DNA of 64,000 bases from Patescibacteria group bacterium. Lineage in GTDB: Bacteria > Patescibacteriota > Patescibacteriia > JACRDY01. The notes under the pieces are model-generated. The model had not been told where the DNA came from. It searched no databases and worked only from the letters and a program-made list of their open reading frames with translations. Numbering within the stretch: the first letter of the stretch is position 1; every line of letters starts with the position of its first letter. The translations under genes and the position numbers were made by a program. Shown piece by piece: positions 1 through 64,000 of this stretch. The DNA lies in assembly GCA_041653535.1 (NCBI GenBank), contig JBAZFH010000002.1, positions 173,011 through 237,010 of the forward strand, given 5' to 3'.

Positions 1-2
1 AA

Positions 3-368
3 ATTATTACCCCGATACTCAATCATCACGAGGACAAACCGCCGACATTGGAGGCTGTTATTGTCAAAGTGGCCGACGCTATTTCCGGTGCCAGACCAGG
101 AGCAAGAAAAGATACTTATGAAAATTTTTTGCAGCGTTTGGAAGAACTGGAAAAAATCGCTACTTCTTTTGCCGGAGTGGAAAAAACTTATGCTATTCAG
201 GCTGGTCGTGAAATCCGCGTCTTTATCAATGCTGACGAAATAAACGATCTGCAGGCGACTAAGCTTGCTCGAGATATCGCCAATCGTATCGAAAACGAAC
301 TCAAATACCCCGGTGAAATCAAGGTCAATATTATCCGCGAAATGCGCGTGATTGAATACGCCAGATAA
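3..368 (+). CDS. rny: Ribonuclease Y, C-terminal part. The 5' end lies outside the window.
   Basis: The frame is open from the window edge. The translation ...HHEDKPPTLEAVIVKVADAISGARPGARKDTYENFLQRLEELE...GEIKVNIIREMRVIEYAR matches the HD and C-terminal region of RNase Y. A ymdB-like gene follows, as in the rny-ymdB operon. Confidence 0.85.
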   Translation: MITPILNHHEDKPPTLEAVIVKVADAISGARPGARKDTYENFLQRLEELEKIATSFAGVEKTYAIQAGREIRVFINADEINDLQATKLARDIANRIENELKYPGEIKVNIIREMRVIEYAR

Positions 369-435
369 AATCAATGATTACTAATTGGTAATTTAGAAAT
401 ATTTTTTTACCAGCCAGACGGTCACTCTATAAAAT

Positions 436-1254
436 ATGATAAAAACGAATAACCTTAAAGTTTTGTTTTTCGGCGACGTCATCGGTAAAATCGGTCGGCG
501 GGCGCTGGTTAAGGCTGTGCCGAACCTTCGCAAAAAATACGAAGCTGATTTGGTGATTGTCAATGTAGAAAATCTCGCTCACGGCAAAGGTATTACTCGT
601 AAAACCTGGAACGAGCTGATTGAAAGCGGTATTGATTTTGCTACTTCGGGAAATCACATATTCAAAAAACCAGAAGGAGTAGAAATGCTCGACGAAGATA
701 TTCCGATTATCCGTCCGGCAAATTATGCACACAAAACTCCGGGTAAGGGTTACAAGATAATCGAAACCGCCAAGGGTCCGATAATGATAGTTAATCTTCT
801 GGGTCAATTGTTTATCAAGGATGAACCGGTACCGACTAATCCTTTCACCAAATTAGCGGATATTTTAGCTAACGCCAAACCAAAAAAGGTTAAAATGGTC
901 ATCGTTGATTTTCACGCTGAAGCCACTTCGGAAAAAGTTGCCCTAGGTCGGCAATTTGACGGCGAGGTATCGGCGGTTCTTGGTACTCACACCCATATTC
1001 CTACCGCCGATATGAAAATTTTGCCAAAAGGCACCGGTTATATTACCGACGTCGGTATGGTGGGAGATAAAAATTCTATCTTGGGCGGACAGATTGAACC
1101 GATACTTGATGCTTATATGAACAAAGAACGCAGTTCACGTTTTGAAATATCGGAAAACGGCATCTGCCTGGCTAATTTTGTCTATCTGGAAATCGATACC
1201 GCCAAAGGCTTGACACGTAAAATAAAACGGTTAGACAAGGAAATTGTCGTATAG
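436..1254 (+). CDS. ymdB: YmdB-like metallophosphoesterase (2',3'-cyclic-nucleotide phosphodiesterase family, TIGR00282).
   Basis: 272 aa with FFGDVIG...VENLAHGKG...DFHAEATSEK...GTHTHIPTAD...GYITDVGM. Near-collinear identity with B. subtilis YmdB motifs. Sits immediately downstream of rny. Confidence 0.85.
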   Translation: MIKTNNLKVLFFGDVIGKIGRRALVKAVPNLRKKYEADLVIVNVENLAHGKGITRKTWNELIESGIDFATSGNHIFKKPEGVEMLDEDIPIIRPANYAHKTPGKGYKIIETAKGPIMIVNLLGQLFIKDEPVPTNPFTKLADILANAKPKKVKMVIVDFHAEATSEKVALGRQFDGEVSAVLGTHTHIPTADMKILPKGTGYITDVGMVGDKNSILGGQIEPILDAYMNKERSSRFEISENGICLANFVYLEIDTAKGLTRKIKRLDKEIVV

Positions 1255-1304
1255 TATAATAAAAGAGGTAAAATTAGAATAAATTTAACCACAAGAAAAA
1301 CCAT

Positions 1305-1604
1305 ATGAACAAAGCTACTCTAATCGAAACCCTAGCGCAAAAAGCCAACGTCTCAAAAAAACAGGCCGAGGATTTGGTTGACGCCCTGATGCAAACTATA
1401 ATGGACACTATTAAAGACGGCGGTGAAGTTACTCTTACTGGTTTTGGTACTTTTTCCGCTCGCGTTCGTAAAGGTCGCGAAGGCATTAATCCGAGATCGA
1501 AAACTTCTATTACCATTCCTCCGACTAAAGTAGTCAAATTTAAAGCCGGTAAGGTTTTGAAAGAAACGCTCAAGTCTTCCAGCAATACTCCGGCAGCCGT
1601 ATAA
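1305..1604 (+). CDS. hup: HU family DNA-binding protein.
   Basis: 99 aa, MNKATLIETLAQKANVSKKQAEDLVDALM...GFGTFSARVRKGREGINPRS..., the canonical HU/IHF fold sequence. Confidence 0.9.
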   Translation: MNKATLIETLAQKANVSKKQAEDLVDALMQTIMDTIKDGGEVTLTGFGTFSARVRKGREGINPRSKTSITIPPTKVVKFKAGKVLKETLKSSSNTPAAV

Positions 1605-1629
1605 AATATAGAAAATATTTTTTAAAAAA

Positions 1630-1660
1630 TACCCCGCGATAAGCGAGGTATTTTTATTTA
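1630..1660. terminator. Intrinsic terminator hairpin, probably bidirectional, between hup (+) and clpP (-).
   Basis: TACCCCGCG-ATAA-GCGAGGTA stem-loop followed by TTTTTATTT. An A-run lies upstream, giving a U-tract on the opposite strand. Confidence 0.55.
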
Positions 1661-1712
1661 GTTTATAGAAGTTAGGTTGTTTTAGACCGTAATTTTTCCG
1701 CGTAAACAAAAA

Positions 1713-2300
1713 TTATTTGCTATTGATAATAATTTTATCGATAATGCCGTATTTTTTAGCTTCTTCTGCGTCCATGAAGAAATCACGATCGCCGTCTTTT
1801 TCTATTTTAACAACCGGCTGGCCGGTATGTTTGGCTAGCAGCTTATTCATTTTTTCGTGAACCTTGATAATTCTTTCAGCGCGGATTTTGACATCAGCAG
1901 CTTGTCCTTCGGCGCCGCCCATTACTTGATGAATCATTATTTCCGAATTAGGCAGAGCGTATCTTTTTCCTTTAGTACCAGCGGCAAGTAGCGTCGCTCC
2001 CATGGAAGCTGCCTGACCAACACAAATAGTGGCAACGTCACATTTTACATACTGCATGGTATCGTAAATAGCCAGCCCGGCAGTTACGCTGCCTCCGGGG
2101 GAATTGATATAAAGCTTGATGTCTTTTTTGCTGTCTTCAGCGTCCAAAAATAAGAATTGAGCGATGACAATGTTGGCGACAACATCGTCAATAGGAGATC
2201 CTAAAAATATAATCCGGTCTTTGAGCAAACGAGAATAAATGTCGTAAGCGCGTTCGCCGAACTGGGATTTTTCAATAACAGTAGGGATAAGGTAATTCAT
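1713..2300 (-). CDS. clpP: ATP-dependent Clp protease proteolytic subunit.
   Basis: 195 aa with [19 protein letters not shown]...GQAASMGA...IMIHQ. Catalytic Ser/His context is typical of ClpP. Confidence 0.95.
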
Positions 2301-2475
2301 AAATTAAGATTTTAAGAAGTTAATTCCAAAAAGCCAGTTTTGTTTTTGGGAGATGAATAAATGGTAGCATTGATGCGGTTAATTTTCAAGAACTTTAGCT
2401 TTGTCTGAAAACACTGAAAATTTTGGCATTTATGAAAATAATAAAAAGAAAACGGGTATAAGAAGGTTTAAATAT

Positions 2476-3468
2476 CTAATTAATAACCGTTACTTTCCAG
2501 CCCTTGCCTTCTACTTTTTCTATCCGTCCCCGTACCAAAAATCCGGCGGATTTTTTGTGCCCGCCGCCGCCATATTGACGAGCGATTTCCGACACATCGA
2601 CGTCATCACGAGTGGTGCGCAGACTGCCGCGGACAAAACCGCCATCTTCTTCTTTGAAAATGATTACTGCTTTTGCCGTACCAAGGTTGTTTAAAAAATT
2701 TGCCACGCCGGCAAAATCATCAGGTGATACTTTGTTATCCTCTAAATCTTTAAGGGTGATGGCAGTGGTGGCTATTCCTGTTTGCGGGTCTTCTTCTAGG
2801 CGCAGGAGGGCAATTCCCCAAAGATGTAAAATAGGCAGTTTTTTGTTTTGCCAAGTATTTATTGTTACTTCTTGCAGTCGTGCGCCAAAACCAAGCAGTT
2901 CAGCGCCGGTACGTAAAGCGGTAAAAGTCGTTCCTAGATTTGTGAAATTTTCCGTATCGGTGACCAGTCCTGTCAGTAAGCAAGTGGCGATATCTTTGGT
3001 TATTATTATTCCCATTTGTACAAAAAGATTGTAAACTATTTCGCAAGTAGAAGAAGCGTCGGTTATTACCAGCGAGATATCAAAAAAATTCGGTTCGGGG
3101 TTTTGGTGATGATCAATATTGATAAAAGTTGTTCCTGTTTTTTTTATTTCACGTAGCTTTTCTTCGATGCCGGAATTTTTTAGTTGACCAAAATCAACCA
3201 TGACGACCAGATCGTATTCTTTCGTATAAATTTCTTCCGGGTTGTTTTTTAAAAAATTAACTCCGGGTAAATAACTCAAGCTGGCAGGAACGGGATAAAG
3301 ATTGAAAATCGTAAAATTTTTTGTGATACTTTTTAGATAATGACCAAAAGCAAAACAAGATCCGAGGCTATCTCCGTCCGGTTTGGGAATTGAGTGCCCC
3401 AAAATCAAAATTTTTTTTGAAGTCAATATTTTATCTAAAATTTTTTGGGCTAAAAATAGATCAACCAT
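2476..3468 (-). CDS. nrnA: DHH/DHHA1 phosphoesterase (NrnA-like oligoribonuclease / pAp phosphatase).
   Basis: 330 aa with ILILGHSIPKPDGDSLGS, NIDHHQN (DHH motif) and a C-terminal GGGHKKSAG (DHHA1 GGGH motif). Confidence 0.8.
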   Translation of the reverse strand: MVDLFLAQKILDKILTSKKILILGHSIPKPDGDSLGSCFAFGHYLKSITKNFTIFNLYPVPASLSYLPGVNFLKNNPEEIYTKEYDLVVMVDFGQLKNSGIEEKLREIKKTGTTFINIDHHQNPEPNFFDISLVITDASSTCEIVYNLFVQMGIIITKDIATCLLTGLVTDTENFTNLGTTFTALRTGAELLGFGARLQEVTINTWQNKKLPILHLWGIALLRLEEDPQTGIATTAITLKDLEDNKVSPDDFAGVANFLNNLGTAKAVIIFKEEDGGFVRGSLRTTRDDVDVSEIARQYGGGGHKKSAGFLVRGRIEKVEGKGWKVTVIN

Positions 3469-3518
3469 AAATTAGTGTAGAAAGGGTAAGCGTAAAATAT
3501 AGAGAGGGGTATATTTTT

Positions 3519-3866
3519 TTATTTTTTACTCTCCTGGCGGATTTGCTCAAGCAGTCTTTCTACTTCTTGTGCCGCCATCGCTCCTCGGTCAATGCGAAAA
3601 GACAGTAGTGGGGTAAATTGCCAATCCAGTTTGGCAGCCAATAAACGGCGCAATTCTTTGACGCTATCGCGCAGCTTACCATAAACAATACCAATATTTT
3701 CTTCGGGGCTGACGGTTATCCAGATTTTGGCGGAGCGCAGGTTTGGAGATATTTGCGCGCGCAAAACAGTTACCAAAGAATCTTTTGGCAATTCGATCTC
3801 TCTTGCTATGATTTCGCTTAATTTGTCGCGCAGCACTTCTCCGGCGCGTTGGGCTCTATTAGACAT
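3519..3866 (-). CDS. rbfA: Ribosome-binding factor A.
   Basis: 115 aa, RAQRAGEVLRDKLSEIIAREI...LVTVLRAQISPNLRSAKIWITV, typical RbfA. Transcribed divergently from infB. Confidence 0.85.
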   Translation of the reverse strand: MSNRAQRAGEVLRDKLSEIIAREIELPKDSLVTVLRAQISPNLRSAKIWITVSPEENIGIVYGKLRDSVKELRRLLAAKLDWQFTPLLSFRIDRGAMAAQEVERLLEQIRQESKK

Positions 3867-3992
3867 AAGTTCACTATATTATAGCACAAAATGATTTTTG
3901 TAAAGGTGCGGCAGGTAAAAGACGGAATGTATGATATAAGATTTGTAATTTTTAATCTCCAGCCGTTAGCCTTCAATCATTTATTTCCAAAT

Positions 3993-4021
3993 TGACTTTT
4001 TGTCATAAATAACGTAAACTT
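3993..4021 (+). promoter_or_regulatory. Putative sigma-70-like promoter for infB.
   Basis: TTGACT (3993-3998), 17-nt spacer, TAAACT (4016-4021), about 14 nt before the infB ATG. Weak -10 and a short leader. Confidence 0.3.
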
Positions 4022-4034
4022 TTGAATACTTGTT

Positions 4035-6041
4035 ATGAATGTTACTGAGCTAGCACGAAAACTAAGAGTAACAACAAAAGAGCTACTGGAACTTTTGCCG
4101 CAGCTTGGTTTTGATATTGGCGCGCGAGCGATAAAAGTTGATCCGCGGGTAGCGTCGCAAATTTTACGGGAATGGCCGCGTTTTTATCGTGAACATCAGG
4201 CTAAGCTTGAGGCTATTCGCAAGCAAAAATTAATCGAAGAACGTAAGCTCAAAATGCAGGACAGCGGTCCGGTAAAACTGTCGGCAGTGATGACTGTCCG
4301 TGAATTCGCGGAAAAATTGGAAGTGCCGGTCAATCAGGTGATCGCCGAACTGATGAACAATGGAATCTTGGCAACGCTTAATGAGAGAATAGACTATGAC
4401 ACCGCTGCCATCGTGGCGGAAGGTTTTGGTTTTACGGTAGAAAAGTCGGAAGATGTCGCTTCCGACGTTGATATCGATAAGGATAAAAGAATAAGAGATA
4501 TCCTTGATAGTGCTGATAAAGAAAAATTGCAAGCACGTCCGCCGGTAGTAGTGGTGATGGGTCACGTCGATCACGGCAAAACTAAATTACTCGACGCTAT
4601 TCGTAAAACAAACGTTATTGATACGGAACACGGCGGTATTACTCAACACATCGGCGCGTATCAAACCATTTTTCAGGGACGGGCGATCACTTTTATCGAC
4701 ACTCCTGGTCACGAGGCTTTTACTACTATGCGTTCCCGCGGTGCCAAGGTCGCCGATATCGCCATACTTGTAGTAGCTGCCGATGATTCGATAAAACCGC
4801 AAACCGTGGAAGTAATTCAGATTTTACAGGCGCTCAATTTGCCTTTTATCGTGGCGATAAATAAAATCGATAAACCAGATGCCAATATTGAAAAGGTAAA
4901 ACAAGATTTGGCGCAGCGAAATTTATTGCCAGAAGATTGGGGCGGCAAAGTTGTTTGTGTGCCTATTTCCGCTAAACAAGGAACTAATATTAATCAACTT
5001 CTGGAGATGATCTTGTTGATTATGGATTTGAATAAAGAAAAAACTATGGCCGATCCTACCGGTCCGGCATGCGGTACTATTATCGAAGCTCATAAAGATG
5101 CCGGCGAAGGAGCCGTGGCAACATTGTTAGTGCAAACCGGTACTTTAAAAGTAAATGATATTTTGTCTATTAATGGCGCTTTTTACGGTCGGGTGCGGGC
5201 GATGAAAGATTGGATCGGCAAAGATGTTTTTGCCGCTCCGCCGGGAATGCCGGTCAAGATTTTAGGTTGGCGGGCGGAAGCCGCGGTCGGTGATATATTA
5301 GAAGTCGTATCCGATGTCAAAAAACTAAACGAACAAAAGATAAAGAAGCAAAAACCGTCGTCTGTTTCTAGCGCCGTAGTAACGCAAACCGAAAATTCCA
5401 GCGAAGAAGACGAGGAGAAGATAAAGACTCTGAATATAGTTTTGCGCAGCGATGTACTGGGTTCGACCGAAGCGATTGTCGAATCTTTGGCTAAACTAGA
5501 AATTCCGCATGGTGTAAAGTATAAAATAGTTTCTCAAGGGCTGGGTAATATAGTTGAATCCGACGTTTTGCGTGCCGAAGGCGACAACGGCGTGGTACTC
5601 GGTTTTAACGTTCAGGTTACGCCACTGGCTAATAAAATAGCGGATGAAAAAAAGGTAGAGGTAAAAACCTATAAAATCATTTATGAGTTGCTTGATTTGG
5701 TAAGAACAAAACTAAACGCTATGATTGAAGTAGAGATTAAAGAAAACGATATCGGCAAGGTGGAAGTTTTGGCGTTATTTAGAAAAGATAAGGTTGGTCA
5801 AGTGGTTGGCGGTCGTGTTAAGTCTGGCAAGATAGAAACCGGAGCCAAGGTTCGCGTGATGCGCGAGAATCTTGATTTAGCGCGACTGAAAATTTTGGAG
5901 TTACAAACCACCAAGCAGATAGTCAAAGACGTAGAGAAAGGTTTTGAATGTGGTATTAAATTAGAAGGAAAATTTGAGGTAGCTGTTGGTGATACGCTGG
6001 AAGTCTATCAGGAAGAAATGATAGAGAGAAAAGTAAAATAA
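4035..6041 (+). CDS. infB: Translation initiation factor IF-2 (short form).
   Basis: 668 aa with G-domain VVVMGHVDHGKTKLLDAIR, DTPGHEAFT, NKIDK, plus the C-terminal beta-barrel domains. Confidence 0.95.
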   Translation: MNVTELARKLRVTTKELLELLPQLGFDIGARAIKVDPRVASQILREWPRFYREHQAKLEAIRKQKLIEERKLKMQDSGPVKLSAVMTVREFAEKLEVPVNQVIAELMNNGILATLNERIDYDTAAIVAEGFGFTVEKSEDVASDVDIDKDKRIRDILDSADKEKLQARPPVVVVMGHVDHGKTKLLDAIRKTNVIDTEHGGITQHIGAYQTIFQGRAITFIDTPGHEAFTTMRSRGAKVADIAILVVAADDSIKPQTVEVIQILQALNLPFIVAINKIDKPDANIEKVKQDLAQRNLLPEDWGGKVVCVPISAKQGTNINQLLEMILLIMDLNKEKTMADPTGPACGTIIEAHKDAGEGAVATLLVQTGTLKVNDILSINGAFYGRVRAMKDWIGKDVFAAPPGMPVKILGWRAEAAVGDILEVVSDVKKLNEQKIKKQKPSSVSSAVVTQTENSSEEDEEKIKTLNIVLRSDVLGSTEAIVESLAKLEIPHGVKYKIVSQGLGNIVESDVLRAEGDNGVVLGFNVQVTPLANKIADEKKVEVKTYKIIYELLDLVRTKLNAMIEVEIKENDIGKVEVLALFRKDKVGQVVGGRVKSGKIETGAKVRVMRENLDLARLKILELQTTKQIVKDVEKGFECGIKLEGKFEVAVGDTLEVYQEEMIERKVK

Positions 6042-6067
6042 TTAATGATTAACAATTAATAATTTAT

Positions 6068-6391
6068 ATGTCTGAGATTATATTAGATGACAAAAATTTT
6101 GAGGCAGAAGTACTCGCCTCTGACGTGCCGGTGCTTGTAGATTTTTATGCCGTTTGGTGCGGTCCGTGCAAAATACAGGGGCCGATGATTGATGAATTAG
6201 CCGAGGAGATGAAGGACCAAAAAGTAAAAATCGCCAAACTGGACGTTGACAAAGCGCCGGAATTTTCCCAGAAATACGAAATTATGTCTGTTCCTACCTT
6301 GATTATTTTTAAAGGCGGGCAAATAGTCGAACGCATGACTGGGATGAGAACAAAAGAGGAATTAAAAGAAAAGTTGGAAAAGTTAATATAA
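6068..6391 (+). CDS. trxA: Thioredoxin.
   Basis: 107 aa with the WCGPCK active site. Confidence 0.95.
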   Translation: MSEIILDDKNFEAEVLASDVPVLVDFYAVWCGPCKIQGPMIDELAEEMKDQKVKIAKLDVDKAPEFSQKYEIMSVPTLIIFKGGQIVERMTGMRTKEELKEKLEKLI

Positions 6392-6418
6392 TATAATAAG
6401 TTTTTAGAATATTTTAAA

Positions 6419-6445
6419 ACTCCGTTTATTGGGCGGAGTTTTTTA
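6419..6445. terminator. Bidirectional intrinsic terminator shared by trxA (+) and the TrmB-like gene (-).
   Basis: ACTCCG-TTTATTGGG-CGGAGT, a perfect 6-bp stem with TTTTTT downstream and AAAA upstream. It overlaps the stop codon of the minus-strand gene. Confidence 0.65.
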
Positions 6446-7211
6446 ATATTATCCCGCTAGACACGGACCACAATCCTTCAAATATCGCGAGCATGGTATC
6501 GTGAAATTCTTTTGATTGGATTAGTACTGCCGACAGTTCTTTGAGTGAAGAAATAATCAGCACTTTGTCATCGTAAATATCGATGACTGAAGAAAATTTT
6601 CCGTACATTACCGGCGGCAGGACGCGAGGGTTGCGTTCCAGGAGCTGTTGCGGGGTCATTAGTTTTTGACTTTCTTGGTATTCCCAGAGCGATCGGCTGG
6701 TAATACCTTTGGCTTGGCGGGTTTCCACGAAATATTTGGCGTAATTTTTATCAAATTCAGAAAAAAAGTTTTTAATGGGAGAAATAATATCCCAGTGTTT
6801 TGATTTGCAGTAGAGTGCGTCTTCGATTACTGTTTTTACGCCCTCGATCCCTTCATAGTGATAGACGCTGATTTTATTTTCCGGCTGTTCCATGCTTTGT
6901 AGCAGGAGCGGGATAATAGCGGAGATTTCACCTTTTTGTTTTTCTAGCATTCTAATTTTTTCTTGGAGCAGGTTTTGGATGTTTTTCGGGTCGGTGGCGG
7001 TGAAAAGTATTTTTTGTCCGGAAATTTTTTTCCCGACCAGTCCCTTGTCTGTCAAAGTGCCTAGGGCGTGATAAATTGTCGTCCGGTTAACGTTGGTTTG
7101 TTTGACCAGTTCATTTACCCCGATCGTCGAGTATTTCAAAGCAGCGAGGTATATCTTTACTTCAGTTTGCGTCAGACCTAGATTTTTTAGAGAGTCGGTG
7201 ATTTGGGACAT
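6426..7211 (-). CDS. TrmB-family transcriptional regulator (sugar-responsive HTH regulator family).
   Basis: An N-terminal winged HTH (LGLTQTEVKIYLAALKYSTIGVNELVKQTNVNRTTIYHALGTLTDKGLV) followed by a C-terminal TrmB-type domain. The start is set at the internal ATG (MSQITDSL...) rather than the ORF-track 7310 start, whose N-terminal 33 aa are low-complexity. Confidence 0.7.
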   Translation of the reverse strand: MSQITDSLKNLGLTQTEVKIYLAALKYSTIGVNELVKQTNVNRTTIYHALGTLTDKGLVGKKISGQKILFTATDPKNIQNLLQEKIRMLEKQKGEISAIIPLLLQSMEQPENKISVYHYEGIEGVKTVIEDALYCKSKHWDIISPIKNFFSEFDKNYAKYFVETRQAKGITSRSLWEYQESQKLMTPQQLLERNPRVLPPVMYGKFSSVIDIYDDKVLIISSLKELSAVLIQSKEFHDTMLAIFEGLWSVSSGIILKNSAQ

Positions 7212-7464
7212 ATTGGTAGTTGGTAGATGGTAGTTGGGGATTAGGGTCAAGAGAAATAAGAAATTGGAAATGACTATTATAATAATATTAGTTATTGATG
7301 GTTTTGTCAAAGATTGTTTGTAATGAAATATATTTAAAATTAGATAAAAAATTTATTTGTTTATCAATAGTTATAAACACATATTAACACTTTTGGTATT
7401 TAGCTGTTAAATATAGGTGGAAAAAGAACATTAAAAATTGAAACAAACAAAAAGGAGGATAACG

Positions 7465-8349
7465 ATGATTATCGATGTCCATACCCATACTACTACGCAC
7501 GATCTGTGGGATTTACATACCAAAACCGCCACACTGACCGATCTGGAAGGATTGGCCGCGCAGTACGACGTCAGGAAAATCATCCTGATGGCAACGTATT
7601 TTCCGACCAAAGGCACGGGACTGCACAATTTGGATCTGCTGCGCCGAATCGGAGAAAGCAAACTTTTTGCCATGTGCGCCAGTCTAAACGCTATGACTGC
7701 TGACGGTCTACACATCGGTCTGCAGGAGATCAGCCTCTTGGCGCGAGAAAAAATGATCGTCGGGATTAAGCTCTATCCCGGTTATCAAAATTTTCACCTT
7801 TCCGATCGACGAATCGATCCACTGTATGAGCTCGCGGAAAAGTATCGTTTGCCGGTGACGGTTCATACCGGTGAGTTGCATCACTGCTGCCCGGTCAAAG
7901 ATCGGGGAGAGGGTCGCGGTCGCTGCGGTCAAGTCTGCCCGATTGACGAGTGGCAAAATTTGGCGCGACCGTCGCAGATTATCGAAGCAGCGACACGCTT
8001 TCCCGAAGTCAATTTTGTGCTGGCACATCTGGCCAATCCCTACTTCAGTGAGTTGCTGTATGACGTGATGGCAGTATTGCCAAACGTCTACACGGATATT
8101 TCCGGACAGTTTCGTTCGGGAACAGAAGAAGCGACTGAGGAATACAAAGATGAAGTGTTGGCGCAAATCAAAATGTTTATTTCGTCAGGGCAAGCCGGCA
8201 TCGATCGAGTGATGTTTGGTACAGACTTTCCTATTCAGTCTTACGCCGACACGGTTGATTTCGTGGAACGGCTGGGACTAGGTAAAGAAGACAAGGAAAA
8301 AATCTACTGGCGTAACGCCGCAAGGCTGTTTGCGTTGGATATAGGGTAA
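7465..8349 (+). CDS. Metal-dependent amidohydrolase (TIM-barrel, amidohydrolase_2-like).
   Basis: The MIIDVHTHT N-terminal His motif, later HTGE and HLANPY motifs, and a C-terminal FGTDFP. The start is moved to the ATG at 7465, which has AAAGGAGG 7 nt upstream; the ORF track began at TTG 7438. Confidence 0.7.
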   Translation: MIIDVHTHTTTHDLWDLHTKTATLTDLEGLAAQYDVRKIILMATYFPTKGTGLHNLDLLRRIGESKLFAMCASLNAMTADGLHIGLQEISLLAREKMIVGIKLYPGYQNFHLSDRRIDPLYELAEKYRLPVTVHTGELHHCCPVKDRGEGRGRCGQVCPIDEWQNLARPSQIIEAATRFPEVNFVLAHLANPYFSELLYDVMAVLPNVYTDISGQFRSGTEEATEEYKDEVLAQIKMFISSGQAGIDRVMFGTDFPIQSYADTVDFVERLGLGKEDKEKIYWRNAARLFALDIG

Positions 8350-8360
8350 GGAGACGGAAT

Positions 8361-9056
8361 ATGGAAAGAAAAAGAATTTTGGTTACCGCCGGGTCCACAG
8401 TAGTGCCTATTGATCAGGTGCGAGTTATTTCCAATATCTTTAAGGGCAAAACCGGAACGGCTATTGCTGCACATTTTGCAGAGCGAGGACACGGCGTGAC
8501 TTTGCTCACCTCAAATCCAGAGCTGCTTGAAGATTACCGCGAGATCAGCAATGGCTGGAATATTCAGGTGGTGAAATTCCGGACGTTCAACGACCTGGCT
8601 AGCGCAATGAAAAAGCTGATCACTGCCGGCGCATATGACATGATCGTTCATTCGGCCGCAGTCAGCGACTATCAGGTCGCTCAAGTACTGACGAAAGATG
8701 TAGGAGGTCAGTTGTTGCCACTAGACGCTGGTACAAAAGTTTCTTCTCGGCACGGCAAGCTGTATCTGGAAATGGTGCCGACAGCAAAATTGATCGACAA
8801 GATTCGGACCGATTGGGGTTTTGCCGGCTATCTGGTCAAGTTCAAACTGCAGGTGGGAATCGGCGACGGAGAGCTAGTCAATATCGCCCGTCAGAGCCGA
8901 GCTGATTCGGCATCAGACCTAATCATCGCCAACTGTCTGGAGTGGGCCGCTCAATATGCCTATGCTATTGGGTCTGATAATACGGCAGAGAAAATTTCGC
9001 GGGAAAAAATCGGCGAGACGATTGAAAGGAGGGCGGGTTGGTATGACGAAAAATAA
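8361..9056 (+). CDS. coaB: Phosphopantothenate--cysteine ligase, stand-alone CoaB domain.
   Basis: 231 aa, ILVTAGSTVVPIDQVRVISNIFKGKTGTAIAAHFAERGHGVTLL...HSAAVSDY, the DFP C-terminal (CoaB) signature. An AAGGAG RBS lies upstream. Confidence 0.8.
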   Translation: MERKRILVTAGSTVVPIDQVRVISNIFKGKTGTAIAAHFAERGHGVTLLTSNPELLEDYREISNGWNIQVVKFRTFNDLASAMKKLITAGAYDMIVHSAAVSDYQVAQVLTKDVGGQLLPLDAGTKVSSRHGKLYLEMVPTAKLIDKIRTDWGFAGYLVKFKLQVGIGDGELVNIARQSRADSASDLIIANCLEWAAQYAYAIGSDNTAEKISREKIGETIERRAGWYDEK

Positions 9057-9702
9057 AGTTTTACTCGGGCTGACTGGGAGTGTAGCTTCCAAGCTCGACA
9101 GGCAAATTGTGGCAGCGCTAAAAGCAGAAGGTTGCGAGGTGATCGTTGTTCCAACTATTGCTTCGCTGTATTTCAGCTGGTCTCTCAAGCTCGAGTTTGT
9201 TAAAGCGTTGCTAGCAAGCAAGCTTGGCTTACTTGGTAGGATGTTAGCGCGGGTAATCGAGCTATTGTTTCCAAGCAAACTCGGAGCGCCGGTAGTTACC
9301 GATGCCGCCGAATGGCGCGGACTCAACTACAAAAAAAATATGCCGATCGAGCATATTGTCTTGCGCGACTGGGCTGATGTGCTGGTAATCGCGCCGCTGT
9401 CGGCTAACACGCTTGGCAAAATCGCAAACGGTCTAGCAGACAATCTACTGACTTGTATTGTCCGCGCTTGGGATCCGGCCAAACCAGTTGTGCTGGCACC
9501 GGCTATGAATACCAAGATGTGGCAGTCGTCGTTTACCGCAACGCACTTGCAAAGTTTGAAAAATATTTTTCAGCTGTGTGTAGTGCCACCGGTAAGTAAA
9601 AAGTTGGCTTGCGGCGATGAAGGAGTTGGTGCACTGGCTGCTATTACTGACATCGTCGCTGCTGTCGGCGTTGCCACAAAATCGTCTCTCGACGTTGTCT
9701 AG
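9043..9702 (+). CDS. coaC: Phosphopantothenoylcysteine decarboxylase, stand-alone CoaC flavoprotein (HFCD family).
   Basis: VLLGLTGSVAS...VLVIAPLSANTLGKIANGLADNLLT...VLAPAMNTKMW...ACGDEGVGAL. Start moved to ATG 9043 (GAAAGGAGG RBS); the ORF-track 8956 start is an out-of-context extension. Overlaps the coaB stop by 14 nt. Confidence 0.75.
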   Translation: MTKNKVLLGLTGSVASKLDRQIVAALKAEGCEVIVVPTIASLYFSWSLKLEFVKALLASKLGLLGRMLARVIELLFPSKLGAPVVTDAAEWRGLNYKKNMPIEHIVLRDWADVLVIAPLSANTLGKIANGLADNLLTCIVRAWDPAKPVVLAPAMNTKMWQSSFTATHLQSLKNIFQLCVVPPVSKKLACGDEGVGALAAITDIVAAVGVATKSSLDVV

Positions 9703-9733
9703 TTGCAAATAACCTGAAAAAAAGGAGCGGTCA

Positions 9734-9991
9734 ATGGAAGCGTACAAAACAGTTTGTCCAGATTGCGGCTATGTCCGGTTTTGGACCGGTTGGAAAACCG
9801 GTTTGGGCAAGACCAAAGAACAGCTGGAACAGATGAGCCGTGATTTCAAGACATGCAAGAAATGCGGTTCGGTTAACGCCAAAACCGGTTCTGACCGTGA
9901 GTCTGAAATAGGCCGCGATTTTGCTGCCATGGACAAAGAGGCAGTGCGAGTCATTGGCGATTTTATCAAAGAACGGTTGGGGGTAAAATAG
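9734..9991 (+). CDS. Small zinc-ribbon protein (CxxC...CxxC), function unknown.
   Basis: 85 aa with CPDCG...CKKCG. AAAGGAG RBS 5 nt upstream. Confidence 0.6.
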   Translation: MEAYKTVCPDCGYVRFWTGWKTGLGKTKEQLEQMSRDFKTCKKCGSVNAKTGSDRESEIGRDFAAMDKEAVRVIGDFIKERLGVK

Positions 9992-9992
9992 A

Positions 9993-10250
9993 ATGAAAGT
10001 CCGTGTTTATGGAGAAGATAAGGCAGGACTTGTCGCTGATACAACGGTGATTCAAATAACGTGTCCGCATTGCAACAGCGATCTGGACGTGACTTTTAGC
10101 GACATCAGTCGTTGTGCCGGTTTTCGTCACGATGTAGATGCTTGCGGAGTAAGGACTTGCTGCGGTGCCTGCAATCAGTATTTTCTCATTTCGCAAGACA
10201 AGATGCCAAAAAATTGGCTAAAGGCGTTATTTCCGCCTGATGAGTTTTGA
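9993..10250 (+). CDS. Small Cys-rich protein (CPHC...C...CCGAC), function unknown.
   Basis: 85 aa. The start is 1 nt after the previous stop, so it is probably translationally coupled. An intrinsic terminator follows. Confidence 0.55.
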   Translation: MKVRVYGEDKAGLVADTTVIQITCPHCNSDLDVTFSDISRCAGFRHDVDACGVRTCCGACNQYFLISQDKMPKNWLKALFPPDEF

Positions 10251-10258
10251 AAAAAAAC

Positions 10259-10287
10259 AAAACCCCGTACCAAGTATGGGGTTTTTA
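10259..10287 (+). terminator. Intrinsic terminator.
   Basis: AAAACCCCGTA-CCAAG-TATGGGGTTTTT, a 7-bp stem with one G-U pair and a U-tract. Confidence 0.65.
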
Positions 10288-10352
10288 AAATATTGACTTT
10301 TTTCTGTTATTATTCTAAGTTATATAGTTAAATAAAAAAGGAGGGCGTTAAC

Positions 10353-10724
10353 ATGTACAGAGACATTGAACCGGATGGACGCGTCCGCAGCGTTCTTTTC
10401 GCGGGATGGCTGGTTGTTGTGGGGTTGATGATCACCGTATTCTTTTTTCACATTTTAGGAAAGGTTGCTTGGGGGTTGTTTATTGCTCTTTATTCTTTGC
10501 CCTGGTGCATTTGGGGGTTTGTCACTATCGGCGCTTATGTTTTGCAGTTTAAAATGAACATGACGATGGGTAGTGGCAGTAAGGAAAAAAAAGAAGATTG
10601 GCGACGCGGCGGCAACAGACGGTACAGATATTCTGGTATTCCGGGGGGAAATTCCAGTGGTCTTTGGAATCAAGGTCGGGTTTGGGATCCGGAAAAAAAC
10701 CAATGGGAAGAAAAAAAGGAGTAA
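10353..10724 (+). CDS. Small membrane protein with two TM helices and a Gly/Arg-rich tail, hypothetical.
   Basis: 123 aa. AAAGGAGGG RBS. Hydrophobic stretches LFAGWLVVVGLMITVFFF and LFIALYSLPWCIWGFVTIGAYV. Confidence 0.6.
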   Translation: MYRDIEPDGRVRSVLFAGWLVVVGLMITVFFFHILGKVAWGLFIALYSLPWCIWGFVTIGAYVLQFKMNMTMGSGSKEKKEDWRRGGNRRYRYSGIPGGNSSGLWNQGRVWDPEKNQWEEKKE

Positions 10725-10758
10725 TGAGACGACTTAAATAACGCGAGGAGGGGAGAAA

Positions 10759-10983
10759 ATGAACCGCGTTAAGCAAGAGCCAAAACCCGGCAGAAAGTGC
10801 GTTCTTTGCGGTATGCCGCTGAGTATGTACAATCCAAACAATCAGTGTTTTTGTCATCAAACAGGGTTGAAAAACGACCCCTTGTTTCTACGAGTAGAAA
10901 AAACTGGTTGTTTTTCAACTGGAATTCGGGGCTTCGATTTTCGTCGGACCATGTCCGACTACGAAGGAAGATCGGTTGATTAA
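10759..10983 (+). CDS. Small Cys-containing protein, hypothetical.
   Basis: 74 aa with CVLCG...CFCH. GAGGAGGGG RBS. A strong terminator follows. Confidence 0.5.
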   Translation: MNRVKQEPKPGRKCVLCGMPLSMYNPNNQCFCHQTGLKNDPLFLRVEKTGCFSTGIRGFDFRRTMSDYEGRSVD

Positions 10984-10989
10984 AAATCT

Positions 10990-11026
10990 ATCCGCCCGAT
11001 ACACTAGTCGGGCGGATTTTTATTTT
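10990..11026 (+). terminator. Intrinsic terminator.
   Basis: TCCGCCCGA-TACACTAG-TCGGGCGGA, a perfect 9-bp stem followed by TTTTTATTTT. Confidence 0.8.
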
Positions 11027-11162
11027 CTTGAAAAAAAAGGTTAAAAGTAGTACACTGCTACTGCTTTATTTGGTAGCTGCGGATTGGTGGTTGATGATTG
11101 GGATCTAGAAAATTTTTCTAACCATCCGCCTACGTCCGCCGCCGCGGACTTCGGCGAGGCAA

Positions 11163-11197
11163 GCTAACCATTAACCATTAATCATTAATCATTAATT
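11163..11197. repeat. Short tandem repeat (AAYCATT)x4-5 directly upstream of trxB.
   Basis: AACCATT AACCATT AATCATT AATCATT AATTACT, read directly. Confidence 0.8.
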
Positions 11198-11206
11198 ACT
11201 ATTTTT

Positions 11207-12148
11207 ATGGAAAATCAATACGATGTTGTCATCGTCGGTGGCGGTCCGGCTGGTATCGTTGCCGCTATTTATGCCGCGCGTAAACAATTAAATACCGTTA
11301 TTATCACCCCTGACCTCGGCGGTCAGATGGCGATTACCAACCATATAGAAAATTACCCCGGTTTTGAAAATATTTCCGGTCCAGAGTTGGTAAACAAATT
11401 TCGTTTGCAGGTGGAAAAGCTGGGCGGTAAATTTATTTTTGATCAAGTCGTCGGTATAGAGCCGGTTGACAGTATTTTTAAAGTCAAAACTTCTGGCAGG
11501 GAATTTATGACTCGAACAGTTGTCCTGGCTTTTGGTTTGACACCACGAGGGCTAGATGTTCCCGGAGAAGAAAAGTTTAAAGGACGCGGTATCGCTTTCT
11601 GTGCTACTTGTGACGCGCCGCTTTATAAAGGAAAAACCGTGGCAGTAGTTGGCGGTGGTAACAGCGCGATGGAAGCTATTACCGAGTTGTCTAAAATCGC
11701 TACCAAAGTTTATGCCACGCATCGCGGCGACAAATTTAGCACCGCTGATCCAGTCGAAGTAGAAAAGATTAGTGGTTACGCCAATGTCGAAGTGATGTTG
11801 AACAGTGAAATCACAGGGTTTATCGGGGATAAAAAATTAGAAAAAATTTTGGTTCATAATAATAAAAATGAAAAGCCGGATTTTGAGTTGGCGGTCGACG
11901 GCGTGTTTTTAGAAATCGGTTACGTGACTAAAACCGACTGGCTAAAAGGGTTTGTGGATATTGATGAAAAAGGACATGTATTAATCAATGAAAAGGCCGA
12001 AACTTCTCGACCCGGCGTTTATGCCGCTGGTGATGTGACCAATACGACTTATAAACAAATTGTTATTTCCGGCGGCGAGGGTGCCAAAGCCGCGTTGTCA
12101 GCTTATAAATATTTAAACAACTCCAAAACGGTTACGCCGGATTGGTAG
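11207..12148 (+). CDS. trxB: Thioredoxin-disulfide reductase.
   Basis: 313 aa with the VVIVGGGPAG FAD motif, the CATCDA redox-active disulfide and the GGGNSA NADPH motif. Confidence 0.95.
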   Translation: MENQYDVVIVGGGPAGIVAAIYAARKQLNTVIITPDLGGQMAITNHIENYPGFENISGPELVNKFRLQVEKLGGKFIFDQVVGIEPVDSIFKVKTSGREFMTRTVVLAFGLTPRGLDVPGEEKFKGRGIAFCATCDAPLYKGKTVAVVGGGNSAMEAITELSKIATKVYATHRGDKFSTADPVEVEKISGYANVEVMLNSEITGFIGDKKLEKILVHNNKNEKPDFELAVDGVFLEIGYVTKTDWLKGFVDIDEKGHVLINEKAETSRPGVYAAGDVTNTTYKQIVISGGEGAKAALSAYKYLNNSKTVTPDW

Positions 12149-12187
12149 TGGATAGTCCAGAGTCCAAAGTCCAGAGTTTGGGGTAAA

Positions 12188-12235
12188 TCCTCCTAACCTC
12201 CTAACCTCCTAACCTCCTAACCTTTTAACTTCCTA
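12188..12235. repeat. Tandem octamer repeat (CCTCCTAA)x4 plus two degenerate copies, 5-50 nt upstream of the gdhA start.
   Basis: AATCCTCCTAACCTCCTAACCTCCTAACCTCCTAACCTTTTAACTTCCTAC. Preceded by an AGTCCAGAG / AGTCCAAAG / AGTCCAGAG mini-repeat at 12152-12178. Confidence 0.85.
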
Positions 12236-12240
12236 CTATT

Positions 12241-13482
12241 ATGTCTAATGCATTTTCCAACGCCATGAAGCAGCTTGACGTCGCTGCCAAATATTTGGAT
12301 TTTGAGCCAGAGATTTTGGATAAACTACGATCGCCGAAAAGAGCGTTCAATTTTTCTCTTCCGGTAAAAATGGATAATGGCACGACAAAAACTTTTGAAG
12401 GTTATCGCGTGCAATACAACGATGCCAGAGGTCCTTTTAAAGGTGGAATCCGTTTTCATCCTAAAGCCGACATGAACGAAGTAAAGGCATTGTCTTTTTG
12501 GATGACGATTAAGTGCGCTGTTGTCGGTATTCCTTTTGGTGGTGGCAAAGGCGGCGTGACAGTCGACCCCAAAAAATTGTCAGCAACTGAGCTAGAAAAT
12601 CTTTCTCGCGCTTATGCTCGCGCACTGGGTAAAAATATTGGTCCATATATTGATGTGCCGGCGCCCGATGTTTACACTACGCCGCAGATCATGGCTTGGA
12701 TGATGGATGAATACGAAAAATTGGTTGGTTGTCATGCGCCAGGAGTGATTACTGGCAAGCCTCTGTCTGTTGGCGGATCGCTAGGTCGCGACACAGCTAC
12801 GGCGCAAGGAGCTTTTTATGTTTTGCAGAGTTTGGCTAAAAAAATTAGATTAAACAAAAAAGCGAGTTTGGCAATACAGGGTTTTGGTAACGCCGGTTAC
12901 CATCTGGCGCGGTTAGCTTACGATGCCGGTTACGTTATTAAGGCGATAGCCGATTCGCGCGGCGGAATAGTGGCGCTGGACGCTAAAGGTTTTGATCCAA
13001 AAGAAGTGGTGGTTTACAAGGAAAATAATGGTGAACTGGGCAGTAATAAAACTAAGTACAAAAAAATAGTAAGTGAAAAAGTTTTGGAAGAAAAAGTGGA
13101 CGTGGTGGTTCCGGCGGCGCTAGAAAATCAAATTACCCTAAAAAATGTCGGCAAGATTAAAGCCGCGGTAGTACTGGAAGTGGCTAACGGACCGACTACT
13201 CCCGAGGCTGACGTGAAGTTGTTTAAAAAAAGCGTGGTGGTTTGCCCGGATGTTTTGACCAACGCCGGTGGCGTGACCGTTTCATACTTTGAGTGGGTGC
13301 AAAATTTGCAGGGTTATTATTGGACGGAAAAAGAAGTGTTTAGTAAGCTGCAGCCGATTATGGAGAGTTCATTTGCGGCTGTTTGGGATATTTCTCAAGA
13401 AAAAAAAGTTGATCTGCGTACTGCTAGTTTTGTTTTGGCAATCAAGCGTGTGGTGGAGGCGATGAAGGCGAGAGGGTATTAA
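12241..13482 (+). CDS. gdhA: Glutamate dehydrogenase (Glu/Leu/Phe/Val dehydrogenase family).
   Basis: 413 aa with KGGIRFHP, GIPFGGGKGG and the GFGNAGYH Rossmann motif. Confidence 0.9.
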   Translation: MSNAFSNAMKQLDVAAKYLDFEPEILDKLRSPKRAFNFSLPVKMDNGTTKTFEGYRVQYNDARGPFKGGIRFHPKADMNEVKALSFWMTIKCAVVGIPFGGGKGGVTVDPKKLSATELENLSRAYARALGKNIGPYIDVPAPDVYTTPQIMAWMMDEYEKLVGCHAPGVITGKPLSVGGSLGRDTATAQGAFYVLQSLAKKIRLNKKASLAIQGFGNAGYHLARLAYDAGYVIKAIADSRGGIVALDAKGFDPKEVVVYKENNGELGSNKTKYKKIVSEKVLEEKVDVVVPAALENQITLKNVGKIKAAVVLEVANGPTTPEADVKLFKKSVVVCPDVLTNAGGVTVSYFEWVQNLQGYYWTEKEVFSKLQPIMESSFAAVWDISQEKKVDLRTASFVLAIKRVVEAMKARGY

Positions 13483-13501
13483 AAAGTAAAAAGTAAAAAA
13501 A

Positions 13502-13575
13502 CTGCGGGAGGCCGCGGTTTTTTGTATACTAAGTTTAGCCCCTGTATGCCGTTCCCTGCATACTTCGTTTTTATA
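13502..13575 (+). terminator. Two consecutive terminator-like hairpins after gdhA.
   Basis: CTGCGG-GAGG-CCGCGG followed by TTTTTT (13502-13523). Then GTATGC-CGTTCCCT-GCATAC followed by TTCGTTTTT (13545-13573). Confidence 0.55.
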
Positions 13576-13651
13576 TTGACTAGCTATAGATTCCGTAGTA
13601 AGGTGTTAAATCAAGACAAAAGGTTCTTTTACGTAAAGAAGGAGTAGTCAA

Positions 13652-13879
13652 ATGAAAAGTTTTCTTTTGCGGAAGTGGCACGAGTTCATGGCTAAGAGTG
13701 ACGAGACTATTTGGTTGACGGTAATCCTTTCTGTCCTTTGCGCCGTTTGCGCGATTCTTGTCACCTTCGGGCTTGGCAACAATCCGGTGGTTTTTTTTCT
13801 CTTGGCCGTATTCTACGGCGCCCTTGCAGCAGTCCTTTTCTTTGTCACACCAAAGGTGCCATCACCACCGCCATTTTGA
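13652..13879 (+). CDS. Small membrane protein with two TM helices and a PSPPPF tail, hypothetical.
   Basis: 75 aa. GAAGGAG RBS. A terminator immediately follows. Confidence 0.55.
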   Translation: MKSFLLRKWHEFMAKSDETIWLTVILSVLCAVCAILVTFGLGNNPVVFFLLAVFYGALAAVLFFVTPKVPSPPPF

Positions 13880-13893
13880 CCAATCACCCAACG

Positions 13894-13925
13894 CCCTCGC
13901 GTTTCATATGACGCGGGGGTTTTTA
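13894..13925 (+). terminator. Intrinsic terminator.
   Basis: CCCTCGCGT-TTCATATG-ACGCGGGGG, a 9-bp stem with one G-U pair, followed by TTTTT. Confidence 0.75.
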
Positions 13926-13997
13926 ATTAGTATATAGTATATAGTATATACTATATAGTATAGAGTATAGAGGAAATTTACAAAAACCCTATATACT
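13926..13997. repeat. AT-rich TATAGTATA-type repeat block with a 16-bp inverted repeat, upstream of rnhB.
   Basis: TAGTATATAGTATATA (13928-13943) is the reverse complement of TATATACTATATACTA (13981-13996). Internal TATAGTATA iterations lie between them. Confidence 0.7.
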
Positions 13998-14011
13998 ATA
14001 TACTAATTTCC

Positions 14012-14629
14012 ATGATTACCCCGACTTTTAAACTTGAACAAATCGCCTTGGCTGACGGTTTCACTCTGATCGCCGGTATTGACGAAGCTGGTCGTGGACC
14101 TTGGGCTGGACCGCTCTGCGCTGCCGCAGTTATTTTGGATATCGCCAGTTTTAGCAACGACGCTGTTCGTGACTCCAAGATGTTAACGGCCAAAAAGCGT
14201 GAAGAGCTTTCTCCTTGGATTAAGGAAAACTGTATTGCTTGGTCGGCCGGTGAAGTTTCTTCCGAGGAGATCGACGCCATTGGTCTGCAAATGGGCAACA
14301 AAACCGCCATGAAGCGCGCGATAGAAAACCTCGCCACCAAGCCTGATTTTATCTTGACCGACTATGTCGGTCGGATTGAGTTTCGTACGCCTTTTAAAGT
14401 AGTAAAAATGGGCGACAAACTTTCTATTTCTATTGCCGCGGCTTCGATTATCGCCAAGGTTCATCGTGATGAGATAATGATGCGCCTAGCAGAGCAATAT
14501 CCAGAATATCGTTTTGACCTGCACAAAGGTTACGGCACGGCGCTCCACCAAGAAATGATCCAAAAATACGGACTTTGTCCGATTCATCGGCGCAGCTTTC
14601 GGCCGATCAAACAGGTTGCGAAAAGCTAA
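14012..14629 (+). CDS. rnhB: Ribonuclease HII.
   Basis: 205 aa. IAGIDEAGRGPWAGPL and later conserved blocks match RNase HII. Confidence 0.9.
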   Translation: MITPTFKLEQIALADGFTLIAGIDEAGRGPWAGPLCAAAVILDIASFSNDAVRDSKMLTAKKREELSPWIKENCIAWSAGEVSSEEIDAIGLQMGNKTAMKRAIENLATKPDFILTDYVGRIEFRTPFKVVKMGDKLSISIAAASIIAKVHRDEIMMRLAEQYPEYRFDLHKGYGTALHQEMIQKYGLCPIHRRSFRPIKQVAKS

Positions 14630-14691
14630 AATAGGTAGTAAAATCATAAATAACTAAGCTACAGCTATTTATTTTTTTATTTATCAAAAAT

Positions 14692-15000
14692 ATGGCAAAA
14701 GAACCATGGAGTGATGAGTCAATTACCGGTCCAAGAGTGGTGCCGTCTAACGCGGAGTTTGTTGATGTTCCCACTGACCCAAAAGTTGATGAAAAGATTT
14801 TTATCATGTCTTTGGTTTTACGTCCTGGTGAAAACCAGGTTGATACAGAAAAAATCCGTGATCGTTTTCAGAGAGTGGTAAGACATCTGGCAGCGCTAGA
14901 GGAAGAACTATTTGCCGGATTTGGCGAAGAAATGAAAAAAGCCGATTTGGAAGAGCTGCGTGACCGTTTCGAAAAATTAGTTAAAGAAAAAGCAGCCTAA
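14692..15000 (+). CDS. Hypothetical protein.
   Basis: 102-aa ORF filling the rnhB-leuS gap. Charged C-terminal half. No recognisable motif and no clear SD. Confidence 0.45.
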   Translation: MAKEPWSDESITGPRVVPSNAEFVDVPTDPKVDEKIFIMSLVLRPGENQVDTEKIRDRFQRVVRHLAALEEELFAGFGEEMKKADLEELRDRFEKLVKEKAA

Positions 15001-15009
15001 GATAATTTT

Positions 15010-18000
15010 ATGAATGAATATAATCACCAAGAAATAGAAAAGAAATGGCAGAAGGTTTGGACAGGGCAAAATATTTATCGCACTCGAGAAGACAAGGGTA
15101 GACCCAAGTTTTACATTTTGGATATGTTTCCCTATCCCTCTGGTGTGGGACTACATGTTGGTCATCCCAAAGGATATATTGCTACTGATATTTTTGGTCG
15201 GGCTAAATCAATGCAGGGCTACAATGTGCTCCATCCCATGGGATGGGACGCTTTTGGCTTGCCGGCAGAAAACTACGCTATCCAAAACAAAGTTCATCCG
15301 CGCCAGGCGACAGAAGAAAATATCAAAACTTTCAAAAATCAGCTAGCCATACTCGGTTTCACTTACGATTGGGAAAGAGAAATCAATACTACTGACCCGG
15401 CGTATTACAAATGGACGCAGTGGGCTTTTATTCAGATGTTCAAAAAAGGTCTTGCTTACGAATCATACGAGCCGATCAACTGGTGTCCATCTTGCAAAAC
15501 CGGTCTAGCCAACGAAGATCTGGAAAACGGTCTTTGCGAACGTTGCGGTTCAGAAGTAGAACGTAAACCCATTCGACAGTGGGTGCTAAAGATTACCGAT
15601 TACGCCGACCGACTACTAAACGATTTGGAAAAATTGCCGGACTGGGAAGAGTCGATCAAAGAAATGCAGAGGAATTGGATTGGGAGGTCGGAGGGGGTAG
15701 AGATAGAATTTAAAATTAAAAATAATGGTGAGCAGCAGTATAACCCACCAATTAATTGGTGGGTTAACAGTGGTGACGGAGACGTTTGGTTTTTTGTTAC
15801 TTTCCCGACTTACAGCCGAGGTTTATTTTTTGAAGAGCAAGGTGAGGCTCAGAAAATAATCAATATTTTTGAGCAGATTGTTAAGGAAAAAAAATATCAA
15901 GTGGCAGATATCGCGGTTATGCCAGAGCACGTACACCTGCTTGTTAAACGCGGAAAAAAAGACGATTTGGAAAAGATTGTTAAAAACCTCAAAGGTATTA
16001 GTTCTCGTTTGTATGATCAAAGCGAGGAGCATTTATGGGCTAAAAGTTTTGAATACGAAACGATAGAGAACCAAGTAGATTTTGATAAGGTGATTAGTTA
16101 TTTACAAAATAATCCGATCAAGGCGGGTTTGCCAAAAGATGGTAGACTTTTATCCGAGTATCGGATGACTACGATTGGTGGGTCAGTCGACAGGATTAAG
16201 GTGTTTACTACTCGACCGGACACGCTCTATGGCGCAACTTATTTAGTATTGTCGCCGGAGTACGCGTGGTTAAACTCAGTGTCGCCGGAGTACGCGTGGT
16301 TAAACCACCAATTAATTGGTGGTTTAACCAATGCAGATGAAGTGGTGGCTTATATCGAGAAGACCAAGCAAAAAACCGATCTAGCTCGCCAGGCGGAAAA
16401 AGAAAAAACCGGCGTTGAGTTAAAAGGCATCAAAGCTATCAATCCGGTTAATGGCGACGAGCTGCCGATTTTTATTGCCGACTATGTTTTGTCCAGTTAC
16501 GGCACGGGAGCTATCATGGCAGTGCCAGCTCACGATGAAAGAGATTTTGAATTTGCCAAGAAATTTAACTTGCCGATCATTCCGGTTATTAAAGATGAGG
16601 ATAAAGATAAACGTGGAACAATTTTGGTTATTCATGGACTATGCGGAAATTCTAATGAAAATTGGTTTCCGTGGTTAAAAGATAATGCCCAAAAAATTGG
16701 TTATGAGGTTTTAGTCCCAGATCTACCAAATGCAGATGAACCAAAAATGGAAGAATGGTTGTCGGTTTTAGCTGGTCTAAAAGAAAAATTAGTTGGTGAG
16801 ATAATTGTAATTGGTCATAGTTTGGGCGCTGCAGTGGCTTGTAAATTTGTTGAAGAAAATAATTTGAAAATAAATAAGTTAATTTTAGTTGCGCCGACTG
16901 GGTCAAGTCAAGGTGAAGATAATTGGCAAGCGTTAAAAAGTGCTGGTGTAACAGATAGTGGCATTCAAGCAATTAAAGATTTTAACGGAGTGAAAATTGA
17001 TTGGAAAAATTTGCAAAGTTTAATCGAAAGTCCGTTTATTTGTATGTCAGACAATGATCCATATATTCCGTTGGAAGTTCAGAATGATTATAAAGGAATA
17101 AATCCGGCAATTAGAATATTTTCTAACTGCGGTCATTTTAATCAAAAAGCGGGTTTTATCAAGTTTCCTGAATTAATGGCGGAGATCATGGATGGGGCTT
17201 ATGTCGGCAAAGGTGGTTTGGTTAATTCAGGAGAATTTGATGGTATGGAAGTTGATGAAGCCAAGAAAAAAATTACTAAAAAAGTTGGCGGCAAACTGAC
17301 CGTCCAATACAAACTTCGCGATTGGGTGTTTTCTCGCCAGCGTTATTGGGGCGAGCCGATTCCGCTCGTCAAATGCGACAAATGCGGCTGGGTAGCAGTA
17401 CCGGAAAAAGATTTGCCGGTCGAGCTTCCTGATGTAAGATTTTACGAGCCAACCGGTACGGGTGAATCACCGCTAGCTAATATTACCGACTGGGTAAATA
17501 CCACTTGCCCGGAGTGCGGCGGACCAGCTAAACGTGAAACCAACACCATGCCACAGTGGGCTGGATCATCTTGGTATTATTTACGTTATATCGATCCGCA
17601 CAATGATACGGCGCTAGTCGACAAGAAAAAAGAAAAATATTGGTCGCCGGTTGATTTTTACGTTGGTGGAGCTGAGCACGCGACACGACATTTGATTTAC
17701 GCTAGATTTTGGCACAAATTTTTGTATGATATTGGCGCGGTAAATTATGATGAGCCGTTTAAGAGATTGCAACACGTTGGATTGATACTAGCTGAAGACG
17801 GTCGCAAGATGAGTAAGCGTTGGGGCAACGTGATAAACCCAAACGATATCGTCCGCGATTATGGCGCTGACGCCATGCGTGTTTACGAAATGTTTATGGG
17901 ACCTTTTTCGCAACCCTGCGCTTGGAGTACAGATGGGTTGGTTGGAGCTAGAAGATTTTTGGTTAAGATATGGAAATTGCAAGATAAAGTAAAGGAGACG

Positions 18001-18474
18001 GAAATTGAGAAATTAGAAATTAAGAAATTGGTTCATAAGACGATTAAAAAGGTTACCGAAGATATTGAAAACTTTAGGTTCAACACCGCTATCTCGGCGA
18101 TGATGATTTTGGTTAACGAAATGGAAAAGGAAGAAAGTATTTCAGCCGCCAATTTTCAATTTCTCATTTCTATATTATCTCCTTTTGCTCCGCATATCTG
18201 CGAAGAGTTGTGGCAAAAGCTTGGTCACATTGACAGTATTACTGTGCGGCCTTGGCCGAAATATGACGAGAAGCTGATTGTTGACGACGTTGTTAGCTTA
18301 GTCGTTCAGGTCAACGGCAAACTAAGAGAAAATATTGAAGTAGCAAAAGACATCACGGAAAAAGAAGCAACCGAGCTGGTGCTAGCAAGCGAAAAAATAC
18401 AGAAATGGCTAGAAGGGAAAACACCAAAGAAAATAATTTTTGTTCCGGGTAAATTAATTAATATAGTTGTTTAA
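15010..18474 (+). CDS. leuS: Leucine--tRNA ligase carrying two large in-frame insertions (HUH-transposase-like and alpha/beta-hydrolase-like).
   Basis: Class I motifs are present: PYPSGVGLHVGHP (HIGH), the NWIGRSEG zinc-domain end, FTTRPDTLYGATY (editing-domain start), AVPAHDERDFEFAKKF, NSGEFDG, RDWVFSRQRYWGEPIP and KMSKRWGN (KMSKS). At 1154 aa it is about 300 aa longer than typical bacterial LeuS. Confidence 0.9.
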   Translation: MNEYNHQEIEKKWQKVWTGQNIYRTREDKGRPKFYILDMFPYPSGVGLHVGHPKGYIATDIFGRAKSMQGYNVLHPMGWDAFGLPAENYAIQNKVHPRQATEENIKTFKNQLAILGFTYDWEREINTTDPAYYKWTQWAFIQMFKKGLAYESYEPINWCPSCKTGLANEDLENGLCERCGSEVERKPIRQWVLKITDYADRLLNDLEKLPDWEESIKEMQRNWIGRSEGVEIEFKIKNNGEQQYNPPINWWVNSGDGDVWFFVTFPTYSRGLFFEEQGEAQKIINIFEQIVKEKKYQVADIAVMPEHVHLLVKRGKKDDLEKIVKNLKGISSRLYDQSEEHLWAKSFEYETIENQVDFDKVISYLQNNPIKAGLPKDGRLLSEYRMTTIGGSVDRIKVFTTRPDTLYGATYLVLSPEYAWLNSVSPEYAWLNHQLIGGLTNADEVVAYIEKTKQKTDLARQAEKEKTGVELKGIKAINPVNGDELPIFIADYVLSSYGTGAIMAVPAHDERDFEFAKKFNLPIIPVIKDEDKDKRGTILVIHGLCGNSNENWFPWLKDNAQKIGYEVLVPDLPNADEPKMEEWLSVLAGLKEKLVGEIIVIGHSLGAAVACKFVEENNLKINKLILVAPTGSSQGEDNWQALKSAGVTDSGIQAIKDFNGVKIDWKNLQSLIESPFICMSDNDPYIPLEVQNDYKGINPAIRIFSNCGHFNQKAGFIKFPELMAEIMDGAYVGKGGLVNSGEFDGMEVDEAKKKITKKVGGKLTVQYKLRDWVFSRQRYWGEPIPLVKCDKCGWVAVPEKDLPVELPDVRFYEPTGTGESPLANITDWVNTTCPECGGPAKRETNTMPQWAGSSWYYLRYIDPHNDTALVDKKKEKYWSPVDFYVGGAEHATRHLIYARFWHKFLYDIGAVNYDEPFKRLQHVGLILAEDGRKMSKRWGNVINPNDIVRDYGADAMRVYEMFMGPFSQPCAWSTDGLVGARRFLVKIWKLQDKVKETEIEKLEIKKLVHKTIKKVTEDIENFRFNTAISAMMILVNEMEKEESISAANFQFLISILSPFAPHICEELWQKLGHIDSITVRPWPKYDEKLIVDDVVSLVVQVNGKLRENIEVAKDITEKEATELVLASEKIQKWLEGKTPKKIIFVPGKLINIVV
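15741..15766. repeat. Perfect 26-nt palindrome TAACCCACCAATTAATTGGTGGGTTA (left REP-like hairpin).
   Basis: Read directly. It is self-complementary across its whole length. Confidence 0.9.
16250..16305 (+). repeat. 26-bp direct tandem duplication (TGTCGCCGGAGTACGCGTGGTTAAAC, twice, 4-nt spacer) abutting the right palindrome.
   Basis: Copies at 16250-16275 and 16280-16305. The peptide SPEYAWLN is encoded twice in frame. Confidence 0.85.
16298..16329. repeat. Perfect 32-nt palindrome GGTTAAACCACCAATTAATTGGTGGTTTAACC (right REP-like hairpin).
   Basis: Read directly. It shares an 18-nt core with the left palindrome. Confidence 0.9.
16611..17202 (+). other. In-frame YdeN/RBBP9-like alpha/beta serine-hydrolase domain inserted in leuS.
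   Basis: ILVIHGLCGNSNENWFPWLKD...LPNADEPKMEEWL...IVIGHSLGAAVACKFVE (GxSxG nucleophile elbow)...ILVAPTG. Collinear with the B. subtilis YdeN serine hydrolase family (PF06821). Sits between the AVPAHDERDFEFAKKF block and NSGEFDG, where canonical LeuS has about 20 residues. Confidence 0.65.
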
Positions 18475-18475
18475 T

Positions 18476-18964
18476 ATGATGGAAGGTGGTGAAATAATAG
18501 AGCAAAGAAAAACAGACGGTTCTGGAGTTAAAGAAGAGGCGGCTTTGCTTATAGAGCTTCAGGCTGCAGCGGAAAAAGAATTGTCAGATTTGATTTCCCT
18601 TTTTGAGAGAGAAATCACTGCTCCTACCAAACAATTTTCCTTATTTATAAAAAATTCCGTCGAGAGGCTGAAAAACAATCGTGACAGTGGGGGTGGTGAA
18701 ATCAAAGATGGTTTTAATGATATCTTTTCTCGTTATAATGCGGTTTATTCCAAAAGAAAAGAGGATGGAGTTTTTCGTCACAACCTTTTTGATTATTTTG
18801 TTCACGCGGTAGGCGTTTTGGATTTGTTGAAAATGGATATTGATGAAGGCAAAGACAGTAAAAAAAGAAGAAAACAGGCGTTGGAGCTCATTCGTTATGA
18901 CTATGAAAAAGCCAAGTCTTTTCTGGCGCAAAAAATAAACGGTTCTAACGGAAAAGAAGTCTAA
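18476..18964 (+). CDS. Hypothetical protein.
   Basis: 163-aa ORF. ATG at 18476 is 1 nt after the leuS stop. No recognisable motifs. Confidence 0.5.
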   Translation: MMEGGEIIEQRKTDGSGVKEEAALLIELQAAAEKELSDLISLFEREITAPTKQFSLFIKNSVERLKNNRDSGGGEIKDGFNDIFSRYNAVYSKRKEDGVFRHNLFDYFVHAVGVLDLLKMDIDEGKDSKKRRKQALELIRYDYEKAKSFLAQKINGSNGKEV

Positions 18965-18969
18965 GTTTT

Positions 18970-19671
18970 ATGCAAGCAGTGATACTAGCCGCCGGTCGTG
19001 GCGTACGTATGCAGCCTTTGACTTACGAAATACCAAAACCGATGCTCCGAGTGCAAGGCAAACCCATACTTGCTTACACCATAGATTTGTTGCCGGCAGA
19101 AATCGACGAAATTATTATTGTTGTTGGTTATCTCGGCGATCAGATCAAGGAATATTTCGGGCAAGACTACAACGGTAGAAAGGTTGTTTATGTCGAGCAG
19201 CAAGAACTGCTCGGTACAGGGCACGCATTGTCTTTATGTCGGGATATATTGCACGACAGATTTCTGGTTTTGATGGGAGATGATATATATTCTGCTGCCG
19301 ATATTCCGCGCTGTTTGGAGTACGAGCAAAGTATACTTGCCAAAGAAGTGACAGCCGAAGAAAAAAGAAATTACGGGGCGTTTGAAATAAACGACAAAGG
19401 AGATCTGATCGGTATTACCGAAAAAGAATTGCCGACCGGAGATAAGTTTTTGGTCAACACCGGTTTGTATGTACTAGACATGACATTTTTTGACTACGAT
19501 TTAGTCTCGATCAAAGACGGCAAAGAGTTTGGCCTACCGCAGACACTGGTGAATGTGGCCAAAGATCATCCGATCCGCATCGTGAAAACAGATTACTGGT
19601 TGCCGATAGGTTATCCTGATGATATCGAAAAAGCGGAGATATATTTGAGGAAAAATGGAGTGATTAGATAG
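18970..19671 (+). CDS. Sugar-1-phosphate nucleotidyltransferase (NTP_transferase family).
   Basis: 233 aa. The MQAVILAAGRGVRMQP...PKPML N-terminal G-x-G-x-R nucleotide-binding motif, then LGTGHA. Confidence 0.75.
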   Translation: MQAVILAAGRGVRMQPLTYEIPKPMLRVQGKPILAYTIDLLPAEIDEIIIVVGYLGDQIKEYFGQDYNGRKVVYVEQQELLGTGHALSLCRDILHDRFLVLMGDDIYSAADIPRCLEYEQSILAKEVTAEEKRNYGAFEINDKGDLIGITEKELPTGDKFLVNTGLYVLDMTFFDYDLVSIKDGKEFGLPQTLVNVAKDHPIRIVKTDYWLPIGYPDDIEKAEIYLRKNGVIR

Positions 19672-19705
19672 ATACTAGCCGCTAGCCGCTAGCGGCTAGT
19701 ATCTA
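19669..19705. repeat. Perfect 37-nt palindrome overlapping the stop codon of the nucleotidyltransferase gene.
   Basis: TAGATACTAGCCGCTAGC-C-GCTAGCGGCTAGTATCTA: 18-bp arms around a single central C. No adjacent U-tract. Confidence 0.85.
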
Positions 19706-19761
19706 GGTCTTAGTATTTAGTATCTAGGGAACATTATCGCTTAATTTATAACCACCGTCCT

Positions 19762-20298
19762 ATGAACCTAGACGAAAAGATTCGCAAGATTCCCAATTGG
19801 CCAAAAGAGGGTATTTTGTTTTACGACGTGACTACGCTTTTTGAAGATCCGGCGGCGCTACGTTATACTATCGACAAAATGATCGAGCCGTATCGCGGAC
19901 AAAAAATCGACAAGATAGTAGCTATCGACGCGCGCGGATTCTTGCTCGCAACGCCAATGGCGCTAGAAATGAACACCGGAGTATCTCTAGTCCGCAAGAA
20001 AGGCAAACTACCCCACAAAACTGTGGAAGCTAGTTACGAAAAAGAATATGGTCCAGATACGATAGTCATGCACGAAGATACTATCAAACCCGGGGAAAAG
20101 GTTTTGATTGTTGACGATCTGCTTGCTACCGGCGGCACGATGCTGGCGTCAGTGGAGCTGGTACGAAAGCTTGGAGGAGAGGTAGTGGGTGCTAGCGTTT
20201 TGGTAAACCTGTCGTTTTTGCCAGGGCTGGAAAAGTTGAAAGCTGAAGGAATAAGAGTAAATTATTTGGTGGAGTATAATAATGAGGCGGTAGTGTAA
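19762..20298 (+). CDS. apt: Adenine phosphoribosyltransferase.
   Basis: 178 aa with the VLIVDDLLATGGT PRPP-binding motif. Typical APRT length. Confidence 0.9.
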   Translation: MNLDEKIRKIPNWPKEGILFYDVTTLFEDPAALRYTIDKMIEPYRGQKIDKIVAIDARGFLLATPMALEMNTGVSLVRKKGKLPHKTVEASYEKEYGPDTIVMHEDTIKPGEKVLIVDDLLATGGTMLASVELVRKLGGEVVGASVLVNLSFLPGLEKLKAEGIRVNYLVEYNNEAVV

Positions 20299-20318
20299 TC
20301 TAATAATGATAAAAAAGC

Positions 20319-21104
20319 TTGTTTATGGATTTGTTTAAAAGTGCGGCAAAAGGTTATACGAAATATCGCGGAGAATATCCTAAAGAAGTAATTGAGAAAA
20401 TAATTGCTAAATTAAATTTAGATGGGTCAGGGCGTCTTTTGGATATCGGCTGTGGCGACGGCACATTAACCTTCGCATTATCGAAGTATTTTAAAGAAGT
20501 AGTTGCAGTGGATATAAGTATTGAAATGATAAATGAAGGGAAAAAAAGAGCCAAAGCATTAGGTGTTAACAATATTAATTGGATCGTAAAGAGCGCCAAT
20601 AGCTTAAATGATGATATCGGCAGATTTGATTGTATTACAATTGCTAAAGCGTTACATTGGTTTGATATAGAAAAAGTTTTATCTTTAAGCCATAAAATTT
20701 TAAAACATAATAGCGCAATTGTTATTTTAGGAGGAAAGAGTATTTGGAATTATGCACCAACAGAATGGGAGAAAAAAATAATTGAAATTATTAAAAAATA
20801 TCTTGGACCGGAAAGGATGACTATAAATGGCAAATTTCTGGTTTCACAAAAGCCCTACGAGGGTTATTTAAAGGAAGCGGGTTTTAAAAATATAAAGGTG
20901 TTTGGATATACTACGCCCAAAGGTCCTAAAACAGTTGACGAAGTTTTAGCCGAGCAGTTTTCGACTTCCTATGCGGCAAAAGAGCTTTTTGGCAATAGAT
21001 TAATCAATTTTGAACAAGAGTTGAAAAATGAATTATTAAAGATTCGTCCAGATAACAAATTTGTCAGCGAGTCTAGAGGAGATGTAATTATGGGGTTTAA
21101 ATAA
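20319..21104 (+). CDS. Class I SAM-dependent methyltransferase.
   Basis: LLDIGCGDGTLT motif I, acidic motif II (VDIS) and a Rossmann-fold layout. Confidence 0.8.
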   Translation: MFMDLFKSAAKGYTKYRGEYPKEVIEKIIAKLNLDGSGRLLDIGCGDGTLTFALSKYFKEVVAVDISIEMINEGKKRAKALGVNNINWIVKSANSLNDDIGRFDCITIAKALHWFDIEKVLSLSHKILKHNSAIVILGGKSIWNYAPTEWEKKIIEIIKKYLGPERMTINGKFLVSQKPYEGYLKEAGFKNIKVFGYTTPKGPKTVDEVLAEQFSTSYAAKELFGNRLINFEQELKNELLKIRPDNKFVSESRGDVIMGFK

Positions 21105-21136
21105 TAGTTGAATGAATTAAGAATAATAAATAAAAT

Positions 21137-21868
21137 ATGAAAATCGGCATTATCGGTGGTAGTGGTCTAGATGATCCAAAGATTCTAGAAAACGCCACAG
21201 AAAAAGAAGTGGAGACACCTTATGGTATGCCTGCCAGTGCTTTGATTATTGGTAAAATTGGTAATACTGATGTAGTGGTGGCTTCACGCCATGGTAAAGA
21301 TCACACTATTACTCCAACGCACGTTCCTTTTCGCGCCAACATTTGGGCGCTCAAAGAAGAGGGCTGCACCCATATTTTGGCAACCACTGCTTGCGGCTCG
21401 CTACGCGAAGAAATTAAACCGGGCGACTTGGTTTTTATCGATCAGTTTATTGATAACACCAAACATCGGATTCTGACTTTTTTTGAAGATCGGGTAGTAC
21501 ATACGCCAATGGCCGAACCGTTTAGTCGGGAACTGCGCGACAAACTTTCAGCTGCAGCTAAAGACCTTGGCTTTGCTTATCACGATAAAGGTACGATGGT
21601 AACTATCGAAGGACCGCGCTTTTCTACCAAAGCCGAATCGCATATGTTTCGCGCTTGGGGCGCTGACGTGGTTAATATGTCGACAGTACCTGAAGTGATA
21701 CTAGCTAACGAGCTTGGCATTCCTTATCAATCAATTGCTATGGCAACAGATTATGACTGCTGGAAAGAGGATGTTGAGCCGGTAAGCTTTGAAATGATTT
21801 TGCAGCGGATGGCGGAAAACGCCGATAAAGTGAGGAAGCTGATTATCCAGGTAATAAAAAATTTTTAA
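21137..21868 (+). CDS. mtnP: S-methyl-5'-thioadenosine phosphorylase (MTAP/MtnP family; predicted also to cleave 5'-deoxyadenosine).
   Basis: 243 aa. [13 protein letters not shown]...[10 protein letters not shown]...[27 protein letters not shown]...[17 protein letters not shown]...[13 protein letters not shown]...ATDYDCWKE is almost collinear with eukaryotic and bacterial MTAP. Confidence 0.9.
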
Positions 21869-21896
21869 CAATTTAATAATTTAATTAAAAAAAAGT

Positions 21897-22445
21897 ATGA
21901 AAAAAAATTGGCAAATATTTGTCGTTTTGGCAATAATAATTTTGGCAGCTGCTTCGCGCTTAGTTCATCATCCGTTTAATTTTACGCCGATCATTGCTTT
22001 GGCGTTATTTGCTGGTTGTTATTCCAAAAAACATTGGGCGATAATTTTGCCTTTGGGAGCGATGTTGGTCAGCGATTATTTTATTGGTTTTTATGACTGG
22101 CAGGTGATGGCTTCGGTCTACGTCGGTTTTGCCATCGCTTTTTATATCGGTTGGTTTTTAAAAAAACACAAAACCTGGTACGGGGTTGGTGCCGCAGCGC
22201 TTATTTCCTCGGTGGTGTTTTTTGGGGTAACCAATTTCGCAGTTTGGGGATTTTTTGAATGGTATCCGCATACTTGGGCGGGGCTGGTTTCTTGTTTCAC
22301 CTTAGCTTTGCCATTTTTTCGCAACAGCTTAGCCGGAGATCTGATTTACAGCGCCGCTTTATTCGGATTATTTGAAACAGCTATTTATTTCGTAGATAAA
22401 AAAAATTGGATAAAGCAAAACACGACTTCTCCGGAAAAGGTGTAG
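21897..22445 (+). CDS. Polytopic membrane protein (about 5 TM helices), function unknown.
   Basis: 182 aa. Hydrophobic segments throughout. No catalytic motif recognised. Confidence 0.55.
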   Translation: MKKNWQIFVVLAIIILAAASRLVHHPFNFTPIIALALFAGCYSKKHWAIILPLGAMLVSDYFIGFYDWQVMASVYVGFAIAFYIGWFLKKHKTWYGVGAAALISSVVFFGVTNFAVWGFFEWYPHTWAGLVSCFTLALPFFRNSLAGDLIYSAALFGLFETAIYFVDKKNWIKQNTTSPEKV

Positions 22446-22461
22446 TTAATGTCTAAAAAAT

Positions 22462-23421
22462 ATGGATAGTCAAAAACAAATTTCGATTGTTATTCCTCTT
22501 TACAATGAAGCAGGCAATCTCGAAAAATTATACAGCGACCTAAAAGATGTTTTAGCCAAAATTTCTTGTTCTTGTAATTATGAAATTATTTTTGTTGACG
22601 ACGGCAGTACCGATGGCAGCACCGAAATGGTTTTGCGTTTTGCTGCGAATGATCGGGCGGTAAAAGTGATAGAGTTCTCTCGTAACTTTGGTAAAGAGCT
22701 CGCTATAACCGCCGGCGTAAATAATTGCGAGGGAGATGCCTGTATTATCATGGATGCCGATTTACAGCATCCGATCGGGTTAATACCGGAGTTTGTCAAA
22801 AAATGGGAAGCAGGCGCCGAAGTGGTAGTGGGTGTTCGTGAAAAAAATAAAAACGAAGGTTTGACAAAAAAAATCGGTTCAATCCTTTTTTATAAAATTA
22901 TCGGTATGATTAGCGAGACAGAAATGGTGCCGCGTTCAACCGACTACCGTCTGCTTGACCGTAAAGTGATAAAAGAGTTTAACCGCTTTACGGAAAAAAA
23001 TCGTATTACCCGTGGATTAATTGCTTGGCTCGGTTTCAAAAAAGATTATATTTATTTTGCCGCCAACGCGCGCTATTCGGGCAGAGCCAGCTATGGATTT
23101 TTTAAACTAATCAAGCTGGCTTTATCGGCTTTCGTTACTCATAGTCTTTTTCCGCTAAAATTGGCCGGCTATGTTGGGGTTTTTATCACCATTTTTTCCG
23201 CAATAACCGGAATTTTTATCTTTACCGACAAATATATTCTCAATAATCTTTGGAACCTCAACTTTACCGGGACGGCTTTGCTAGCGGTTTTAATCATTTT
23301 TTTCGTCGGCATCATTCTTTGTTGCCTGGGATTGATCGCTCTGTATATTGCCAATATTCATGAAGAGGTTTCTCATCGGCCTCTATATATTGTCCGCCGC
23401 AGAGAAAACTTTGATAATTAG
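22462..23421 (+). CDS. Polyprenol-phosphate hexose transferase, GT2 (GtrB/CsbB/ArnC/DPM1-like).
   Basis: ISIVIPLYNEAGNL...IFVDDGSTDGS...FSRNFGKE...IMDADLQHP...RGLIAWLGF...YSGRASYGF. Two C-terminal TM helices, the classic architecture. Confidence 0.85.
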   Translation: MDSQKQISIVIPLYNEAGNLEKLYSDLKDVLAKISCSCNYEIIFVDDGSTDGSTEMVLRFAANDRAVKVIEFSRNFGKELAITAGVNNCEGDACIIMDADLQHPIGLIPEFVKKWEAGAEVVVGVREKNKNEGLTKKIGSILFYKIIGMISETEMVPRSTDYRLLDRKVIKEFNRFTEKNRITRGLIAWLGFKKDYIYFAANARYSGRASYGFFKLIKLALSAFVTHSLFPLKLAGYVGVFITIFSAITGIFIFTDKYILNNLWNLNFTGTALLAVLIIFFVGIILCCLGLIALYIANIHEEVSHRPLYIVRRRENFDN

Positions 23422-23445
23422 CAGGCAGTTCAATTTATTTATTTT

Positions 23446-24423
23446 ATGATTAAATACAGCTTTATCATACCGGTAAAGGAAATTAACGATTATATCCAGG
23501 AAACCGTTGCTGCTATTTTGAAAATTTCTCGCGACGATTACGAAATAATTATTTATCCGGATGTCGCTACTTCTGACGTCTGGTTAAAGACAAGGCAGAT
23601 TGCCACCGGACATGTCGGTCCGGCGCAAAAAAGAAGCTTGGCGATAAATGACGCCGCTAGCGAGATATTGGTTTTTGTTGATGACGATGCTTACCCGCAG
23701 GCGGATTTTTTGGACAAACTCGATGACGATTTTTCGTCGGCAGAGGTCGTGGCTGTCGGCGGTCCGGCTATTACTCCGGCAAGCGACGGTTTTTGGCAAA
23801 AAGTTTCCGGCGCTGTTTTTTTGAGTAAACTGTCGGGCGGATTTCCCGAACGTTACGCTGCAGTTGGTGTTAAACATTTTGTTGATGACTGGCCGAGTGT
23901 TAACCTGTCAGTGCGCAAAACAGATTTTTCCGCTGTCGGCGGTTTCGATAGCGTTTATTGGCCGGGCGAGGATACTAAACTTTGTATTGATCTGATTAAA
24001 AAAGCTAAAGGTAAAATACTCTATGATCCGGCTTTGATTTGCTTTCACCATCGTCGAGATGGATTTTTCAGACACTTAAAACAAATCGGCAATTATGGAC
24101 TTCATCGTGGGTTTTTTGTCAAAAAATTTCCCCAGACATCTTTGAAGTTAAAATATTTCTTTCCCGGTTTTTTTCTTTTGTTTGTACTGGTCGGAGCGCT
24201 TTTTAGTTTATACTCGCCATTTTTTTTAAAACTATATATACTAGGTTGGCTGGTTTATGTTTTGATTTTGGTTAAAGCCCTGCTGGAAATAAGTAAATAT
24301 GAGAAAAATTGGTCGATATTGCTTAATTCTTTATACTATATATTTTTTACCCATATTTTCTACGGCATTCGTTTTATTCAAGGTCTGATTTTTACGAGAG
24401 ACTTAAAAAGCAAATTAAGGTAA
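23446..24423 (+). CDS. GT2 glycosyltransferase with a C-terminal membrane domain.
   Basis: FIIPVKE N-terminal GT-A, DDD-type motif (VFVDDDAYP), GEDTKLC, and 3-4 C-terminal TM helices. Confidence 0.7.
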   Translation: MIKYSFIIPVKEINDYIQETVAAILKISRDDYEIIIYPDVATSDVWLKTRQIATGHVGPAQKRSLAINDAASEILVFVDDDAYPQADFLDKLDDDFSSAEVVAVGGPAITPASDGFWQKVSGAVFLSKLSGGFPERYAAVGVKHFVDDWPSVNLSVRKTDFSAVGGFDSVYWPGEDTKLCIDLIKKAKGKILYDPALICFHHRRDGFFRHLKQIGNYGLHRGFFVKKFPQTSLKLKYFFPGFFLLFVLVGALFSLYSPFFLKLYILGWLVYVLILVKALLEISKYEKNWSILLNSLYYIFFTHIFYGIRFIQGLIFTRDLKSKLR

Positions 24424-24427
24424 CAGC

Positions 24428-25885
24428 ATGAGAATTTCTATTTCTTATCCGCCTCTGGAATCGCCAAAAGGTACGCCGCTACTCAGCCAAAATCGGCAAT
24501 TTCAGTGGTTTAACAGTCCAACTTATATTTATCCGATGATTCCGGCTTACGCCGCGACGCTTTTGCAATCCCAAGGTCATGAGGTTTTATGGGATGACGG
24601 TATTGCCGAAGGTTTGGAATATAAAAAATGGTTAGAAAAACTATTGCATTTTTATCCTGAGTTGGTTGCTATCGAAACAAAAACTCCAGTGGTTAAAAAA
24701 CACTGGGAGATTATTAAGCAAATAAAAGACGTTATACCGAGCGGCAAGATAGTTCTGATGGGAGATCATGTTAGCGCTTTGCCGCAAGAATCGTTTGAAC
24801 AGTGTCCAGTAGATTTTGTGATTGCCGGCGGTAATTATGATTTTATTTTAGCTAATATCGCCGGATATTTGGCAAAACGGGAAAAACTGGGCGGCGGTAT
24901 TTGGTACCGCGACGGTAAAGAAATAAAAAATACCGGAGAGTACGATCCGCATGTTCATAATTTAGACGAACTGCCGATGATCGACCGCGAATTAACGCGC
25001 TTCCGTCTTTATGCTTACCAAAACGGAAATTTCAAATACACTCCCGGTTCATATATGATGAGTGGGCGTGATTGTTGGTGGGGGCGCTGCACTTTTTGTT
25101 CTTGGACAACGATTTTTCCCGGTAAAAATTTTCGCGTTCGCAGCGCGGAAAAAGCTCTAGACGAAGTCGGTAATTTGATAAAATTGGGAATCAAAGAAAT
25201 TATGGAAGATTCCGGTAGTTTGCCCGTCGGTAAATGGCTGGAGGATTTTTGTCAGGGCATGATTAAACGTGGTTACAGCAAAAAGGTGGTGATGAGTTGT
25301 AATATGCGTATCAATGGTATTAAAGATCCGGCTCTTTGGTGGTTGATGAAAGAGGCGGGTTTTCGTTTTATTTTATTTGGACTGGAGTCGGCTAACCAAG
25401 TAACTTTAGACCGAATAGAAAAAGGATTACGGGTCGAGGAAATAGAGCCGGGGTTAAAAATGTGCAAAGAAGCCGGACTTGAGCCGCACATTACGGCGAT
25501 GATCGGCTATCCTTGGGAGACTAAAACGGATGCCAAGAAAACGGTTGATCTGGCAAAAAGTTTATTTAAAAAGGGTTATGTTGATACGCTACAGGCGACG
25601 ATTGTTATACCTTATCCGGGAACTCCGTTGTATAAATATTGCAAGGAAAACAATTTACTGAATTTTGACGATTACGATCGTTTTGATCAGCGCGAGCAAG
25701 TAATGAAATCCGAGCTGACTACGACTGATGTTAAAGAATTGACTCAGGGGTTGTACAAATCATTTGTCACGCCAAAATTTTTGTTTAAAAAAATCATCAG
25801 TATTCGTAGTTTTGCCGATGTTAAATTTCTGGTTCGAGCGGCGATAAGGGTAGTTGGTCACTTGACCGACTTTAGTAAAAAATAA
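24428..25885 (+). CDS. B12-binding-domain radical SAM enzyme (class B-like) with an atypical Cys spacing.
   Basis: An N-terminal Rossmann-like B12-type domain, then the SGRDCWWGRCTFCSW cluster (C-x4-C-x2-C) and GYPWET / IPYPGTPLY blocks typical of class B radical SAM proteins. Confidence 0.65.
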   Translation: MRISISYPPLESPKGTPLLSQNRQFQWFNSPTYIYPMIPAYAATLLQSQGHEVLWDDGIAEGLEYKKWLEKLLHFYPELVAIETKTPVVKKHWEIIKQIKDVIPSGKIVLMGDHVSALPQESFEQCPVDFVIAGGNYDFILANIAGYLAKREKLGGGIWYRDGKEIKNTGEYDPHVHNLDELPMIDRELTRFRLYAYQNGNFKYTPGSYMMSGRDCWWGRCTFCSWTTIFPGKNFRVRSAEKALDEVGNLIKLGIKEIMEDSGSLPVGKWLEDFCQGMIKRGYSKKVVMSCNMRINGIKDPALWWLMKEAGFRFILFGLESANQVTLDRIEKGLRVEEIEPGLKMCKEAGLEPHITAMIGYPWETKTDAKKTVDLAKSLFKKGYVDTLQATIVIPYPGTPLYKYCKENNLLNFDDYDRFDQREQVMKSELTTTDVKELTQGLYKSFVTPKFLFKKIISIRSFADVKFLVRAAIRVVGHLTDFSKK

Positions 25886-25895
25886 AATAAAAAAA

Positions 25896-27191
25896 ATGAA
25901 AAAATATATTTTGGCCTTAGCAAGCAACAGGATAGTGCGTAACAGTTCTATTCTTTTTATTGGTTCAATGATTTGTGCGGTCGGCAACTACCTTTTTCAT
26001 TTAATAACCGCTCGAATGTTGACTGTTAACGCTTATGGCGAGATGGAGTCATTGATTGCTCTGTTCTATATTATCTCCGTACCGGCTGGAACGATTATGA
26101 CCGTGATTATCAAATATTCTGCTCAATTCAGCGCCGAAGGAAGACTTGATAAAGTACATAAATTATTTACCGCTTTCAGTCATAAGCTGCTCTTGGCCGG
26201 ATTTATTTGTTTTATTGTTATTTTTTTTCTTAGTCCGTGGATTGCCAAATTTTTACAACTATCTTCAGTTTTACCCGTGATAATTTTAGGAACAATAATG
26301 ATTACGGCGCTGCTGTTGTCTTGTGGTCGTGGAGTTCTCAACGGTTTGCAAAAATTTTTTTCAACGGCGATAAATATGGTTATTGAAGTTTTAACCAAAA
26401 TTATTTTAGCCTTTGCTTTTATTTATTTCGCTTTCGGCGTTAATGGCGCAATCGGAGCAATCAGTATCGCTGCTCTAACCGCTTATCTCTTCGTTTTCAA
26501 ACCATTACGTTTTTTGCTTAAGGAAAAAATCGACGAAACAAAAATTGATTATAAAGAAATTTTTCTTTTTTCTTTGCCGACACTTTTTATTACTCTGTTT
26601 CTCAATCTTTTTTATAATGTTGACGTTTTGTTGGTCAAACATTTTTTTGATCCGAGTATGGCCGGGCAATACAGTGCATTGACGGTGCTTGGTCGGATAG
26701 TATTTTTTGTAACCATGACCATCTCGACGGTGGTTTTTCCACTGACAGCCGAAGCCCATACTAAAAACGAAAATCATAGGAAGATTTTGAATCAAGGTTT
26801 TATTTTAGTAAGTTTAATAGCTGGAACGGCTTTGTTTTTATTTTTTTCCGTCCCGGGACTGGTTATCAAAATTTTAATCGGTAGTAAATTTTTGGCAGTC
26901 GCCCCGTATCTTGGCTGGTTTGGACTGGCGATGTTTTTTTATTCTTTGGTTTATCTTTTAACTCAATATTTTTTGTCTATTGGTAAAACCAAATGTCTAT
27001 ACATTGTAACCGTCGGTGTCGCAGTGCAGGTAACGTTGATAATGTTGTTTCATAATAGTATCGTGCAGATAGTGCAGATAATGAACGTAGTAATGATTGG
27101 GACGACACTGGCTTTGCTTATTTATTATAAAAAAATCGGTAAGATATTAATGGTAGATAGGCAGCAGATACAAGAAGTAATAACGCAATAA
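25896..27191 (+). CDS. Polysaccharide/oligosaccharide flippase (Wzx/MOP superfamily).
   Basis: 431 aa with about 12 predicted TM helices. Polysacc_synt-like profile. Embedded among glycosyltransferases. Confidence 0.7.
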   Translation: MKKYILALASNRIVRNSSILFIGSMICAVGNYLFHLITARMLTVNAYGEMESLIALFYIISVPAGTIMTVIIKYSAQFSAEGRLDKVHKLFTAFSHKLLLAGFICFIVIFFLSPWIAKFLQLSSVLPVIILGTIMITALLLSCGRGVLNGLQKFFSTAINMVIEVLTKIILAFAFIYFAFGVNGAIGAISIAALTAYLFVFKPLRFLLKEKIDETKIDYKEIFLFSLPTLFITLFLNLFYNVDVLLVKHFFDPSMAGQYSALTVLGRIVFFVTMTISTVVFPLTAEAHTKNENHRKILNQGFILVSLIAGTALFLFFSVPGLVIKILIGSKFLAVAPYLGWFGLAMFFYSLVYLLTQYFLSIGKTKCLYIVTVGVAVQVTLIMLFHNSIVQIVQIMNVVMIGTTLALLIYYKKIGKILMVDRQQIQEVITQ

Positions 27192-27200
27192 GTAATTATT

Positions 27201-28205
27201 ATGGAGCGGTTATTTGTTTCAATTGTTATGCCGACGTTTAATTCGGCTAGAACGCTGGAGGCGGCTTTAGCGGCGATAAAAAATCAAAATTATCCGGCGG
27301 ACAAAGTTGAGATAATTATTGCTGATGCCGGATCGACCGATAAAACCAGACAGATCGCCAATAAATATACTAACTTGATTTTTGATAATCCTCTGACTAC
27401 CGGCGAAGCGGGCAAAGCCGTGGCGGTAAAAAAAGCCAAGGGCGATATTGTCGCACTAATAGATTCGGACAATATTTTACCGACTAACGATTGGTTGGAA
27501 AAAATGGTCGCGCCATTTGACGACCCGGAGATTATCGGCAGTGAACCGTTAGAATATACGTATCGTCCGACGGATCACTATATTACGCGCTACTGCGCCC
27601 TGATTGGTATGAACGACCCTCTGTGTTATTTTTTGGGCAATTATGATCGTTATAGCTTTTTAAGTAAAAAATGGAACGGACTACAAATTAAAGTCGAAGA
27701 GCAAGACGATTATCTGAAAGTCTTTTTGGAACCAGGGAAAATGCCGACGATTGGCGCCAATGGTACGATGATTAGAAAGCAGTATTTGCAAAACGTTGGT
27801 GACTATTTGATGGATATAGATATTATTTACGATTTAGTTGCTTCTGGCAAAAATAAATTTGCCAAAGTAAAAGTAGGTATCATTCATCTTTTCGGCGGCA
27901 GTCTAAAAACTTTTTACCGTAAACAAAAAAGGAGGGTGAAAGATTATTTGTATTTTAAAGACAAGGGTAACCGTAGTTATCCCTGGAAAAGTCAGTCTCG
28001 CGTTGGTTTGGTCAAATTTGTTGTTTATTGTCTTTTGATTTTTCCTTTAATTTTTCAGAGCATAATCGGATTTTGCCGCCGGCGTGATTGGGTTTGGTTT
28101 CTGCATCCGGTGTTTTGTTGGATTACTTTTTGGGTTTACGGTTGGGGGACAATCTTTAGTTTGTGGCATAAAGAGCAGATGAGTCGAGAAAAGTACGGAC
28201 AGTAG
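27201..28205 (+). CDS. GT2 glycosyltransferase with a C-terminal membrane anchor.
   Basis: VSIVMPTFNSARTLEAAL...IIADAGSTD...IDSDN (DxD) and a C-terminal hydrophobic region. Confidence 0.75.
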   Translation: MERLFVSIVMPTFNSARTLEAALAAIKNQNYPADKVEIIIADAGSTDKTRQIANKYTNLIFDNPLTTGEAGKAVAVKKAKGDIVALIDSDNILPTNDWLEKMVAPFDDPEIIGSEPLEYTYRPTDHYITRYCALIGMNDPLCYFLGNYDRYSFLSKKWNGLQIKVEEQDDYLKVFLEPGKMPTIGANGTMIRKQYLQNVGDYLMDIDIIYDLVASGKNKFAKVKVGIIHLFGGSLKTFYRKQKRRVKDYLYFKDKGNRSYPWKSQSRVGLVKFVVYCLLIFPLIFQSIIGFCRRRDWVWFLHPVFCWITFWVYGWGTIFSLWHKEQMSREKYGQ

Positions 28206-28274
28206 TTGATATCTTGATTTTGACGGTAAATAAGCATATTCTTAATATACGATAAATAAAGAGCTTCTTTTTTT

Positions 28275-29312
28275 ATGCAAAATTATTTGATTATCGGCGG
28301 TGCTGGTTTTATTGGCTCTAACATTGCTAGCTATCTGTGTTCTGTCGGTAAAAGCGTTACAATTCTAGACAATTTTTCTCGCCGAGGAACAGATCTCAAT
28401 CTCAAATGGCTGCAAACAAGTTATCCGGACATTAAGGTGGTAAAAGCTGATGTTCGTCATGATTTAGACAAACTTAACGAAGCCGTAGCGCAAAACGAGG
28501 TTGTCTATCATTTAGCGGCGCAGGTAGCAGTTACCACTTCGGTCAAAAATCCCAGAGAAGATTTTGAGATTAATGCGCTCGGCACGTTTAACGTTTTGGA
28601 GGCCGCCAGGCTTTCCGCTCGAAAACCGATTGTGATTTTTTCTTCCACCAATAAAGTTTATGGCGGCATGGAAGATGTTAAAATAGTTCATGACGAAAAA
28701 CGTTACAGTTACGCCGATTATCCACTTGGTATTCCCGAAGATCGCTTGCTTGATTTTCATTCTCCTTACGGTTGTTCCAAGGGTACCGGCGACCAATATG
28801 TCCGCGACTATGCCAGAATCTACGATATTCCCACTGTAGTTTTCCGCCAATCTTGTATTTATGGCACGCATCAGTTCGGTTTGGAAGACCAAGGCTGGGT
28901 AGCTTGGTTTACTATTGCCTCGCTGCTTAGTAAACCGTTGAAAATTTACGGCGACGGCAAGCAGGTTCGCGATGTGCTTTTTGTTGATGATTTAGTCAGA
29001 GCTTTTGTTAGTGCTACGGACAATATAGAAAAAACCAAAGGAAAAATTTTCAATATCGGCGGCGGGGCTAGCTATACCATGTCGCTGCTTGAGCTAGTTA
29101 GTTATCTGGAAGAATTTCTTGGTCAAAAAATCACTTATTCTTTTGCCGATTGGCGACCGGGAGATCAGCCGGTCTATATTAGCGACGTGCGCAAAGCCAA
29201 AGAAGTATTTGGCTGGCAACCGCAGATTGATGTGAAGCAAGGCGTGTCTAAGCTCGTCTTTTGGGTAAAAGAAAATCGGGCGATGATCGAAGATGTTTTC
29301 AAAGACATGTAA
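28275..29312 (+). CDS. NAD-dependent epimerase/dehydratase (extended SDR).
   Basis: LIIGGAGFIGSN Rossmann motif, STNKVYG and YGCSK (YxxxK) catalytic motif. Confidence 0.8.
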   Translation: MQNYLIIGGAGFIGSNIASYLCSVGKSVTILDNFSRRGTDLNLKWLQTSYPDIKVVKADVRHDLDKLNEAVAQNEVVYHLAAQVAVTTSVKNPREDFEINALGTFNVLEAARLSARKPIVIFSSTNKVYGGMEDVKIVHDEKRYSYADYPLGIPEDRLLDFHSPYGCSKGTGDQYVRDYARIYDIPTVVFRQSCIYGTHQFGLEDQGWVAWFTIASLLSKPLKIYGDGKQVRDVLFVDDLVRAFVSATDNIEKTKGKIFNIGGGASYTMSLLELVSYLEEFLGQKITYSFADWRPGDQPVYISDVRKAKEVFGWQPQIDVKQGVSKLVFWVKENRAMIEDVFKDM

Positions 29313-29327
29313 AATAATTATAAAATT

Positions 29328-30431
29328 ATGAAAATTTTAGTTACCGGCGGCGCCGGATTTATTGGTTCTCATCTAGTCGACCGTCTTATCGAGCAGGGTC
29401 ACGAGGTCAGAATTTTTGATAATCTGACTGAACAAGTGCATCAAGGTAAAATTCCTGAATACCTGAACCCCAAAGCCGAGTTTATCAAAGGTGATGTTTT
29501 AGACCGCGCGGCGCTTGCCGCAGCGCTTGCAGGAATAGATGTGGTCTTTCACTTTGCTTCGGCAGTCGGAGTAGGACAGTCGCAATATCAGATTTATCAT
29601 TATGTGAATACCAATGTCGGCGGTACGGCTAACTTGCTAGATATTATTGTTAACGACAAACTGCCGATAAGAAAAGTGATTGTCGCTGCTTCTATGAGTA
29701 GCTACGGCGAAGGTCTTTATAATTGCGACAAATGCGGCGCGGTTAGACCAGAGCTACGTTCGCAAGTAGTAGATGGCGATTGGGAACCGCGTTGTCCGCT
29801 TTGTGGCGGAACAGTCAAACCGATACCGACCAATGAAAAAGCGGTGCAATATTGCAATTCTATTTACGCTTTGACTAAAAAAGCTCAAGAAGATATGGTA
29901 ACAAACATCGGTCGAACTTATAATATTCCGACTGTTGCCCTTCGTTTTTTTAATGTCTATGGTCCCAGACAGAGCCTGTCTAATCCTTACACCGGCGTAG
30001 CGGCAATTTTTATGAGTCGGATCAAAAACGGTAACTCGCCGGTGATCTATGAAGACGGGCTTCAGACACGCGATTTTGTTTCTGTTTACGATATTGCTGA
30101 TGCTAATATTGCCGCGATGAATAGTGCTAGCTCCGACTACGAAGTTTTCAATGTTGGTAGCGGCACGGCTTTACCAATTAAAGAAGTGGCGGAAATTTTG
30201 GCCAAACTCTATGGTAATGATGTTAAACCAGAAATAACTAGCCAGTTTCGCAAAGGCGATGTGCGGCATTGTTTTGCCGACATGACAAAGGCTAAAGAAA
30301 AATTGGGCTGGCAGCCAAAAATTTCTTTCGAGCAAGGTATGGCTGATCTGATCGCTTGGAGTCGTGATGCCGAGGCGGTAGACAGTCTGGATAAAGCCAT
30401 TGCCGAGATGAAGGAAAAGGGTTTAGTTTAG
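29328..30431 (+). CDS. NAD-dependent epimerase/dehydratase (extended SDR) with an internal 4-Cys zinc-ribbon insertion.
   Basis: ILVTGGAGFIGSH, YALTK (YxxxK), and an inserted YNCDKCGAVRPELRSQVVDGDWEPRCPLCGG at about aa 133-165. Confidence 0.8.
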   Translation: MKILVTGGAGFIGSHLVDRLIEQGHEVRIFDNLTEQVHQGKIPEYLNPKAEFIKGDVLDRAALAAALAGIDVVFHFASAVGVGQSQYQIYHYVNTNVGGTANLLDIIVNDKLPIRKVIVAASMSSYGEGLYNCDKCGAVRPELRSQVVDGDWEPRCPLCGGTVKPIPTNEKAVQYCNSIYALTKKAQEDMVTNIGRTYNIPTVALRFFNVYGPRQSLSNPYTGVAAIFMSRIKNGNSPVIYEDGLQTRDFVSVYDIADANIAAMNSASSDYEVFNVGSGTALPIKEVAEILAKLYGNDVKPEITSQFRKGDVRHCFADMTKAKEKLGWQPKISFEQGMADLIAWSRDAEAVDSLDKAIAEMKEKGLV

Positions 30432-30441
30432 AAGAAAAAAA

Positions 30442-32766
30442 ATGAAAATATTATTTCTCAATCATAACCAGGAAAAGGTTGGTACTTATTACCGTTGTTT
30501 TTTCTTGGGAAAATATTTGTCGCAAATCGGTTACCAAATCACCATGATTTGCGCCAGCGGAAAAAGTTTTGATCTGCGGATTCGTCGGCAGAAAATTAAC
30601 GACAACTTTACTATTATTACTCTACCGCGGATCAAGTACAGCCGCTATCTTACTGGTCAGCTTTTACTTCGTTTGCCGCTGACTATTTTTTACATTTTTT
30701 CTTTATCTTACGACATTTGTCACGCCTTTACCGTCGCTCAACCGCAAATCGGTATTCCGGCTTGGGTAGCCAAAAAAATAAGAGGCAAAAAATTGATTGT
30801 CGATTGGGATGACCTGTGGGGCGGTGGTTTTGCCGACTATCATGCCTGGCCGATCAAACCGGTTTTGTCTTGGTTTGAGAATTCTGTCCCGCGACTCGGC
30901 GATCGGATAACTTATGTTTCCGAATATCTGGGTGAAAGGATAAATAAACTCGGGTTGATGGATCGCGCGGCCAAAATACCTAATGGTTCTGACCCAGAAA
31001 AAATACTGTCGCTAGATAAAGCTGTCGTTCGTCAAAAGTTGGGACTAGCTTTGGACAAAAAATATTTAGTAGCTATGGGTAATACTTATTTGGAGAGTTT
31101 TGCCCTAATGCTGACGGCTTTTGCCGAAGTGGTTAAGAAAAACAGTAATGCCTTTTTGATTCTACTTGGCAATGCCGAAATCTCTCCAGCGCTGCAAGAC
31201 CTTTTTGCCAAAATAAAAGACAATGTTATTATTGGCGGTTTTGTGCCGATTGAAAAAGCTGCGGCGTACCTCAGCGCCGCTGACGTTTTAGTGCTGCCCA
31301 TGGACAGCAATCCTATTGAGTTTGCTCGTTTTCCGATTCGTCTGGGCGACTATCTTTGCGCCGGTAGGCCGGTTGTTTCCAATGCTGTCGGCGAAGTAAA
31401 ATATTATTTGGAAAAATATAATTGTGGTTTGATCTCGGCGCCGCAAGATACCGACGCAATGGCTAATAATGTTTTGACTTTACTATCCGATCAGGAACAG
31501 TCGCAGAAGCTGGGTCTTGCCGCTCGGCAAGTGGCAGAAAATATTTTGCCGTGGAAAAAAGCCGCGTTTGAGTTATCTACGGTTTATAATGATTTAGCGA
31601 GCGAAGAGGTCAGAAACAAAAAAATATCAGGGATTATTATTTTGTCGCCGTTTTACGAACCAAACACCGGAGGAGTGGAAACTCATTTACGCGATTTATC
31701 TAAATATTTAGTTAAACAAGACTATCGCGTGGCGGTATTAACTTATCAGCCGCTTACCACCAAAGCCAAGGCCCCGATCTGGGAGCAACCAGGAGAAGGT
31801 TTCATTATCCACCGTATTCCTTGGGTTGGTCATAATCTTTTTCATAAATTAGAAGAGCATCCGTTTTTTCAATTTTTATATCTGACACCGATCCTTTTTG
31901 TTTATACGTTTTTCTTTTTATTATTTAATCGTCGCAAATACGAAGTAATTCACGCTCACGGGCTTACTTCGGCGCTGATCAGTAACTTCATGCAGAAAAT
32001 TTTTCATATCCGTTTTGTGGTTAGCATGCACGCAATCTACGGTTTTCGTCCCGACTGGTGGCTAGCCAAAGTTTGCCGGTTTATTTTAGCTCCAGCCAAA
32101 AAAATATTTTGTCTTGCTGAAGCATCGCGTGACGATATTCGACAGTTGGACCTGGAAGAAAAAAGATTGGATCTTTATATCCAGTGGGTGGATCAGGACA
32201 ATTTTAAGCCGCGAGATAAAAAAGAATGTCGAGCGACGTTAAAATTGACCGATAAATTTACTGTGCTTTTTGTTGGACGCCTAATCGAGAAAAAGGGCGC
32301 CGGTGTTTTGCTTGAGGTAGCAAAAAAACTGCCAAACATTAATTTTATTTTTATCGGCGATGGGCCAATGTATGATGATTTGAAAAAAGCGGAGGGAATA
32401 TCCGGTAATGTAATTGCTGCCGGCAAAAAAGAACAAGAAGAAGTGGCCGAATATTTTGGCGCTTGCAATGTAGTAGTGGTGCCGTCGCAGTATCCCGAAG
32501 GTTTTGCTCGAGTGGTTTTGGAAACATTGTCTAGCGGTCGGCCGATTATTGCGGCTAACGCCGGTTGTCTGCCGGAAATGATTACTGAAAAAGTAGGGGT
32601 GCTGCTAGAACCAACAGCGGAAAACATTACCAATCAGCTAGAGGATTTTTACAATAACCCAGACAAACTTTTGGCGCTGGAAGCAAATTGCCGAGAATAC
32701 GCGCTTGAACATTTCGGTGAGGCGCACGCCAAACCAATCGAAGAGTCTTACTACATAACCGAATAA
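30442..32766 (+). CDS. Fused tandem GT4 glycosyltransferase (two GT-B modules).
   Basis: 774 aa. The first module ends ...FARFPIRLGDYLCAGRPVVSNAVGE. The second starts KKISGIIILSPFY...GGVETH and ends ...EGFARVVLETLSSGRPIIAANAGCLPEM, the E-x7-E-type GT4 motif. Confidence 0.75.
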   Translation: MKILFLNHNQEKVGTYYRCFFLGKYLSQIGYQITMICASGKSFDLRIRRQKINDNFTIITLPRIKYSRYLTGQLLLRLPLTIFYIFSLSYDICHAFTVAQPQIGIPAWVAKKIRGKKLIVDWDDLWGGGFADYHAWPIKPVLSWFENSVPRLGDRITYVSEYLGERINKLGLMDRAAKIPNGSDPEKILSLDKAVVRQKLGLALDKKYLVAMGNTYLESFALMLTAFAEVVKKNSNAFLILLGNAEISPALQDLFAKIKDNVIIGGFVPIEKAAAYLSAADVLVLPMDSNPIEFARFPIRLGDYLCAGRPVVSNAVGEVKYYLEKYNCGLISAPQDTDAMANNVLTLLSDQEQSQKLGLAARQVAENILPWKKAAFELSTVYNDLASEEVRNKKISGIIILSPFYEPNTGGVETHLRDLSKYLVKQDYRVAVLTYQPLTTKAKAPIWEQPGEGFIIHRIPWVGHNLFHKLEEHPFFQFLYLTPILFVYTFFFLLFNRRKYEVIHAHGLTSALISNFMQKIFHIRFVVSMHAIYGFRPDWWLAKVCRFILAPAKKIFCLAEASRDDIRQLDLEEKRLDLYIQWVDQDNFKPRDKKECRATLKLTDKFTVLFVGRLIEKKGAGVLLEVAKKLPNINFIFIGDGPMYDDLKKAEGISGNVIAAGKKEQEEVAEYFGACNVVVVPSQYPEGFARVVLETLSSGRPIIAANAGCLPEMITEKVGVLLEPTAENITNQLEDFYNNPDKLLALEANCREYALEHFGEAHAKPIEESYYITE

Positions 32767-32768
32767 TT

Positions 32769-33797
32769 TTGGCTATGTCTCTTGCTACCAAGGCGTACAA
32801 TTTTATTATTTACAATCGTCTGGTCAAACGTCTTGCCGGATGGTTTTTGCGTCAGCGGTTTTTTAATCAAAATTATTTTTATCAACAGAAATACCAGCGG
32901 TTACTAAAAAATAAAATGGGAAAATATCAGCGAGTGCCTTTTCGGGTGATGATTGAGAACACCAATGCATGCAATTCCAACTGTGTTTTTTGCCCGCATC
33001 CGGCAATGAAAAGAAAAATCGGCAATATGTCGATGGAGCTTTTTCAAAAAATTGTCGATCAGTGTGTTAGCCTAGGCATTGATTATGTTACCATCTATGG
33101 CTTTGGCGAGCCGCTGCTCGACCCTGAGTTTGTCGCCAAAGTAAAATACGCCAAAAGTCGCGGTATCAAAAGAGTGACTACTAACACCAACGGCGCGCTT
33201 TTAACCGAAGAAAGAAGTAGAGCGCTTGTCGAAGCCGGCATTGATGAGATCTATATCAGCTTTGACGCAGCAACAGCTGAAACCTTTCGCAAGATTCGTC
33301 CGGCTCTTAACTTCGATAAAATAGAAAAAAATATTTTCGACTTGGCCAGGATCAGAAAAGAAATGGGATCAAAAAAACCAGAAATAGTTTTGAGTTTTGT
33401 CGAGACTGGCGACAACAAACAAGAAGTAAAAAAATATATCAAAAAATGGCAAAAAACAGTTGATCATATTTCTATTTCTTTCATCCATAACTGGACAGGT
33501 GACCTTTTTGATAAGCTAAAAATAAAACAGCGAGATTGGCTACGTGATCCGTGTCGTTTGATTTGGACCGACATGGTAATCAGCTGGGACGGCACAGTGC
33601 CGCTTTGTTGTAACGACTACGAAAATAAAATAATTTTAGGTGATATTAACAAGCAGACGGTTGCCGAGGTTTGGGGCGGAGAAAAGCTGCGGCAATTTCG
33701 TTATTATCATCAAAAAGGAGAATTTAAGAGTATTAACATTTGTGCTGATTGTGTGTATAATTGTCATCATAAGTCGCCATGGTGGGTCGGCAAATAA
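32769..33797 (+). CDS. Radical SAM enzyme with a C-terminal SPASM/twitch Cys-rich domain.
   Basis: The CNSNCVFCP (C-x3-C-x2-C) motif. C-terminal Cys run CCNDYE...CADCVYNC. Confidence 0.8.
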   Translation: MAMSLATKAYNFIIYNRLVKRLAGWFLRQRFFNQNYFYQQKYQRLLKNKMGKYQRVPFRVMIENTNACNSNCVFCPHPAMKRKIGNMSMELFQKIVDQCVSLGIDYVTIYGFGEPLLDPEFVAKVKYAKSRGIKRVTTNTNGALLTEERSRALVEAGIDEIYISFDAATAETFRKIRPALNFDKIEKNIFDLARIRKEMGSKKPEIVLSFVETGDNKQEVKKYIKKWQKTVDHISISFIHNWTGDLFDKLKIKQRDWLRDPCRLIWTDMVISWDGTVPLCCNDYENKIILGDINKQTVAEVWGGEKLRQFRYYHQKGEFKSINICADCVYNCHHKSPWWVGK

Positions 33798-33806
33798 ACC
33801 TTTAAT

Positions 33807-34424
33807 ATGTCAAAAAGGCAAGATCGCGCTACTATTACCAGAATAAAAAAAATATCCCGGTTGATACCAGGCGGGAAAATTTTAGATATTGGTTGCCGGG
33901 AAAATTTATTACAAGATTTTTTACCAGCAGGAACGGAATACTTCGGTTTAGAAGTGAGTAGTACCAACAGCAGCCAAAACGGGGAAAAAAATAAATTTTT
34001 GCCGCAAGGAATTTGTGATGACAAGTCGAGAGAGGTTTTTGGCGATTTGAAATTTGACGCAGTAGTTTTGGCGGAAACCCTGGAACACTTATTAGAGCCT
34101 TTTCAAGCTCTGGATAATATAAAATTTTTATTGCGCGACGGCGGTCAGCTTATTGGTAGTGTGCCGAACGCCGTTGCCTGGCGTTATTTCTTTTTTTTGG
34201 AATTATTAGGTGACGGAATGAACGATTTTGTTGCGCCGAAATGGGATGGTCATGAGCACTTTTTTGCTTTTAATAAATATATTTTAAGAACGCTTTTAAT
34301 GCGAGCAGGGTTTAAAAAAATAACGATCAAAGAGTGGGGAAGCTGGATTCCTGGTACAGGAATTTTTTTACCTTTCAATTTTCGCGGTTCGCATTTGATT
34401 TTCACGGCGGAAAAACAATCTTGA
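33807..34424 (+). CDS. Class I SAM-dependent methyltransferase.
   Basis: ILDIGCRENLL motif I region and a Rossmann layout, 205 aa. Confidence 0.6.
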   Translation: MSKRQDRATITRIKKISRLIPGGKILDIGCRENLLQDFLPAGTEYFGLEVSSTNSSQNGEKNKFLPQGICDDKSREVFGDLKFDAVVLAETLEHLLEPFQALDNIKFLLRDGGQLIGSVPNAVAWRYFFFLELLGDGMNDFVAPKWDGHEHFFAFNKYILRTLLMRAGFKKITIKEWGSWIPGTGIFLPFNFRGSHLIFTAEKQS

Positions 34425-34452
34425 AGTTTTAATCAACTTAATCGTTAAAAGT

Positions 34453-35871
34453 ATGGCACAAGTGGTTTTAATTCAGGCTTCTATGGGATTTTATGGCGAT
34501 GAAGGAATAGTCGCCGACCAGACTTCTAATCCGCCGATGGGTCTTTTATATATTGCTGCTTATTTAGAAAAATACGGAGTTTCGGTCAGACTAATTGATC
34601 CTTTTCCGGAACAGCTCAATTTAGCTGATATCCTCAAAGAGATTGAATTAGAAAAACCCTTGGTTATCGGTATTTCTGCTATGACTCCGGGTATTCCTAC
34701 TGCTTACAAAATGGCGCAAGCCATTCGCGGGCGGTTTGGTCCGCGACCTTTTATAGGCGTCGGAGGTATTCATACGAGCGTTGATCCGGGTTTTATTGAT
34801 CGTTATCCAATTTTTGATTTTGAAGTCGTTGGGGAAGGGGAGGTAACTTTTTACGAAGTCCTTCAAACTGTTTTGGCTGGTAAAATACCGCAGAAAAAAT
34901 ATTTTGGTAAAATTATAGAAAATCTTGATGATTTGCCTTTTCCCGCCAGACATCTTTTGCGAGGTAGATATTTTTGTCCGCACGATGAAACAGAGGCAGA
35001 TGATCCGGAAGTAACTATTATTGCTTCACGAGGCTGTCCTTTTCACTGCATTTTTTGTTCCAAGCCGGGATTTAGGGATCGTTATCGCTATCGTTCGGCA
35101 AAAAATATTGTAGACGAAATGGAAAGAGATTATAAACTATGCAACGGCAAGTTTAATTTTGTTGACGATACCATCGGAGCCAATCAGCAGAGAGCGATAG
35201 AGTTTTGCGAAGAAATAATGTCACGAAAACTAAAGGTTCAGTTTGCCGTCCAGATGAGAGCAACTGACGCCAGCGATGTTTTTTTTAAAAAATTAGCGGC
35301 ATCAGGTTGTCGCGAAATATTTTTTGGTGTTGAATCCGGCAGTAATCGAGTGAGAAATGAAATAATCGAAAAAAGAGTCCCAGAGGAAAAATTATTTGAG
35401 GCGGTTAAACTTTGCCGTCGTTATGGCATGCAGTCAAATTTTTACCTGATGCTCGGATTTCCTACGGAAACAAAAAAAGATTTAGAAGATACGGTCAATA
35501 TCGGCGTCAGGACCAAAGTTGATTTTATCGGTTTGCATGTTACTCAGATCATTCCCGGGTCCCGTTTGTATGATTTAGCCATCAAAGAAGGTAAGATGTC
35601 TAACGATCTGTTGGATCAATATATTCGTGGCGAGTTAGGTAATAATTTTTTTGAAGTTTTTCCAAAATATATTCCCGATGGTTTGACGATTAAAGATTTA
35701 GAGGCTGCCAGAACACTTGCTTATCGTAAATTTTTTATCAATCCTGGTTGGTGGTATCGTCGCATCAGGTCTTATTTCAAACACCCCGATCGGTTGGTTA
35801 AAGATTGGAAACAATTCAGATTAGGAATTTATGTTTTAATTCACGGGCATACTAAATCGGCAGCATCTTAG
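34453..35871 (+). CDS. B12-binding-domain radical SAM enzyme (class B).
   Basis: N-terminal B12-like domain (GLLYIAAYLEKYGVSVRLIDP...IGISAMT), then the ASRGCPFHCIFCSKP C-x3-C-x2-C motif. Confidence 0.8.
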   Translation: MAQVVLIQASMGFYGDEGIVADQTSNPPMGLLYIAAYLEKYGVSVRLIDPFPEQLNLADILKEIELEKPLVIGISAMTPGIPTAYKMAQAIRGRFGPRPFIGVGGIHTSVDPGFIDRYPIFDFEVVGEGEVTFYEVLQTVLAGKIPQKKYFGKIIENLDDLPFPARHLLRGRYFCPHDETEADDPEVTIIASRGCPFHCIFCSKPGFRDRYRYRSAKNIVDEMERDYKLCNGKFNFVDDTIGANQQRAIEFCEEIMSRKLKVQFAVQMRATDASDVFFKKLAASGCREIFFGVESGSNRVRNEIIEKRVPEEKLFEAVKLCRRYGMQSNFYLMLGFPTETKKDLEDTVNIGVRTKVDFIGLHVTQIIPGSRLYDLAIKEGKMSNDLLDQYIRGELGNNFFEVFPKYIPDGLTIKDLEAARTLAYRKFFINPGWWYRRIRSYFKHPDRLVKDWKQFRLGIYVLIHGHTKSAAS

Positions 35872-35900
35872 TTTCTCATTTTCTAAAACAGTTTTTTAAT

Positions 35901-38342
35901 ATGAAAAGACTTTTCCAGTCCAAACATTTTTGGCCGGTTTTGATTGTTGTTTTGGCCGGTTTGGCGGTTTTTACTTGGTTTAAGGGCGATTTGATTTTTA
36001 GTTATGGCGACGTGAGGTTCAATTTTTCTCCTCTGGAAACTTTTAAAAACTATTTTTATACTTGGAGCAGAGAAGATACCGGCTCGCCGGTAATACAGGC
36101 GATGCCGTTTATTTTTTACCAAATTTGTTTGGCTATTTGGGCAAAGATCGGTCTGCCATTATTTTTATTCCAACGGTTGGCTTATTATTTTTTGTTTGTT
36201 TCCGGCGGTTTGGGGGTCTATGTTTTGTTAACTACTGTTTTTCGCGGCGAACGACGTTATTTAATAGGGCTGTTAGCAGCTCTTTTTTATATGTTTAATA
36301 TTTATGCTCTAGTTATGGTTTGGGGCATGGGTATCCAGATTATTTATTTTTATCCTTTTTTGCCATGGTTGCTAACCCTTTTTATTAGGGGGATAGAGGG
36401 TGGGAAGGTGATAATCTATTTGCTTCTTTTTTCTCTGCTCAATTTTTTAGTCGCTATTGCTTACAGTAACGCTTCTTATGTGGTTTTAGTCTGGTTGCCG
36501 ATTTTTGCTTATTTTATTTTTTATTTGTTTGTTAATCGTCGTGACCGGCAAAAGGTCAGGGTCGCTTGTATTTTTACAGCTTTATTGGTGGTCGTTTGGT
36601 TATTGCTAAACCTTTATTGGTTAGTACCTTTTGTCTATGATATTTCTTCTTTTTCTTCAGCCGCTTTGAAAAATGCAGCTTATTCTCACAGTTTGGGCGA
36701 GACGGTTCGGGGTGCGAGCGTGACGGCACATTTGTCTAATGCCGTCAGACTTTTTGGCTATCAGCCTTTTGATGATAATTTTTCTTATGCGCCAGGAGAT
36801 TATTTTCATTCGTATTCGCCGGTCTATAACGGCAAAATATTTTTTACTATACTTAGCTATACTATTCCGCTGCTAGCTTTGGGAAGTTTATTATTTTTAT
36901 TTAAAGAAGAGAAAAAAGAAAAAAGGCGTTTAGTGTTTTTTTTGTTGTTTTCAGTTGCCGCTTTATTTTTGTATAAGGGATCGCAACCTCCGTTTGGAGG
37001 CTTATATGTTTGGGCAGTAAACAAGTTTTCTTTGTTTGGTGCTTTTCGTCATCCGATGGGGAAATTCGGCACGTTTCTTGTCTTGGGTTATGCTGTCTTG
37101 ATCGGCTACACTCTCAGCGAAATTTATTTGTGGTTAAAGAAGAAAATAAATGCAACTAATGCCAAAACAGTTTTGGTTGTTATTTGTGTTTTATTGTTTG
37201 TTATTTATCAGTATCCATTTTGGCAAGGAGATGTTTTTCATGAAAAAGGACTAATTTCTCGGTCAGCTTTAGTGGGCGTTCCTGATTATTATCGAGAGGC
37301 GGCTGGCTGGCTGGCGACGCAGCCGGAAAATTTTAGAATTTATCCTGTGCCTGAGACGGGTTTTTTTGGTACCGCGTTGCGTTGGGATAACGGTTACGAT
37401 GGAGCTGATCCCGCCTATCCTCTTTTATTACGATCGGTAACGCATTTGATGAATGAAAACGGAATCGAAATAAAAATTTGGGACGAAATTTCAGCCGAGA
37501 CGGTTAACGAGCAAAACGCGGCATTATTGATGGGACTGCTAAATACTAAATATGCTATGGTGAGAAAAGACGTGGCGAAAGAATATTTTAATATGCCGAA
37601 AGTCACTTTTGATCTGGCCGTGAAGCATTTGGAAAAAGAAGAAATAGCCGGCTTAAAATTCGATCGGAATATTGGTCAGTTGGATTTTTATTTGTTGGAG
37701 GATAAATATTTTTATCCTCGTATCTACGTTCCGACATTTTGCGCTCTAAGCTCCGATTGGTTGCAAGCCTTGAAATTAGTCAACACTAGACTGGAAAAAG
37801 ACAAGATAGCGATTTTTACTTCTACGGATCCGGAGAAAACCTTTGGTCAGATCCGTAAAGATTCAGCCTTTGATTTTAGTGCTACGGCGGTTTTGGACGG
37901 CAAAAAAGAATCATTGGAAAATCTGACGTTGAAAACGGCACCAGACATAAAATTTGAAAGAATAAACCCGACAAAATATCGAGTCGAAGTTAGTAATGCC
38001 CAAGGTAACTTTCTTTTGGTACTGTCAGATAGTTTTAATAATGAATGGAAAGCCTATTTAATACCTGATACAAAGCGGGTTAATAGTTTTTTTGGTCAGA
38101 TTGCCGAAACGTGGAGTTTGCAGCCGATTGCCGATGATAAGCACTTTTGGGTTAATAAATACGCTAATGCTTGGTATGTGGAGCGACCGGAACAAAAAGA
38201 GGACTTTACCATTATTTTAGAATTTTGGCCGCAGCGCCTAGTTTATTGGAGCTTGACCGCAAGTGTCGTTGCCTGGTTGGTTTTTATTATAGTATTGATT
38301 ATTGTTAGCCGAAAAAAAAGAAAGTCAATTAAAGATATTTAG
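35901..38342 (+). CDS. Large polytopic membrane protein (putative GT-C-fold glycosyltransferase, YfhO/AftD-like), with a C-terminal EFWPQR-TM anchor.
   Basis: 813 aa. About 12 N-terminal TM helices, a large soluble domain and a terminal TM. Paralogous to the 54459-57677 protein: INPTKY..., NNEWKAYL / NFNTFWRVYV, YANAWYVERP / YANGWWIKRP, and ILEFWPQRLVYW / IIEFWPQRIYYL. Confidence 0.55.
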   Translation: MKRLFQSKHFWPVLIVVLAGLAVFTWFKGDLIFSYGDVRFNFSPLETFKNYFYTWSREDTGSPVIQAMPFIFYQICLAIWAKIGLPLFLFQRLAYYFLFVSGGLGVYVLLTTVFRGERRYLIGLLAALFYMFNIYALVMVWGMGIQIIYFYPFLPWLLTLFIRGIEGGKVIIYLLLFSLLNFLVAIAYSNASYVVLVWLPIFAYFIFYLFVNRRDRQKVRVACIFTALLVVVWLLLNLYWLVPFVYDISSFSSAALKNAAYSHSLGETVRGASVTAHLSNAVRLFGYQPFDDNFSYAPGDYFHSYSPVYNGKIFFTILSYTIPLLALGSLLFLFKEEKKEKRRLVFFLLFSVAALFLYKGSQPPFGGLYVWAVNKFSLFGAFRHPMGKFGTFLVLGYAVLIGYTLSEIYLWLKKKINATNAKTVLVVICVLLFVIYQYPFWQGDVFHEKGLISRSALVGVPDYYREAAGWLATQPENFRIYPVPETGFFGTALRWDNGYDGADPAYPLLLRSVTHLMNENGIEIKIWDEISAETVNEQNAALLMGLLNTKYAMVRKDVAKEYFNMPKVTFDLAVKHLEKEEIAGLKFDRNIGQLDFYLLEDKYFYPRIYVPTFCALSSDWLQALKLVNTRLEKDKIAIFTSTDPEKTFGQIRKDSAFDFSATAVLDGKKESLENLTLKTAPDIKFERINPTKYRVEVSNAQGNFLLVLSDSFNNEWKAYLIPDTKRVNSFFGQIAETWSLQPIADDKHFWVNKYANAWYVERPEQKEDFTIILEFWPQRLVYWSLTASVVAWLVFIIVLIIVSRKKRKSIKDI

Positions 38343-38409
38343 AAAATTGAGAAAAATTTGGCTATCTTTACAAGAAAAGTTAATGGGAGTAGACTGTAAA
38401 AACTAAAAT

Positions 38410-39567
38410 ATGTCCAAGAAAATCTACATAATAGCCAATACCATGATAGAACCGGGCATGAGCGGCGGTAATAGAATTTTTATTGAATTAGCCAAAAATT
38501 GGGTAAAAACCGGTCATCAGGTTACGGTTTTTACCTCTCCTGTTGGTAAGCAGATTTGTCAGGCTAATGATTTGATGGGCGCTCGGTATGTCACTTGGCC
38601 GGCACAAAATTTTCGCTTTTTAGGGATTTTCGGTCAATACTTTGTCGGTGTTTTTTGGGGTTTATGGAATGCGCTAAAAAGTTGGCGCGGATTTGAAAAT
38701 GTTATTGTTTGGTCAACGTCTGATTTTTGGCCGGATGCTTTATCGGGATTACTTTTTAAAATCATTAACCCCAAATGTTTCTGGATTGCTTCGGTATTTA
38801 TGTTTGCTCCGAATCCTTTCAAACAGACTAAATTTTACGTCAAAGCTTTTTTACATTTTATTACCCAGAAACCAATTTATTTTCTCAGTAAAAAAATAGC
38901 GCAGATGATTTTTGTTACCAATGACGGTGACAGAGATTTTGTTGTAGGCGATGGAGTGCCGGCCGAGCGGGTAGTATCGATCCGCGGCGGCGTTAATCTT
39001 GATTATATTCAAAGTATCAGAGCCGAAGGAAAAAAATATCTTGGTATTTTTATGGGACGGGTGCATCGCCACAAAGGAATTTTAGAGCTGCTTGATGTCT
39101 GGAGAAAGGTTTGTGATGTTATGCCGCAGGCCAAGCTAGCAGTGGTAGGAGAAGGTCCACAGGAAAAAGAAGCCAAAGAAAAAGCGGAAAAATTGGGATT
39201 AAAAAATAATGTCGTATTTTTTGGTTTTGTGGATGGTGACTACAAATATATTTTGATGAAAGAAAGTCAGATGTTTTTACATTCCTCGGTCTGGGATAGC
39301 GGCGGCATGAGTGCGGCCGAAGGCATGGCTTGCGGTTTGCCGGTAGTTGGTTATGATTTGCCGGCTTTCAAAACATATTATCCTAAAGGTATGCTCAAAG
39401 CGCCGCTTGGAGATCGGGATAAATATGCCGAATTGATTATCAGTCTAGCAAACGATGTTAGTCTTTATCAAAAGATCAGCGCTAAAGCTCTAGACTGGGC
39501 AAATGGTTGGGACTGGGCGGTAAATGCTAGTCGTATTATGCAAGCGATTGATGGAATTTTAAAATAA
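38410..39567 (+). CDS. GT4 glycosyltransferase.
   Basis: 385 aa. Two GT-B halves. C-terminal EGMACGLPVVGYDLPAF motif. Confidence 0.8.
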   Translation: MSKKIYIIANTMIEPGMSGGNRIFIELAKNWVKTGHQVTVFTSPVGKQICQANDLMGARYVTWPAQNFRFLGIFGQYFVGVFWGLWNALKSWRGFENVIVWSTSDFWPDALSGLLFKIINPKCFWIASVFMFAPNPFKQTKFYVKAFLHFITQKPIYFLSKKIAQMIFVTNDGDRDFVVGDGVPAERVVSIRGGVNLDYIQSIRAEGKKYLGIFMGRVHRHKGILELLDVWRKVCDVMPQAKLAVVGEGPQEKEAKEKAEKLGLKNNVVFFGFVDGDYKYILMKESQMFLHSSVWDSGGMSAAEGMACGLPVVGYDLPAFKTYYPKGMLKAPLGDRDKYAELIISLANDVSLYQKISAKALDWANGWDWAVNASRIMQAIDGILK

Positions 39568-39574
39568 TTTTTAT

Positions 39575-40240
39575 ATGTTTAATGAACAAAAAGGTTCTAA
39601 GGCTTATCCTGAATATGATCCGACTGACGAGGACTCGGAGATTTCTCGGCTTTATAAGTTAATCAAAGAACAACCGTTGGAGCAGTCAGATGCTGCTGTG
39701 TGGTTGGAGGGCGAAGCAGACGACCGCAATGTAAAGTGTATAAGGATCGTTCAGAGTGATTATGCACCCAAGCTAGTTTTATCGGGTGGCGTTGATAAGG
39801 CGCCAACGGATATTCCATCTCAAAAAATGGCCGAGGTGTTCGTTCAATCTGGAATTAGTCGTGATCAAATCATTATAGACCCTACGTCTTTGAATACGAA
39901 GGAGCAGGCAGTAAATGTTTTGCGTTTAGTTAAAGATAATGATTGGCACAAAATAATCTTAGTAGCTAATCCATATCACCAGATTAGAGTTTTTTTGACT
40001 TTTTTGGCGGAGCTTAAAAAACAAGGTATGGACAAGATGGTTAAAATCATCAATGCCCCAGCGGATTTGAATTGGTTTAGGACCACAGCTCGAGGTCGCG
40101 ATGAAGTTGATTTGTTTAACGAAGAAGAAATCCCTCGGTTGATAAAATATGGTCAGGATGGTGTTGATGGCAAAAAAGCAGACGTCGCTAAGTTATCAGA
40201 GGGCTTAGATTATATAGAATATTGGAATAATCAATTATAA
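39575..40240 (+). CDS. DUF218 (YdcF/ElyC/SanA-like) domain protein.
   Basis: LVLSGGVDKAP...QKMAEVFVQSGISRDQIIIDPTSLNTKEQA...ILVANPYHQIRVF fits the DUF218 pattern. Confidence 0.5.
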   Translation: MFNEQKGSKAYPEYDPTDEDSEISRLYKLIKEQPLEQSDAAVWLEGEADDRNVKCIRIVQSDYAPKLVLSGGVDKAPTDIPSQKMAEVFVQSGISRDQIIIDPTSLNTKEQAVNVLRLVKDNDWHKIILVANPYHQIRVFLTFLAELKKQGMDKMVKIINAPADLNWFRTTARGRDEVDLFNEEEIPRLIKYGQDGVDGKKADVAKLSEGLDYIEYWNNQL

Positions 40241-40249
40241 ATTTATTTT

Positions 40250-41266
40250 ATGTTCAGAGGCAAAAGAATACTAGTTACCGGGGGGACGGGATCGTTTGGC
40301 CATCAAATAGTTAATGATTTGATTCCTTACGAACCGGCCGAGATACGGGTTTTTTCCCGTGATGAAAAAAAGCAGCACGACATGCGTTTGGAATATCCGG
40401 ATGTTAAGTTTTTAACTTTTGTTATTGGTGATGTTCGCGATGCTGCGTCAGTACGATCAGCAATGAGAGGAATTGATATAGTTTTCAACGCCGCGGCATT
40501 AAAACAAGTTCCTTCCTGCGAATATCATGTTATCCAGGCAGTCAAAACCAACATTCTTGGTCCGCACAACGTTATCGAAGCGGCTTTGCAAGAAGACGTT
40601 GAGAAGGTGATAACTATTTCAACAGACAAAGCGTGCGAACCGATCAACGCCATGGGTATCAGTAAGGCAATGCAAGAGCGTTTGTTTGTTTCGGCCAACC
40701 TTGAAAAAGGTAACAAAAGAACAGTCTTTGCCGGCGTTCGTTATGGCAACGTGCTTGGTTCTCGCGGGTCAGTAGTGCCGCTATTTAAACAGCTTGCCGA
40801 AGAAGGCAAGGATTTACCGATTACCGACAGACTAATGACGCGTTTTATTATTACTTTACCTCAATCAATAGAGCTAGTTTTTTATGCAGCCGAGCATGCT
40901 GTCGGTGGTGAAATGTTTGTCAAAAAAATGCCAGCGCACACCATCACTGATTTGGCAGAAATTATCTTAGCCCGACACGGCAAAAATGAAAATCAAAAGG
41001 TAGTAGAAAAAGGAATCCGTCCCGGAGAAAAGATTCATGAGAGTCTGGTTTCTCCTTCCGAGTCACTGCACTGTATTGATCAGGGCGACTACTTTGTTAT
41101 TTTGCCGCAGATATCACTACCCGATGTAGAAGCTAAATACGGTTCGTTAATAAACAATCTCCCTGGTCCGACGCAGCAAAAATCTTTCCGCTATTCTTCG
41201 GAAAATACTCAACGTCTAAGCAAAGAAGATCTTGGGGAGCTACTAAAAAATGAAGGCTGGATCTAA
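40250..41266 (+). CDS. UDP-GlcNAc inverting 4,6-dehydratase family (PseB/FlaA1/CapE/WbjB-like).
   Basis: ILVTGGTGSFGHQIV, TDKACEPINAMGISK, VRYGNVLGSRGSVVPLFK, GIRPGEKIHE and a C-terminal YSSEN. Near-collinear with the PseB/CapE family. Confidence 0.85.
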   Translation: MFRGKRILVTGGTGSFGHQIVNDLIPYEPAEIRVFSRDEKKQHDMRLEYPDVKFLTFVIGDVRDAASVRSAMRGIDIVFNAAALKQVPSCEYHVIQAVKTNILGPHNVIEAALQEDVEKVITISTDKACEPINAMGISKAMQERLFVSANLEKGNKRTVFAGVRYGNVLGSRGSVVPLFKQLAEEGKDLPITDRLMTRFIITLPQSIELVFYAAEHAVGGEMFVKKMPAHTITDLAEIILARHGKNENQKVVEKGIRPGEKIHESLVSPSESLHCIDQGDYFVILPQISLPDVEAKYGSLINNLPGPTQQKSFRYSSENTQRLSKEDLGELLKNEGWI

Positions 41267-42173
41267 AATTTTAATTACTGGCGGTAGCGGCATGCTGGGT
41301 AGCAGCCTATTTTTTACGTGGCAGGAAAAAGCTGACATTTATCTTTTGTCGCGTGAGTTGCCGGCTTACGATCAGGAAAAAAGTGTTAGCGTTGATCTAA
41401 CCGACGGGCAAAAAACTCTTGAAGCGGTAAAGAAAATAAGTCCAGATATTATCGTTCACACCGCGGCAATGACTAACGTTGACTATTGTGAAGATAACCC
41501 AGAGCAAGCGCGTGCGGTTAATGTAATGGCAACAGAAAATATTGCTTTAGCTACCAAAGAGATTGGCGCCAAACTGGTTTATATTTCTACTGATTTTGTC
41601 TTTGACGGCAAAAAAGGAAATTATACCGAGGAAGATGTGCCAAATCCTCTCAGCGTCTATGCTAAAACAAAATGGGAAGGCGAAGAAGTGGTGAGAAATA
41701 TTTTAACTGACTGGTTGATTATTCGCACTACCATCTATGGCTGGAATATTTTACAAAAAAGTTGTTTTCCCGAAGCGGTAATCAATGCTTTGAGTCAAGG
41801 TAAAGAGTTTACCCCGTTTGAAGATCAATACAGCACGCCGGTTTTTACCGAAACTCTGGCCGATGTTTTATGGCAGTTGCTGGAGAAAAATAAAATCGGA
41901 ATTTATAATGTTACTTGCAATGAAATTTTGTCTAAATATCAGTGGGCGCAGATGGTTGCTGATGAGTTCGGTCTGGATCAAAGCAGCTTACGACCGGTCC
42001 CTTTTGCGTTAGCCATACTGCGAGCGCCACGTCCGGTTAACGCTTCTTTAAATAACGCCAAGTTGCTTAGTGAACTAGGTTGGGATAAAATTAGTCTGAA
42101 AGACGATATAAAGAAAATGCATCTAAGGCAAAATTTTTATGGTCAATATAAAAAATCTAGAGAAAAAAGTTGA
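41250..42173 (+). CDS. RmlD-like NDP-4-keto-6-deoxyhexose 4-reductase (dTDP-4-dehydrorhamnose reductase family).
   Basis: ILITGGSGMLGSS, HTAAMTNVDYCE and YISTDFVFDG...YAKTKWEGE (RmlD substrate-binding domain). Overlaps the upstream gene by 17 nt. Confidence 0.8.
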   Translation: MKAGSKILITGGSGMLGSSLFFTWQEKADIYLLSRELPAYDQEKSVSVDLTDGQKTLEAVKKISPDIIVHTAAMTNVDYCEDNPEQARAVNVMATENIALATKEIGAKLVYISTDFVFDGKKGNYTEEDVPNPLSVYAKTKWEGEEVVRNILTDWLIIRTTIYGWNILQKSCFPEAVINALSQGKEFTPFEDQYSTPVFTETLADVLWQLLEKNKIGIYNVTCNEILSKYQWAQMVADEFGLDQSSLRPVPFALAILRAPRPVNASLNNAKLLSELGWDKISLKDDIKKMHLRQNFYGQYKKSREKS

Positions 42174-42525
42174 TGATCGCGGCTGGTTAGCTGAAATAAT
42201 CCGCGCCGAAGATGTCGAGCCAAAAGAATTCGGTCAGTTTTTGATTACTACCGCCAAACCAGGGATTACCAAAGGCGGTCATTACCACAAAAGAAAAAAT
42301 GAATGGTATTGTGTCATTCGCGGTAAAGCCGAGCTTTATCTAAAAAATTTGACTAGCGGGCAGGAGGAAAACGTAATTTTGGACGAAAATAATTTGCAGT
42401 TAGTAAAAATCGAGCCAAACGTTTTTCATAGCATTAAAAATATCGGTGAAGACGAAATGTATCTCCTTGCTTATACTACGGAGGTGTTCAACTCCGAAGA
42501 TCCGGATACCTTTACTCTAAGTTAA
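42139..42525 (+). CDS. Cupin-fold sugar epimerase/isomerase (RmlC / CapF-C-terminal / WxcM-like).
   Basis: 128 aa. DDRGWLAEI...GGHYHKRKNEWYCVIRGKAE...FHSIKN double-stranded beta-helix motifs. Overlaps the upstream gene. Confidence 0.65.
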   Translation: MVNIKNLEKKVDDRGWLAEIIRAEDVEPKEFGQFLITTAKPGITKGGHYHKRKNEWYCVIRGKAELYLKNLTSGQEENVILDENNLQLVKIEPNVFHSIKNIGEDEMYLLAYTTEVFNSEDPDTFTLS

Positions 42526-42531
42526 TATAAG

Positions 42532-43416
42532 ATGAAAAAAATATTTTGCCCGATCTGCGGTGAGGGTAAATACGAAGATTTTTTAGACACCCGAGATGCT
42601 AGATATAGTCAAGCGGGCGTTTTTAAATTGGTTAAATGTATCCAATGCGATATGGTTTTTTTAGCCGTTATTCCCGAGGGAGACGAGTGGAAAAAGTTTT
42701 ACCCGGATGACTATTGGGCGGAAGAAGATAGTTTTTTCAATAATTTTGTTATCAATTTTTTATTGGCTAATTTTTTGCGGCTGATAAAAAAATATAAAAA
42801 ATATGGTAGCGTTCTTGATGTCGGGTGTGGCACCGGTAGAGTTTTGGAATATTTAGCGAGTAAGGGATGGCGGGTTTGGGGTCAAGAAATATCATCAGTT
42901 GCTTGCCGCCAAGCTGAGAGAAGAATAGAAAATGTTTATTGTGGTCCGCTTAAAGCCGCGACTTATCAAGAAAAATTTTTTGACGTGATAATCCTAAATT
43001 ATGTTTTTCATCAGATGATCGATTTAGCCGAAGAGCTGGCCCAAATAAAAAAAATAATCAAAGATGATGGAATAATGGTTTTTAGTATTCCCAATGTTGA
43101 CAGTCGTCAGTTGACGATAACTCAGCGGGATTGGTTTTGTATTGATTCTCCTCGCCATATTTATTTTTTTTCCCCAAAAACGATCAAAAGATTTTTTGAA
43201 AAAGAGGGACTAGAGATTGTTGATATAAGTTTCCCGTTATTTCAATTGCCACTCGATTTTTTTCATGGTCTGACTGCAAAATATTTTGGCAATAAAAAGG
43301 GGACAAAATATTGGTTTTTGTTTTTTCCGCTTTTAGTTTTTTCGTTGTTAATAAAAGTTATACCAGCCTACCGTAGTTGTATGACAGTGGCATGTAAAAA
43401 ACAATATGTCGAATAG
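42532..43416 (+). CDS. SAM-dependent methyltransferase with an N-terminal zinc ribbon and a C-terminal hydrophobic tail.
   Basis: CPICGEG...CIQCDM zinc ribbon. LDVGCGTGRVLEYL motif I. C-terminal WFLFFPLLVFSLLIKVIP. Confidence 0.75.
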   Translation: MKKIFCPICGEGKYEDFLDTRDARYSQAGVFKLVKCIQCDMVFLAVIPEGDEWKKFYPDDYWAEEDSFFNNFVINFLLANFLRLIKKYKKYGSVLDVGCGTGRVLEYLASKGWRVWGQEISSVACRQAERRIENVYCGPLKAATYQEKFFDVIILNYVFHQMIDLAEELAQIKKIIKDDGIMVFSIPNVDSRQLTITQRDWFCIDSPRHIYFFSPKTIKRFFEKEGLEIVDISFPLFQLPLDFFHGLTAKYFGNKKGTKYWFLFFPLLVFSLLIKVIPAYRSCMTVACKKQYVE

Positions 43417-44218
43417 TGCCAGGAGAATGGTAAAAAATTTAATCTGGTTGTACAAGTATGTCTTAGAGTATTTAGGTTCTTTTTTTGTTATCGAGGGAGA
43501 TTTATCGCGGTTAGTAATCACCGTTGATGTAGAGACCGCTGTCGATTTTTGCAATTGGCAGCCAGAGGCCGTTGCGTTAAAACATGCTGAAATCTCTCGA
43601 AGTGCTATAACGGAAATGATCGCTTTGACTAGGCAGTACAATGTGCCTATTACGTGGTTTTGTACTGGGAAGACTATTTTAAAAAACGAACAAGAGCCGT
43701 TAAATTATTTTGGTGATCTAATTGATGGCTTAACCGATTCCGGAGTGGGGCACGAAATAGCTTCGCATACTTTTAGCCATCCGCATTGTTCCAAAATCAG
43801 TCGACAGGATTTTATTCAAGAGATGCAAAAATTGAAAGAAGCCTTTGTCCAAAGAGGATTGGCATTTAGCAGCCATGCTTATCCTTGGAACGAGGTTGCT
43901 TATCTCGAGGAGTTACCAAAATTTAGCGTTCAAACTGTCAGAATAAAAGAAGGACTCTTTCCAAGTGTTATAAGTCAGCCGGAAAAATCGATTGTCAATT
44001 TAGTTAAACAATCTCTTGAAGGCACGCCACTTAGTTTTTGGTTGATTAAATTTGGTCTGCATATTGCCCGGCGAAAAAAAGCCTGTTTTGTCTGGTTGCT
44101 GCACCCGGAAAATTTTTATTATCAGCAAGATAAAGAGATAATAAAAAAAGTTTTTGACTACGCCGTTTATTTGCGGAAAAAAGGAGAACTAAAAATTATT
44201 ACCGTTAAAGAAATATGA
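43406..44218 (+). CDS. Polysaccharide deacetylase (CE4 / NodB homology).
   Basis: TVDVE (the TFDD-equivalent Asp motif region). HEIASHTFSHPH (the H-[ST]-x-x-H-P zinc-binding motif). Confidence 0.7.
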   Translation: MSNSARRMVKNLIWLYKYVLEYLGSFFVIEGDLSRLVITVDVETAVDFCNWQPEAVALKHAEISRSAITEMIALTRQYNVPITWFCTGKTILKNEQEPLNYFGDLIDGLTDSGVGHEIASHTFSHPHCSKISRQDFIQEMQKLKEAFVQRGLAFSSHAYPWNEVAYLEELPKFSVQTVRIKEGLFPSVISQPEKSIVNLVKQSLEGTPLSFWLIKFGLHIARRKKACFVWLLHPENFYYQQDKEIIKKVFDYAVYLRKKGELKIITVKEI

Positions 44219-45129
44219 ATAAAGAAAAATGCATAGTTTGCGGTCAAACGCAGCTTGACAATGTTTTTGAAATCCAAAGACCGGATTTTTCTCGTCCGGT
44301 AGGGATTGTTGTTTGTCGTAACTGTGGTTTTATTTTTCAGTCAGTGGGTCTGACACAGCAGGAAACAGCTTTATATTATAATCGGGAATACTATCAGCGT
44401 CAGACGTCTTTTTTGGAAAAAATGTTGGTGCTTTTTTTAGAATGGCTGGTGGCAATAGAAATCGGCAAAAATCGTTCCGGTGGGTTGATTTTAGATATTG
44501 GTTGTGGGGAAGGAAATTTTTTAAATAGTATGAAAAGAAATGGTTGGCGAACCTTCGGTATTGACACCTCGGCTGTTGCCTGTGAGGTGGCGACTAAAAA
44601 ATTAGGCAACGATGCTGTCGTGTTAAATAAAAATCTTGAAGATTGCGGATTTGCTGATAACTATTTTGATGTCGTAACTTTGTGGCATGTTTTGGAACAT
44701 ATCGAGAATCCCGACCGGTTACTCACCGAAATACGGCGTATTCTTAAACCAAATGGTATGCTGGTTGTTGAAGTGCCAAATTTATCTAGTCCGGTTTTTA
44801 AACTCACCAAGCAGGGGTACTTTAGTTTTGACGACCCGACTCACTTGTATCATTTTAGCGCTAAGACGCTAAATAAGTTGATTGAAAAAAACGGCTTTTC
44901 TTTTAAAAAACGGGGTTGCACGACATTCAATATTGTTTTATCATTATTTACTAGCATATCGCGCCGATTGTATTATCGAGATAAAATAAATTCTAAGGTG
45001 ATAAGGAGCCTGGTTTTTGTTGTTTTGTTTCCACTTTTGACGATTTTGACCTTAATTTTTGGATTTTTGACGCTAATACGTCCGCTAGGCAGTGTTTTGC
45101 GATTTTACTACTCAAATAATCAAAAATAA
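44215..45129 (+). CDS. SAM-dependent methyltransferase with an N-terminal zinc ribbon and a C-terminal hydrophobic tail.
   Basis: CIVCGQT...CRNCGF. LDIGCGEGNFLN motif I. C-terminal TM-like LVFVVLFPLLTILTLIFGFL. A paralogue of 42532-43416. Confidence 0.75.
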   Translation: MNKEKCIVCGQTQLDNVFEIQRPDFSRPVGIVVCRNCGFIFQSVGLTQQETALYYNREYYQRQTSFLEKMLVLFLEWLVAIEIGKNRSGGLILDIGCGEGNFLNSMKRNGWRTFGIDTSAVACEVATKKLGNDAVVLNKNLEDCGFADNYFDVVTLWHVLEHIENPDRLLTEIRRILKPNGMLVVEVPNLSSPVFKLTKQGYFSFDDPTHLYHFSAKTLNKLIEKNGFSFKKRGCTTFNIVLSLFTSISRRLYYRDKINSKVIRSLVFVVLFPLLTILTLIFGFLTLIRPLGSVLRFYYSNNQK

Positions 45130-46617
45130 ATGAAGGTATTGCTTTCTAATCCTCCTTGCCGCGTTGATTCGGGTGACGGCAAAGAAAAGTTTTTTATCCG
45201 TGCTGGCTCTCGCTGGCCATTTTCTGTCACAAAGAAAAAAGAGGAGAAAGCGGACTATTTACCGTTTCCTTTTTATTTAGCCTATACCGCCGCTCTTTTA
45301 GAAAAAAAAGGTTTTGATATTGTGGTTAACGACGCGGTGACGCTAAACAAAACAGAGGAAGAGTTTCTACAAGAAATCGTGCGAGACAATCCTGATATAA
45401 TTTTATTCGAAACCTCAACGCCGACGATCAATCATGACTTAGTATTAGTTAATAAAATAAAAAAACTTTTACCTAAAATAAAAATTGCTCTTGCCGGACC
45501 TCATGTTTCAACTTTTTTTCAAGAAACCATGAAAAAATCTCCAGTTGTAGATTTTATTTTTATTCAAGAATACGAGCTGTCCTTCACTGAATTAGTCGAA
45601 CGGTTAGTACAAGGAAAGACTTTTGATGATATTACGGGGCTAGTTTGGCGTTCCGGTGAGCAGATAAAAAATAATCCACCAAAACTGATTGATCCGCTTG
45701 ATCAACTGCCGCCGCCGGCTCGTCGTTTTTTCCCTATTGATTTGTATTGGGACGGATTTTGCCAATATCGGCCGGCAGTACAGATGCATGCCACCAGAGG
45801 TTGTCCTTTTCGCTGTAATTTTTGTCTTTGGAACCAAGTAATGTACAACAATGCCAAATATCGTACATTTGGTGTTAAAAGAATCGTCGATGAAATGAAG
45901 GACTGCCAGAAAAAATACGGCGCCAAAGAAGTTTATTTTGACGACGATACTTTTACCGGCAATAAGCAATTTGTTTTAGATTTTTGTCGAGAGATAAAAA
46001 ATCGTGGTCTTAATATCCATTGGTCGTGTATGGGTGATGCCATGATCACCGACGAAGAAATGGTGGAAGCGATGGCGGATGCTGGTTGTGTTGGTATGAA
46101 ATTTGGCGTTGAGTCGGGAGATGCGGAGGTTTTAAAAAAAATTTGTAAGCCGGTGGTTCATGAAAAGATAAAAAAAGTAGCGCGACTACTAGCCAAAAAG
46201 CATATTAAGACTCATGCTACTTTTACTTTCGGTCTTTCAGGAGAAACTAAAGAGAGCATGAAAAAAACCATGGATTTTGCTAAAGAATTGGACGTTGATA
46301 GCGTGCAGTTTTCTATTAATACGCCTTTTCCGGGTACCAGGTATTACCAGGAATCTCAAGAAAAAGGTTTGTTACTAGCCAAAGATTGGTCGGACTACGA
46401 CGGGGCGACTTCTTCGATAGTTAAATTTGAAAATTTGACCAACGAGGAAGTAGAGTGGCGTTATTGCAGTGCTAGCGGTGAGTGGTTGCGTTATAAGCTA
46501 AAAAGCCCGCGTTGGGTGTTGCGACAGGTCTATAATTTTTTCCGTTTGCTGGTCGGACAAGGTACGGTTGGCGCCGGGCAAAAGTTAAAAAGGCTTTTTG
46601 AATTAATTAAATCTTAA
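45130..46617 (+). CDS. B12-binding-domain radical SAM enzyme (class B).
   Basis: N-terminal B12-like domain, then ATRGCPFRCNFCLW (C-x3-C-x2-C) and TFGLSGET / NTPFPGT blocks. The start abuts the upstream stop. Confidence 0.8.
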   Translation: MKVLLSNPPCRVDSGDGKEKFFIRAGSRWPFSVTKKKEEKADYLPFPFYLAYTAALLEKKGFDIVVNDAVTLNKTEEEFLQEIVRDNPDIILFETSTPTINHDLVLVNKIKKLLPKIKIALAGPHVSTFFQETMKKSPVVDFIFIQEYELSFTELVERLVQGKTFDDITGLVWRSGEQIKNNPPKLIDPLDQLPPPARRFFPIDLYWDGFCQYRPAVQMHATRGCPFRCNFCLWNQVMYNNAKYRTFGVKRIVDEMKDCQKKYGAKEVYFDDDTFTGNKQFVLDFCREIKNRGLNIHWSCMGDAMITDEEMVEAMADAGCVGMKFGVESGDAEVLKKICKPVVHEKIKKVARLLAKKHIKTHATFTFGLSGETKESMKKTMDFAKELDVDSVQFSINTPFPGTRYYQESQEKGLLLAKDWSDYDGATSSIVKFENLTNEEVEWRYCSASGEWLRYKLKSPRWVLRQVYNFFRLLVGQGTVGAGQKLKRLFELIKS

Positions 46618-46622
46618 TCAAT

Positions 46623-47765
46623 ATGAAAATCGGGGTTCTTATCGGACAGGTAGTACAGATAGGCGGTGTGTGTATTGCCGCTTTTGAAGAAGTGCGTAAT
46701 TTGCGAGCCGTTGGTCATGATGCCGAGCTGGTTATTTTGCAGGAGCGACCGGAATTTCGATTTGATGATTTTGCCGGCGATATTCCGATACGCTATATTT
46801 CTCGTGAGCTGCCGGCGTGGGCACGGATAGATTTCAAAATTCCATTTTTTTCTTTTTTTAGATTTTTTCATCTGCGCAGTTTTTTTACCGCCAAAAAAGT
46901 CATCAGAGATCAGGAGTATGATTTGCTGATTGTCCACGAAACATACAATTGTTTTGCTGCGCTATCTCTCAAGAAAGACCGTCATATTCCTTTCAAAGTT
47001 TTTTTGTGGGACCCGGCATCGTATATTTTGCCGAGAGTTTATCAAAACAGTTTTCTTGGTTTATTTTTACCGATACTTTTTCCTCTTAGCCTGCTACTTG
47101 ATAAAAAGATAATTAAAGAAGCCGAAGAGGTTATTGTTTGTTCTGATTTGCACAAAAAGTATATCGAAGGTATCGGCGGACGGGACAAAACTAAAATCGT
47201 TTATCCAGGTTGCTATCCCCTGGAAAAGTTACCAGAAGAAAAAAAACAATATCTATTAGCACTAACCAAATGGGATATCGGAAAAAATCCTTTCTTGCTT
47301 TTAGATGTTTTAAAAATATTGGTTGATAAAAATATAAAATTAATTGTTGCCGGAAATTGGGTGCAAGAAGATTATCGTCTGGAGTTTATTGATAAAATAA
47401 AGCAAGAAGGATTGGTTGATAGGGTAGGACTGATTGATAGGGTGGATGATCTGCAAAAGATACAGCTTTTTTCCGGCGCGATTGTCCTCGTTCATCCGAT
47501 TATCGAAGCTTTTGGCATGATGTGTTTAGAAGCGGCCGGTTGCGGATGTCCCAGCATTATCCCCAAAGGATCGGGGGTAACAAATATTTTTGAACACGGT
47601 ACGCAGGGTTTTTTTCCGACCGAAGGGGATATCAACGCTTACGCCGGCTATATAAACGATTTGGTAGCAGATACGGCTTTAGCGGCAAAAATGGGTAATG
47701 CAGCCTGGGAAGTGGCTAAACAAAACACCTGGGTAGAGCACGCTAAAAAGATATTGATGCAATAA
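46623..47765 (+). CDS. GT4 glycosyltransferase.
   Basis: 380 aa. GT-B layout. C-terminal EAFGMMCLEAAGCGCPSIIPKGSG motif. Confidence 0.75.
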   Translation: MKIGVLIGQVVQIGGVCIAAFEEVRNLRAVGHDAELVILQERPEFRFDDFAGDIPIRYISRELPAWARIDFKIPFFSFFRFFHLRSFFTAKKVIRDQEYDLLIVHETYNCFAALSLKKDRHIPFKVFLWDPASYILPRVYQNSFLGLFLPILFPLSLLLDKKIIKEAEEVIVCSDLHKKYIEGIGGRDKTKIVYPGCYPLEKLPEEKKQYLLALTKWDIGKNPFLLLDVLKILVDKNIKLIVAGNWVQEDYRLEFIDKIKQEGLVDRVGLIDRVDDLQKIQLFSGAIVLVHPIIEAFGMMCLEAAGCGCPSIIPKGSGVTNIFEHGTQGFFPTEGDINAYAGYINDLVADTALAAKMGNAAWEVAKQNTWVEHAKKILMQ

Positions 47766-47778
47766 ATATTCTTTAGCG

Positions 47779-48573
47779 ATGAACAAAGAACTAAACAATT
47801 CGGACGGCAATATCGGATCTTATGACCGGCAGTATTTTTTGGAGAAAGAATCCGGTCGGTACGATTTTCGTAATAAAATAATAAATCAAAGATTTAAAGA
47901 TATTTTGCGGTTGGTTGCTTTGAGTAGTAACGACAAGGTTTTAGATTTAGGGTCTGGTCGCGGCGAGATGGGTGATATTTTGCAAGGCAGTGCAGGAGAA
48001 ATTGTTTTAGCGGATTATTCTGATGAAGCGTTGGCGATAATAAGGGGGCATATTGTGGCAAATGAGAGGGTGAGGATAGAAAAGATCAACGCCAAAAGTA
48101 TTCCTTATCCCGACGAATATTTTGACAAGGTGTTCTTTTTGGAAGTTATCGAGCATCTCTATTTACCAGAAGCGGAAGATGTTTTAAGGGAAATAAAAAG
48201 AGTTTTAAAAAATGGTGGAGAGCTGATTTTATCTACTGGTCCAAACAAATATTTATCTTCTCCGCAATACTTTATCGCTCAAAAGGTTTTTAACCTAAAA
48301 ACAGAGTGGGGTAAATATCATTTAAACGAATTTTCGTATTTTTCACTTAGAAAAGCGGTCAAAAAAAATTTTAGTGATTTTAAAATATATTGTTATGAAG
48401 ATCCAGGATGGTTTTATTCGACAATAAAAAGCCAAAATCTTCCCAGACTAATCAAAGAGGTCACGCGTCTACTTAACAAAGTATATGATTTGAGTCTTTT
48501 TAGACTTCTGAGAACAAAGCTGCCGCTCAGAAAGTTTTTTGCTCACCGTTTCATATTAATAGCTAAGAAATAA
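47779..48573 (+). CDS. Class I SAM-dependent methyltransferase.
   Basis: VLDLGSGRGEM motif I. LEVIEHL post-I motif typical of Methyltransf_11/23. Confidence 0.75.
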   Translation: MNKELNNSDGNIGSYDRQYFLEKESGRYDFRNKIINQRFKDILRLVALSSNDKVLDLGSGRGEMGDILQGSAGEIVLADYSDEALAIIRGHIVANERVRIEKINAKSIPYPDEYFDKVFFLEVIEHLYLPEAEDVLREIKRVLKNGGELILSTGPNKYLSSPQYFIAQKVFNLKTEWGKYHLNEFSYFSLRKAVKKNFSDFKIYCYEDPGWFYSTIKSQNLPRLIKEVTRLLNKVYDLSLFRLLRTKLPLRKFFAHRFILIAKK

Positions 48574-48590
48574 AAAATAATTGATATTCT

Positions 48591-49253
48591 ATGTCCAGAA
48601 TAGATGATTCCCGTCAGGGTTACGACGAACTTCATAAAGATCAAGGCTTTAGCGAGGAGCCGGAGTACTATGAAGTTGTCGGCGCGTTAGTCAAGGGTAA
48701 AAAAAGCGTAGATATTGGTTGTGGCTATGGTTTTATCGAAATGTATTCTCCAGAAACAGTGGCGGTTGATTTTTCCGAAGAAGCGTTAAAAGTAGCGCAG
48801 CAAAATGGCGCGCGGCAAACAGTGAAAGCGCCAGCCGAAGAACTGCCGTTTGCCAGCGATGAGTTTGAAGTAGCGACAAGTATTGGTGTTTTGGAACACT
48901 GCGCCGATCAAAAAAAAGCAATTCAAGAAATGGTTAGGGTTTCCAAAATTCAAATTTTAGCAGTTCATGCCAAGTTGCCTTATGGTTTAGAATTAGTACG
49001 CCGTCCGCTCATTAAATTTTTTGGTCTCAAAGATCAGCCAATCGAAGACCCTCTGACTATGAAACAGATTAAGCAGCTGCTCAAAGACGCCGGCTCGCGC
49101 GTTATCGTCGAAGGTTTTTGGAACTATATTGATCTGCGCTGGCTTTGGAAAAAAATTCCTTATAGTTTGGTGAAATGGCCGTCTCATCATTTTGTCATTG
49201 CTATTAAAACACCAAACCTCGAACGTAAATTTTTAGGAGAAAATGAAAGATAA
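48591..49253 (+). CDS. Class I SAM-dependent methyltransferase.
   Basis: SVDIGCGYGF motif I. GVLEHC. 220 aa. Confidence 0.7.
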   Translation: MSRIDDSRQGYDELHKDQGFSEEPEYYEVVGALVKGKKSVDIGCGYGFIEMYSPETVAVDFSEEALKVAQQNGARQTVKAPAEELPFASDEFEVATSIGVLEHCADQKKAIQEMVRVSKIQILAVHAKLPYGLELVRRPLIKFFGLKDQPIEDPLTMKQIKQLLKDAGSRVIVEGFWNYIDLRWLWKKIPYSLVKWPSHHFVIAIKTPNLERKFLGENER

Positions 49254-50376
49254 TATTGGAAAGATTATCAAAACTATTGTTAACAACCCGGGCAATATAC
49301 CCTGGCGCGGTTTTCAGTTCGCCCGAAGGATTTTTCCGCTAGATTATTATTTTGCCTCCGGTCACGCTTTTCCCCCAGACATTATTACCATACTGATCAC
49401 TAGGCGTTGTAATTTTAGTTGTCCGGGTTGTTCTTCTGCTTCACCGCTGTACACCAAAGATTGCGCGGACAAAAAAGAAATGAGCTTGGAGGAAATAAAG
49501 AAACTAATTGACCAAGTCGCTTGGTTTAAACCAGCGATATATTTTAACGGTGGCGAGCCAACACTCCGTCCTGATCTGATCGAGGCGATAAAATATGCCA
49601 AAAGCAAAGGGTTGATAACGGCGCTGACCACCAACGGCAGTTTGATGGACGAAGATTTGACGGCAAAAATAGTTTCCAGCGGGCTTGATTTTTATTCTAC
49701 CTCTATCGACGGTCCAGCAGAGTATCACAATGCTCGTCGCGGTTTTACTTTTGCTTATGAAAACGCTACCAGGGGAATTATCAATCTTTTGCTTGCTAGA
49801 AAAAAGGCAGGCGTTGCCACACCGCATATTCGCATTTCTTGTATCACTAACAGTGAGAAGGTGGATTATAACTGGCACGTTTTGCACTTAGCGAACGACC
49901 TTGGCACTGACGAAGTGGCTTTTGGTAATCTAATGTTTTATTCACCAGAAGTTGAAAAAAAACAAAATGATTTTATTGCCGCGCATGGCACTGGCGGACA
50001 AGAAGTGATTGGTTTAGCCGTTAATGACGGCAAGATAGCGGTTGATGCCCCGGCATTAAAAGAGTTTTATCGCACCGCGAAGCAAAAATCCAAAATACCG
50101 GTTTACCTGGTGTTAAACGAGGGAGACGTTGATAGTTTCTATTCCTGGCGGTATCCGGCTAAAAGCCGTTGTCTTACTCCTTGGCTGGTGGCAGTGGTTT
50201 TACCAAACGGCGATGTGACGGTTTGCCAAAATTTAATACTAGGAAATATTTTGCAAGACAAATTTACAAAAATCTGGAATAACAAAAAGTTTAAATATTT
50301 TCGTTTAGCCAGAAAGAAATACCAGATGCCGGCTTGTTTTCGTTGTATCGAAGGTCAGGAAATAAAATTTGATTAA
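49243..50376 (+). CDS. Radical SAM enzyme with a C-terminal SPASM domain.
   Basis: TRRCNFSCPGC (C-x3-C-x2-C). C-terminal C...C...CFRC cysteines. Overlaps the upstream MT by 11 nt. Confidence 0.8.
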   Translation: MKDNIGKIIKTIVNNPGNIPWRGFQFARRIFPLDYYFASGHAFPPDIITILITRRCNFSCPGCSSASPLYTKDCADKKEMSLEEIKKLIDQVAWFKPAIYFNGGEPTLRPDLIEAIKYAKSKGLITALTTNGSLMDEDLTAKIVSSGLDFYSTSIDGPAEYHNARRGFTFAYENATRGIINLLLARKKAGVATPHIRISCITNSEKVDYNWHVLHLANDLGTDEVAFGNLMFYSPEVEKKQNDFIAAHGTGGQEVIGLAVNDGKIAVDAPALKEFYRTAKQKSKIPVYLVLNEGDVDSFYSWRYPAKSRCLTPWLVAVVLPNGDVTVCQNLILGNILQDKFTKIWNNKKFKYFRLARKKYQMPACFRCIEGQEIKFD

Positions 50377-50377
50377 T

Positions 50378-51574
50378 ATGCGGATATGTTTTTTTAATCT
50401 TAATCGGCTTGATTACGAAGGTGGCGCCGAAAAGTATTTTGTCGAGACGGCTGCCGCGCTAAAAAGGGATGGTCAGGATGTTTTTTTTGTTTGTGATAAT
50501 TACTTTTACGTTCGGATTCGGCCAAAAATAGAAAATTTTATTTTTCGTCTGATCGGAGCGCCACTGCATCAAAATGGGATTACTTCCCGCCAGCTGGAAG
50601 AAGATCTGAAAATATTTGATAGCTACAAAATGCCGCTATTATTTCAGTTGCCGTTTTCCGCCGCACGCAGGAAAATCAAAAAATTATTAGCCCAAGCCGA
50701 CGTAATTTATTGCAAAAACGAGTTTATTGATTCTTGGTATTTGAAACGTTTAATCGGCAAAAAGGGATTTGCCAAAGTAGTGCTTGGATTACACACTGCT
50801 ATTTTTTTAGCCAATGCAGAATCTTTTCATTCGCGAGTTCATAATTTTTTGTATTTTTCGCGCGTTTACCAAAAAGTTTTGCAGCTTTGCGGCGCCGTTC
50901 ATGTGATCAACAATTCCTATAAAGATAAATTGGTCGAAAGTTTCAAGCTTGATCCGGGAAAAATTGTCTTTGTGCCAAACGGAATAAAAGAAAACGATTT
51001 GGAAAGGACGACTGCCGGCGAAAGTGACGCTTTTAAGATTTTATTCGCCGGACGCTTTACCGAACAAAAAGGCATTGATTATTTGTCGGAAATCATTGAT
51101 AATCTATCTAAAGATCCAATCTTTTCGCGAATAGAAATATTGATTGCCGGAGCGGGTCAGCGCCAGGATATTGTAGATAAATTGATAAATAAATTTAGTA
51201 ACGTCAAATATCTTGGTTTTGTCAAGGAAATGTCGAATCTTTATCGACAAGTTGATATTTGCATCGTGCCGTCACGTTGGGAAATGTTTCCGTATAATTG
51301 TCTGGAGCCGCAAGCGAAAAGTTTGCCAGTAGTGGCTTTCGACATTCCCGGAACTAAAGATATTGTTGTTAATGGCACGACCGGGTTACTTACTCCGCTT
51401 GGCGAGGCGAATTCCTTTAGCGGGGCAATAAAAAAAATGTTTGATCTAAAGGCTAATAACCGCGTCGAGTGGCAAGTGATGAAAGATGCGGCTTACAAAA
51501 ATGTTTCGGAAAGATTTACTCTGACAGCTGTGGCAAAAGAACTGGAAAAACTTTTTGAAAAAGTAAAAAAATAA
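50378..51574 (+). CDS. GT4 glycosyltransferase.
   Basis: GT-B layout. EMFPYNCLEPQAKSLPVVAFDIPG motif. ATG 50378 is preferred over the TTG 50369 of the ORF track. Confidence 0.75.
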   Translation: MRICFFNLNRLDYEGGAEKYFVETAAALKRDGQDVFFVCDNYFYVRIRPKIENFIFRLIGAPLHQNGITSRQLEEDLKIFDSYKMPLLFQLPFSAARRKIKKLLAQADVIYCKNEFIDSWYLKRLIGKKGFAKVVLGLHTAIFLANAESFHSRVHNFLYFSRVYQKVLQLCGAVHVINNSYKDKLVESFKLDPGKIVFVPNGIKENDLERTTAGESDAFKILFAGRFTEQKGIDYLSEIIDNLSKDPIFSRIEILIAGAGQRQDIVDKLINKFSNVKYLGFVKEMSNLYRQVDICIVPSRWEMFPYNCLEPQAKSLPVVAFDIPGTKDIVVNGTTGLLTPLGEANSFSGAIKKMFDLKANNRVEWQVMKDAAYKNVSERFTLTAVAKELEKLFEKVKK

Positions 51575-51575
51575 T

Positions 51576-52127
51576 ATGGTAGAGCTGCAAAAAATAAACT
51601 TTGGTTGCGGGCACAAACATTTGTCCGGTTTTATTAATGTTGATAATAACCCCAACGTCAAAGAAGCTGATGTTGTTCATGACTTAAATATCTTTCCTTA
51701 TCCTTTTGCTGATTCTTCGGTTAACGAAGTAATCATGGACCATGTTTTGGAACACTTGGACGATCCGATTCGGGTGATTGAAGAGCTATATCGAATCAGT
51801 GCTGACGGGGCGATGCTTTATATCAAGACGCCGCATTTTTCTTGCAACTGGCTGCACCCGGGGCACAAAAATGGGATTAGCACGATGCTTTTCAGCTATT
51901 TTGTTCATGACGGAGATGATTACTACGGAGATTGTTACTTTGAAGTAAAGAAAATCAAGTTAAGCTGGTTGCGTCCAGCAAACAAACATTCGGTTGCGCT
52001 CAATACGCTTTCCCGGATAATTAATTTTTTCGCCAACCTCAATATTGGTTTCTGTCAGCGAGTTTGGTGTTACTGGGTGGGGGGATTTGAAGAGTTAGAA
52101 TTTGAAACCAAAGTAATAAAAAAATAA
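51576..52127 (+). CDS. Class I SAM-dependent methyltransferase (small).
   Basis: INFGCGHKHLSGFINVD motif I, DHVLEHL. 183 aa. Confidence 0.65.
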   Translation: MVELQKINFGCGHKHLSGFINVDNNPNVKEADVVHDLNIFPYPFADSSVNEVIMDHVLEHLDDPIRVIEELYRISADGAMLYIKTPHFSCNWLHPGHKNGISTMLFSYFVHDGDDYYGDCYFEVKKIKLSWLRPANKHSVALNTLSRIINFFANLNIGFCQRVWCYWVGGFEELEFETKVIKK

Positions 52128-52128
52128 A

Positions 52129-53346
52129 ATGACAGAGTTTTTTTTCTCGGAAATAGAAAAATATAAATATCCGGATTTTCTGATTGATATTATCCAGGAT
52201 TCTTTGAATATTTTTCTTGGTAATATCGGTGAAGACAATCTTGCCGCCGTTGTCCTTCATGGTAGCACCGCGAAGGGTAAAATTACTATTATTGGTGATC
52301 AGCTCTACAGCGATGTGGAGTTTTTTGTCTTTGTTCGCCGTAGCGTTAGCGGCGCGGCAGCAGAAAAAATAAGAAACGATTTGGTGGCGATAAAAGAAAA
52401 GTACCATCAAAAAAACCGTTTTTTTCATGTCGACTTTATTATTAAGAAAAAGTGTTTAATGCGGTTTTATCAGAGAAACCTTTTGATCTATGAGCTGAAA
52501 AACGCCGGTAAGGTTTTGTACGGTGATCTGAATATTCTTTCTAATATCCCGAAGATCGATGAAAAAAACATTAATCTGAGAGCCGTCAACGATATTATGC
52601 TTATGCGCTTGAGGGTTTTCTTGAAAGATTTTAGTTTTAATCCTGGTGACAAAGAGGATTATTATGCGTTACTAAAAAATGTTTATCAGTATTTAATGGC
52701 GGTGGTTGTTTTTAATAAAGGGATTTTGTTACCTAGCGGTTATGACAGGTATAAATATGTCGAAGCGCACCACGAGGACTATTTATTTTTGGGGGACAGA
52801 TTTTTTTCCAATTATTATTTTTCCAGTCGGATGAAATTTCCGATGCACTTTGCGGAAAACGAGAGAAACGTGTCTTTTGATAAGGGGTATTTTGATTACG
52901 CCAAAGAAGTGGTGGGCGGCATGTTTTTAGTTCTGAGACTTTTACTTCAAAAAAACAATCTGTCCCAGTCAGAGATAAATGAGGAGAACGTTTTTTCTGT
53001 TTTAGACAGATCAGCCGATATTTTTAATGACAGCTGGTTCGATGTTTATAGTCTGGCTTGTCGGGTGCGCTATCTCAAGCAAGTTGTTTTATCGGGTAAG
53101 ATTTTTTCTCTATTTAAAGCTTTTAGACCGATAAAAAAGAAATTGGTTTTGGCGTATCTGGCGCTTTGTTTTGCTCTCAAAAAACAACTAAATGGCGAAT
53201 CACCAGATTTGTATTTGCAGTTGGCGGCAAAATATACCAAGCAACTCAGTTACGAAAATACAAAGTTTTCTCTGACAGGGGACTTTAAAAAAGATTTTTA
53301 TTTCCTTAAAGCGGAGCTGCTCACTATTTATCGAATTGTTTTTTAA
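52129..53346 (+). CDS. Nucleotidyltransferase-fold (pol-beta-like) domain protein, function unknown.
   Basis: VLHGSTAKGK...SDVEFFVFV resembles the minimal NTase motif hG[GS]...D.[DE]. The rest is an uncharacterised helical region. 405 aa. Confidence 0.45.
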   Translation: MTEFFFSEIEKYKYPDFLIDIIQDSLNIFLGNIGEDNLAAVVLHGSTAKGKITIIGDQLYSDVEFFVFVRRSVSGAAAEKIRNDLVAIKEKYHQKNRFFHVDFIIKKKCLMRFYQRNLLIYELKNAGKVLYGDLNILSNIPKIDEKNINLRAVNDIMLMRLRVFLKDFSFNPGDKEDYYALLKNVYQYLMAVVVFNKGILLPSGYDRYKYVEAHHEDYLFLGDRFFSNYYFSSRMKFPMHFAENERNVSFDKGYFDYAKEVVGGMFLVLRLLLQKNNLSQSEINEENVFSVLDRSADIFNDSWFDVYSLACRVRYLKQVVLSGKIFSLFKAFRPIKKKLVLAYLALCFALKKQLNGESPDLYLQLAAKYTKQLSYENTKFSLTGDFKKDFYFLKAELLTIYRIVF

Positions 53347-53347
53347 T

Positions 53348-54454
53348 ATGGCTAATCTGGTTATCTTCATCGACGGTTTTCCTTACGATCAGCTGGCGCA
53401 GACCGATTTTTTGAATAATCTCAAAAAAAGTCGTCGTATTCCCGGTATCGGCTATAGTTTTAATCTTTATTTGGAGATGTTTGCTGGACTAGTGCCAGAT
53501 CAAAGCGGTGTGTTTTGTGAGTTTGCTTTTGAGCCGCAACGGTTGCAAAATAAAACCGTTCGTATTTTAATGCCGGTTTTGAAAATTATTGATAAACTCG
53601 GTATCTTTTCTTCTCTTTTTAAACGTTTTGTCACAGGGTATTGTGGTTTTAAGTTTCACAACGTGCCGTTTGCCTACCGATATTTTTTCACCGACGCGGG
53701 AAAACAAATCCAACGTCCTGATCTGCGGGAAAAAACTATTTTTAAGAAAATAGAAAAGTTAAGTAATGGTAAAATTTTTGATCATAGCATTTGCTGCTAT
53801 ACCGACAAAGAAAGCGTGGGTCTTTTTTATCAAAATATTGACGCCGATAATCTTTTTATTCATTTCACCGAGCTGGATGGAGCCGGTCACGCCGGATTTT
53901 TGAGCGCCGAATATTTTGCTAAGCTAAAATGGCTTGATGATAAGCTGAAAAATATCTGGCAAAAATATCAAGAGCGGCATCCGGGAGCAAATCTTATTAT
54001 TTTGTCAGATCATGGTTTTTGCTCGGTTGAGAAATTTATCCGACCGGAGTTTGAAAGAATCGGCAGCTTAAAAGCCGGTAGAGATTATTTTTATTTTGTT
54101 GATACGACTATGGTTAAGTTTTGGTTTTTATCACAAGCGGCAAAAGAAGCGGTTTTGAAATATTTAAGCGGTTTGGATTTTGGCAGGGTTTTAAGTGAAC
54201 AAGAACGTTTGGCTTCAGGAATAGCAGACAAAAAGTTTGCTGACGAGATTTTTTTACTTCAGCCCGGCATTGCCTTTTTCCCTTCTTTTTACGGTGGAAT
54301 CATTAAGGTTAAAGGAGTACACGGTTACGGTCCGGAGTGTAGCGGACATCACGGAATATTTTTGTATAATACGCCAAGGCGGGTTGAAATTGCGCCTATC
54401 ATCAATAACAAAGAAACATATCAGTGCATTTTAGATATTTTAGATTTAAAATAA
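53348..54454 (+). CDS. Alkaline-phosphatase-superfamily enzyme (type I phosphodiesterase / nucleotide pyrophosphatase-like).
   Basis: LVIFIDGFPYD, HFTELDGAGH and ILSDHGF, the metal-ligand motifs of the NPP/phosphodiesterase family. ATG 53348 is 2 nt after the previous stop. Confidence 0.65.
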   Translation: MANLVIFIDGFPYDQLAQTDFLNNLKKSRRIPGIGYSFNLYLEMFAGLVPDQSGVFCEFAFEPQRLQNKTVRILMPVLKIIDKLGIFSSLFKRFVTGYCGFKFHNVPFAYRYFFTDAGKQIQRPDLREKTIFKKIEKLSNGKIFDHSICCYTDKESVGLFYQNIDADNLFIHFTELDGAGHAGFLSAEYFAKLKWLDDKLKNIWQKYQERHPGANLIILSDHGFCSVEKFIRPEFERIGSLKAGRDYFYFVDTTMVKFWFLSQAAKEAVLKYLSGLDFGRVLSEQERLASGIADKKFADEIFLLQPGIAFFPSFYGGIIKVKGVHGYGPECSGHHGIFLYNTPRRVEIAPIINNKETYQCILDILDLK

Positions 54455-54458
54455 TAAG

Positions 54459-57400
54459 ATGATTGTCTTGGAAAAAATAAAAAAGTATTGGCCGATTTTA
54501 TTTATTTTAGTTTTGGGTTCTTTGCCCTTGGTTTGGTTTAGAGATGGTCTGCTTATCGCCGGCGGCGACAATGATTGGTATCTTAACCCGGTAAAGCTTT
54601 TTCACGATGCCCTTTACACCTGGTCAGGGCTAAAAAGCGCTGGAGAAATAAATTTTTTGGTTTGTCATATTTTTCCATTGCCTGCTTTTTGGGCTTTATT
54701 AAAACTGGTCGGTTTGAGTTTGGTTAATATCCAGAGGCTATGGACTATTTTGATTTTCGTTACCCCGGCTCTATCGATTTATTATTTGGTTATCAGATAT
54801 TTTGGCGCAGACAAAAAGGAGGTTAAATATCAGCTCGTCGGACTGCTAGCCGCTATCCTCTATAGCTTCAATATGTTTTTGATTAATAGTCCGCTCAACT
54901 CCGTTGCTTCTCCGGTGCTGGCAATCATGCCGCTGATGCTTTGGTTCTTTATTTCGGCTTTGGAGCAAGAAAAATTTTCTTTCAAATATCCGGCGGCTAT
55001 TAGCGTGTTATCTATTTTCCTCTTTTTTTCGAACACCAATCTGGCGGAAGTTAGTATTATACCACTGGTCCTCGGTCTTTATTTGTTATTTTTTGTTGCT
55101 TTCAACTTTAAATTTTTTAAAATAGTTCATGCTTTCAAAGTAGTCGTGGCTAGTGTAGTCGCATATCTGGCGGTTAACTCCTGGTGGTTGCTGATAATAT
55201 CTTTTTCTTTTGTTGAAGCTGCTTCCAAAGCAGGAGAAATTGTAAAAAGTATCAGTTTTGTCGAACGTAGTTATTTGTTTGAAGTATTTAGATTGATGGG
55301 TTTTTGGGCTTTTAGGATCAAAACCGGCGCGGGGCTTTCAAACGTGCCGTACAGTGATTTGTATTATCAACCTTTACTTATAATCTTGACCTACCTAATT
55401 CCACTAGTGGTATTTTTCGCTTTAATTTTTCGACCGCGGGACAAGAAGATTATTTTTTTCTCCCTGATTTTTTTGCTGGGAATATTTTTAGCCAAGGGGA
55501 CCAATGAACCGTTTGGTGTCGTCTATGGTTTTTTGTTTGAAAAGATCCCTGGATTTTGGGTTTTTCGCAACCCTTACTCCAAATTTATGCCTTTGACGAT
55601 ATTTGGTTTTTCGATTTTGTATGGTTTATCTGCCGCCGATATATATTATGGAGCAAAAAAGTGGTTTGTAACCAAGATAAAAAACCGGCAAAGGGCGGTA
55701 GCGATGGCTTTGATTATCCTTGTGTTTTTGGGGTTACTGCCAATTGCGGCTGCCTGGCCAATACTGACCGGTAAATTTTTGTCCGATGCTTCCTGGTATG
55801 GTACACCTGAAAAATCAATGCATGTCCAAGTGCCGGACTACTGGCAGCAAGCAAACAAATGGTTTACAGAAAACGACCCTGAAGGTAGAGTTTTGCTTTT
55901 ACCCAAAGCAGGATATGGGCATTGTTATAAATGGTTGTCGGGAATATGCACCGGAGGATATGTTGCCAACTATCTTATACCAAATCCGATTATCAGCTAT
56001 CCCAATCTAAAAATAGATTCTCCGTACGATAACACGATTGATAGTCTTTTTTCTTACATTAAACCGCAGACCAGGGTTGATCTTGCCGAATTACTGGGTG
56101 TTTTTAATATTAAATATATCTTGCAGCAAGACGATTTACTGTGGCAAAGGGCGGGCACCGATTCTTATTCGCCGGAACAGATAAAAAATATTTTAGCGGA
56201 GCAGCCGGGGATAGAGTTTATAAAAAATTTTGGCAAGTTGAATCTTTATCAGATTAAAGGTGATTATTACGTGCAGAGAATTTTTGCCCCACGTAAAGTT
56301 AGTTATACGTCTAGCAAAGATCCCCTGGAGACAAGTCAGGCGGTTTTACTCAACAAAAAAAACGTGACGGAAGAGTCGATGTTCGAAATAAAAGATGGTT
56401 TGGATAGTTCAGACAAGGATTTGATAGCAACAAAAAGACTAGCCGATACTAACGGTTATAGTCTAGATATACCAGCGCAGGCAGAATATGATTTTTATTT
56501 GATTCAAAAACCAATCTCGCCGCAAGTTGTGGTCTGTGCCGGATGCCCGTCGGGTTTTGGTATTAGTCTTGGCGATGAATATTCGGGGAAACAATTATTT
56601 TTTACTAAAGCAATAAGTGGTGGAGTTTACTTTGATAATGACAAAAAGATTTCTTTGTCCTGGCGTCGGTCGATAAAGATTTATCCTTTAGACGTTAATG
56701 ATGTGGGTATTGATAGTCCGATAGTCGGTTGGAGTTTTATCCAAAATGTTGGGGCGGTAGATCTTTACGGGTCGCAGCTGTCGGAAAATTTTCCCGAAGA
56801 CTACAAAACGTCATCAGAAGCAAAAATATTTTTTGCCGGTTTCCGGGATGGACAGCAACTGGGCGAAGACTGGGGGGTCGAAATTTTTCCCGATTCTTTT
56901 GAAATAGGGACTATGAAGACCAGAAGGGTGGTGGTTAGTGTGCCAGCGGGAACTAGACCCGGGGAGGGCTATCGATTCGTTTATCTCAAAAAACCAAGCA
57001 TGCTTTCCGATTTAGATTTTGGGAGCAATGTCGGCACAAGCAGTGTTTTATCTGTCGGTTCTGCAAGTCTCGCTGCCGGCAATCATCGTGTTTTATTGAC
57101 CGGACTGACCAGCGAGGATTTGGATAAAATGACTTTTGTTGCCAAGAAAAAGGTGGTGGAAGGCGGAGTGGTGGTGCCAAAAATAACATTCAAAAAAATC
57201 AACCCGACAAAGTATAAAGTGATGGTTAGTGGAGCTGTAACCGATTTTTCTTTGGTTTTTTCTGAAAACTTTAATACTTTTTGGAGGGTTTATGTCTTTC
57301 CTCAAGTATTTTTAAGCCAAAGGGAACTTTCGGGCAAGCCTTTTTCGCCAGTGTCATCAAGCGGTCCGGTAGACGCTGATTTTGTAAGCGAGGAATATGG

Positions 57401-57677
57401 CGGATCCACGCAGAATAATAATCTTACGTCGCCTTTTTACAAGACATATTTTAGGTCTTCGCTTGGCGAGCACCAGCATTTTTTGGCCAATGGTTATGCT
57501 AATGGTTGGTGGATTAAGCGACCGGACTGCCTTGAACAAGGAGATAAGTGTCAGAATTTCGAAATCATTATTGAATTTTGGCCACAAAGGATTTATTATC
57601 TCGGTGGCTTGATTTCCGGTCTGTCATTTTGTTTGATATTGTTTTATTTGATCAAAAAAATACGGTCGAGGGAATAA
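54459..57677 (+). CDS. Very large polytopic membrane protein (putative GT-C-fold glycosyltransferase), paralogue of 35901-38342.
   Basis: 1072 aa. About 13 N-terminal TM helices, an extracytoplasmic domain of about 600 aa and a terminal EFWPQR-TM anchor. The conserved blocks are listed for the paralogue. Confidence 0.55.
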   Translation: MIVLEKIKKYWPILFILVLGSLPLVWFRDGLLIAGGDNDWYLNPVKLFHDALYTWSGLKSAGEINFLVCHIFPLPAFWALLKLVGLSLVNIQRLWTILIFVTPALSIYYLVIRYFGADKKEVKYQLVGLLAAILYSFNMFLINSPLNSVASPVLAIMPLMLWFFISALEQEKFSFKYPAAISVLSIFLFFSNTNLAEVSIIPLVLGLYLLFFVAFNFKFFKIVHAFKVVVASVVAYLAVNSWWLLIISFSFVEAASKAGEIVKSISFVERSYLFEVFRLMGFWAFRIKTGAGLSNVPYSDLYYQPLLIILTYLIPLVVFFALIFRPRDKKIIFFSLIFLLGIFLAKGTNEPFGVVYGFLFEKIPGFWVFRNPYSKFMPLTIFGFSILYGLSAADIYYGAKKWFVTKIKNRQRAVAMALIILVFLGLLPIAAAWPILTGKFLSDASWYGTPEKSMHVQVPDYWQQANKWFTENDPEGRVLLLPKAGYGHCYKWLSGICTGGYVANYLIPNPIISYPNLKIDSPYDNTIDSLFSYIKPQTRVDLAELLGVFNIKYILQQDDLLWQRAGTDSYSPEQIKNILAEQPGIEFIKNFGKLNLYQIKGDYYVQRIFAPRKVSYTSSKDPLETSQAVLLNKKNVTEESMFEIKDGLDSSDKDLIATKRLADTNGYSLDIPAQAEYDFYLIQKPISPQVVVCAGCPSGFGISLGDEYSGKQLFFTKAISGGVYFDNDKKISLSWRRSIKIYPLDVNDVGIDSPIVGWSFIQNVGAVDLYGSQLSENFPEDYKTSSEAKIFFAGFRDGQQLGEDWGVEIFPDSFEIGTMKTRRVVVSVPAGTRPGEGYRFVYLKKPSMLSDLDFGSNVGTSSVLSVGSASLAAGNHRVLLTGLTSEDLDKMTFVAKKKVVEGGVVVPKITFKKINPTKYKVMVSGAVTDFSLVFSENFNTFWRVYVFPQVFLSQRELSGKPFSPVSSSGPVDADFVSEEYGGSTQNNNLTSPFYKTYFRSSLGEHQHFLANGYANGWWIKRPDCLEQGDKCQNFEIIIEFWPQRIYYLGGLISGLSFCLILFYLIKKIRSRE

Positions 57678-57682
57678 AAATT

Positions 57683-59539
57683 ATGAAAAATAAAATTATT
57701 AAAATCATAAAAGCCATGTTTAGTTGGTGGTCGGCGGGAGAGCGGATAATATTTTTAGAGTACGCCGCACTGTCTATTTTTATATTATTGCCGATATTTA
57801 AACCCGGATATATTTTTGCTCTGGACTTTACCGCCGCTCCGCATTTTGATTTTCCATCCACAGTTTCTTTCGAGTACCCGTGGTTAGTTTTTTTGTGGTT
57901 ATTAAATCTGTTTATTCCGGCGGCAGTGATACAAAAGATAATTTGCTTCGCCATTCTGTTTTTAGCCGGCATCGGTGCACATTATTTTGTCGGAAAGTTT
58001 TCGTCGACTAAATGGTCAAAATATTTTGCCGGTTTGTTGTTTATCTTTAATCCGTTAGTTTATTCTCGTTTAGCTTATGGTCAGTTTCGTTTTTTGTTAG
58101 GGTACGCTCTATTGCCGTGGTTATTTTTAGCTGGCTTGCGGTTTTTGAAACAACCATTGATTAAAAAGACGTTTTATTTAGCGCTACTCCTAACGGTTTG
58201 CGGAGCAGTCAGTCTCCATATTTTGTTTATATTTTCTTTTGTTTTTATCGCGACGTGGCTGACTCGTTTTTTTCAATCAATTTATAACAGAAATTATTTG
58301 TTTGAATTTTTAAAACAAACCGTTTTTTTATTGCTATTATTTTTGTTTTTAAATAGTTATTGGTTATTACCGGTTTTTGTCAACCATTCTAGCGTCAACA
58401 ATGCTCTGTCATCTTTTGACCAGCGGGACGTCTTTGGTTTTCAGACCAATGCCGACTCTCGCTTTGGGGTTTTTGTTAACACAGCAGCGATGTATGGTTT
58501 TTGGGGTGACAGAGAGGGTCGTTATTTTTCTCAAAAAACAGTAGTCTCTTATTGGTTTGTTTTGTTTCTAGTGTTATTATTTTTTGTTTTTTGGGGCGTT
58601 GGTTTGTTGTTTTGGAAATTAATCAAGAAATATCATCAGTTCAGATTATTGACAAACCCGTCTGTTGCTCAGCTAAAAGATGAACGATTATCGGAAGATA
58701 TTTGGCTTGCCCTCCCAATATTTTTTTGTGCCGTTGTCGCTTTGTTTATGGCTGTCGGCGTGGCGCATCCATTTTCTGCGCTGATTTCTCAGTGGTTATA
58801 CCAAAACTTTTCTTTTTATAAAGGTTTTAGGGAGCCGCAAAAATGGGTAGTGGTCTTGATTTTAGCTTATACCTATTTTGCTTCATTTGGTGTTGATGAT
58901 TTGGTAAAGAAAGCCGCCCGCGGTCTTGAGTATTTGGCCAGGAGAGCCAATCAACTAAAAACAAAGAAACCGATTTTATTTTTATTGTCAGTTTTTAGAA
59001 AAGTTTTGCCCGTGATATTTCTGATCGTTCCTTTGTTCTACAGTCCGATATTATTGCTAGGGCTTGGTCGCCAGATGTGCGTTGGTTCTTATCCGGCCAG
59101 TTGGTACGAGTCTAACGAGCTGTTAAATTCTGATCAGGAAAATTTTCAGACGCTTTTTCTGCCATGGCACATGTATCTCAATCTGTCTTTTGCTTGTAAC
59201 AAGGTAGTAACAAATCCTGCCGCTGCCTTTTTTGATAAACCATTTATAGTCGGAGACAATATTGAATTTGGAAATATTTATAACCAAAATAATCGGGCTG
59301 ATTCAAAATATGTCGAAGAAAACATATTGCAAAACAAAGGGCGGTTTACTCAAAAAGACGGCGGGGGTTTAGGAGAAGTGTTGAATACGATAAACGTTAA
59401 GTATGTTGTTTGGGCAAAAGAGTCGGATTTTTTTAATTATGATTTTGTTAAATTGGCGCCGGACTTAGAATTGGTTTATGATAGAGACAGGATTCAAATT
59501 TATAAAAATTTAAAATGGCAAGATGAAAAAAATAGATAA
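57683..59539 (+). CDS. Large polytopic membrane protein related to the N-terminal TM region of the two giant paralogues.
   Basis: 618 aa from ATG 57683; the ORF-track 57578 start is an extension overlapping the upstream gene. Multiple TM helices with the FALDFTAAPHFDFP loop motif. Lacks the EFWPQR C-terminal anchor. Confidence 0.5.
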   Translation: MKNKIIKIIKAMFSWWSAGERIIFLEYAALSIFILLPIFKPGYIFALDFTAAPHFDFPSTVSFEYPWLVFLWLLNLFIPAAVIQKIICFAILFLAGIGAHYFVGKFSSTKWSKYFAGLLFIFNPLVYSRLAYGQFRFLLGYALLPWLFLAGLRFLKQPLIKKTFYLALLLTVCGAVSLHILFIFSFVFIATWLTRFFQSIYNRNYLFEFLKQTVFLLLLFLFLNSYWLLPVFVNHSSVNNALSSFDQRDVFGFQTNADSRFGVFVNTAAMYGFWGDREGRYFSQKTVVSYWFVLFLVLLFFVFWGVGLLFWKLIKKYHQFRLLTNPSVAQLKDERLSEDIWLALPIFFCAVVALFMAVGVAHPFSALISQWLYQNFSFYKGFREPQKWVVVLILAYTYFASFGVDDLVKKAARGLEYLARRANQLKTKKPILFLLSVFRKVLPVIFLIVPLFYSPILLLGLGRQMCVGSYPASWYESNELLNSDQENFQTLFLPWHMYLNLSFACNKVVTNPAAAFFDKPFIVGDNIEFGNIYNQNNRADSKYVEENILQNKGRFTQKDGGGLGEVLNTINVKYVVWAKESDFFNYDFVKLAPDLELVYDRDRIQIYKNLKWQDEKNR

Positions 59540-60350
59540 AGAAAAAATAATTTTTGGCGTCAAGCTGATAATTTTGCTGTTAGTTGTGATTTTTAGTTTG
59601 TATAAAGACATTACCATTGTTGGTTTGTTGGTTCTGGCTTTTTCGGCATATGTTATTTTGTGGCAACAAGAGATCGCTACTAGTTTTGTAGCTGGGATTT
59701 TGTTACTGATTGTCTCACAGGTTATAACCGTATTTCGTTCAGAGGTCAGTGCGCGGTCATTGGCTGGTTATGGCTTGGTATTAATTTTAGTATCTATTTT
59801 TACTTGGTTTTTTGTTTACTTCAAAGATAAGCTTAGATTTATTCTGAGAAGATTTATTTTTAGTAAGACAGAACCATTAGTTGCGGAAGGGATTGGTAAT
59901 TATAAAAAAGCAGTGGCGAGGTTGAAAGATTCTAATAAAGGGACAAATATGTCTTTTACCAAACGAATACAGCAGCGGTGGTCGTTGATAATAATGCTGC
60001 TTTTGAGTATTTGGAAGGGTAGCCGATTTTTTGTAGTCAAAATCGCCGCCATGATTTTGTTGTTTCTGATTATACTGGTTATGACAAGTTGGTCGATTCT
60101 AAATACTTTTATTTTATTGGTGATGTTTATAGGAATTTTATTCAACATTGATGCCCGACCGGTTTTTCTATTAGGTATAATTTTGTTAATAGGGATACCG
60201 ATATTTTTGATTTTGGGTAAAGAGGGGGTAAGCGCTGTTTTAGCAATTTACGCCTATCACGCCTTAATTATTGGTTTTATATGGGACTTGGCAGGTGCAA
60301 TAAGGATCAAATATCAGGGCGCGCGACCGATCTGTGCCAGGTTTGAGTAA
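59523..60350 (+). CDS. Polytopic membrane protein, hypothetical.
   Basis: 275 aa with at least 6 TM helices. Overlaps the upstream gene by 17 nt. No motif recognised. Confidence 0.5.
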   Translation: MKKIDKEKIIFGVKLIILLLVVIFSLYKDITIVGLLVLAFSAYVILWQQEIATSFVAGILLLIVSQVITVFRSEVSARSLAGYGLVLILVSIFTWFFVYFKDKLRFILRRFIFSKTEPLVAEGIGNYKKAVARLKDSNKGTNMSFTKRIQQRWSLIIMLLLSIWKGSRFFVVKIAAMILLFLIILVMTSWSILNTFILLVMFIGILFNIDARPVFLLGIILLIGIPIFLILGKEGVSAVLAIYAYHALIIGFIWDLAGAIRIKYQGARPICARFE

Positions 60351-60378
60351 TTGTGGATAACTGGCTTTTATTGAATTG

Positions 60379-60407
60379 TTGGCTTTTTCTATTTATTTTG
60401 GTATAAT
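60379..60407 (+). promoter_or_regulatory. Strong sigma-70-like promoter for the surface-protein gene.
   Basis: TTGGCT (60379-60384), 17-nt spacer, TATAAT (60402-60407), about 90 nt upstream of the ATG at 60498. Confidence 0.55.
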
Positions 60408-60497
60408 AATAACCAGTAAAAATATCTCTAATTTTAAACAAGTAGTTGGTTTTAAAATATTTAACTTAATATAAAGAAAAAAATAAAAAACCTTATT

Positions 60498-61487
60498 ATG
60501 GGTCAATTATTCAAAAATTTATCTCGCAACGAAAATTTCGTTGTAAAAGGGCTTTTAATAGCAGCTTTGCTAGTTCTAGCCGCGTCTATTTCTTCGACTG
60601 TTTATTCACAAATACAAGGATATGTTGGTTATGGTTATGGCTATAATGCCTGGGGCTATGGCTATGGTTATGGATCTTCTCTTCCGTCAGCTGTTAGCGA
60701 TCTTGCTTTGAGCACGACTACTAGTAGCGGCGAATTAAGAGCCAGTTGGACTGCGGTAACCACTTGTATGGATGAAACAAGTCTTGATAATTTTGCTTAT
60801 TACAAGGTTTACTGGGCTACTTCGTCAACAGACGCCAATAGCACGTCCCGTTTAAGTGCGATCGTTGCTACTCAGGGTAGTGGTACGATTAATGCTACTA
60901 TCAGTGGCTTAACAGCAGGAACTACTTATTATATGGCTATTTATACAGTTGATTCCATGGGAAACTGGAGCAATATTTCTAACGTTTCTTCTTTGGCAGC
61001 TGGTGCGACTAGCACTGCTGGTCAAAATGGCGGTGGCGGCGGTGGTGGATCAAGTACCACTACTAGTCCGACTACCGGTGAGTCAGTGCCTGTGGTTGTG
61101 GTTGCTCCTACCCCTGCTTTGGGAGTTGTCACCGGATTTACCACGCCAACTGTTACTGGGGTAAAGAGTGAATCTTTGAGAACTGGTAATTTCGCTTATG
61201 GCTACGCTCGCGTTGCTTCCCTGGCAGTGGAGCAGGGTCTGGCTAAATACCTAGCTACGAACCTGGAAAATAAATTCGGCAGAGCTACTTTCAACAGTTT
61301 GTTCCGCAAAGCCACAAAGACTTCTGGGCAATGGTGGTACGCTTATGTAAATGCTTATACTTATGGCGGCTACACATTAAAGGAAGTCCAACAAGGCGTG
61401 AAGTTTGGCGGTAAAACCGTTCATCCGACCATACCGGCTTCTGCTTGGAGAAATAGCGCGGATTATAAGGCTTACATCAATAAATAG
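60498..61487 (+). CDS. Secreted or cell-surface protein with an N-terminal hydrophobic anchor/signal, Gly-Tyr repeats, an FN3-like domain and a Ser/Thr/Gly-rich linker.
   Basis: VVKGLLIAALLVLAASISSTVYS; GYVGYGYGYNAWGYGYGYG; SWTAV...YYKVYWATSS...TYYMAIYTVD (FN3-like); GGGGGGGSSTTTSPTTGESVPVVVVAPTPA. Confidence 0.7.
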   Translation: MGQLFKNLSRNENFVVKGLLIAALLVLAASISSTVYSQIQGYVGYGYGYNAWGYGYGYGSSLPSAVSDLALSTTTSSGELRASWTAVTTCMDETSLDNFAYYKVYWATSSTDANSTSRLSAIVATQGSGTINATISGLTAGTTYYMAIYTVDSMGNWSNISNVSSLAAGATSTAGQNGGGGGGGSSTTTSPTTGESVPVVVVAPTPALGVVTGFTTPTVTGVKSESLRTGNFAYGYARVASLAVEQGLAKYLATNLENKFGRATFNSLFRKATKTSGQWWYAYVNAYTYGGYTLKEVQQGVKFGGKTVHPTIPASAWRNSADYKAYINK

Positions 61488-61506
61488 AATCTAGATAGAT
61501 AGAATA

Positions 61507-61540
61507 AAAAGACCTCGGGAAATCCGGGGTCTTTTGTATT
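61507..61540 (+). terminator. Intrinsic terminator.
   Basis: AAAAGACCTCGG-GAAAT-CCGGGGTCTTTT, a 12-bp stem with one G-U pair, followed by GTATTTT. Confidence 0.8.
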
Positions 61541-61578
61541 TTAGAAATATTTAATCTTTAGAGAGTTAAAATAGCGGC

Positions 61579-62904
61579 ATGGAAGCTAGGCGTTTTAGAT
61601 TTTATTTACTGGTTATTTTATTAATAATAGCGATTGTTCGTTATTATTTATGGTTGCCGCAAAATGAGCCACGACAAGTGATTTATTACAATGGTCAAAA
61701 GCTTGATTTTAAAGCATTAGTGGTGGACGACCCCAAATACAACATTGACTCCGGTAAATTGGTCGTACAGCCAGAAAATTTGAAAGGAAAGGTTTTGGTT
61801 ACAACAGAACTTTACCCTAGATATTATTATGGTGATTTATTACAGATTAGCTGTCGTCTTGTCGCGCCAAAAGCCAAGGAGGGCTTTGCTTACGATAAAT
61901 ATTTGGCTAAGTCCGATATTTATTCTATTTGTTATCAGCCCAAAATAAACATCGTTGCCCGTGGTCAGGGCAGCAGCATCAAGCAGGCAATTTTTGCTTT
62001 TAAACAAAAGGCAATAAGGGTAATTGATCGGCAATTGCCGTCGCCGACTTCGGCGCTACTGACCGCTATTATTTTTGGTGATACTGGTAAAATACCCGCG
62101 GCGCTGGCTGATAATTTTTCTCGAACCGGAACAACGCATATTATGGCCGTATCAGGAATGAATATTACTTTATTGGTGGCGATTATGCTTAATTTTTTGG
62201 TGGCGGTCGGTCTGCGGCGTAAAACCGCTTATTATTTTATAGTTGTATTTTTATCAACTTTTGTTTTTTTGATTGGCGCGCCGGCTTCAGCGGTACGGGC
62301 GTTGATAATGGGTATACTGTGGCTGACCGCGGCGCAAATCGGGAGAATTAACAACTCCGGTTGGGCACTTACTTTAGCCGGCGCGGTGATGCTGGCGCTT
62401 AACCCGATGTTATTATTTTACGACGCTGGTTTTCAATTATCTTTTTTATCAATGTGGGGGCTGGGTAAATTTGGTGATCTGGTAAATAGATTTTTGGAAA
62501 AAGCAAAAATACCATCGGCTTTCGCTATCCGCGAGTCTCTTGCCTCTACTATCGCCGCGCAGATTGGCACTTTACCTCTCATGGTTTATAGTTTTCACAG
62601 TATTTCTATTATTTCACTGTTAGTAAACGTTTTAGTTTTGCCAGTAATACCAGTGGTGATGATTACCGGGTTGATTTTAGTTACTCTAGGCTTGGCGATT
62701 AAGGTATCGTTAATATTTTTATCATGGTTCGTATATTTATTTTTGTACTACATGGTCGGCATAATTAATTTTTTTGGAAAAGTGGATTTTGCGGCTTTAA
62801 ACATCAATATTGGCTTGTGGTCGGTCGTGGTTTACTATTTGTTGTTATTAGTAGCGCTTTATTGGAAGAAAGTAATTTTATGCTACCAAAGATTAAAAAA
62901 ATAA
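61579..62904 (+). CDS. comEC: ComEC/Rec2 DNA-uptake channel, N-terminal part (DUF4131 plus competence domain).
   Basis: Periplasmic OB-like N-terminus, then TGTTHIMAVSGMNITLL and multiple TM helices. Confidence 0.8.
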   Translation: MEARRFRFYLLVILLIIAIVRYYLWLPQNEPRQVIYYNGQKLDFKALVVDDPKYNIDSGKLVVQPENLKGKVLVTTELYPRYYYGDLLQISCRLVAPKAKEGFAYDKYLAKSDIYSICYQPKINIVARGQGSSIKQAIFAFKQKAIRVIDRQLPSPTSALLTAIIFGDTGKIPAALADNFSRTGTTHIMAVSGMNITLLVAIMLNFLVAVGLRRKTAYYFIVVFLSTFVFLIGAPASAVRALIMGILWLTAAQIGRINNSGWALTLAGAVMLALNPMLLFYDAGFQLSFLSMWGLGKFGDLVNRFLEKAKIPSAFAIRESLASTIAAQIGTLPLMVYSFHSISIISLLVNVLVLPVIPVVMITGLILVTLGLAIKVSLIFLSWFVYLFLYYMVGIINFFGKVDFAALNINIGLWSVVVYYLLLLVALYWKKVILCYQRLKK

Positions 62905-63749
62905 TTTTGTGGTTAGTGTTGCTCGAGATGGTTTTAGTTGTACTATTTTTTTTATCTTTTCGTTTTGGTTGGTCAAGTAAAAAAATAGAAGTGGTTTTTT
63001 GTGACGTCGGTCAAGGCGACGCAATGCTAATAAAAACTTTTACCGGTCAAGACGTTCTTATTGACGGTGGACCAGGGGATGCGGTTTTGAGCTGCCTTGG
63101 TAATCATTTGCCGTTTTATGACCGTAGTCTGGATTTGGTAATACTCACACATCCGCATCAAGACCATCTGGGTGGGCTAGTCGCAGTTTTGGATAAATAT
63201 AGCGTTAATAGTATTATTGCTAGCGGTCTTGATATTGCCGTAGGTAATGCAACGGGTAAGGAACTAGGGCAAAAGATAAAGGAGAAAAATATTAAAACCA
63301 CTAGTGCTGTCGCTGGTCAGGTGGTTGATTTTGGACAAGGAATAAAGATGGAAATATTATTTCCCTTAAGTAAAAAAAATGACTCCAAAAAAGATTTGAA
63401 TGATATTTCTATAGTTAGCCGTCTGGTTTATAAAGATAATGAATTTTTATTTATGGGCGACGCCGGGATTGAGACGGAAGAAGTGATTTTGTTAAGCAAT
63501 AAAAATGTATCAAGTGACGTTTTAAAAGTTGGTCATCATGGCAGTTTTTATTCCAGTAGTGAAAATTTTTTGCAGGCAGTTTTACCAAAAGTAGCAGTTA
63601 TTTCCGTCGGTGAAAACAACAAGTTTGGTCATCCGTCTAATTTAGTCGTCAAGAGATTGGAAAGACGCGGGGTCAGGATTTTTCGTACCGACCAAGACGG
63701 CGATATTGTATTGATAAGCGATGGGGTAAAAATTTATGACAAAAATTAA
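62880..63749 (+). CDS. comEC: ComEC C-terminal metallo-beta-lactamase domain, encoded as a separate overlapping ORF.
   Basis: An N-terminal TM, then VLIDGGPG...LVILTHPHQDHLGGL...VGHHGS (MBL fold). It overlaps the upstream ORF by 25 nt in another frame, across an A8 tract at 62895-62902. Confidence 0.7.
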   Translation: MLPKIKKIILWLVLLEMVLVVLFFLSFRFGWSSKKIEVVFCDVGQGDAMLIKTFTGQDVLIDGGPGDAVLSCLGNHLPFYDRSLDLVILTHPHQDHLGGLVAVLDKYSVNSIIASGLDIAVGNATGKELGQKIKEKNIKTTSAVAGQVVDFGQGIKMEILFPLSKKNDSKKDLNDISIVSRLVYKDNEFLFMGDAGIETEEVILLSNKNVSSDVLKVGHHGSFYSSSENFLQAVLPKVAVISVGENNKFGHPSNLVVKRLERRGVRIFRTDQDGDIVLISDGVKIYDKN

Positions 63750-63874
63750 AAGCGAGAAAGAAAATTAGACCATTTGTTGTCACATTAATTATATCGCCGT
63801 CAGTTTTTATTTTGTAACGATTATTCGTGTTGGTCCGTTTTTGGTGTGGTAGCAGGCGGTAATGTCCTGTCGCC

Positions 63875-63902
63875 TTGCCAAAAGGACGTATTTTGCTATA
63901 AT
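63875..63902 (+). promoter_or_regulatory. Sigma-70-like promoter for ndk.
   Basis: TTGCCA (63875-63880), 16-nt spacer, TATAAT (63897-63902), 33 nt upstream of the ATG at 63936. Confidence 0.5.
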
Positions 63903-63935
63903 AGAGCCAATAATTTTTTAAAAAGAAAAATCATA

Positions 63936-64000
63936 TGGAACACCCAAAAGAGGAAAAAACCCTGGTTATCATTAAACCAGACGGAGTACAAAGAACATTG
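63936..64000 (+). CDS. ndk: Nucleoside diphosphate kinase, 5' end. Continues beyond the window.
   Basis: MEHPKEEKTLVIIKPDGVQRTL matches the NDK N-terminus (ERTL.IIKPDGVQR). Confidence 0.75.

What the first reader, a model, noticed from the sequence alone, without database searches (positions are those of the whole stretch)
32769..35871. Recurrent radical SAM and methyltransferase gene pairs
Within the array three modules recur:
- SPASM radical SAM (32769), MT (33807), B12 radical SAM (34453);
- Zn-ribbon MT (44215), B12 radical SAM (45130);
- MT (48591), SPASM radical SAM (49243), the last two overlapping by 11 nt.

Repeated adjacency of a radical SAM and a conventional MT suggests stepwise modification of the same residue. 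One possibility is radical C-methylation or epimerisation followed by O- or N-methylation. Another is that the SPASM enzymes oxidise or dehydrate a sugar or peptide substrate before methylation.
Basis: partly seen in the sequence, partly recalled or inferred. Interest (0 to 1): 0.5.

Follow-up and report, generated by a model that had tools for sequence, protein, structure and literature searches.

The report
Radical-enzyme cassettes in a glycan locus
A Patescibacteria genome fragment carries a ~37-kb cell-surface sugar-polymer gene cluster in which five radical SAM enzymes and seven methyltransferases are interleaved with glycosyltransferases; two of these groupings recur in related genomes, pointing to uncharacterised radical chemistry on surface sugars that resembles known antibiotic sugar-tailoring enzymes.

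Summary
All seven listed genes have the stated domains, the 11-nt overlap exists, and the 44215 methyltransferase (MT) has a Zn ribbon.

They lie in a one-strand, 31-gene glycan-assembly array (22462-59539) of a Patescibacteria MAG. The array holds a Wzx flippase, GT2, GT4 and AftD-like GT-C transferases, and sugar-nucleotide enzymes.

The three "modules" are not duplicates. Paralogues share only 24-31% identity, while each has its own 45-72% orthologue elsewhere.

- **Conserved blocks.** GT4-twitch rSAM-MT-(B12 rSAM)-GT-C and B12 rSAM-GT4-MT-MT-twitch rSAM-GT4 recur in related contigs.
- **Not conserved.** The MT(44215)-B12 rSAM pair does not recur.
- **Steadiest partner.** This is a glycosyltransferase, not an MT. 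GT4 lies upstream of 32769 orthologues in 10 of 13 loci; an MT lies downstream in 7 of 13. One relative encodes a B12-rSAM::GT4 fusion.
- **Cluster type.** Both "SPASM" enzymes are twitch-type, with one four-Cys auxiliary cluster. The 32769 family is most similar to BtrN.
- **Peptide substrates.** No precursor-peptide gene fits in the array.

Best reading: cytoplasmic radical tailoring (oxidation or epimerisation, C-methylation or deoxygenation) plus methylation of sugars during lipid-linked glycan assembly. The chemistry is inferred, not shown. I rate it a new variant of a known kind, of moderate interest.

The parts
22462..24423 (+). Two GT2 glycosyltransferases (22462-23421, 23446-24423), each with C-terminal TM helices. 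They look like polyprenyl-phosphate sugar synthases.
   Evidence: Pfam Glycos_transf_2. Hydropathy scan. The GT2b-B12a adjacency is conserved in L012, L014 and L171.
24428..25885 (+). B12a: a B12-like/radical SAM protein with a non-canonical CX4CX2C cluster motif. It is part of the widely conserved core.
   Evidence: Pfam Radical_SAM 1.7e-14; B12-binding is weak at 5e-4. Best NCBIfam hit is HpnJ, 169 bits against a cutoff of 578. The motif CWWG[KRS]CxFC is conserved in 7 orthologues at 49-56% identity.
25896..27191 (+). Wzx-type flippase.
   Evidence: Pfam Polysacc_synt and Polysacc_synt_3. About 11 TM segments.
27201..30431 (+). GT2c (27201-28205) and two SDR sugar-nucleotide epimerase/dehydratases (28275-29312, 29328-30431).
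   Evidence: Pfam.
30442..32766 (+). Tandem double GT4 glycosyltransferase (774 aa). It is the conserved upstream partner of the 32769 rSAM.
   Evidence: Pfam finds two GT4 units. A GT4 lies directly upstream of 32769 orthologues in 10 of 13 loci.
32769..33797 (+). SPASMa: a BtrN-like twitch-type radical SAM enzyme. It has CX3CX2C plus one four-Cys auxiliary cluster (C262, C280, C325, C328).
33807..34424 (+). MTa: a small soluble class I SAM methyltransferase (205 aa).
   Evidence: Pfam. Orthologues at 48-59% identity lie directly after SPASMa in L001, L002 and L168.
34453..35871 (+). B12b: a B12-binding-domain radical SAM enzyme (class-B architecture).
   Evidence: Pfam. AF2 pLDDT 91.7. Fold matches are TsrM, AprD4, MgmA, OxsB and TokK. 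Profile matches are AprD4 1.7e-36 and MgmA 1.9e-23. Orthologues at 51-71% identity lie next to or near a GT-C gene in L001, L002, L003 and L005.
35901..39567 (+). AftD-like GT-C membrane glycosyltransferase (35901-38342) and GT4b (38410-39567).
   Evidence: Pfam GT-C_AftD 3.8e-11 and GT4. About 11 TM segments.
39575..40240 (+). DUF218 (ElyC-like) protein inside the array.
   Evidence: Pfam DUF218 7.9e-14. NCBIfam gives only a weak ElyC hit, 20.6 bits against a cutoff of 205.
40250..42525 (+). Sugar-nucleotide enzymes: a Polysacc_synt_2 dehydratase (FnlA/CapE-like), an RmlD-like reductase and a cupin.
   Evidence: Pfam.
42532..45129 (+). Zn-ribbon MT (42532-43416), polysaccharide deacetylase (43406-44218) and Zn-ribbon MT (44215-45129). 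The genes overlap by 11 and 4 nt, and both MTs have a C-terminal TM helix.
   Evidence: Pfam. The two MTs are 28% identical over their full length. TM segments. No orthologue of 44215 was found in related loci.
45130..46617 (+). B12c: a B12-binding-domain radical SAM enzyme.
   Evidence: Pfam. Best NCBIfam hit is HpnJ, 262 bits against 578. Best PDB hit is AprD4, 6.9e-29, over the radical SAM core. Orthologues at 52-66% identity occur in L001, L003, L168, L169 and L170.
46623..47765 (+). GT4c. Its orthologue is fused to a B12-rSAM in L169.
   Evidence: Pfam. L169:943-3570 is one continuous 875-aa ORF. Its C-terminal half is 52% identical to GT4c over the full length.
47779..49253 (+). MTx (47779-48573) and MTc (48591-49253), both class I methyltransferases.
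   Evidence: Pfam. Both are conserved in L168, L169 and L170 (MTc 65-72% identical). They are fused into one 504-aa protein in L170.
49243..50376 (+). SPASMb: a twitch-type radical SAM enzyme. It has CX3CX2C plus C310, C328, C365 and C368, and overlaps MTc by 11 nt.
   Evidence: Pfam. Invariant Cys in alignment A4. The C-terminal domain best matches the BtrN twitch domain, 1.7e-12. Orthologues at 42-52% identity.
50369..52127 (+). GT4d (50369-51574), the conserved downstream partner of SPASMb, and a short MT-like protein (51576-52127).
   Evidence: Pfam. SPASMb-GT4d is adjacent in L018, L168, L169 and L170.
52129..54454 (+). Protein of unknown family (52129-53346, 405 aa) and a PF01663 phosphodiesterase-like protein (53336-54454). 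Their roles in the array are unassigned.
   Evidence: No Pfam or NCBIfam hit for 52129. Pfam Phosphodiest 1.3e-10 for 53336.
54459..59539 (+). Two further AftD-like GT-C membrane glycosyltransferases, which close the array.
   Evidence: Pfam GT-C_AftD 8e-26, and a weak 3e-5 for the second. TM scan.
19762..21868 (+). Adenine phosphoribosyltransferase, an MT, and 5'-methylthioadenosine phosphorylase, directly upstream. They may salvage the adenosyl by-products of SAM enzymes.
   Evidence: NCBIfam above cutoff: Apt 223 against 170; MTAP 308.5 against 274.85. The link to the array is inference only.

Best explanation
The region is part of a Wzx-type, lipid-carrier-dependent cell-envelope glycan assembly locus of a Patescibacteria bacterium.

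**Proposed mechanism**
- Five soluble (cytoplasmic) radical SAM enzymes and six or seven class I methyltransferases are tailoring enzymes for sugars.
- Their genes sit next to the glycosyltransferase step they serve, so the gene order roughly follows the assembly order.
- After a GT4 adds a residue to the lipid-linked intermediate (or just before, on the nucleotide sugar), the tailoring enzymes act on it.

**Roles of individual enzymes**
- The BtrN-like twitch rSAM (32769; likewise 49243) abstracts a sugar C-H. It either oxidises the carbinol to a ketone, with the auxiliary cluster as electron sink, or inverts it.
- The B12-domain rSAMs (24428, 34453, 45130) carry out C-H functionalisation of unactivated sugar carbons. 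This could be C-methylation as in GenK or Fom3, or AprD4-like deoxygenation or HpnJ-like rearrangement.
- The conventional MTs cap hydroxyl or amino groups.
- The finished unit is flipped by Wzx and elaborated outside the cell by AftD-like GT-C enzymes.

**Why rSAM and MT genes are neighbours**
- The recurrent proximity arises mainly because both classes are recruited to the same GT-centred cassettes.
- Two such cassettes (30442-38342 and 45130-51574) are inherited as units.

**Shown versus inferred**
- Shown: domain identities, cofactor-binding motifs, paralogy levels, glycan context, cassette conservation, and a natural rSAM::GT4 fusion in a relative.
- Inferred: the substrates, the stage (nucleotide sugar or lipid-linked), and every specific reaction.
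For: **Glycan context**
- Every one of the 31 genes from 22462 to 59539 is on the + strand, with gaps of at most 69 nt.
- The genes encode a Wzx flippase, 3 GT2, 5 GT4, 3 GT-C (AftD-like), SDR, FnlA-like, RmlD-like and cupin sugar-nucleotide enzymes, and a deacetylase.

**The rSAMs look competent and cytoplasmic**
- CX3CX2C is present in four of them, and a conserved CX4CX2C in 24428.
- None has a TM segment, whereas two MTs and the GT2s are membrane-anchored.

**Nearest characterised relatives act on carbohydrates**
- The 32769 family profile hits BtrN at 2.9e-27, including the twitch domain. The next best hits are about 1e-9.
- BtrN is a two-electron aminocyclitol dehydrogenase (PMC9012708).
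- The 34453 profile and 45130 both hit AprD4 best, at 1.7e-36 and 6.9e-29. AprD4 is the paromamine diol dehydratase.
- 45130 and 24428 score best against HpnJ.

**Cassette conservation**
- GT4-SPASMa-MTa-B12b-GT-C occurs in L002, in L001 with an extra MT-B12-MT before the GT-C, and in L003 with a non-orthologous MT. L168 has the same block without B12b.
- B12c-GT4c-MT-MT-SPASMb-GT4d occurs in L168, L169 and L170. L169 and L170 carry an extra B12 rSAM between B12c and GT4c, and one extra gene directly upstream of SPASMb (a SPASMa-like twitch rSAM in L169, a third MT in L170).
- The core GT2b-B12a-GT2c-GT4-SPASMa recurs in bins assigned to Saccharibacteria, Omnitrophota and Bathyarchaeota. A Desulfobacteraceae bin (L014) has the same core without the GT4.

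**GT coupling**
- A GT4 lies directly upstream of SPASMa orthologues in 10 of 13 loci, against 13% GT4 genes in those loci (p about 2e-7, not corrected for phylogeny).
- L169:943-3570 is a single 875-aa B12-rSAM::GT4c protein. The same two genes are separate but adjacent in L170.

**Wider sampling**
- I examined 115 immediate neighbours of 25-33%-identical B12-rSAMs drawn from metagenomes. The commonest classes were other rSAMs (14), GT2 (11) and class I MTs (about 9).
Against: - No enzyme reaches any curated family cutoff, so no reaction can be assigned by homology.
- The radical SAM core of SPASMb is closest by profile to the sactisynthases SkfB and CteB.
- Methylase and non-methylase B12-type rSAMs cannot be told apart from sequence or fold.
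- Cobalamin binding is unproven, and the B12 domain of 24428 is below the Pfam cutoff.
- Collinearity of gene order with assembly order is an assumption.
- The conservation counts come from few, phylogenetically related, mostly metagenomic contigs. Some bin taxonomies may be wrong.
Confidence: 0.55

Rival explanations
1. Each rSAM and its adjacent MT form an obligate two-step unit acting on the same sugar residue. One example would be BtrN-like oxidation or epimerisation followed by O- or C-methylation. Another would be B12-dependent C-methylation followed by O-methylation.
For: - An MT lies directly downstream of SPASMa orthologues in 7 of 13 loci, against 14% MT genes in those loci (p about 9e-4, uncorrected).
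- MTa orthologues (48-59% identical) are always directly after SPASMa.
- MTc and SPASMb overlap by 11 nt, and the MT-MT-SPASMb block is conserved.
- In L014 the slot after SPASMa holds a sulfotransferase, another hydroxyl-capping enzyme.
- Non-orthologous Zn-ribbon-MT/B12-rSAM pairs recur in L001 and in a Methanoperedens locus.
Against: - The MT after SPASMa is non-orthologous in L003, L007, L171 and L173. It is absent in L008, L009, L011, L012 and L172.
- SPASMb orthologues follow a B12 rSAM, not an MT, in L001 and L018.
- B12b orthologues occur without a neighbouring MT in L005.
- MT 44215 has no orthologue and is overlapped by a deacetylase-MT pair.
- Class B rSAM methylases regenerate methylcobalamin from SAM themselves and need no partner MT (established knowledge of TsrM, TokK and GenK).
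- In-window enrichment is only p = 0.05-0.09.
Confidence: 0.25
2. The B12-domain proteins are not methyltransferases. They would be AprD4-like diol dehydratases (deoxygenation) or HpnJ/OxsB-like rearrangement enzymes acting on sugars, possibly without using cobalamin. All methyl groups in the glycan would then come from the class I MTs.
For: - AprD4 is the best solved-structure match for both the 34453 family profile (1.7e-36) and 45130 (6.9e-29), with TMt 0.71.
- HpnJ is the best NCBIfam hit for 45130 (262 bits) and 24428 (169 bits).
- The abundance of conventional MTs in the array would cover the need for methylation.
Against: - The AprD4 matches cover only the radical SAM core.
- The AprD4 family model scores 69-122 bits against a cutoff of 500.
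- 34453 and 45130 have clear B12-binding Rossmann domains above the Pfam cutoff, with invariant S75 and G104-G105-x-H107 in the family.
- MgmA, TsrM and TokK, which are true methylases, are comparably close in fold.
Confidence: 0.3
3. The adjacency has no functional meaning beyond shared membership of one large tailoring-rich operon. MT and rSAM genes are simply both abundant (6 and 5 of 31 genes), and they drift together or apart by gene shuffling.
For: - Permutation within the window gives p = 0.09 for the number of adjacencies.
- The order and orientation of the pairs differ between the three groupings.
- The MT partner is often exchanged or missing in relatives.
- Only about 9 of 115 neighbours of related B12-rSAMs are MTs.
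Against: - Orthologous SPASMa-MTa and MTx-MTc-SPASMb-GT4d blocks persist at 45-72% protein identity across contigs whose other content differs.
- Genes overlap, which suggests translational coupling.
- 8% MT among neighbours is still well above a typical genome-wide MT frequency. That frequency is my own estimate of about 1-2% and was not measured here.
Confidence: 0.2
4. The SPASM-type rSAMs mature a ribosomal peptide (RiPP) or a protein, as most SPASM enzymes do. The glycan genes would be bystanders.
For: - Pfam SPASM domain hits.
- The SPASMb core is closest by profile to the sactisynthases SkfB and CteB.
Against: - No intergenic gap exceeds 69 nt, so there is no room for a precursor gene.
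- Only four conserved auxiliary Cys are present (twitch type), not the seven of peptide-modifying SPASM enzymes.
- I saw no RiPP-associated gene (protease, transporter or recognition-element protein) among the Pfam hits of the annotated loci.
- The conserved neighbours are GT4, MT and GT-C.
Confidence: 0.03

Closest known systems
BtrN (butirosin 2-deoxy-scyllo-inosamine dehydrogenase; twitch radical SAM)
   Same: - CX3CX2C radical SAM core plus a C-terminal twitch domain with a single four-Cys auxiliary cluster. My recollection is that the Cys spacing (CX17C ... CX2C) matches BtrN.
- It is the best sequence-profile match by 17 orders of magnitude (2.9e-27), and the twitch domain itself is aligned.
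- It acts on a carbohydrate-type carbinol.
   Different: - Only 18-24% identical.
- 32769 has an extra helical N-terminal extension of about 55 residues.
- It sits in a surface-glycan locus next to a GT4, not in an aminoglycoside pathway.
- Substrate and reaction are unknown.
AprD4 (apramycin pathway radical SAM 1,2-diol dehydratase with a B12-like domain)
   Same: - Two-domain architecture: an N-terminal Rossmann B12-like domain plus a radical SAM core.
- Best solved-structure match for the 34453 family profile and for 45130.
- Its substrate is a sugar.
   Different: - Similarity is confined to the radical SAM core.
- The curated AprD4 family model is missed by a wide margin (69-122 bits against 500).
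- AprD4 does not use cobalamin (my recollection, not checked here), whereas the proteins here keep a clear B12-binding domain signature.
Class B (cobalamin-dependent) radical SAM C-methyltransferases acting on sugars or phosphonates (GenK, GenD1, Fom3), and the solved members TsrM, TokK and MgmA/QCMT
   Same: - Same domain architecture and fold.
- MgmA is the best single-sequence PDB hit for 34453.
- This enzyme class is known to methylate unactivated sp3 carbons of carbohydrates and antibiotics (PMC12931638).
   Different: - No orthology. All curated family models are missed.
- The known members work in antibiotic or cofactor pathways, not in cell-envelope polysaccharide assembly.
- The 2026 review of the class does not contain the words polysaccharide or glycan.
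HpnJ (hopanoid-associated B12-type radical SAM, proposed to remodel a lipid-linked glucosamine)
   Same: - Best NCBIfam hit for 45130 and 24428.
- It offers a precedent, from general knowledge, for a B12-type rSAM acting on a lipid-anchored sugar.
   Different: - Scores of 262 and 169 bits against a cutoff of 577.6.
- There are no hopanoid genes here.
TylC3/TcaB9-type NDP-sugar 3-C-methyltransferases
   Same: The 44215 and 42532 MTs share the N-terminal Zn-ribbon plus class I MT layout. 44215 aligns weakly to this family (3e-6 to 1e-5).
   Different: - They lack the C-terminal Methyltransf_14 domain and carry a TM helix instead.
- A true member of the family is found in the related Omnitrophota locus L012 but not in the window.
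Wzx/GT-C (AftD-like) lipid-linked envelope glycan pathways
   Same: Flippase, cytoplasmic GT2 and GT4 enzymes, and extracytoplasmic GT-C enzymes.
   Different: The density of radical SAM enzymes is high (5 of 31 genes). I did not find this described for such pathways in the searched literature.

Membership tests
Radical SAM superfamily | Pfam PF04055 match above cutoff, and a CX3CX2C motif that ligates the SAM-binding [4Fe-4S] cluster | tested here: met
   - All five proteins score 55-85 bits against a cutoff of 29.5.
- CX3CX2C is present in 32769, 34453, 45130 and 49243.
- 24428 has a conserved CX4CX2C variant.
SPASM subfamily (two auxiliary clusters) | Seven-Cys motif binding two auxiliary [4Fe-4S] clusters | tested here: not met
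   - PF13186 is matched above cutoff.
- Only four C-terminal Cys are invariant in each family: C262/C280/C325/C328 and C310/C328/C365/C368.
Twitch subfamily (truncated SPASM, one auxiliary cluster) | Shortened C-terminal domain with one fully Cys-ligated auxiliary cluster (definition from PMC9012708) | tested here: met
   - Four invariant Cys in each family.
- The twitch domains of both families align best to the BtrN twitch domain.
- Cluster binding itself cannot be tested here.
BtrN orthologue (DOIA dehydrogenase) | Orthology-level similarity, and an aminoglycoside (2-deoxystreptamine) pathway context | tested here: not met
   - 18-24% identity.
- The neighbours are glycan GTs, not butirosin-type genes.
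- It works like BtrN at most. It is not a member.
Class B cobalamin-dependent radical SAM enzymes | N-terminal B12-binding Rossmann domain fused to the radical SAM core | tested here: met
   - PF02310 scores 77.5 bits (34453) and 56.3 bits (45130) against a cutoff of 32.1.
- 24428 scores only 20.3 bits, so it is inconclusive for that protein.
- The fold matches TsrM, OxsB, TokK and MgmA.
Class B cobalamin-dependent radical SAM enzymes | Actual cobalamin binding and methyl transfer (SAH plus 5'-dAdo stoichiometry) | not testable with these tools
   Needs reconstituted protein.
HpnJ (TIGR03471), BchE (TIGR02026), AprD4 (NF033070), PhpK and other curated B12-rSAM families | Score above the curated NCBIfam cutoff | tested here: not met
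   The best scores are 262 of 577.6 (HpnJ, 45130), 124 of 481 (BchE, 34453) and 122 of 500 (AprD4, 45130).
RiPP maturase system | A precursor peptide gene and RiPP accessory genes next to the rSAM | tested here: not met
   - Intergenic gaps are at most 69 nt.
- I saw no RiPP-associated families among the Pfam hits of the window or of the annotated related loci.
   - B12 paralogues are 26-29% identical, the twitch rSAMs 24%, and the MTs 20-31%.
- Each gene has a 45-72% orthologue in other contigs.
- Gene orders differ.
Wzx-dependent lipid-linked glycan locus | A flippase, several GTs and sugar-nucleotide enzymes in one operon-like array | tested here: met
   -.
- No Wzy-type polymerase or initiating phosphoglycosyltransferase was identified among the Pfam hits, so the exact pathway type stays open.

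The most novel reading that the evidence does not exclude
Radical SAM enzymes are dedicated, sometimes physically fused, partners of particular glycosyltransferases in a widespread but undescribed type of envelope-glycan pathway of anaerobes. The bins carrying it are assigned to Patescibacteria, Omnitrophota, Desulfobacterota, Bathyarchaeota and Methanoperedens.

- A BtrN-like twitch enzyme and up to three B12-type enzymes would remodel sugars on the growing lipid-linked chain by C-H abstraction.
- The products would be keto, epimerised, deoxy or C-methyl-branched residues that ordinary nucleotide-sugar pathways do not make.
- For a genome-reduced Patescibacterium this would also mean that its surface glycan depends on scavenged cobalamin.
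Probability: 0.3. Interest if true: 0.7.

Novelty: new variant of a known kind. Interest (0 to 1): 0.5.

Why it matters
- Radical SAM tailoring of sugars is established for aminoglycoside and nucleoside antibiotics. My literature searches found no description of it for cell-envelope polysaccharides.
- Here a small-genome episymbiont-type bacterium devotes 5 of 31 cluster genes to such enzymes.
- The same GT-rSAM cassettes appear in bins assigned to several phyla.
- The 32769 family alone has about 1,800 clusters at 50% identity with E <= 1e-30.
- If the inferred chemistry is right, these loci make sugars that standard glycan prediction misses, such as C-methyl-branched, keto or epimerised residues.
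- They also give experimentally tractable entry points: soluble enzymes, defined GT partners and a natural fusion.
- This could assign functions to a large block of unannotated B12- and twitch-type radical SAM enzymes, and could open up the surface chemistry of Patescibacteria.

Tried and rejected
1. **Module duplication.** Rejected by all-against-all BLASTP, which gave 24-31% identity.
2. **Assignment to a curated family.** NCBIfam scans of all rSAMs and MTs gave nothing above cutoff.
3. **RiPP or peptide substrate.** Rejected, because there is no space for a precursor gene, the auxiliary cluster is twitch-type, and the neighbours are glycan enzymes.
4. **Phosphonate (Fom3-like) tailoring.** The relative L170 has a Fom1-like cytidylyltransferase-PEP mutase, a decarboxylase and an Fe-ADH next to the SPASMb-GT4d block. 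No PEP mutase appears among the scanned window ORFs (three ORFs of at least 150 aa outside the array were not scanned), so this is not proposed for the window.
5. **Metagenome scan for 34453 orthologues.** The back-translated patterns were too generic (RGCPFxCxFC) and returned only 25-33% paralogues. I reused them as a background sample of neighbours.
6. **Distant homologues from the genome scan.** The more distant 32769 homologues (30-41% identity) sit in other contexts, for example beside proteins of about 1,150 or 2,300 aa in Desulfobacterota. I left them out of the tally.
7. **Fold searches.** They could not separate a carbohydrate from a peptide substrate for 32769, nor a methylase from a non-methylase for 34453.
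8. **Literature searches.** Searches for radical SAM enzymes in polysaccharide, O-antigen or Patescibacteria glycan loci found no description. A search for DUF6580 found nothing.
9. **AlphaFold-database fold library.** It was not available.

Full report
**1. What is there**

ORF listing shows an unbroken run of + strand genes from about 18970 to 63749.

| Gene | Domains |
|---|---|
| 32769-33797 | Radical_SAM + SPASM |
| 33807-34424 | class I methyltransferase (MT) |
| 34453-35871 | B12-binding + Radical_SAM |
| 44215-45129 | MT with an N-terminal CxxC...CxxC Zn ribbon |
| 45130-46617 | B12-binding + Radical_SAM |
| 48591-49253 | MT |
| 49243-50376 | Radical_SAM + SPASM |

- The 48591 and 49243 genes overlap by 11 nt.
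- The third B12-type enzyme is 24428-25885.

**2. Context**

The 31 genes from 22462 to 59539 form a glycan-assembly array.
- It holds a Wzx flippase, three GT2, five GT4 (one a tandem double GT4) and three AftD-like GT-C membrane transferases.
- It also holds SDR, FnlA-like, RmlD-like and cupin sugar-nucleotide enzymes, and a polysaccharide deacetylase.
- Gaps between genes run from -100 to +69 nt, so there is no room for an unannotated precursor-peptide gene.
- The source is a 323-kb contig of a Patescibacteria-group MAG. P0001, P0121 and P0241 are 100% matches.
- The five rSAMs have no hydrophobic segments. MTs 42532 and 44215 and the GT2s are membrane-anchored.

**3. Are the modules duplicates?**

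No.
- All-against-all BLASTP gives 26-29% identity among the three B12-type proteins and 24% between the two SPASM-type proteins.
- The MTs share 20-31%.
- Each gene has its own orthologue at 45-72% identity on other contigs.
- Gene order also differs between the three groupings.
- None of the proteins reaches a curated NCBIfam cutoff.

**4. Are the groupings conserved as units?**

I fetched contigs carrying homologues with their precomputed Pfam annotation. I mapped window proteins onto them by tblastn.

*Grouping 1 (32769, 33807, 34453)*
- L002 shows GT4 - twitch rSAM - MTa orthologue (56%) - B12b orthologue (71%) - GT-C.
- L001 has the same genes (MTa 59%, B12b 71%), with an extra MT-B12-MT set before the GT-C.
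- L003 has the same block with a different MT.
- L168 has rSAM - MTa (48%) - GT-C without B12b.

*Grouping 3 (48591, 49243)*
- It belongs to a larger conserved block: B12c - GT4c - MTx/MTc - rSAM 49243 - GT4d.
- This block is present in L168, L169 and L170. MTc orthologues are 65-72% identical.
- L169 and L170 carry an extra B12 rSAM between B12c and GT4c.
- Each also has one extra gene directly upstream of the 49243 orthologue: a SPASMa-like twitch rSAM in L169 and a third MT in L170.

*Grouping 2 (44215, 45130)*
- It is not conserved. MT 44215 has no orthologue in any relative.
- On its other side it overlaps a deacetylase and a paralogous Zn-ribbon MT (42532-45129). This suggests de-N-acetylation followed by methylation, which is inference.
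- B12c orthologues are usually flanked by GT4 genes.

**5. What is the steadier partner?**

I tallied thirteen loci other than the window that carry an orthologue of 32769 at 45% identity or more.

| Position relative to the 32769 orthologue | Gene class | Loci |
|---|---|---|
| Upstream | GT4 | 10 of 13 |
| Downstream | MT | 7 of 13 |
| Downstream | B12 rSAM, GT-C, GT4, GDP-mannose dehydratase, sulfotransferase, PF01663 protein | 1 each |

- Against the gene-class frequencies in those loci (13% GT4, 14% MT), the binomial tails are about 2e-7 and 9e-4.
- Those values are not corrected for shared ancestry.
- A wider core, GT2 - B12a - GT2 - GT4 - twitch rSAM, recurs in bins labelled Saccharibacteria, Omnitrophota and Bathyarchaeota.
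- A Desulfobacteraceae bin (L014) has the same core without the GT4.
- B12b orthologues lie next to or near a GT-C gene in every locus that has one, including a Methanoperedens contig.
- L169:943-3570 encodes one 875-aa protein that joins a B12-type rSAM to the GT4c orthologue. The two parts are separate adjacent genes in L170.
- Within the window alone, rSAM-MT adjacency is only marginally enriched (p = 0.05-0.09), about as much as rSAM-GT adjacency.

**6. What kind of enzymes are they?**

*Twitch-type rSAMs*
- Family alignments show only four invariant C-terminal Cys in each SPASM-type family.
- That is the twitch arrangement, a truncated SPASM domain with one auxiliary cluster (PMC9012708).
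- A profile of the 32769 family hits BtrN at 2.9e-27, against about 1e-9 for the next structures. The twitch domain itself aligns.
- The twitch domain of 49243 also matches BtrN best, but its core matches SkfB and CteB.

*B12-type rSAMs*
- The 34453 model (pLDDT 91.7) has the TsrM/AprD4/MgmA/OxsB/TokK fold.
- By profile the closest structure is AprD4, then MgmA.
- 45130 is closest to AprD4 and, among NCBIfam models, to HpnJ.
- 24428 has a conserved CX4CX2C motif.

*Methyltransferases*
- They are generic class I enzymes.

**7. Mechanism**

The best-supported reading treats these as cytoplasmic sugar-tailoring enzymes placed beside the glycosyl-transfer steps they serve.
- The twitch rSAMs would abstract a carbinol C-H and oxidise or invert it.
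- The B12-type rSAMs would functionalise unactivated sugar carbons, by C-methylation or by AprD4/HpnJ-like chemistry.
- The MTs would cap OH or NH2 groups.
- Flipping and GT-C elaboration would follow.
- Only the gene-level facts are shown. Substrates, stage and reactions are inferred.

**8. Novelty**

- Ten full-text searches found no description of radical SAM enzymes in envelope-polysaccharide loci of these organisms.
- A 2026 review of B12-dependent rSAMs does not contain the words polysaccharide or glycan.
- The 32769 family is large: 1,795 clusters at 50% identity with E <= 1e-30.
- I therefore class this as a new variant of a known kind, namely radical SAM carbohydrate tailoring moved into GT-coupled envelope-glycan cassettes.
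- Interest is moderate. The function is unproven and the enzyme classes themselves are familiar.

Noticed in passing
window 15010-18474 (+): The 1154-aa leucyl-tRNA synthetase ORF carries two extra in-frame domains. One is an IS200-like Y1 transposase domain (residues 263-368, 2.4e-15), lying before the editing domain. The other is a serine-hydrolase / alpha-beta-hydrolase domain (residues 537-723, 8.8e-19), lying after it.
   Followed up: no
window 19762-22445 (+): Four genes sit directly upstream of the rSAM-rich array: adenine phosphoribosyltransferase, an MT, MTA phosphorylase (both salvage enzymes score above NCBIfam cutoffs), and a 4-TM DUF6580 membrane protein. They could salvage 5'-deoxyadenosine and MTA from the SAM enzymes, and the membrane protein could be a cofactor transporter. 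The link is speculative.
   Followed up: partly
window 24428-25885 (+): The B12a radical SAM protein has a CX4CX2C motif (CWWGRCTFC) instead of CX3CX2C. The spacing is conserved in seven orthologues at 49-56% identity, from bins assigned to several phyla.
   Followed up: partly
L169:943-3570: A natural fusion of a B12-binding radical SAM enzyme with the GT4c orthologue forms one 875-aa continuous ORF. The same two genes are separate but adjacent in L170.
   Followed up: yes
L170:7793-9307 and L170:12390-17093: The orthologues of MTs 47779 and 48591 are fused into one 504-aa protein. Just downstream of the rSAM-GT4 pair lie a cytidylyltransferase-PEP mutase fusion (Fom1-like), a TPP decarboxylase and an Fe-alcohol dehydrogenase. 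This suggests a phosphonate decoration of the related glycan.
   Followed up: partly
L014:9210-9860: In a Desulfobacteraceae bin, the gene after the 32769 orthologue is a sulfotransferase rather than a methyltransferase.
   Followed up: partly
window 42532-45129 (+): Two paralogous Zn-ribbon, C-terminally membrane-anchored MTs flank a polysaccharide deacetylase, with overlaps of 11 and 4 nt. This looks like a de-N-acetylation and methylation unit. It is specific to this genome among the relatives examined.
   Followed up: partly
L003:8378-9874: A B12-type radical SAM gene between the MT and the B12b orthologue is broken into three short ORFs of 208, 123 and 177 aa. It is probably a pseudogene or an assembly frameshift.
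   Followed up: no
L045, L048-L051, L053, L055, L058, L065, L070, L073, L077; and L046, L054, L060, L061, L063, L074, L076, L078, L082, L083: More distant homologues of 32769 (30-35% identity), mostly in Desulfobacterota bins, sit in quite different conserved neighbourhoods. One set lies directly after a protein of about 1,150 aa. Another lies in a block about three genes downstream of a protein of 1,770-2,550 aa. These are probably separate functional subfamilies.
   Followed up: no

What the first reader, a model, noticed from the sequence alone, without database searches (positions are those of the whole stretch)
35901..59539. Three huge paralogous polytopic membrane proteins with a conserved C-terminal EFWPQR-TM anchor
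Two of these genes encode an 813-aa and a 1072-aa protein with the same architecture. About 12-13 TM helices start at K(K/H)FWP(V/I)L...W(F). A large extracytoplasmic domain follows, with conserved blocks: KFERINPTKYRVEV / TFKKINPTKYKVMV; NNEWKAYL / NFNTFWRVYV; YANAWYVERP / YANGWWIKRP. A final (I)LEFWPQR(L/I)(V/Y)YW motif leads into a single C-terminal TM. A third, 618-aa protein shares the N-terminal TM module. The layout resembles GT-C glycosyltransferases that use polyprenol-P-sugars on the outer face of the membrane (YfhO, AftD, ArnT type). The array also encodes a CsbB/GtrB-like polyprenol-P GT2. Together these could be the donor-forming and transfer halves of an extracytoplasmic glycosylation step. 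Three paralogues would mean three distinct additions.
Basis: partly seen in the sequence, partly recalled or inferred. Interest (0 to 1): 0.6.

Follow-up and report, generated by a model that had tools for sequence, protein, structure and literature searches.

The report
AftD-like membrane glycosyltransferases in a Patescibacteria glycan cluster
The three large membrane proteins are real and are lipid-sugar-dependent (GT-C fold) glycosyltransferases related to mycobacterial AftD and MmpA; two are already named that way in GenBank, but two of them plus an unnamed small membrane protein form a gene trio that recurs in many uncultured microbes.

Summary
A (35901-38342, 813 aa) and B (54459-57677, 1072 aa) are clear paralogues (BLASTP E=4e-43). 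They pass the Pfam GT-C_AftD threshold, and GenBank already names them AftD-family proteins in a Patescibacteria MAG.

C (57683-59539, 618 aa) is related only at profile level (hhalign E=8e-51). It belongs to a separate MmpA-like branch, lacks the C-terminal anchor, and is "hypothetical" in GenBank.

The "EFWPQR + TM" tail is not special to this window. It is the consensus of a beta-sandwich-plus-anchor module found in over 10,000 protein clusters, mostly on AftD-like proteins, and no Pfam model covers it.

A full-length GtrB-type polyprenyl-phosphate sugar synthase (22462-23421) is present.

New here: B, C and a small unannotated membrane protein S (59523-60350) are a recurrent, often translationally coupled trio. 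S lies next to the C-type gene in 32 of 45 testable loci.

Donor sugar and acceptor are unknown, and arabinose is unsupported. The proteins are ordinary family members. The gene trio is a modest novelty.

The parts
35901..38342 (+). Gene A, 813 aa. AftD-family GT-C: TM core about aa 9-443, outside domain 444-680, conserved beta-sandwich module, single re-entry TM 779-807, K/R-rich inside tail.
   Evidence: PF11847 42.1 bits; identical GenBank protein named AftD family.
37938..38342 (+). C-terminal module of A (aa 680-813): INPTKY...W...H..N.YAN.W...EFWPQR, then the TM anchor.
   Evidence: A recovered by the module profile at 1.1e-30.
36009..36011 (+). Codon for D37 of A, the conserved acid (GGD/GE motif) in the first outside loop.
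54459..57677 (+). Gene B, 1072 aa. AftD-family GT-C: 11 TM helices (aa 9-431), outside alpha/beta domain to about 620, poorly modelled beta-rich insert 640-890, conserved module 905-1040, TM12 1042-1069.
   Evidence: (90.6 bits).
54567..54575 (+). Codons for D37-N38-D39 of B, a DxD motif in the first outside loop. D39 aligns with the essential AftD D41.
   Evidence: AftD mutagenesis from bioRxiv 10.1101/2019.12.22.885152.
55566..55583 (+). Codons for R370...K375 of B (motif FRNPYSKF). K375 aligns with the essential AftD K361. The equivalents are A R383/K388 and C R383/K387 (both invariant in the C family).
57171..57677 (+). C-terminal module of B (aa 905-1072) with EFWPQR and the TM anchor.
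   Evidence: (strands 908-947 and 1007-1040, helix 1042-1069).
57683..59539 (+). Gene C, 618 aa. MmpA-like short GT-C: 11 TM helices plus a 155-aa outside domain, no C-terminal anchor. It starts 5 nt after the stop of B.
   Evidence: pLDDT 93; GenBank: hypothetical protein.
57824..57826 (+). Codon for D48 of C, a near-invariant acid in the first outside loop. It has the same L-D-x4-P spacing as AftD D41.
59523..60350 (+). Gene S, 275 aa, about 8 TM helices. It overlaps the end of C by 17 nt. The conserved core is about aa 165-262 (3 TM helices, motif SR...AL..L...P.LL...AE..A.YAYYFL.IG). It is a recurrent neighbour of AftD-like and MmpA-like GT-C genes.
22462..23421 (+). GtrB/PgfS/ArnC-type polyprenyl-phosphate glycosyltransferase (GT2 with C-terminal TM helices). 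Candidate maker of the lipid-linked donor.
   Evidence: 5EKP E=1e-67; ArnC 1e-31.
25896..27191 (+). Wzx-type (Polysacc_synt) 12-TM flippase of the same cluster.
32769..35871 (+). SPASM radical-SAM, MetW-like methyltransferase and B12 radical-SAM genes directly upstream of A. The same gene order precedes an AftD-like gene in L002.
45130..54454 (+). Upstream of B: B12-rSAM, GT4, two methyltransferases, SPASM-rSAM, GT4, a methyltransferase-like gene, an unknown 405-aa protein and an alkaline-phosphatase-superfamily protein. The B12-rSAM/GT4/SPASM/GT4 genes are syntenic with L001 (36-58% identity).
60498..61487 (+). Secreted or anchored FN3 protein with GYGYGY repeats and a Gly/Ser/Thr-rich stretch. 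Weak candidate acceptor. A homologue occupies the same position after the C-type gene in L033.

Best explanation
The stretch from about 22.4 to 60.4 kb is a one-strand surface-glycan biosynthesis cluster of a Patescibacteria (CPR) genome.

**What the proteins are.**
- A and B are AftD-family GT-C glycosyltransferases. Each has an 11-helix membrane core with a catalytic pocket on the outer face, an outside alpha/beta domain and a conserved C-terminal beta-sandwich. One helix then re-enters the membrane. This layout corresponds in position to AftD's structural beta-sandwich plus TM12.
- C is a shorter MmpA-like relative with the same core and no anchor.

**How they most likely work (inferred).**
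- All three most likely take a sugar from a polyprenyl-phosphate carrier outside the membrane and add it to a surface glycan, or possibly a surface protein, made by the same cluster.
- The GtrB-type GT2 at 22462 can make such a donor.

**Gene organisation.** B, C and the small membrane protein S are a conserved, translationally coupled unit. They probably act together, either in consecutive steps or as a complex. A is an extra, more divergent paralogue placed after a radical-SAM/methyltransferase block.

**Shown versus inferred.**
- Shown: family, fold, topology, conserved polar residues and gene linkage.
- Inferred: enzymatic activity, donor, acceptor and any physical complex.
For: **Family and fold.**
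- Pfam PF11847 is above threshold for A and B.
- phmmer of B against AftD 6w98 gives E=1.3e-7. The A/B family profile gives E=3.6e-21.
- The AF2 model of B has pLDDT about 90 over aa 1-620 and in the C-terminal module. The model of C has pLDDT 93.
- Foldseek puts AftD first for B (6e-20) and for C (8e-8, TM 0.58). STT3, AglB, AftA, PglB, DPY19 and ArnT follow.
- A/B and C families are homologous: hhalign E=8e-51.

**Residues.**
- Each protein has an acid in the first outside loop.
- The FR.P..K motif is conserved. Its K aligns with AftD K361, which mutagenesis showed to be essential.
- A keeps D503, which aligns with AftD E475.

**Donor.** The GT2 at 22462 is a full-length GtrB homologue.

**Context.** The cluster holds GT2 and GT4 enzymes, Wzx, sugar-nucleotide enzymes and methyltransferases.

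**Module.**
- S is adjacent to the C-type gene in 32 of 45 loci with enough flank.
- A protein with the A/B C-terminal module lies upstream in 26 of 44 such loci.
- S lies immediately downstream of 11 of 39 AftD-like genes in loci that lack a C-type gene.
- A single-pass phmmer search already finds 22 S homologues.
- The family occurs in Saccharibacteria, WWE3, Shapirobacteria, Collierbacteria, Omnitrophota, Auribacterota, Humimicrobiia and Bathyarchaeia.
Against: - No member of these non-actinobacterial branches has been tested, and none turned up in the literature searched.
- Of five AftD residues shown essential (K39, D41, E251, K361, D474), only D41 and K361 have clear equivalents in B.
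- B and its closest relatives have Gly-Gly where AftD has D474/E475. A has Arg at the D41-aligned position, with D37 two residues earlier. The loop alignments are uncertain.
- The GtrB gene is distant and is seldom linked to these genes in other loci (3 of 30).
- No priming phosphoglycosyltransferase, Wzy polymerase or ligase was found in the window. The pathway is therefore incomplete as seen here.
- S has no recognisable family.
- The middle of B (aa 640-890) is poorly modelled.
Confidence: 0.72

Rival explanations
1. They are true arabinofuranosyltransferases, as the GenBank name says. They would use decaprenyl-phosphoarabinose-like donors to build arabinan, as mycobacterial AftD does.
For: PF11847 hits and AftD as best structural match. 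The NCBI name.
Against: - Structure-based identity to AftD is only 12-14%.
- No Pfam hit to AftD's carbohydrate-binding modules, and there is one C-terminal TM helix instead of AftD's five.
- No DPA-pathway genes (UbiA-type PRPP transferase, DprE1/E2) are in the window. The only lipid-sugar synthase is GtrB-like, a hexose or HexNAc type.
- The name is a family label, not a tested activity.
Confidence: 0.05
2. C, and perhaps all three, is not an enzyme. It would be a lipid-delivery or scaffold protein, as MmpA is named (trehalose lipid delivery protein).
For: - C and all 42 sampled relatives match NCBIfam NF053599 MmpA over the full length.
- The MmpA paper describes it as lacking recognisable catalytic domains (PMC8698533).
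Against: - The score of 113.7 is below the model cut-off of 210.
- Patescibacteria are not known to make mycolates (general knowledge).
- The C family keeps near-invariant outside-facing polar residues (D48, R383, K387, H496, E528), as expected for an active GT-C.
- A 2026 preprint itself reports that Foldseek places MmpA among glycosyltransferases.
Confidence: 0.1
3. The acceptors are proteins rather than polysaccharide. This would be a GtrB-plus-GT-C O-glycosylation system like streptococcal PgfS/PgfM1 or GtrB/PgtC2, decorating Ser/Thr-rich surface proteins such as the FN3 protein at 60498.
For: - The best NCBIfam match of the GT2 is PgfS (219 bits).
- An FN3 protein with a Gly/Ser/Thr-rich stretch follows the module, and a homologue does so in L033.
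- There is precedent in PMC12041528.
Against: - The PgfS score is below its cut-off of 500, and the match to GtrB sll0501 is equally good.
- The streptococcal GT-Cs are YfhO-type, and no PF09586 hit was found here.
- FN3 homologues occur in only 3 of 83 C-type loci.
- The cluster looks like polysaccharide synthesis, with Wzx and many GT4/GT2 enzymes.
- No WWDxG motif is present.
Confidence: 0.15
4. A and/or B transfer or polymerise whole lipid-diphosphate-linked units (en bloc transfer, polymerase or ligase role). They would fill the place of the Wzy/ligase that is missing from the cluster, rather than adding single sugars.
For: - Wzx is present, but no Wzy, O-antigen ligase or LCP family was detected among ORFs of the window.
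- The next-best fold matches are the en bloc transferases STT3, AglB and PglB.
Against: - The closest relative, AftD, uses a monophosphate-linked single sugar.
- There is no WWDxG motif.
- Missing genes may simply lie outside the 64-kb window.
Confidence: 0.15

Closest known systems
Mycobacterial AftD (Pfam PF11847 GT-C_AftD / DUF3367; PDB 6W98)
   Same: - 11-helix GT-C core plus an outside alpha/beta domain of about 600 residues. It is the best sequence and fold match.
- An acid in the first outside loop, and the K361-equivalent lysine.
- The chain re-enters the membrane through one helix after a beta-sandwich. The A/B module aligns weakly, and not significantly, to AftD 1207-1280.
   Different: - 12-14% identity.
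- No Pfam hit to AftD's carbohydrate-binding modules, and no TM13-16 acyl-carrier-protein-binding bundle.
- B lacks the D474/E475 acids.
- Host is a CPR bacterium without arabinogalactan. Donor and acceptor are unknown.
MmpA (Rv0226c / NCgl2761; NCBIfam NF053599)
   Same: - C and all 42 sampled relatives match the model end to end.
- Same short layout: 11 TM helices plus one outside domain.
- mmpA lies in the same conserved locus as aftD in Mycobacteriales, as C lies next to B here.
   Different: - The score is below the equivalog cut-off.
- MmpA is linked to trehalose mycolate handling, which these organisms lack.
- The MmpA paper stated there are no homologues outside Corynebacterineae. This family contradicts that statement.
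Three-component extracytoplasmic glycosylation (GtrB synthase, GtrA flippase, GT-C transferase; also CsbB/GtcA/YfhO, PgfS/PgfM1)
   Same: A full-length GtrB-type synthase and GT-C transferases are in one cluster. The logic of making the donor inside and transferring it outside is the same.
   Different: - No GtrA-family flippase was detected. S is not GtrA by Pfam.
- The synthase is far from the GT-C genes and is rarely linked elsewhere.
- The transferases are AftD/MmpA-type, not GtrC or YfhO.
Heteromeric GT-C pairs (EmbA-EmbB, Pmt1-Pmt2)
   Same: Two homologous GT-C proteins are encoded side by side and conserved as a pair.
   Different: No evidence of physical interaction here. The two partners differ greatly in length and architecture, and a third small membrane protein accompanies them.

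Membership tests
Pfam PF11847 GT-C_AftD (DUF3367) | HMM score above the gathering threshold (26 bits) | tested here: met
   A 42.1 and B 90.6 bits. C scores 22.8 bits, just below, so C is not a member by this criterion.
Pfam PF11847 GT-C_AftD (DUF3367) | GT-C fold with an 11-helix core and AftD as nearest structure | tested here: met
AftD orthologues (arabinofuranosyltransferase D) | Residues shown essential in AftD (K39, D41, E251, K361, D474) | tested here: inconclusive
   - The K361 equivalent is conserved in A, B and C.
- D41 aligns with B D39 and C D48, but with A R39 (A has D37 nearby).
- E251 and K39 are not conserved.
- At D474/E475, A has Ala-Asp and B has Gly-Gly.
- Loop alignments are uncertain.
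AftD orthologues (arabinofuranosyltransferase D) | Three carbohydrate-binding modules and a C-terminal TM13-16 bundle that binds acyl carrier protein | tested here: not met
   No CBM_AftD or F5/8 Pfam hits in A, B or C. There is a single C-terminal helix in A (hydropathy) and B (model), and none in C.
AftD orthologues (arabinofuranosyltransferase D) | Decaprenyl-phosphoarabinose donor and arabinan acceptor | not testable with these tools
   No DPA-pathway families among annotated ORFs of the window. Activity needs biochemistry.
MmpA (NCBIfam NF053599, equivalog) | Score above the curated cut-off (210 bits) | tested here: not met
   C scores 113.7 bits (E=9e-33, full-length alignment). All 42 relatives match with best E=1e-56. 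C is related but not an equivalog.
YfhO (Pfam PF09586) | HMM match | tested here: not met
   No hit at E<=1 for A, B or C. A distant homologue, P0035, carries a precomputed PF09586 tag that a rescan did not reproduce.
STT3/PglB/AglB oligosaccharyltransferases | WWDxG motif in the outside domain | tested here: not met
   No WWD motif in A, B or C. The fold similarity is generic to GT-C.
GtrB-type polyprenyl-phosphate glycosyltransferase (for the GT2 at 22462) | Full-length similarity to GtrB, including the C-terminal membrane helices | tested here: met
   5EKP sll0501 E=1e-67 over aa 6-312; ArnC 1e-31. Hydrophobic segments at aa 229-305. PgfS and ArnC models match full length but below their equivalog cut-offs.
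Three-component Gtr-like system | GtrA-family flippase encoded with the synthase and the GT-C | tested here: not met
   No PF04138 hit among the window ORFs scanned. S and 9 homologues give no GtrA hit at E<=1. A DUF6580 membrane protein precedes the GtrB gene, and its role is unknown.

The most novel reading that the evidence does not exclude
The long AftD-like protein, the short MmpA-like protein and the small S protein would be an ancient three-part membrane glycosylation machine shared by many uncultured bacterial and archaeal lineages. The mycobacterial aftD-mmpA locus would be a derived version of it. That would make MmpA a glycosyltransferase or an obligate GT-C partner rather than a lipid-delivery protein. 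It would also define S as a new accessory subunit, either for donor delivery or for complex assembly.
Probability: 0.3. Interest if true: 0.65.

Novelty: new variant of a known kind. Interest (0 to 1): 0.42.

Why it matters
Taken one at a time, the proteins are routine. They are AftD-family GT-C enzymes in a glycan cluster, and two are already named so in GenBank.

Three things add value.

1. **MmpA has relatives far outside Corynebacterineae.** The short C-type protein shows this, contrary to the published statement. These relatives keep conserved outside-facing polar residues and sit next to AftD-like genes. This gives a testable lead on the disputed function of an essential mycobacterial protein.
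2. **A recurrent AftD-like / MmpA-like / small-membrane-protein gene trio.** It defines a unit for study in organisms whose cell surfaces are almost unknown.
3. **The C-terminal beta-sandwich-plus-anchor module.** It is very common (over 10,000 clusters) yet has no Pfam model, so it could be added to domain databases.

Tried and rejected
- **Pfam on the isolated C-terminal regions of A and B at E<=10.** Nothing meaningful.
- **C-terminal module profile against PDB sequences.** No hit. The only link to AftD 1207-1280 is a non-significant sub-alignment.
- **C-family profile against PDB sequences.** No hit at 0.1. Only fold search links C to AftD.
- **Genome-collection scans.** B alone found no relatives. 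A tighter alignment worked.
- **AFDB50 fold search.** It was meant to compare YfhO and AftD neighbours, but the library was unavailable.
- **Is S a GtrA-type flippase?** No Pfam support in 10 homologues.
- **Is S the split-off equivalent of AftD TM13-16?** No AftD hit with the S profile at E<=10.
- **jackhmmer drift for S.** Checked in two ways. The single-pass phmmer search already finds 22 homologues. In addition, the hits fall almost only next to GT-C genes.
- **Literature searches.** Searches for GT-C in Patescibacteria, for DUF3367 and for radical-SAM links found nothing relevant.
- **Promoter and terminator scan of 52-62 kb.** Counts were no higher than in shuffled sequence.

Full report
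**Observation**

The three ORFs are present on the + strand.
- A is at 35901-38342 (813 aa).
- B is at 54459-57677 (1072 aa).
- C is at 57683-59539 (618 aa from its ATG). The ORF list also shows an upstream TTG at 57578.

The quoted sequence blocks are there, with two small slips. B begins KKYWPIL and ends EFWPQRIYYL.

A and B are clear paralogues. They share 26% identity over about 650 residues (E=4e-43) and 30% over the last 165 residues (E=4e-19).

C is not a close paralogue. BLASTP gives E=0.001 against A and 0.41 against B. Alignments of each family's relatives are unambiguously homologous over about 630 columns (hhalign probability 100%, E=8e-51). "Three paralogues" is therefore two paralogues plus a distant cousin.

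**Identity**

- Pfam assigns A (42.1 bits) and B (90.6 bits) to PF11847, the N-terminal GT-C domain of arabinofuranosyltransferase AftD (threshold 26). C scores 22.8, just under.
- NCBIfam gives nothing for A and B. It matches C end to end to NF053599, the MmpA family, at 113.7 bits against a cut-off of 210. All 42 sampled relatives of C hit the same model.
- B matches the solved AftD chain 6W98 by sequence (E=1.3e-7). A 32-sequence profile of the A/B family matches it at E=3.6e-21.
- A and B are identical to GenBank proteins named "alpha-(1->3)-arabinofuranosyltransferase family protein" from a Patescibacteria MAG, on a 323-kb contig. C and the next gene are "hypothetical protein".

**Structure**

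The AlphaFold model of B is confident over residues 1-620 and in the C-terminal module. It is poor in a beta-rich insert at 640-890. The model of C has pLDDT 93.

- Foldseek ranks AftD first for both: B 6e-20, and C 8e-8 with TM 0.58. STT3, AglB, AftA, PglB, DPY19 and ArnT follow.
- The helix pattern fits AftD's 11-helix core, with the large domain outside after TM11. In B one further helix returns the chain to a K/R-rich inside tail. Hydropathy and the alignment to B indicate the same layout for A. C stops after its outside domain.
- None of the three has the WWDxG motif of oligosaccharyltransferases.

**Catalytic residues**

Mutagenesis showed that AftD needs K39, D41, E251, K361 and D474.

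- The lysine of the conserved FR.P..K motif aligns with K361. It is B K375 and A K388 (conserved K or R in 28 of 32 A/B-family sequences), and C K387 (invariant in its family).
- In the first outside loop, the A/B family keeps an acid in a GGD/GE motif (D37 in both). B has a literal DxD (D37-N-D39), and its D39 aligns with D41. A has Arg at that aligned position.
- The near-invariant D48 of C has the same L-D-x4-P spacing as AftD D41.
- E251 has no conserved counterpart.
- At D474/E475, A has Ala-Asp. B and its closest relatives have no acid.

These loop alignments are uncertain. The pattern is compatible with active enzymes, but not with strict AftD orthology.

**The C-terminal "EFWPQR-TM anchor"**

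- All 30-odd homologues of B end in the same module: INPTKY...W...H..NGYANGW...F.PQ...G..IS, followed by a helix.
- No Pfam model covers it. It has no sequence match in the PDB.
- A profile of the module finds 10,046 cluster representatives at E<=1e-3 and 5,510 at 1e-10 among 1.84 billion. The match is almost always at the extreme C-terminus of proteins of 700-1200 residues.
- Of 49 full-length carriers, 35 hit PF11847, and their consensus spells EFWPQ.
- One locus has the module fused to a GT2 domain instead (L032).
- AftD itself has a structural beta-sandwich followed by a single re-entry helix, TM12. The module aligns there weakly and not significantly. The positional equivalence is a reasonable inference, not a demonstrated homology.

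**Context**

Genes from 22.4 to 60.4 kb all lie on one strand. They encode:
- GT2 and GT4 transferases and a Wzx flippase;
- sugar-nucleotide modifying enzymes;
- many SAM methyltransferases;
- three B12-type and two SPASM radical-SAM enzymes;
- a deacetylase and an alkaline-phosphatase-superfamily protein.

Flanking genes are housekeeping.

The GT2 at 22462-23421 is a full-length homologue of GtrB (5EKP, E=1e-67) and ArnC (1e-31), with C-terminal membrane helices.

No priming phosphoglycosyltransferase, Wzy, ligase or GtrA family was found in the window.

**Related loci and the main new result**

Relatives of B occur in Saccharibacteria, WWE3, Shapirobacteria, Collierbacteria, Omnitrophota, Auribacterota, Humimicrobiia and Bathyarchaeia. 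Across 30 such loci (513 kb):
- 12 carry two AftD-like genes;
- 11 carry B12 radical-SAM genes (20 genes in all);
- 6 carry SPASM enzymes;
- only 3 carry a GtrB-like gene.

Blocks of the window are syntenic with two of these loci.

The gene after C, here called S (59523-60350), encodes 275 aa with about 8 TM helices. It has no Pfam or NCBIfam family and overlaps C by 17 nt. It has homologues beside C-type genes elsewhere.

I examined 83 loci that carry a C-type gene.
- 50 have an S homologue, and 44 of these lie within 300 bp of the C-type gene.
- 38 have a protein with the A/B C-terminal module, and 21 of these are directly adjacent.
- About 33 have all three genes. The order is often AB-C-S with overlapping stops and starts, as in the window.

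Restricting to loci with enough flanking sequence:
- S is adjacent in 32 of 45;
- an A/B-type gene lies upstream in 26 of 44.

In the loci chosen for AftD-like genes, which lack C, the S profile hits 16 ORFs (17 rows, one a duplicate locus). By inspection, 13 of these begin at or just past the end of an AftD-like gene. The stricter automated count gives 11 of 39 testable AftD-like genes.

A single-pass phmmer search already finds 22 S homologues. The conserved core is about 95 residues with three helices and the motif AE..A.YAYYFL.IG. S is therefore a real, unannotated family tied to these GT-C genes.

It is not GtrA by Pfam. Its profile does not hit AftD's C-terminal bundle.

**Parallel with Mycobacteriales**

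MmpA was reported to share homology with the first 668 residues of AftD and to have no homologues outside Corynebacterineae. The C family contradicts the second point.

aftD and mmpA lie in one conserved locus and share phenotypic profiles. A 2026 preprint notes that Foldseek places MmpA among glycosyltransferases.

The side-by-side B and C genes in a distant phylum suggest that the long/short pairing is old. I could not test whether an S-like gene exists in the mycobacterial locus.

**Mechanism and verdict**

Most likely all three are outer-face glycosyltransferases that use polyprenyl-phosphate sugars and act on the glycan made by this cluster. B, C and S would work as a unit, and A would be an additional divergent paralogue.

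- The GT-C identity is close to certain.
- Catalytic activity is probable.
- Donor, acceptor and any complex are inferred.
- The "arabinofuranosyltransferase" label is a family name without support here.
It should be corrected on three points: the family is AftD/MmpA rather than YfhO; C is not a close paralogue; and the three proteins probably do not act independently.

As single proteins they are new members of a known family. The conserved trio, the unmodelled C-terminal module and the non-actinobacterial MmpA relatives make it a modest new variant.

Noticed in passing
window 15010-18474 (+): The leucyl-tRNA synthetase ORF is one continuous 1154-aa frame carrying two extra in-frame domains. 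An IS200-like Y1 transposase domain lies at aa 263-368, and a serine-hydrolase / alpha-beta-hydrolase domain at aa 538-723. This is unusual for LeuRS.
   Followed up: no
window 59523-60350 (+); L002 13660-13998, L043 5224-5556 and many others: A small polytopic membrane protein family with no Pfam or NCBIfam model. Its conserved core has 3 helices and the motif AE..A.YAYYFL.IG. It sits immediately beside AftD-like or MmpA-like GT-C genes in dozens of loci. One homologue (L087) is fused to a LytR_C domain.
   Followed up: yes
window 24428-25885, 32769-35871, 45130-46617, 49243-50376; L001, L002, L005, L006, L008 and others: B12-binding and SPASM radical-SAM enzymes recur next to AftD-like GT-C genes: 20 B12-type genes in 513 kb across 30 loci from several phyla. 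Their role in a glycan pathway is unexplained, and no genome-wide control was run.
   Followed up: partly
window 60498-61487 (+); L033 10134-11429: A secreted or anchored FN3 protein with GYGYGY repeats and a Gly-run plus Ser/Thr-rich stretch follows the GT-C module. It has its own promoter-like site and a strong terminator-like hairpin at 61507-61535. A homologue sits in the same place in L033, followed there too by ComEC and a metallo-beta-lactamase gene.
   Followed up: partly
L032 2388-4376: A 662-aa protein combines a cytoplasmic GT2 domain, membrane segments and the A/B-type C-terminal beta-sandwich-plus-anchor module. The module is therefore not restricted to GT-C proteins.
   Followed up: no
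window 21897-22445 (+): A DUF6580 membrane protein (182 aa, 4-5 helices) lies 17 nt upstream of the GtrB-type gene. Whether it is a flippase partner is unknown, and it was not found near GtrB-like genes in the other loci.
   Followed up: partly
window 52129-53346 and 53336-54454 (+): A soluble 405-aa protein with no family hit and a 372-aa alkaline-phosphatase-superfamily protein lie directly upstream of B. No homologues were detected in the three C-type loci compared (L032-L034) or in the A/B-type loci L001-L031.
   Followed up: partly

What the first reader, a model, noticed from the sequence alone, without database searches (positions are those of the whole stretch)
60379..61487. A strongly promoted Ser/Thr-rich surface protein with an FN3-like segment directly downstream of the glycan array is a candidate glycosylation target
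The gene immediately after the array has a near-consensus promoter, TTGGCT-17-TATAAT. It encodes a protein with an N-terminal anchor or signal, an unusual (GY)n segment (GYVGYGYGYNAWGYGYGYG), an FN3-like beta-sandwich region, a GGGGGGGSSTTTSPTTGESVPVVVVAPTP linker and several N-x-S/T sequons (NSTS, NATI, NWSN, NISN, NVSS). Its position and composition suggest it is the protein scaffold, S-layer-like or pilus-like, that carries the glycan. Otherwise it is an abundant surface adhesin.
Basis: partly seen in the sequence, partly recalled or inferred. Interest (0 to 1): 0.55.

Follow-up and report, generated by a model that had tools for sequence, protein, structure and literature searches.

The report
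Patescibacterial surface protein, unannotated C-terminal domain
This gene encodes a small exported cell-surface protein of an ultra-small (Patescibacteria) bacterium whose most informative part is a conserved, basic, helical C-terminal domain found in no domain library or solved structure, which probably ties many secreted proteins of these bacteria to the cell envelope; whether the protein carries the neighbouring glycan is untested and only weakly suggested.

Summary
The described features are all present. The ORF is 60498-61487 (329 aa). It has a TTGGCT-17-TATAAT promoter with an extended -10, a strong terminator, an N-terminal signal or anchor, a (GY)n stretch, an FN3 domain (Pfam 28 bits, cutoff 25) and a poly-G/S/T/P linker. 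The N-x-S/T sequons (6 observed, 4.1 expected) and the promoter motif are no more than chance would give.

I read the protein as an independently transcribed envelope protein attached through this CTD, with the FN3 and GY tail displayed.

The glycosylation-target idea is not excluded. There is an S-layer glycoprotein precedent, and a close relative lacks the array and keeps only a remnant of the gene. But no oligosaccharyltransferase was found. The full-length orthologue (L005) and most family members sit among housekeeping genes.

The parts
60379..60407 (+). Sigma-70-type promoter: -35 TTGGCT (60379-60384), 17-nt spacer ending in TG, -10 TATAAT (60402-60407).
   Evidence: 10/12 matches, TG present, best in 59000-62500. 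By motif statistics it is not rarer than chance. Its position in the 147-bp intergenic gap, and a comparable promoter upstream of the L005 orthologue, support it.
60408..60497 (+). Presumed A/T-rich 5' leader of about 85-90 nt, with no obvious Shine-Dalgarno sequence.
   Evidence: Sequence read. There is no Rfam family match anywhere in the window.
60498..61487 (+). Coding sequence, 329 aa plus stop. NCBI annotates it as a 'fibronectin type III domain-containing protein [Patescibacteria group bacterium]'.
   Evidence: P0001, 100% identity, on a 323-kb contig.
60498..60608 (+). N-terminal signal peptide or signal anchor (aa 1-37): a K/R-containing n-region, the hydrophobic core GLLIAALLVLAA, and a possible cleavage site after VYS.
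   Evidence: Kyte-Doolittle maximum of 1.9. AF2 gives a helix at aa 14-40. No lipobox, no LPXTG and no prepilin motif are seen in the sequence. Cleavage itself was not predicted with a dedicated tool.
60618..60674 (+). Gly-Tyr repeat segment GYVGYGYGYNAWGYGYGYG (aa 41-59), predicted disordered. It is encoded by two short hexanucleotide arrays.
   Evidence: pLDDT is below 50 for aa 32-60. A run of (GY) of 3 or more is unique to this protein among 212 family members checked. L005 has a degenerate counterpart, GTYGYYENNFGY.
60687..60998 (+). Acidic fibronectin type III domain (aa 64-167, pI 4.1). It carries 5 of the 6 N-x-S/T sequons.
   Evidence: Pfam PF00041 E = 2.5e-6, 28 bits, cutoff 25. Weak PDB fibronectin hits. 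Seven-strand sandwich in AF2. pI.
60999..61169 (+). Disordered linker (aa 168-224) containing G7, SSTTTSPTT and a V/P/T-rich stretch. The aa 168-228 stretch measured is about 33% S+T.
   Evidence: pLDDT about 25 for aa 171-212. Similar poly-G/S/T/P linkers precede the same C-terminal domain in L001, P0012 and L005.
61170..61484 (+). Conserved basic C-terminal domain (CTD, aa ~225-329, pI 9.9). It is a short beta-hairpin (FAYG..R) followed by six helices. Motifs: WWYAYVNAYTYGGY and GGKTVHPTIP...W..S.DYKAYINK-COOH.
   Evidence: The family HMM hits this ORF and nothing else in the window, E = 4e-34. The exhaustive search gave 171 representative clusters. AF2 pLDDT 88.8, pTM 0.82. No Pfam, NCBIfam, PDB-sequence or fold match.
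61507..61545 (+). Intrinsic terminator: 13-bp stem (6 G-C pairs), 3-nt loop and a T-run. It separates the gene from comEC.

Best explanation
The gene encodes an independently transcribed, Sec-exported envelope protein of a Patescibacteria (CPR) bacterium. In order along the chain it has: an N-terminal signal peptide or anchor; a short disordered Gly-Tyr-rich tail; one acidic FN3 domain; a disordered poly-G/S/T/P linker of about 55 aa; and a basic, all-helical C-terminal domain (CTD) of about 100 aa.

The CTD defines a previously unannotated family, apparently restricted to Patescibacteria, of secreted proteins with very different passenger domains.

My proposed mechanism has four steps. The protein is exported (inferred from the N-terminus). 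The basic, aromatic-rich CTD binds non-covalently to a conserved anionic envelope component, most likely peptidoglycan or a wall-linked polymer (inferred). The flexible linker spans the wall (inferred). The acidic FN3 and GY tail are exposed at the surface (inferred).

This small protein is essentially the bare 'FN3-linker-CTD' cassette that also ends giant surface proteins. Glycosylation of the linker, FN3 or tyrosines by the adjacent array is possible. It is neither required nor shown.
For: Architecture (shown):
- ORF, promoter and terminator; FN3.
- Disordered GY stretch and linker, and helical CTD.

CTD family (shown):
- 171 representative clusters at E <= 1e-3.
- 139 of 172 domain hits end within 5 aa of the C-terminus. 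About a dozen proteins carry two tandem copies, and a few have it N-terminal or internal.
- 66 loci in GTDB species genomes, essentially all Patescibacteria MAGs, with up to three loci in one genome.

Extracytoplasmic location (shown):
- 56 of 58 complete members have an N-terminal hydrophobic segment. Only 2 have internal TM-like segments.

Passengers are all extracellular module types (shown):
- FN3/Pur_ac_phosph_N, bacterial TSP3 repeats, GH5/GH39/GH113, trypsin-like peptidase and Big_5.
- Giant Ig-repeat proteins of about 1,950 aa (L001, L003).
- Wall-related fusions: signal peptide-CTD-Peptidase_S11 DD-carboxypeptidase (P0154) and PG_binding_1-CTD (P0011).

Charge split typical of wall-binding modules (shown):
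- CTD median pI is 9.5 (79% above 8.5) against a passenger median of 5.06.
- In this protein the values are 9.86 against 4.09.

Other support:
- The FN3-linker-CTD cassette is shared with L002, L003, L005, P0009 and P0012.
- The high conservation of the CTD across classes contrasts with the variable glycan array, which is absent in the near relative L068. This argues for a conserved ligand.
Against: - The AlphaFold database could not be searched.
- If the N-terminal helix is an uncleaved anchor, the topology could be reversed, with the CTD outermost.
- The same distribution (C-terminal, varied passengers including glycoside hydrolases and dockerin proteins) would also fit a protein-protein docking module or a substrate- or host-binding module.
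- Abundance and promoter strength are inferred from motif matches that are not statistically exceptional.
Confidence: 0.55

Rival explanations
1. One reading: the protein is the scaffold glycosylated by the product of the adjacent 38-kb glycan array. In this reading it is an S-layer-glycoprotein-like arrangement, with a monocistronic target gene next to its glycosylation cluster. This does not exclude the anchoring role of the CTD.
For: - The gene follows directly on the same strand as the array, with its own promoter and terminator. Geobacillus S-layer genes sit the same way beside slg clusters, and tyrosine O-glycosylation is known (PMC2943079).
- The linker is exported, disordered and S/T-rich, and there is a Tyr-rich tail.
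- Three GT-C enzymes and a Wzx flippase act at the outer face of the membrane.
- In the close relative L067/L068 the array is missing and the gene is reduced to a 65-aa remnant at the same place.
Against: - No Wzy_C/PglL/WsaB-type or STT3 oligosaccharyltransferase, and no initiating phosphotransferase, was detected in the array.
- Sequons are not enriched.
- The orthologue L005 is flanked by Suf genes and an M23/LysM peptidase, with only one GT-C-like ORF about 8 kb away.
- L002 and the about 39 loci of the main family lie among housekeeping genes.
- G/S/T/P linkers are a general feature in front of this CTD regardless of context.
- The joint loss in L068 is a single event and could be one deletion.
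Confidence: 0.2
2. The CTD is a protein-protein docking module, working like a dockerin. It would plug diverse secreted proteins into a surface scaffold or S-layer protein rather than into a wall polymer.
For: - It is a C-terminal helical module on many different passengers, including glycoside hydrolases.
- It is often preceded by Ca-binding TSP3 repeats (20 of 55).
- It co-occurs with true dockerins in P0121.
- Giant Ig-repeat proteins carry it.
Against: - No conserved partner gene sits next to CTD genes; the neighbours are housekeeping genes.
- The CTD itself has no Ca-binding motif.
- The strongly basic pI and the Tyr/Trp-rich conserved motifs fit polymer binding better.
- Fusions to a DD-carboxypeptidase and to PG_binding_1 point to the wall.
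Confidence: 0.12
3. The CTD is a ligand-targeting module directed at the host cell or at a substrate glycan. The proteins would then be released or membrane-tethered adhesins and enzymes used in episymbiosis.
For: - Cultivated Patescibacteria are episymbionts, and FN3-rich surface proteins are proposed host-contact factors (PMC13059738; PMC11623550).
- Glycoside hydrolase passengers commonly carry substrate-binding modules.
- The window protein may keep an N-terminal anchor, which would put the CTD distal.
Against: - The CTD is very conserved across distant lineages that must have different hosts.
- Most members have classical cleavable-looking signal peptides and no other retention device.
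- The DD-carboxypeptidase fusion acts on the cell's own wall.
Confidence: 0.1
4. The CTD is a C-terminal secretion or sorting signal that is recognised and removed by a dedicated machinery, like T9SS CTDs, LPXTG or PEP-CTERM.
For: - 139 of 172 copies lie at the extreme C-terminus.
- Peptidase genes (HtrA-like in 13 loci, C39-like in 9 loci) are frequent neighbours of the main subfamily.
Against: - It is a confidently folded, soluble helical domain of about 100 aa with no TM segment.
- Tandem copies occur, and it is N-terminal or internal in P0154, P0107, P0114, P0150 and P0121.
- Members already have Sec-type N-termini.
- There is no LPXTG motif (from the sequence).
Confidence: 0.03

Closest known systems
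SLH (S-layer homology) domains of monoderm bacteria. They anchor S-layer proteins and exo-enzymes to pyruvylated secondary cell-wall polymer.
   Same: Both are terminal modules shared by many otherwise unrelated secreted proteins of one organism, including enzymes, giant surface proteins and repeats. Both occur in more than one copy. Both act by non-covalent attachment (inferred here). Some Patescibacteria (Absconditicoccaceae) do use SLH proteins (PMC13059738).
   Different: There is no sequence match to SLH (Pfam scans). The CTD is a single helical domain of about 100 aa rather than three 55-aa repeats. Neither fold search gave a significant match to any solved structure. The ligand is unknown.
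Gram-positive wall-associated proteins with a Pro/Thr/Ser/Gly-rich wall-spanning region ahead of a C-terminal anchor (LPXTG sortase substrates).
   Same: The order is the same: passenger, then a low-complexity G/S/T/P linker, then a C-terminal attachment element. Both are exported by Sec.
   Different: There is no LPXTG motif, no C-terminal hydrophobic segment and no charged tail. The attachment element is a folded basic domain, so any attachment would be non-covalent (sequence).
S-layer glycoproteins and their slg clusters (Geobacillus SgsE, Paenibacillus SpaA; O-OTase WsaB/WsfB).
   Same: A monocistronic gene for an exported surface protein sits beside a large polysaccharide-type gene cluster. 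Ser, Thr and Tyr residues are available as acceptors (PMC2943079).
   Different: No Wzy_C O-OTase, ABC transporter or WbaP-like initiator was found. The protein is small and half disordered, and there is no evidence of lattice formation. The adjacency is not conserved in the orthologue L005.
Dockerin type I modules of cellulosomal enzymes.
   Same: Both are short helical C-terminal modules appended to diverse enzymes and structural proteins. Here the CTD is often preceded by Ca-binding TSP3 repeats.
   Different: The CTD has no F-hand Ca-binding loops and no Pfam Dockerin_1 hit. No cohesin-like partner is known. The domain is basic.
Peptidoglycan-binding modules (PG_binding_1, LysM, SPOR).
   Same: It associates with wall-active enzymes: a DD-carboxypeptidase fusion, and adjacency to PG_binding_1 in P0011. 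It is basic and aromatic-rich.
   Different: There is no sequence or fold similarity to these modules. Peptidoglycan binding is untested.

Membership tests
Fibronectin type III domain proteins (Pfam PF00041) | Profile match above the curated threshold, and a 7-strand beta-sandwich. | tested here: met
   28 bits against a cutoff of 25, aa 64-162. Seven strands at aa 65-167 in the AF2 model, pLDDT 65-81.
New Patescibacteria C-terminal domain family (defined here, alignment A1) | Match to the family profile, with motifs FAYG..R, VNAYxYGGY and GGKTVHP.IP...W..S.DY..YI at the C-terminus of a protein with a Sec-type N-terminus. | tested here: met
   E = 4e-34 to the A1 HMM, the only hit in the window. 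35-81% identity to relatives. The invariant Tyr and near-invariant R, E, W, H are present.
S-layer glycoprotein with an slg-type glycosylation locus | An O-oligosaccharyltransferase with a Wzy_C domain (WsaB/WsfB/PglL type) in or near the cluster. | tested here: not met
   Pfam and NCBIfam scans of the array ORFs found GT2, GT4, GT-C(AftD-like), Wzx, epimerases, rSAM enzymes and methyltransferases, but no Wzy_C. The 275-aa membrane protein at 59523-60350 is unassigned, so a very divergent enzyme is not excluded.
S-layer glycoprotein with an slg-type glycosylation locus | A target gene transcribed on its own, close to the cluster. | tested here: met
   The gene has its own promoter-like site and terminator, 147 bp after the last array gene. 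Transcription itself was not measured.
S-layer glycoprotein with an slg-type glycosylation locus | The protein carries the glycan and forms a lattice. | not testable with these tools
   This needs glycoproteomics or electron microscopy. The size (about 30 kDa mature, about half disordered) argues against a lattice former.
N-glycosylation substrate (PglB/AglB type) | An STT3-family oligosaccharyltransferase present and sequons over-represented. | tested here: not met
   No STT3 was found among the array ORFs scanned. Six sequons were observed against 4.1 expected, p = 0.2. One D-x-N-x-T site (D112-N114) exists, which chance can explain.
SLH-anchored surface proteins | One to three SLH repeats (PF00395). 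| tested here: not met
   No SLH hit in the window protein at E <= 0.1 or in 55 family members.
Sortase substrates (LPXTG) | An LPXTG motif followed by a hydrophobic segment and a basic tail at the C-terminus. | tested here: not met
   The sequence ends ...SADYKAYINK. It has no LPXTG motif, and the last 130 aa have no hydrophobic window.
Type IV pilins | A class III signal: G|F/M-T-L-x-E with Glu at +5, and a long hydrophobic N-terminal helix. | tested here: not met
   The N-terminus reads ...VVKG-LLIAALLVLAAS, with no Glu at +5 and no F/M-T-L.

The most novel reading that the evidence does not exclude
The CTD is the general cell-envelope anchor of a large part of the Patescibacteria (ABY1- and Parcubacteria-type lineages and some Saccharibacteria). 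It would be a new helical fold that does the job SLH, LysM or LPXTG do elsewhere. A single profile would then read out the displayed surface proteome of these episymbionts: giant S-layer-like proteins, FN3 arrays, glycosidases and wall enzymes. The strongly promoted 'bare cassette' protein in this window would be an abundant wall-associated component whose exposed Tyr/Ser/Thr-rich parts could carry the strain-variable glycan.
Probability: 0.35. Interest if true: 0.7.

Novelty: new variant of a known kind. Interest (0 to 1): 0.5.

Why it matters
Patescibacteria make up a large share of bacterial diversity and live attached to other cells, yet little is known about how their surface is built. 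A conserved module restricted to this group marks more than 170 clusters of secreted proteins. It has no counterpart in Pfam, NCBIfam or the PDB.

If it is the envelope anchor, it gives three things:
- a simple sequence handle to list surface-displayed proteins in any CPR genome;
- a candidate new fold for wall or polymer binding;
- a tag for surface display or affinity capture of uncultivated cells.

For the original question, the result tempers the glycoprotein idea. The position next to the glycan array is real and conserved in close relatives. The defining enzyme for protein glycosylation was not found, and the orthologue lies elsewhere.

Tried and rejected
- **Whole-protein word-indexed search.** Low-complexity words swamped it. 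It returned only the protein itself and two CTD relatives.
- **CTD-only and profile word-indexed searches.** They returned only short fragments. The exhaustive HMMER search was needed.
- **The search for related loci with the 70-sequence alignment.** It was repeated with 12 closer sequences.
- **Metagenome scan with the full protein.** It found no orthologue, only an unrelated FN3 protein without a CTD (L070).
- **afdb50 fold search.** The library was unavailable.
- **Second CTD gene beside RNase Y/YmdB, as in Komeilibacteria-like relatives.** None was found in the window or in the 5.5 kb upstream of the YmdB gene on the short contig recovered (L071).
- **Rfam scan of the leader and window.** Nothing was found.
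- **NCBIfam 'CPR-type pilus protein PamT'.** One member matched at E = 0.09, which I reject as noise.
- **Pilin, sortase-substrate, lipoprotein and SLH readings.** All are rejected from the sequence and Pfam.
- **The CTD binds the product of the adjacent array.** I consider this unlikely. The CTD is highly conserved across classes, whereas the array is absent even in a close relative.
Full report
**1. Observation**

The ORF 60498..61487 (+, 329 aa) is the first gene after the glycan genes and precedes comEC. Every quoted string is present:
- the (GY)n stretch at aa 41-59;
- the G7-SSTTTSPTT...VVVVAPTP linker at aa 178-206;
- N-x-S/T sites at N114, N132, N156, N159 and N162, plus N7.

Ser plus Thr make up 23.8% of the protein. 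A TTGGCT-17-TATAAT site with TG before the -10 lies at 60379-60407 and is the best match in the region. A 13-bp-stem, T-run terminator lies at 61507-61535. Together these frame a monocistronic unit.

Two supporting arguments are no better than chance.
- Sequons: 6 were observed against 4.1 +/- 1.7 in shuffles, p = 0.2.
- Promoter: matches of at least 10/12 number 27 in the window against 29 +/- 6 in shuffles. TG plus a perfect -10 occurs 2 times against 0.8 expected.

The promoter remains credible for two other reasons. It sits in a 147-bp intergenic gap. The orthologue in L005 has its own TTGACC-17-TATAAT site 62 nt before its start codon.

The upstream array (about 22.4-60.35 kb) is real. 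It encodes:
- GT2 and GT4 transferases and a Wzx flippase;
- several epimerases/dehydratases, including an FnlA/B/C-like set;
- three B12-binding and two SPASM radical SAM enzymes;
- at least eight methyltransferases;
- three AftD-like GT-C proteins.

**2. Anatomy of the protein**

NCBI's record calls it a 'fibronectin type III domain-containing protein' of a Patescibacteria-group MAG. The parts are as follows.
- **N-terminus.** It has a K/R n-region and a 12-residue hydrophobic core. AF2 models a helix at aa 14-40. It has no lipobox, prepilin motif or LPXTG.
- **FN3.** It passes Pfam's threshold at aa 64-162, 28 bits against 25. AF2 models a 7-strand sandwich.
- **GY stretch and linker.** Both are predicted disordered, with pLDDT below 50 at aa 32-60 and about 25 at aa 171-212.
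- **C-terminal domain.** The last ~100 aa fold confidently into a short hairpin plus six helices. With a 70-sequence alignment the model has pLDDT 88.8 and pTM 0.82.

**3. The C-terminal domain (CTD) is the key feature**

BLAST against the only two non-self hits showed that similarity lies in the C-terminus: WY..VNAYTYGGY...VKFGGKTVHPTIP.SAW.NS.DYK.YI.K.

An exhaustive HMMER search with aa 215-329 found 171 representative clusters at E <= 1e-3, 81 of them at E <= 1e-10. The host proteins are 60 to 1,567 aa long.

The position of the domain within these proteins:
- Of 172 domain hits, 139 end within 5 aa of the C-terminus.
- About a dozen proteins have two tandem copies.
- A few carry it just after the signal peptide or internally.

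Alignment A1 gives one invariant Tyr and near-invariant R, E, W, H and Y positions.

A scan of GTDB species genomes returned 66 loci.
- Named lineages are Uhr-, Komeili-, Kerfeld-, Veblen-, Kuenen- and Magasanikbacteria, Parcubacteria and some Saccharibacteria.
- 18 TPA assemblies titled 'uncultured Gammaproteobacteria' include a 0.93-Mb complete chromosome. Several share neighbour-gene clusters with the named Patescibacteria loci. I regard them as mislabelled.
- One Uhrbacteria genome has three loci.

No curated family or solved structure covers the domain:
- Pfam on the window protein and on 55 full-length members;
- NCBIfam on 70 CTDs;
- a PDB profile search, best E = 0.21;
- Foldseek against PDB, best E = 2.6;
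- Foldseek against BFVD, best E = 2.0.

The AlphaFold database could not be searched.

**4. What the family tells us**

Of 58 complete members in genome loci, 56 have an N-terminal hydrophobic segment. Only 2 have internal TM-like segments.

The passenger domains are all extracellular module types:
- Pur_ac_phosph_N/FN3 (36 and 33 of 55), bacterial TSP3 repeats (20), GH families (Glyco_hydro_cc, GH39, GH5, GH113), trypsin-like peptidase, metallophosphoesterase and Big_5;
- giant Ig-repeat proteins of about 1,950 aa with carboxypeptidase-regulatory-like domains (L001, L003, P0007);
- a beta-helix protein with PG_binding_1 just before the CTD (P0011), and a signal peptide-CTD-Peptidase_S11 DD-carboxypeptidase (P0154);
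- a multi-dockerin protein (P0121).

CTDs are basic and passengers are acidic. The median CTD pI is 9.5, with 79% above 8.5. The median passenger pI is 5.06. In this protein the values are 9.86 against 4.09.

Poly-G/S/T/P/A linkers precede the CTD in the closest subfamily. L001 reads GGGGGSSTTTD... followed by a CTD 73% identical to this one.

The window protein, L005 (42% identity over the full length, including a degenerate G/Y stretch), L002, P0009 and P0012 are small 'FN3-linker-CTD' proteins. L003 ends with the same cassette.

Taken together, this is the signature of a terminal envelope-attachment module, working like SLH or other non-covalent wall anchors. The N-terminal, internal and tandem copies argue against a cleaved C-terminal sorting signal.

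The CTD is strongly conserved across classes, while glycan loci vary (section 5). This suggests a conserved ligand such as peptidoglycan or a conserved wall polymer, rather than the product of the adjacent array. All ligand statements are inference.

**5. Link to the glycan array**

Evidence for a link:
- There is a documented precedent. S-layer structural genes that are glycosylation targets are transcribed monocistronically. In Geobacillus they lie close to the slg cluster. Tyr, Ser and Thr are acceptors, and the O-OTase carries a Wzy_C domain (PMC2943079).
- In the closest relatives (CTD 79-81% identical; L067, L068, L069) the gene lies immediately upstream of the same split comEC.
- In L068 it follows NTP-transferase, DUF6580 (64-69% identical to window 18970 and 21897) and a Wzx-like gene.
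- There the 38-kb array is absent and the gene is only a 65-aa 3' remnant without a signal peptide or FN3.
- The position at the array-comEC junction is therefore conserved, and the array and the intact gene are missing together. This is a single observation, and one deletion could explain it.

Evidence against a link:
- No Wzy_C/PglL, STT3 or WbaP/WecA-type enzyme was detected in the array. The 275-aa membrane protein at 59523-60350 remains unassigned.
- The full-length orthologue L005 sits between SufBD/SufS and an M23-LysM peptidase and LeuRS.
- L002 sits next to a TPR membrane protein and a Big_6 protein.
- The about 39-locus 3xFN3-TSP3-CTD group is flanked by TsaD, TsaE, HtrA, HU, YmdB, RNase Y and a C39-like peptidase.
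- No close full-length orthologue was found in JGI metagenome contigs.

**6. Mechanism proposed**

Shown:
- the gene boundaries;
- the FN3 domain;
- the disordered segments;
- a folded, basic, conserved CTD;
- the family distribution and domain architectures.

Inferred:
- Sec export;
- non-covalent attachment of the CTD to an anionic envelope component;
- a linker that spans the wall;
- display of the acidic FN3 and the GY-rich tail;
- high expression.

Rivals are a dockerin-like protein docking module, a host- or substrate-targeting module, and a sorting signal. Protein glycosylation by the array is a compatible add-on.

**7. Comparison and novelty**

The protein belongs to the FN3 superfamily (tested, met). 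It is not an SLH protein, a sortase substrate or a pilin. It lacks the defining OTase of an slg-type system (tested, not met).

It works most like SLH- or LPXTG-type surface display, but through a domain with no detectable relative in Pfam, NCBIfam or the PDB. I therefore rate it a new variant of a known kind.

The (GY)n tail is unique within the family and remains unexplained.

**8. Verdict**

- The main result is a previously unannotated envelope-associated C-terminal domain that appears restricted to Patescibacteria.
- Interest is 0.5.

Noticed in passing
window 22462-60350: The glycan array is unusually rich in tailoring enzymes. It has three B12-binding radical SAM proteins (24428, 34453, 45130), two SPASM radical SAM proteins (32769, 49243), at least eight SAM methyltransferases and three AftD-like GT-C proteins (35901, 54459, 57578). 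It also has a Wzx flippase and an FnlA/B/C-like set (40250-42525). No Wzy_C, STT3 or initiating phosphotransferase was seen. This suggests a heavily methylated or modified wall polysaccharide.
   Followed up: partly
window 61579-63749; L067 1110-4743; L069 413-2544: ComEC is split into two genes: DUF4131+Competence, and a metallo-beta-lactamase domain. The split is conserved in the closest relatives. In L067 a fructose-bisphosphate aldolase gene lies between the two halves.
   Followed up: partly
L068 3219-3416 and L067 481-678: A close relative keeps only a 65-aa 3' remnant of this gene (81% identical over the last 62 aa). The remnant lies between a Wzx-like gene and comEC, and the terminator region is retained. 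The 38-kb glycan array is absent there.
   Followed up: yes
L005 9134-9162 and 9224-10327: The only full-length orthologue found (367 aa, 42% identity) also has a near-consensus promoter, TTGACC-17-TATAAT. It also has a poly-Thr linker and a degenerate G/Y stretch, GTYGYYENNFGY. It lies between Suf genes and an M23-LysM peptidase.
   Followed up: yes
L007, L008, L010, L013-L048 (about 39 loci), match at about 10001-10270 in most: A widespread orthologous group of 430-500-aa proteins has three FN3/purple-acid-phosphatase-N-like domains, bacterial TSP3 Ca-binding repeats and the CTD. It is syntenic with TsaD/TsaE, an HtrA-like protease, HU, YmdB, RNase Y and a C39-like peptidase.
   Followed up: partly
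P0154, P0011, P0121, P0150 (proteins): Unusual CTD contexts were seen. These are signal peptide-CTD-DD-carboxypeptidase (Peptidase_S11), beta-helix-PG_binding_1-CTD, and five dockerin repeats with TSP3 and an internal CTD. There is also a 729-aa protein without a signal peptide and with an internal CTD, which looks phage-tail-like from its sequence (not tested).
   Followed up: partly
L001, L004-L006, L010, L020, L025-L027, L031, L035, L036, L042, L047, L053, L054, L058, L063: Eighteen TPA-assembled MAGs titled 'uncultured Gammaproteobacteria bacterium' carry this Patescibacteria-type domain. Several share neighbour-gene clusters with the named Patescibacteria loci. One is a complete 0.93-Mb chromosome (OZ246400.1). 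The organism names are probably wrong. One further locus (L049) is labelled Lysobacteraceae.
   Followed up: no
window 59523-60350: A 275-aa multi-pass membrane protein directly upstream of the finding has no Pfam or NCBIfam match. It is the only array-end gene that could hide a divergent ligase, polymerase or transferase.
   Followed up: partly
window 54459-57677 and 57578-59539: Two adjacent AftD-like GT-C ORFs overlap by 100 nt as listed. The second probably starts at a later codon than the TTG listed. It also gives a sub-threshold NCBIfam match to MmpA-family trehalose-lipid delivery proteins (113 bits, cutoff 210).
   Followed up: no
window 60626-60673: The GY repeats are encoded by two short hexanucleotide arrays, TGGTTA x3.2 and GGCTAT x3.3. 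These could change length by slippage.
   Followed up: no
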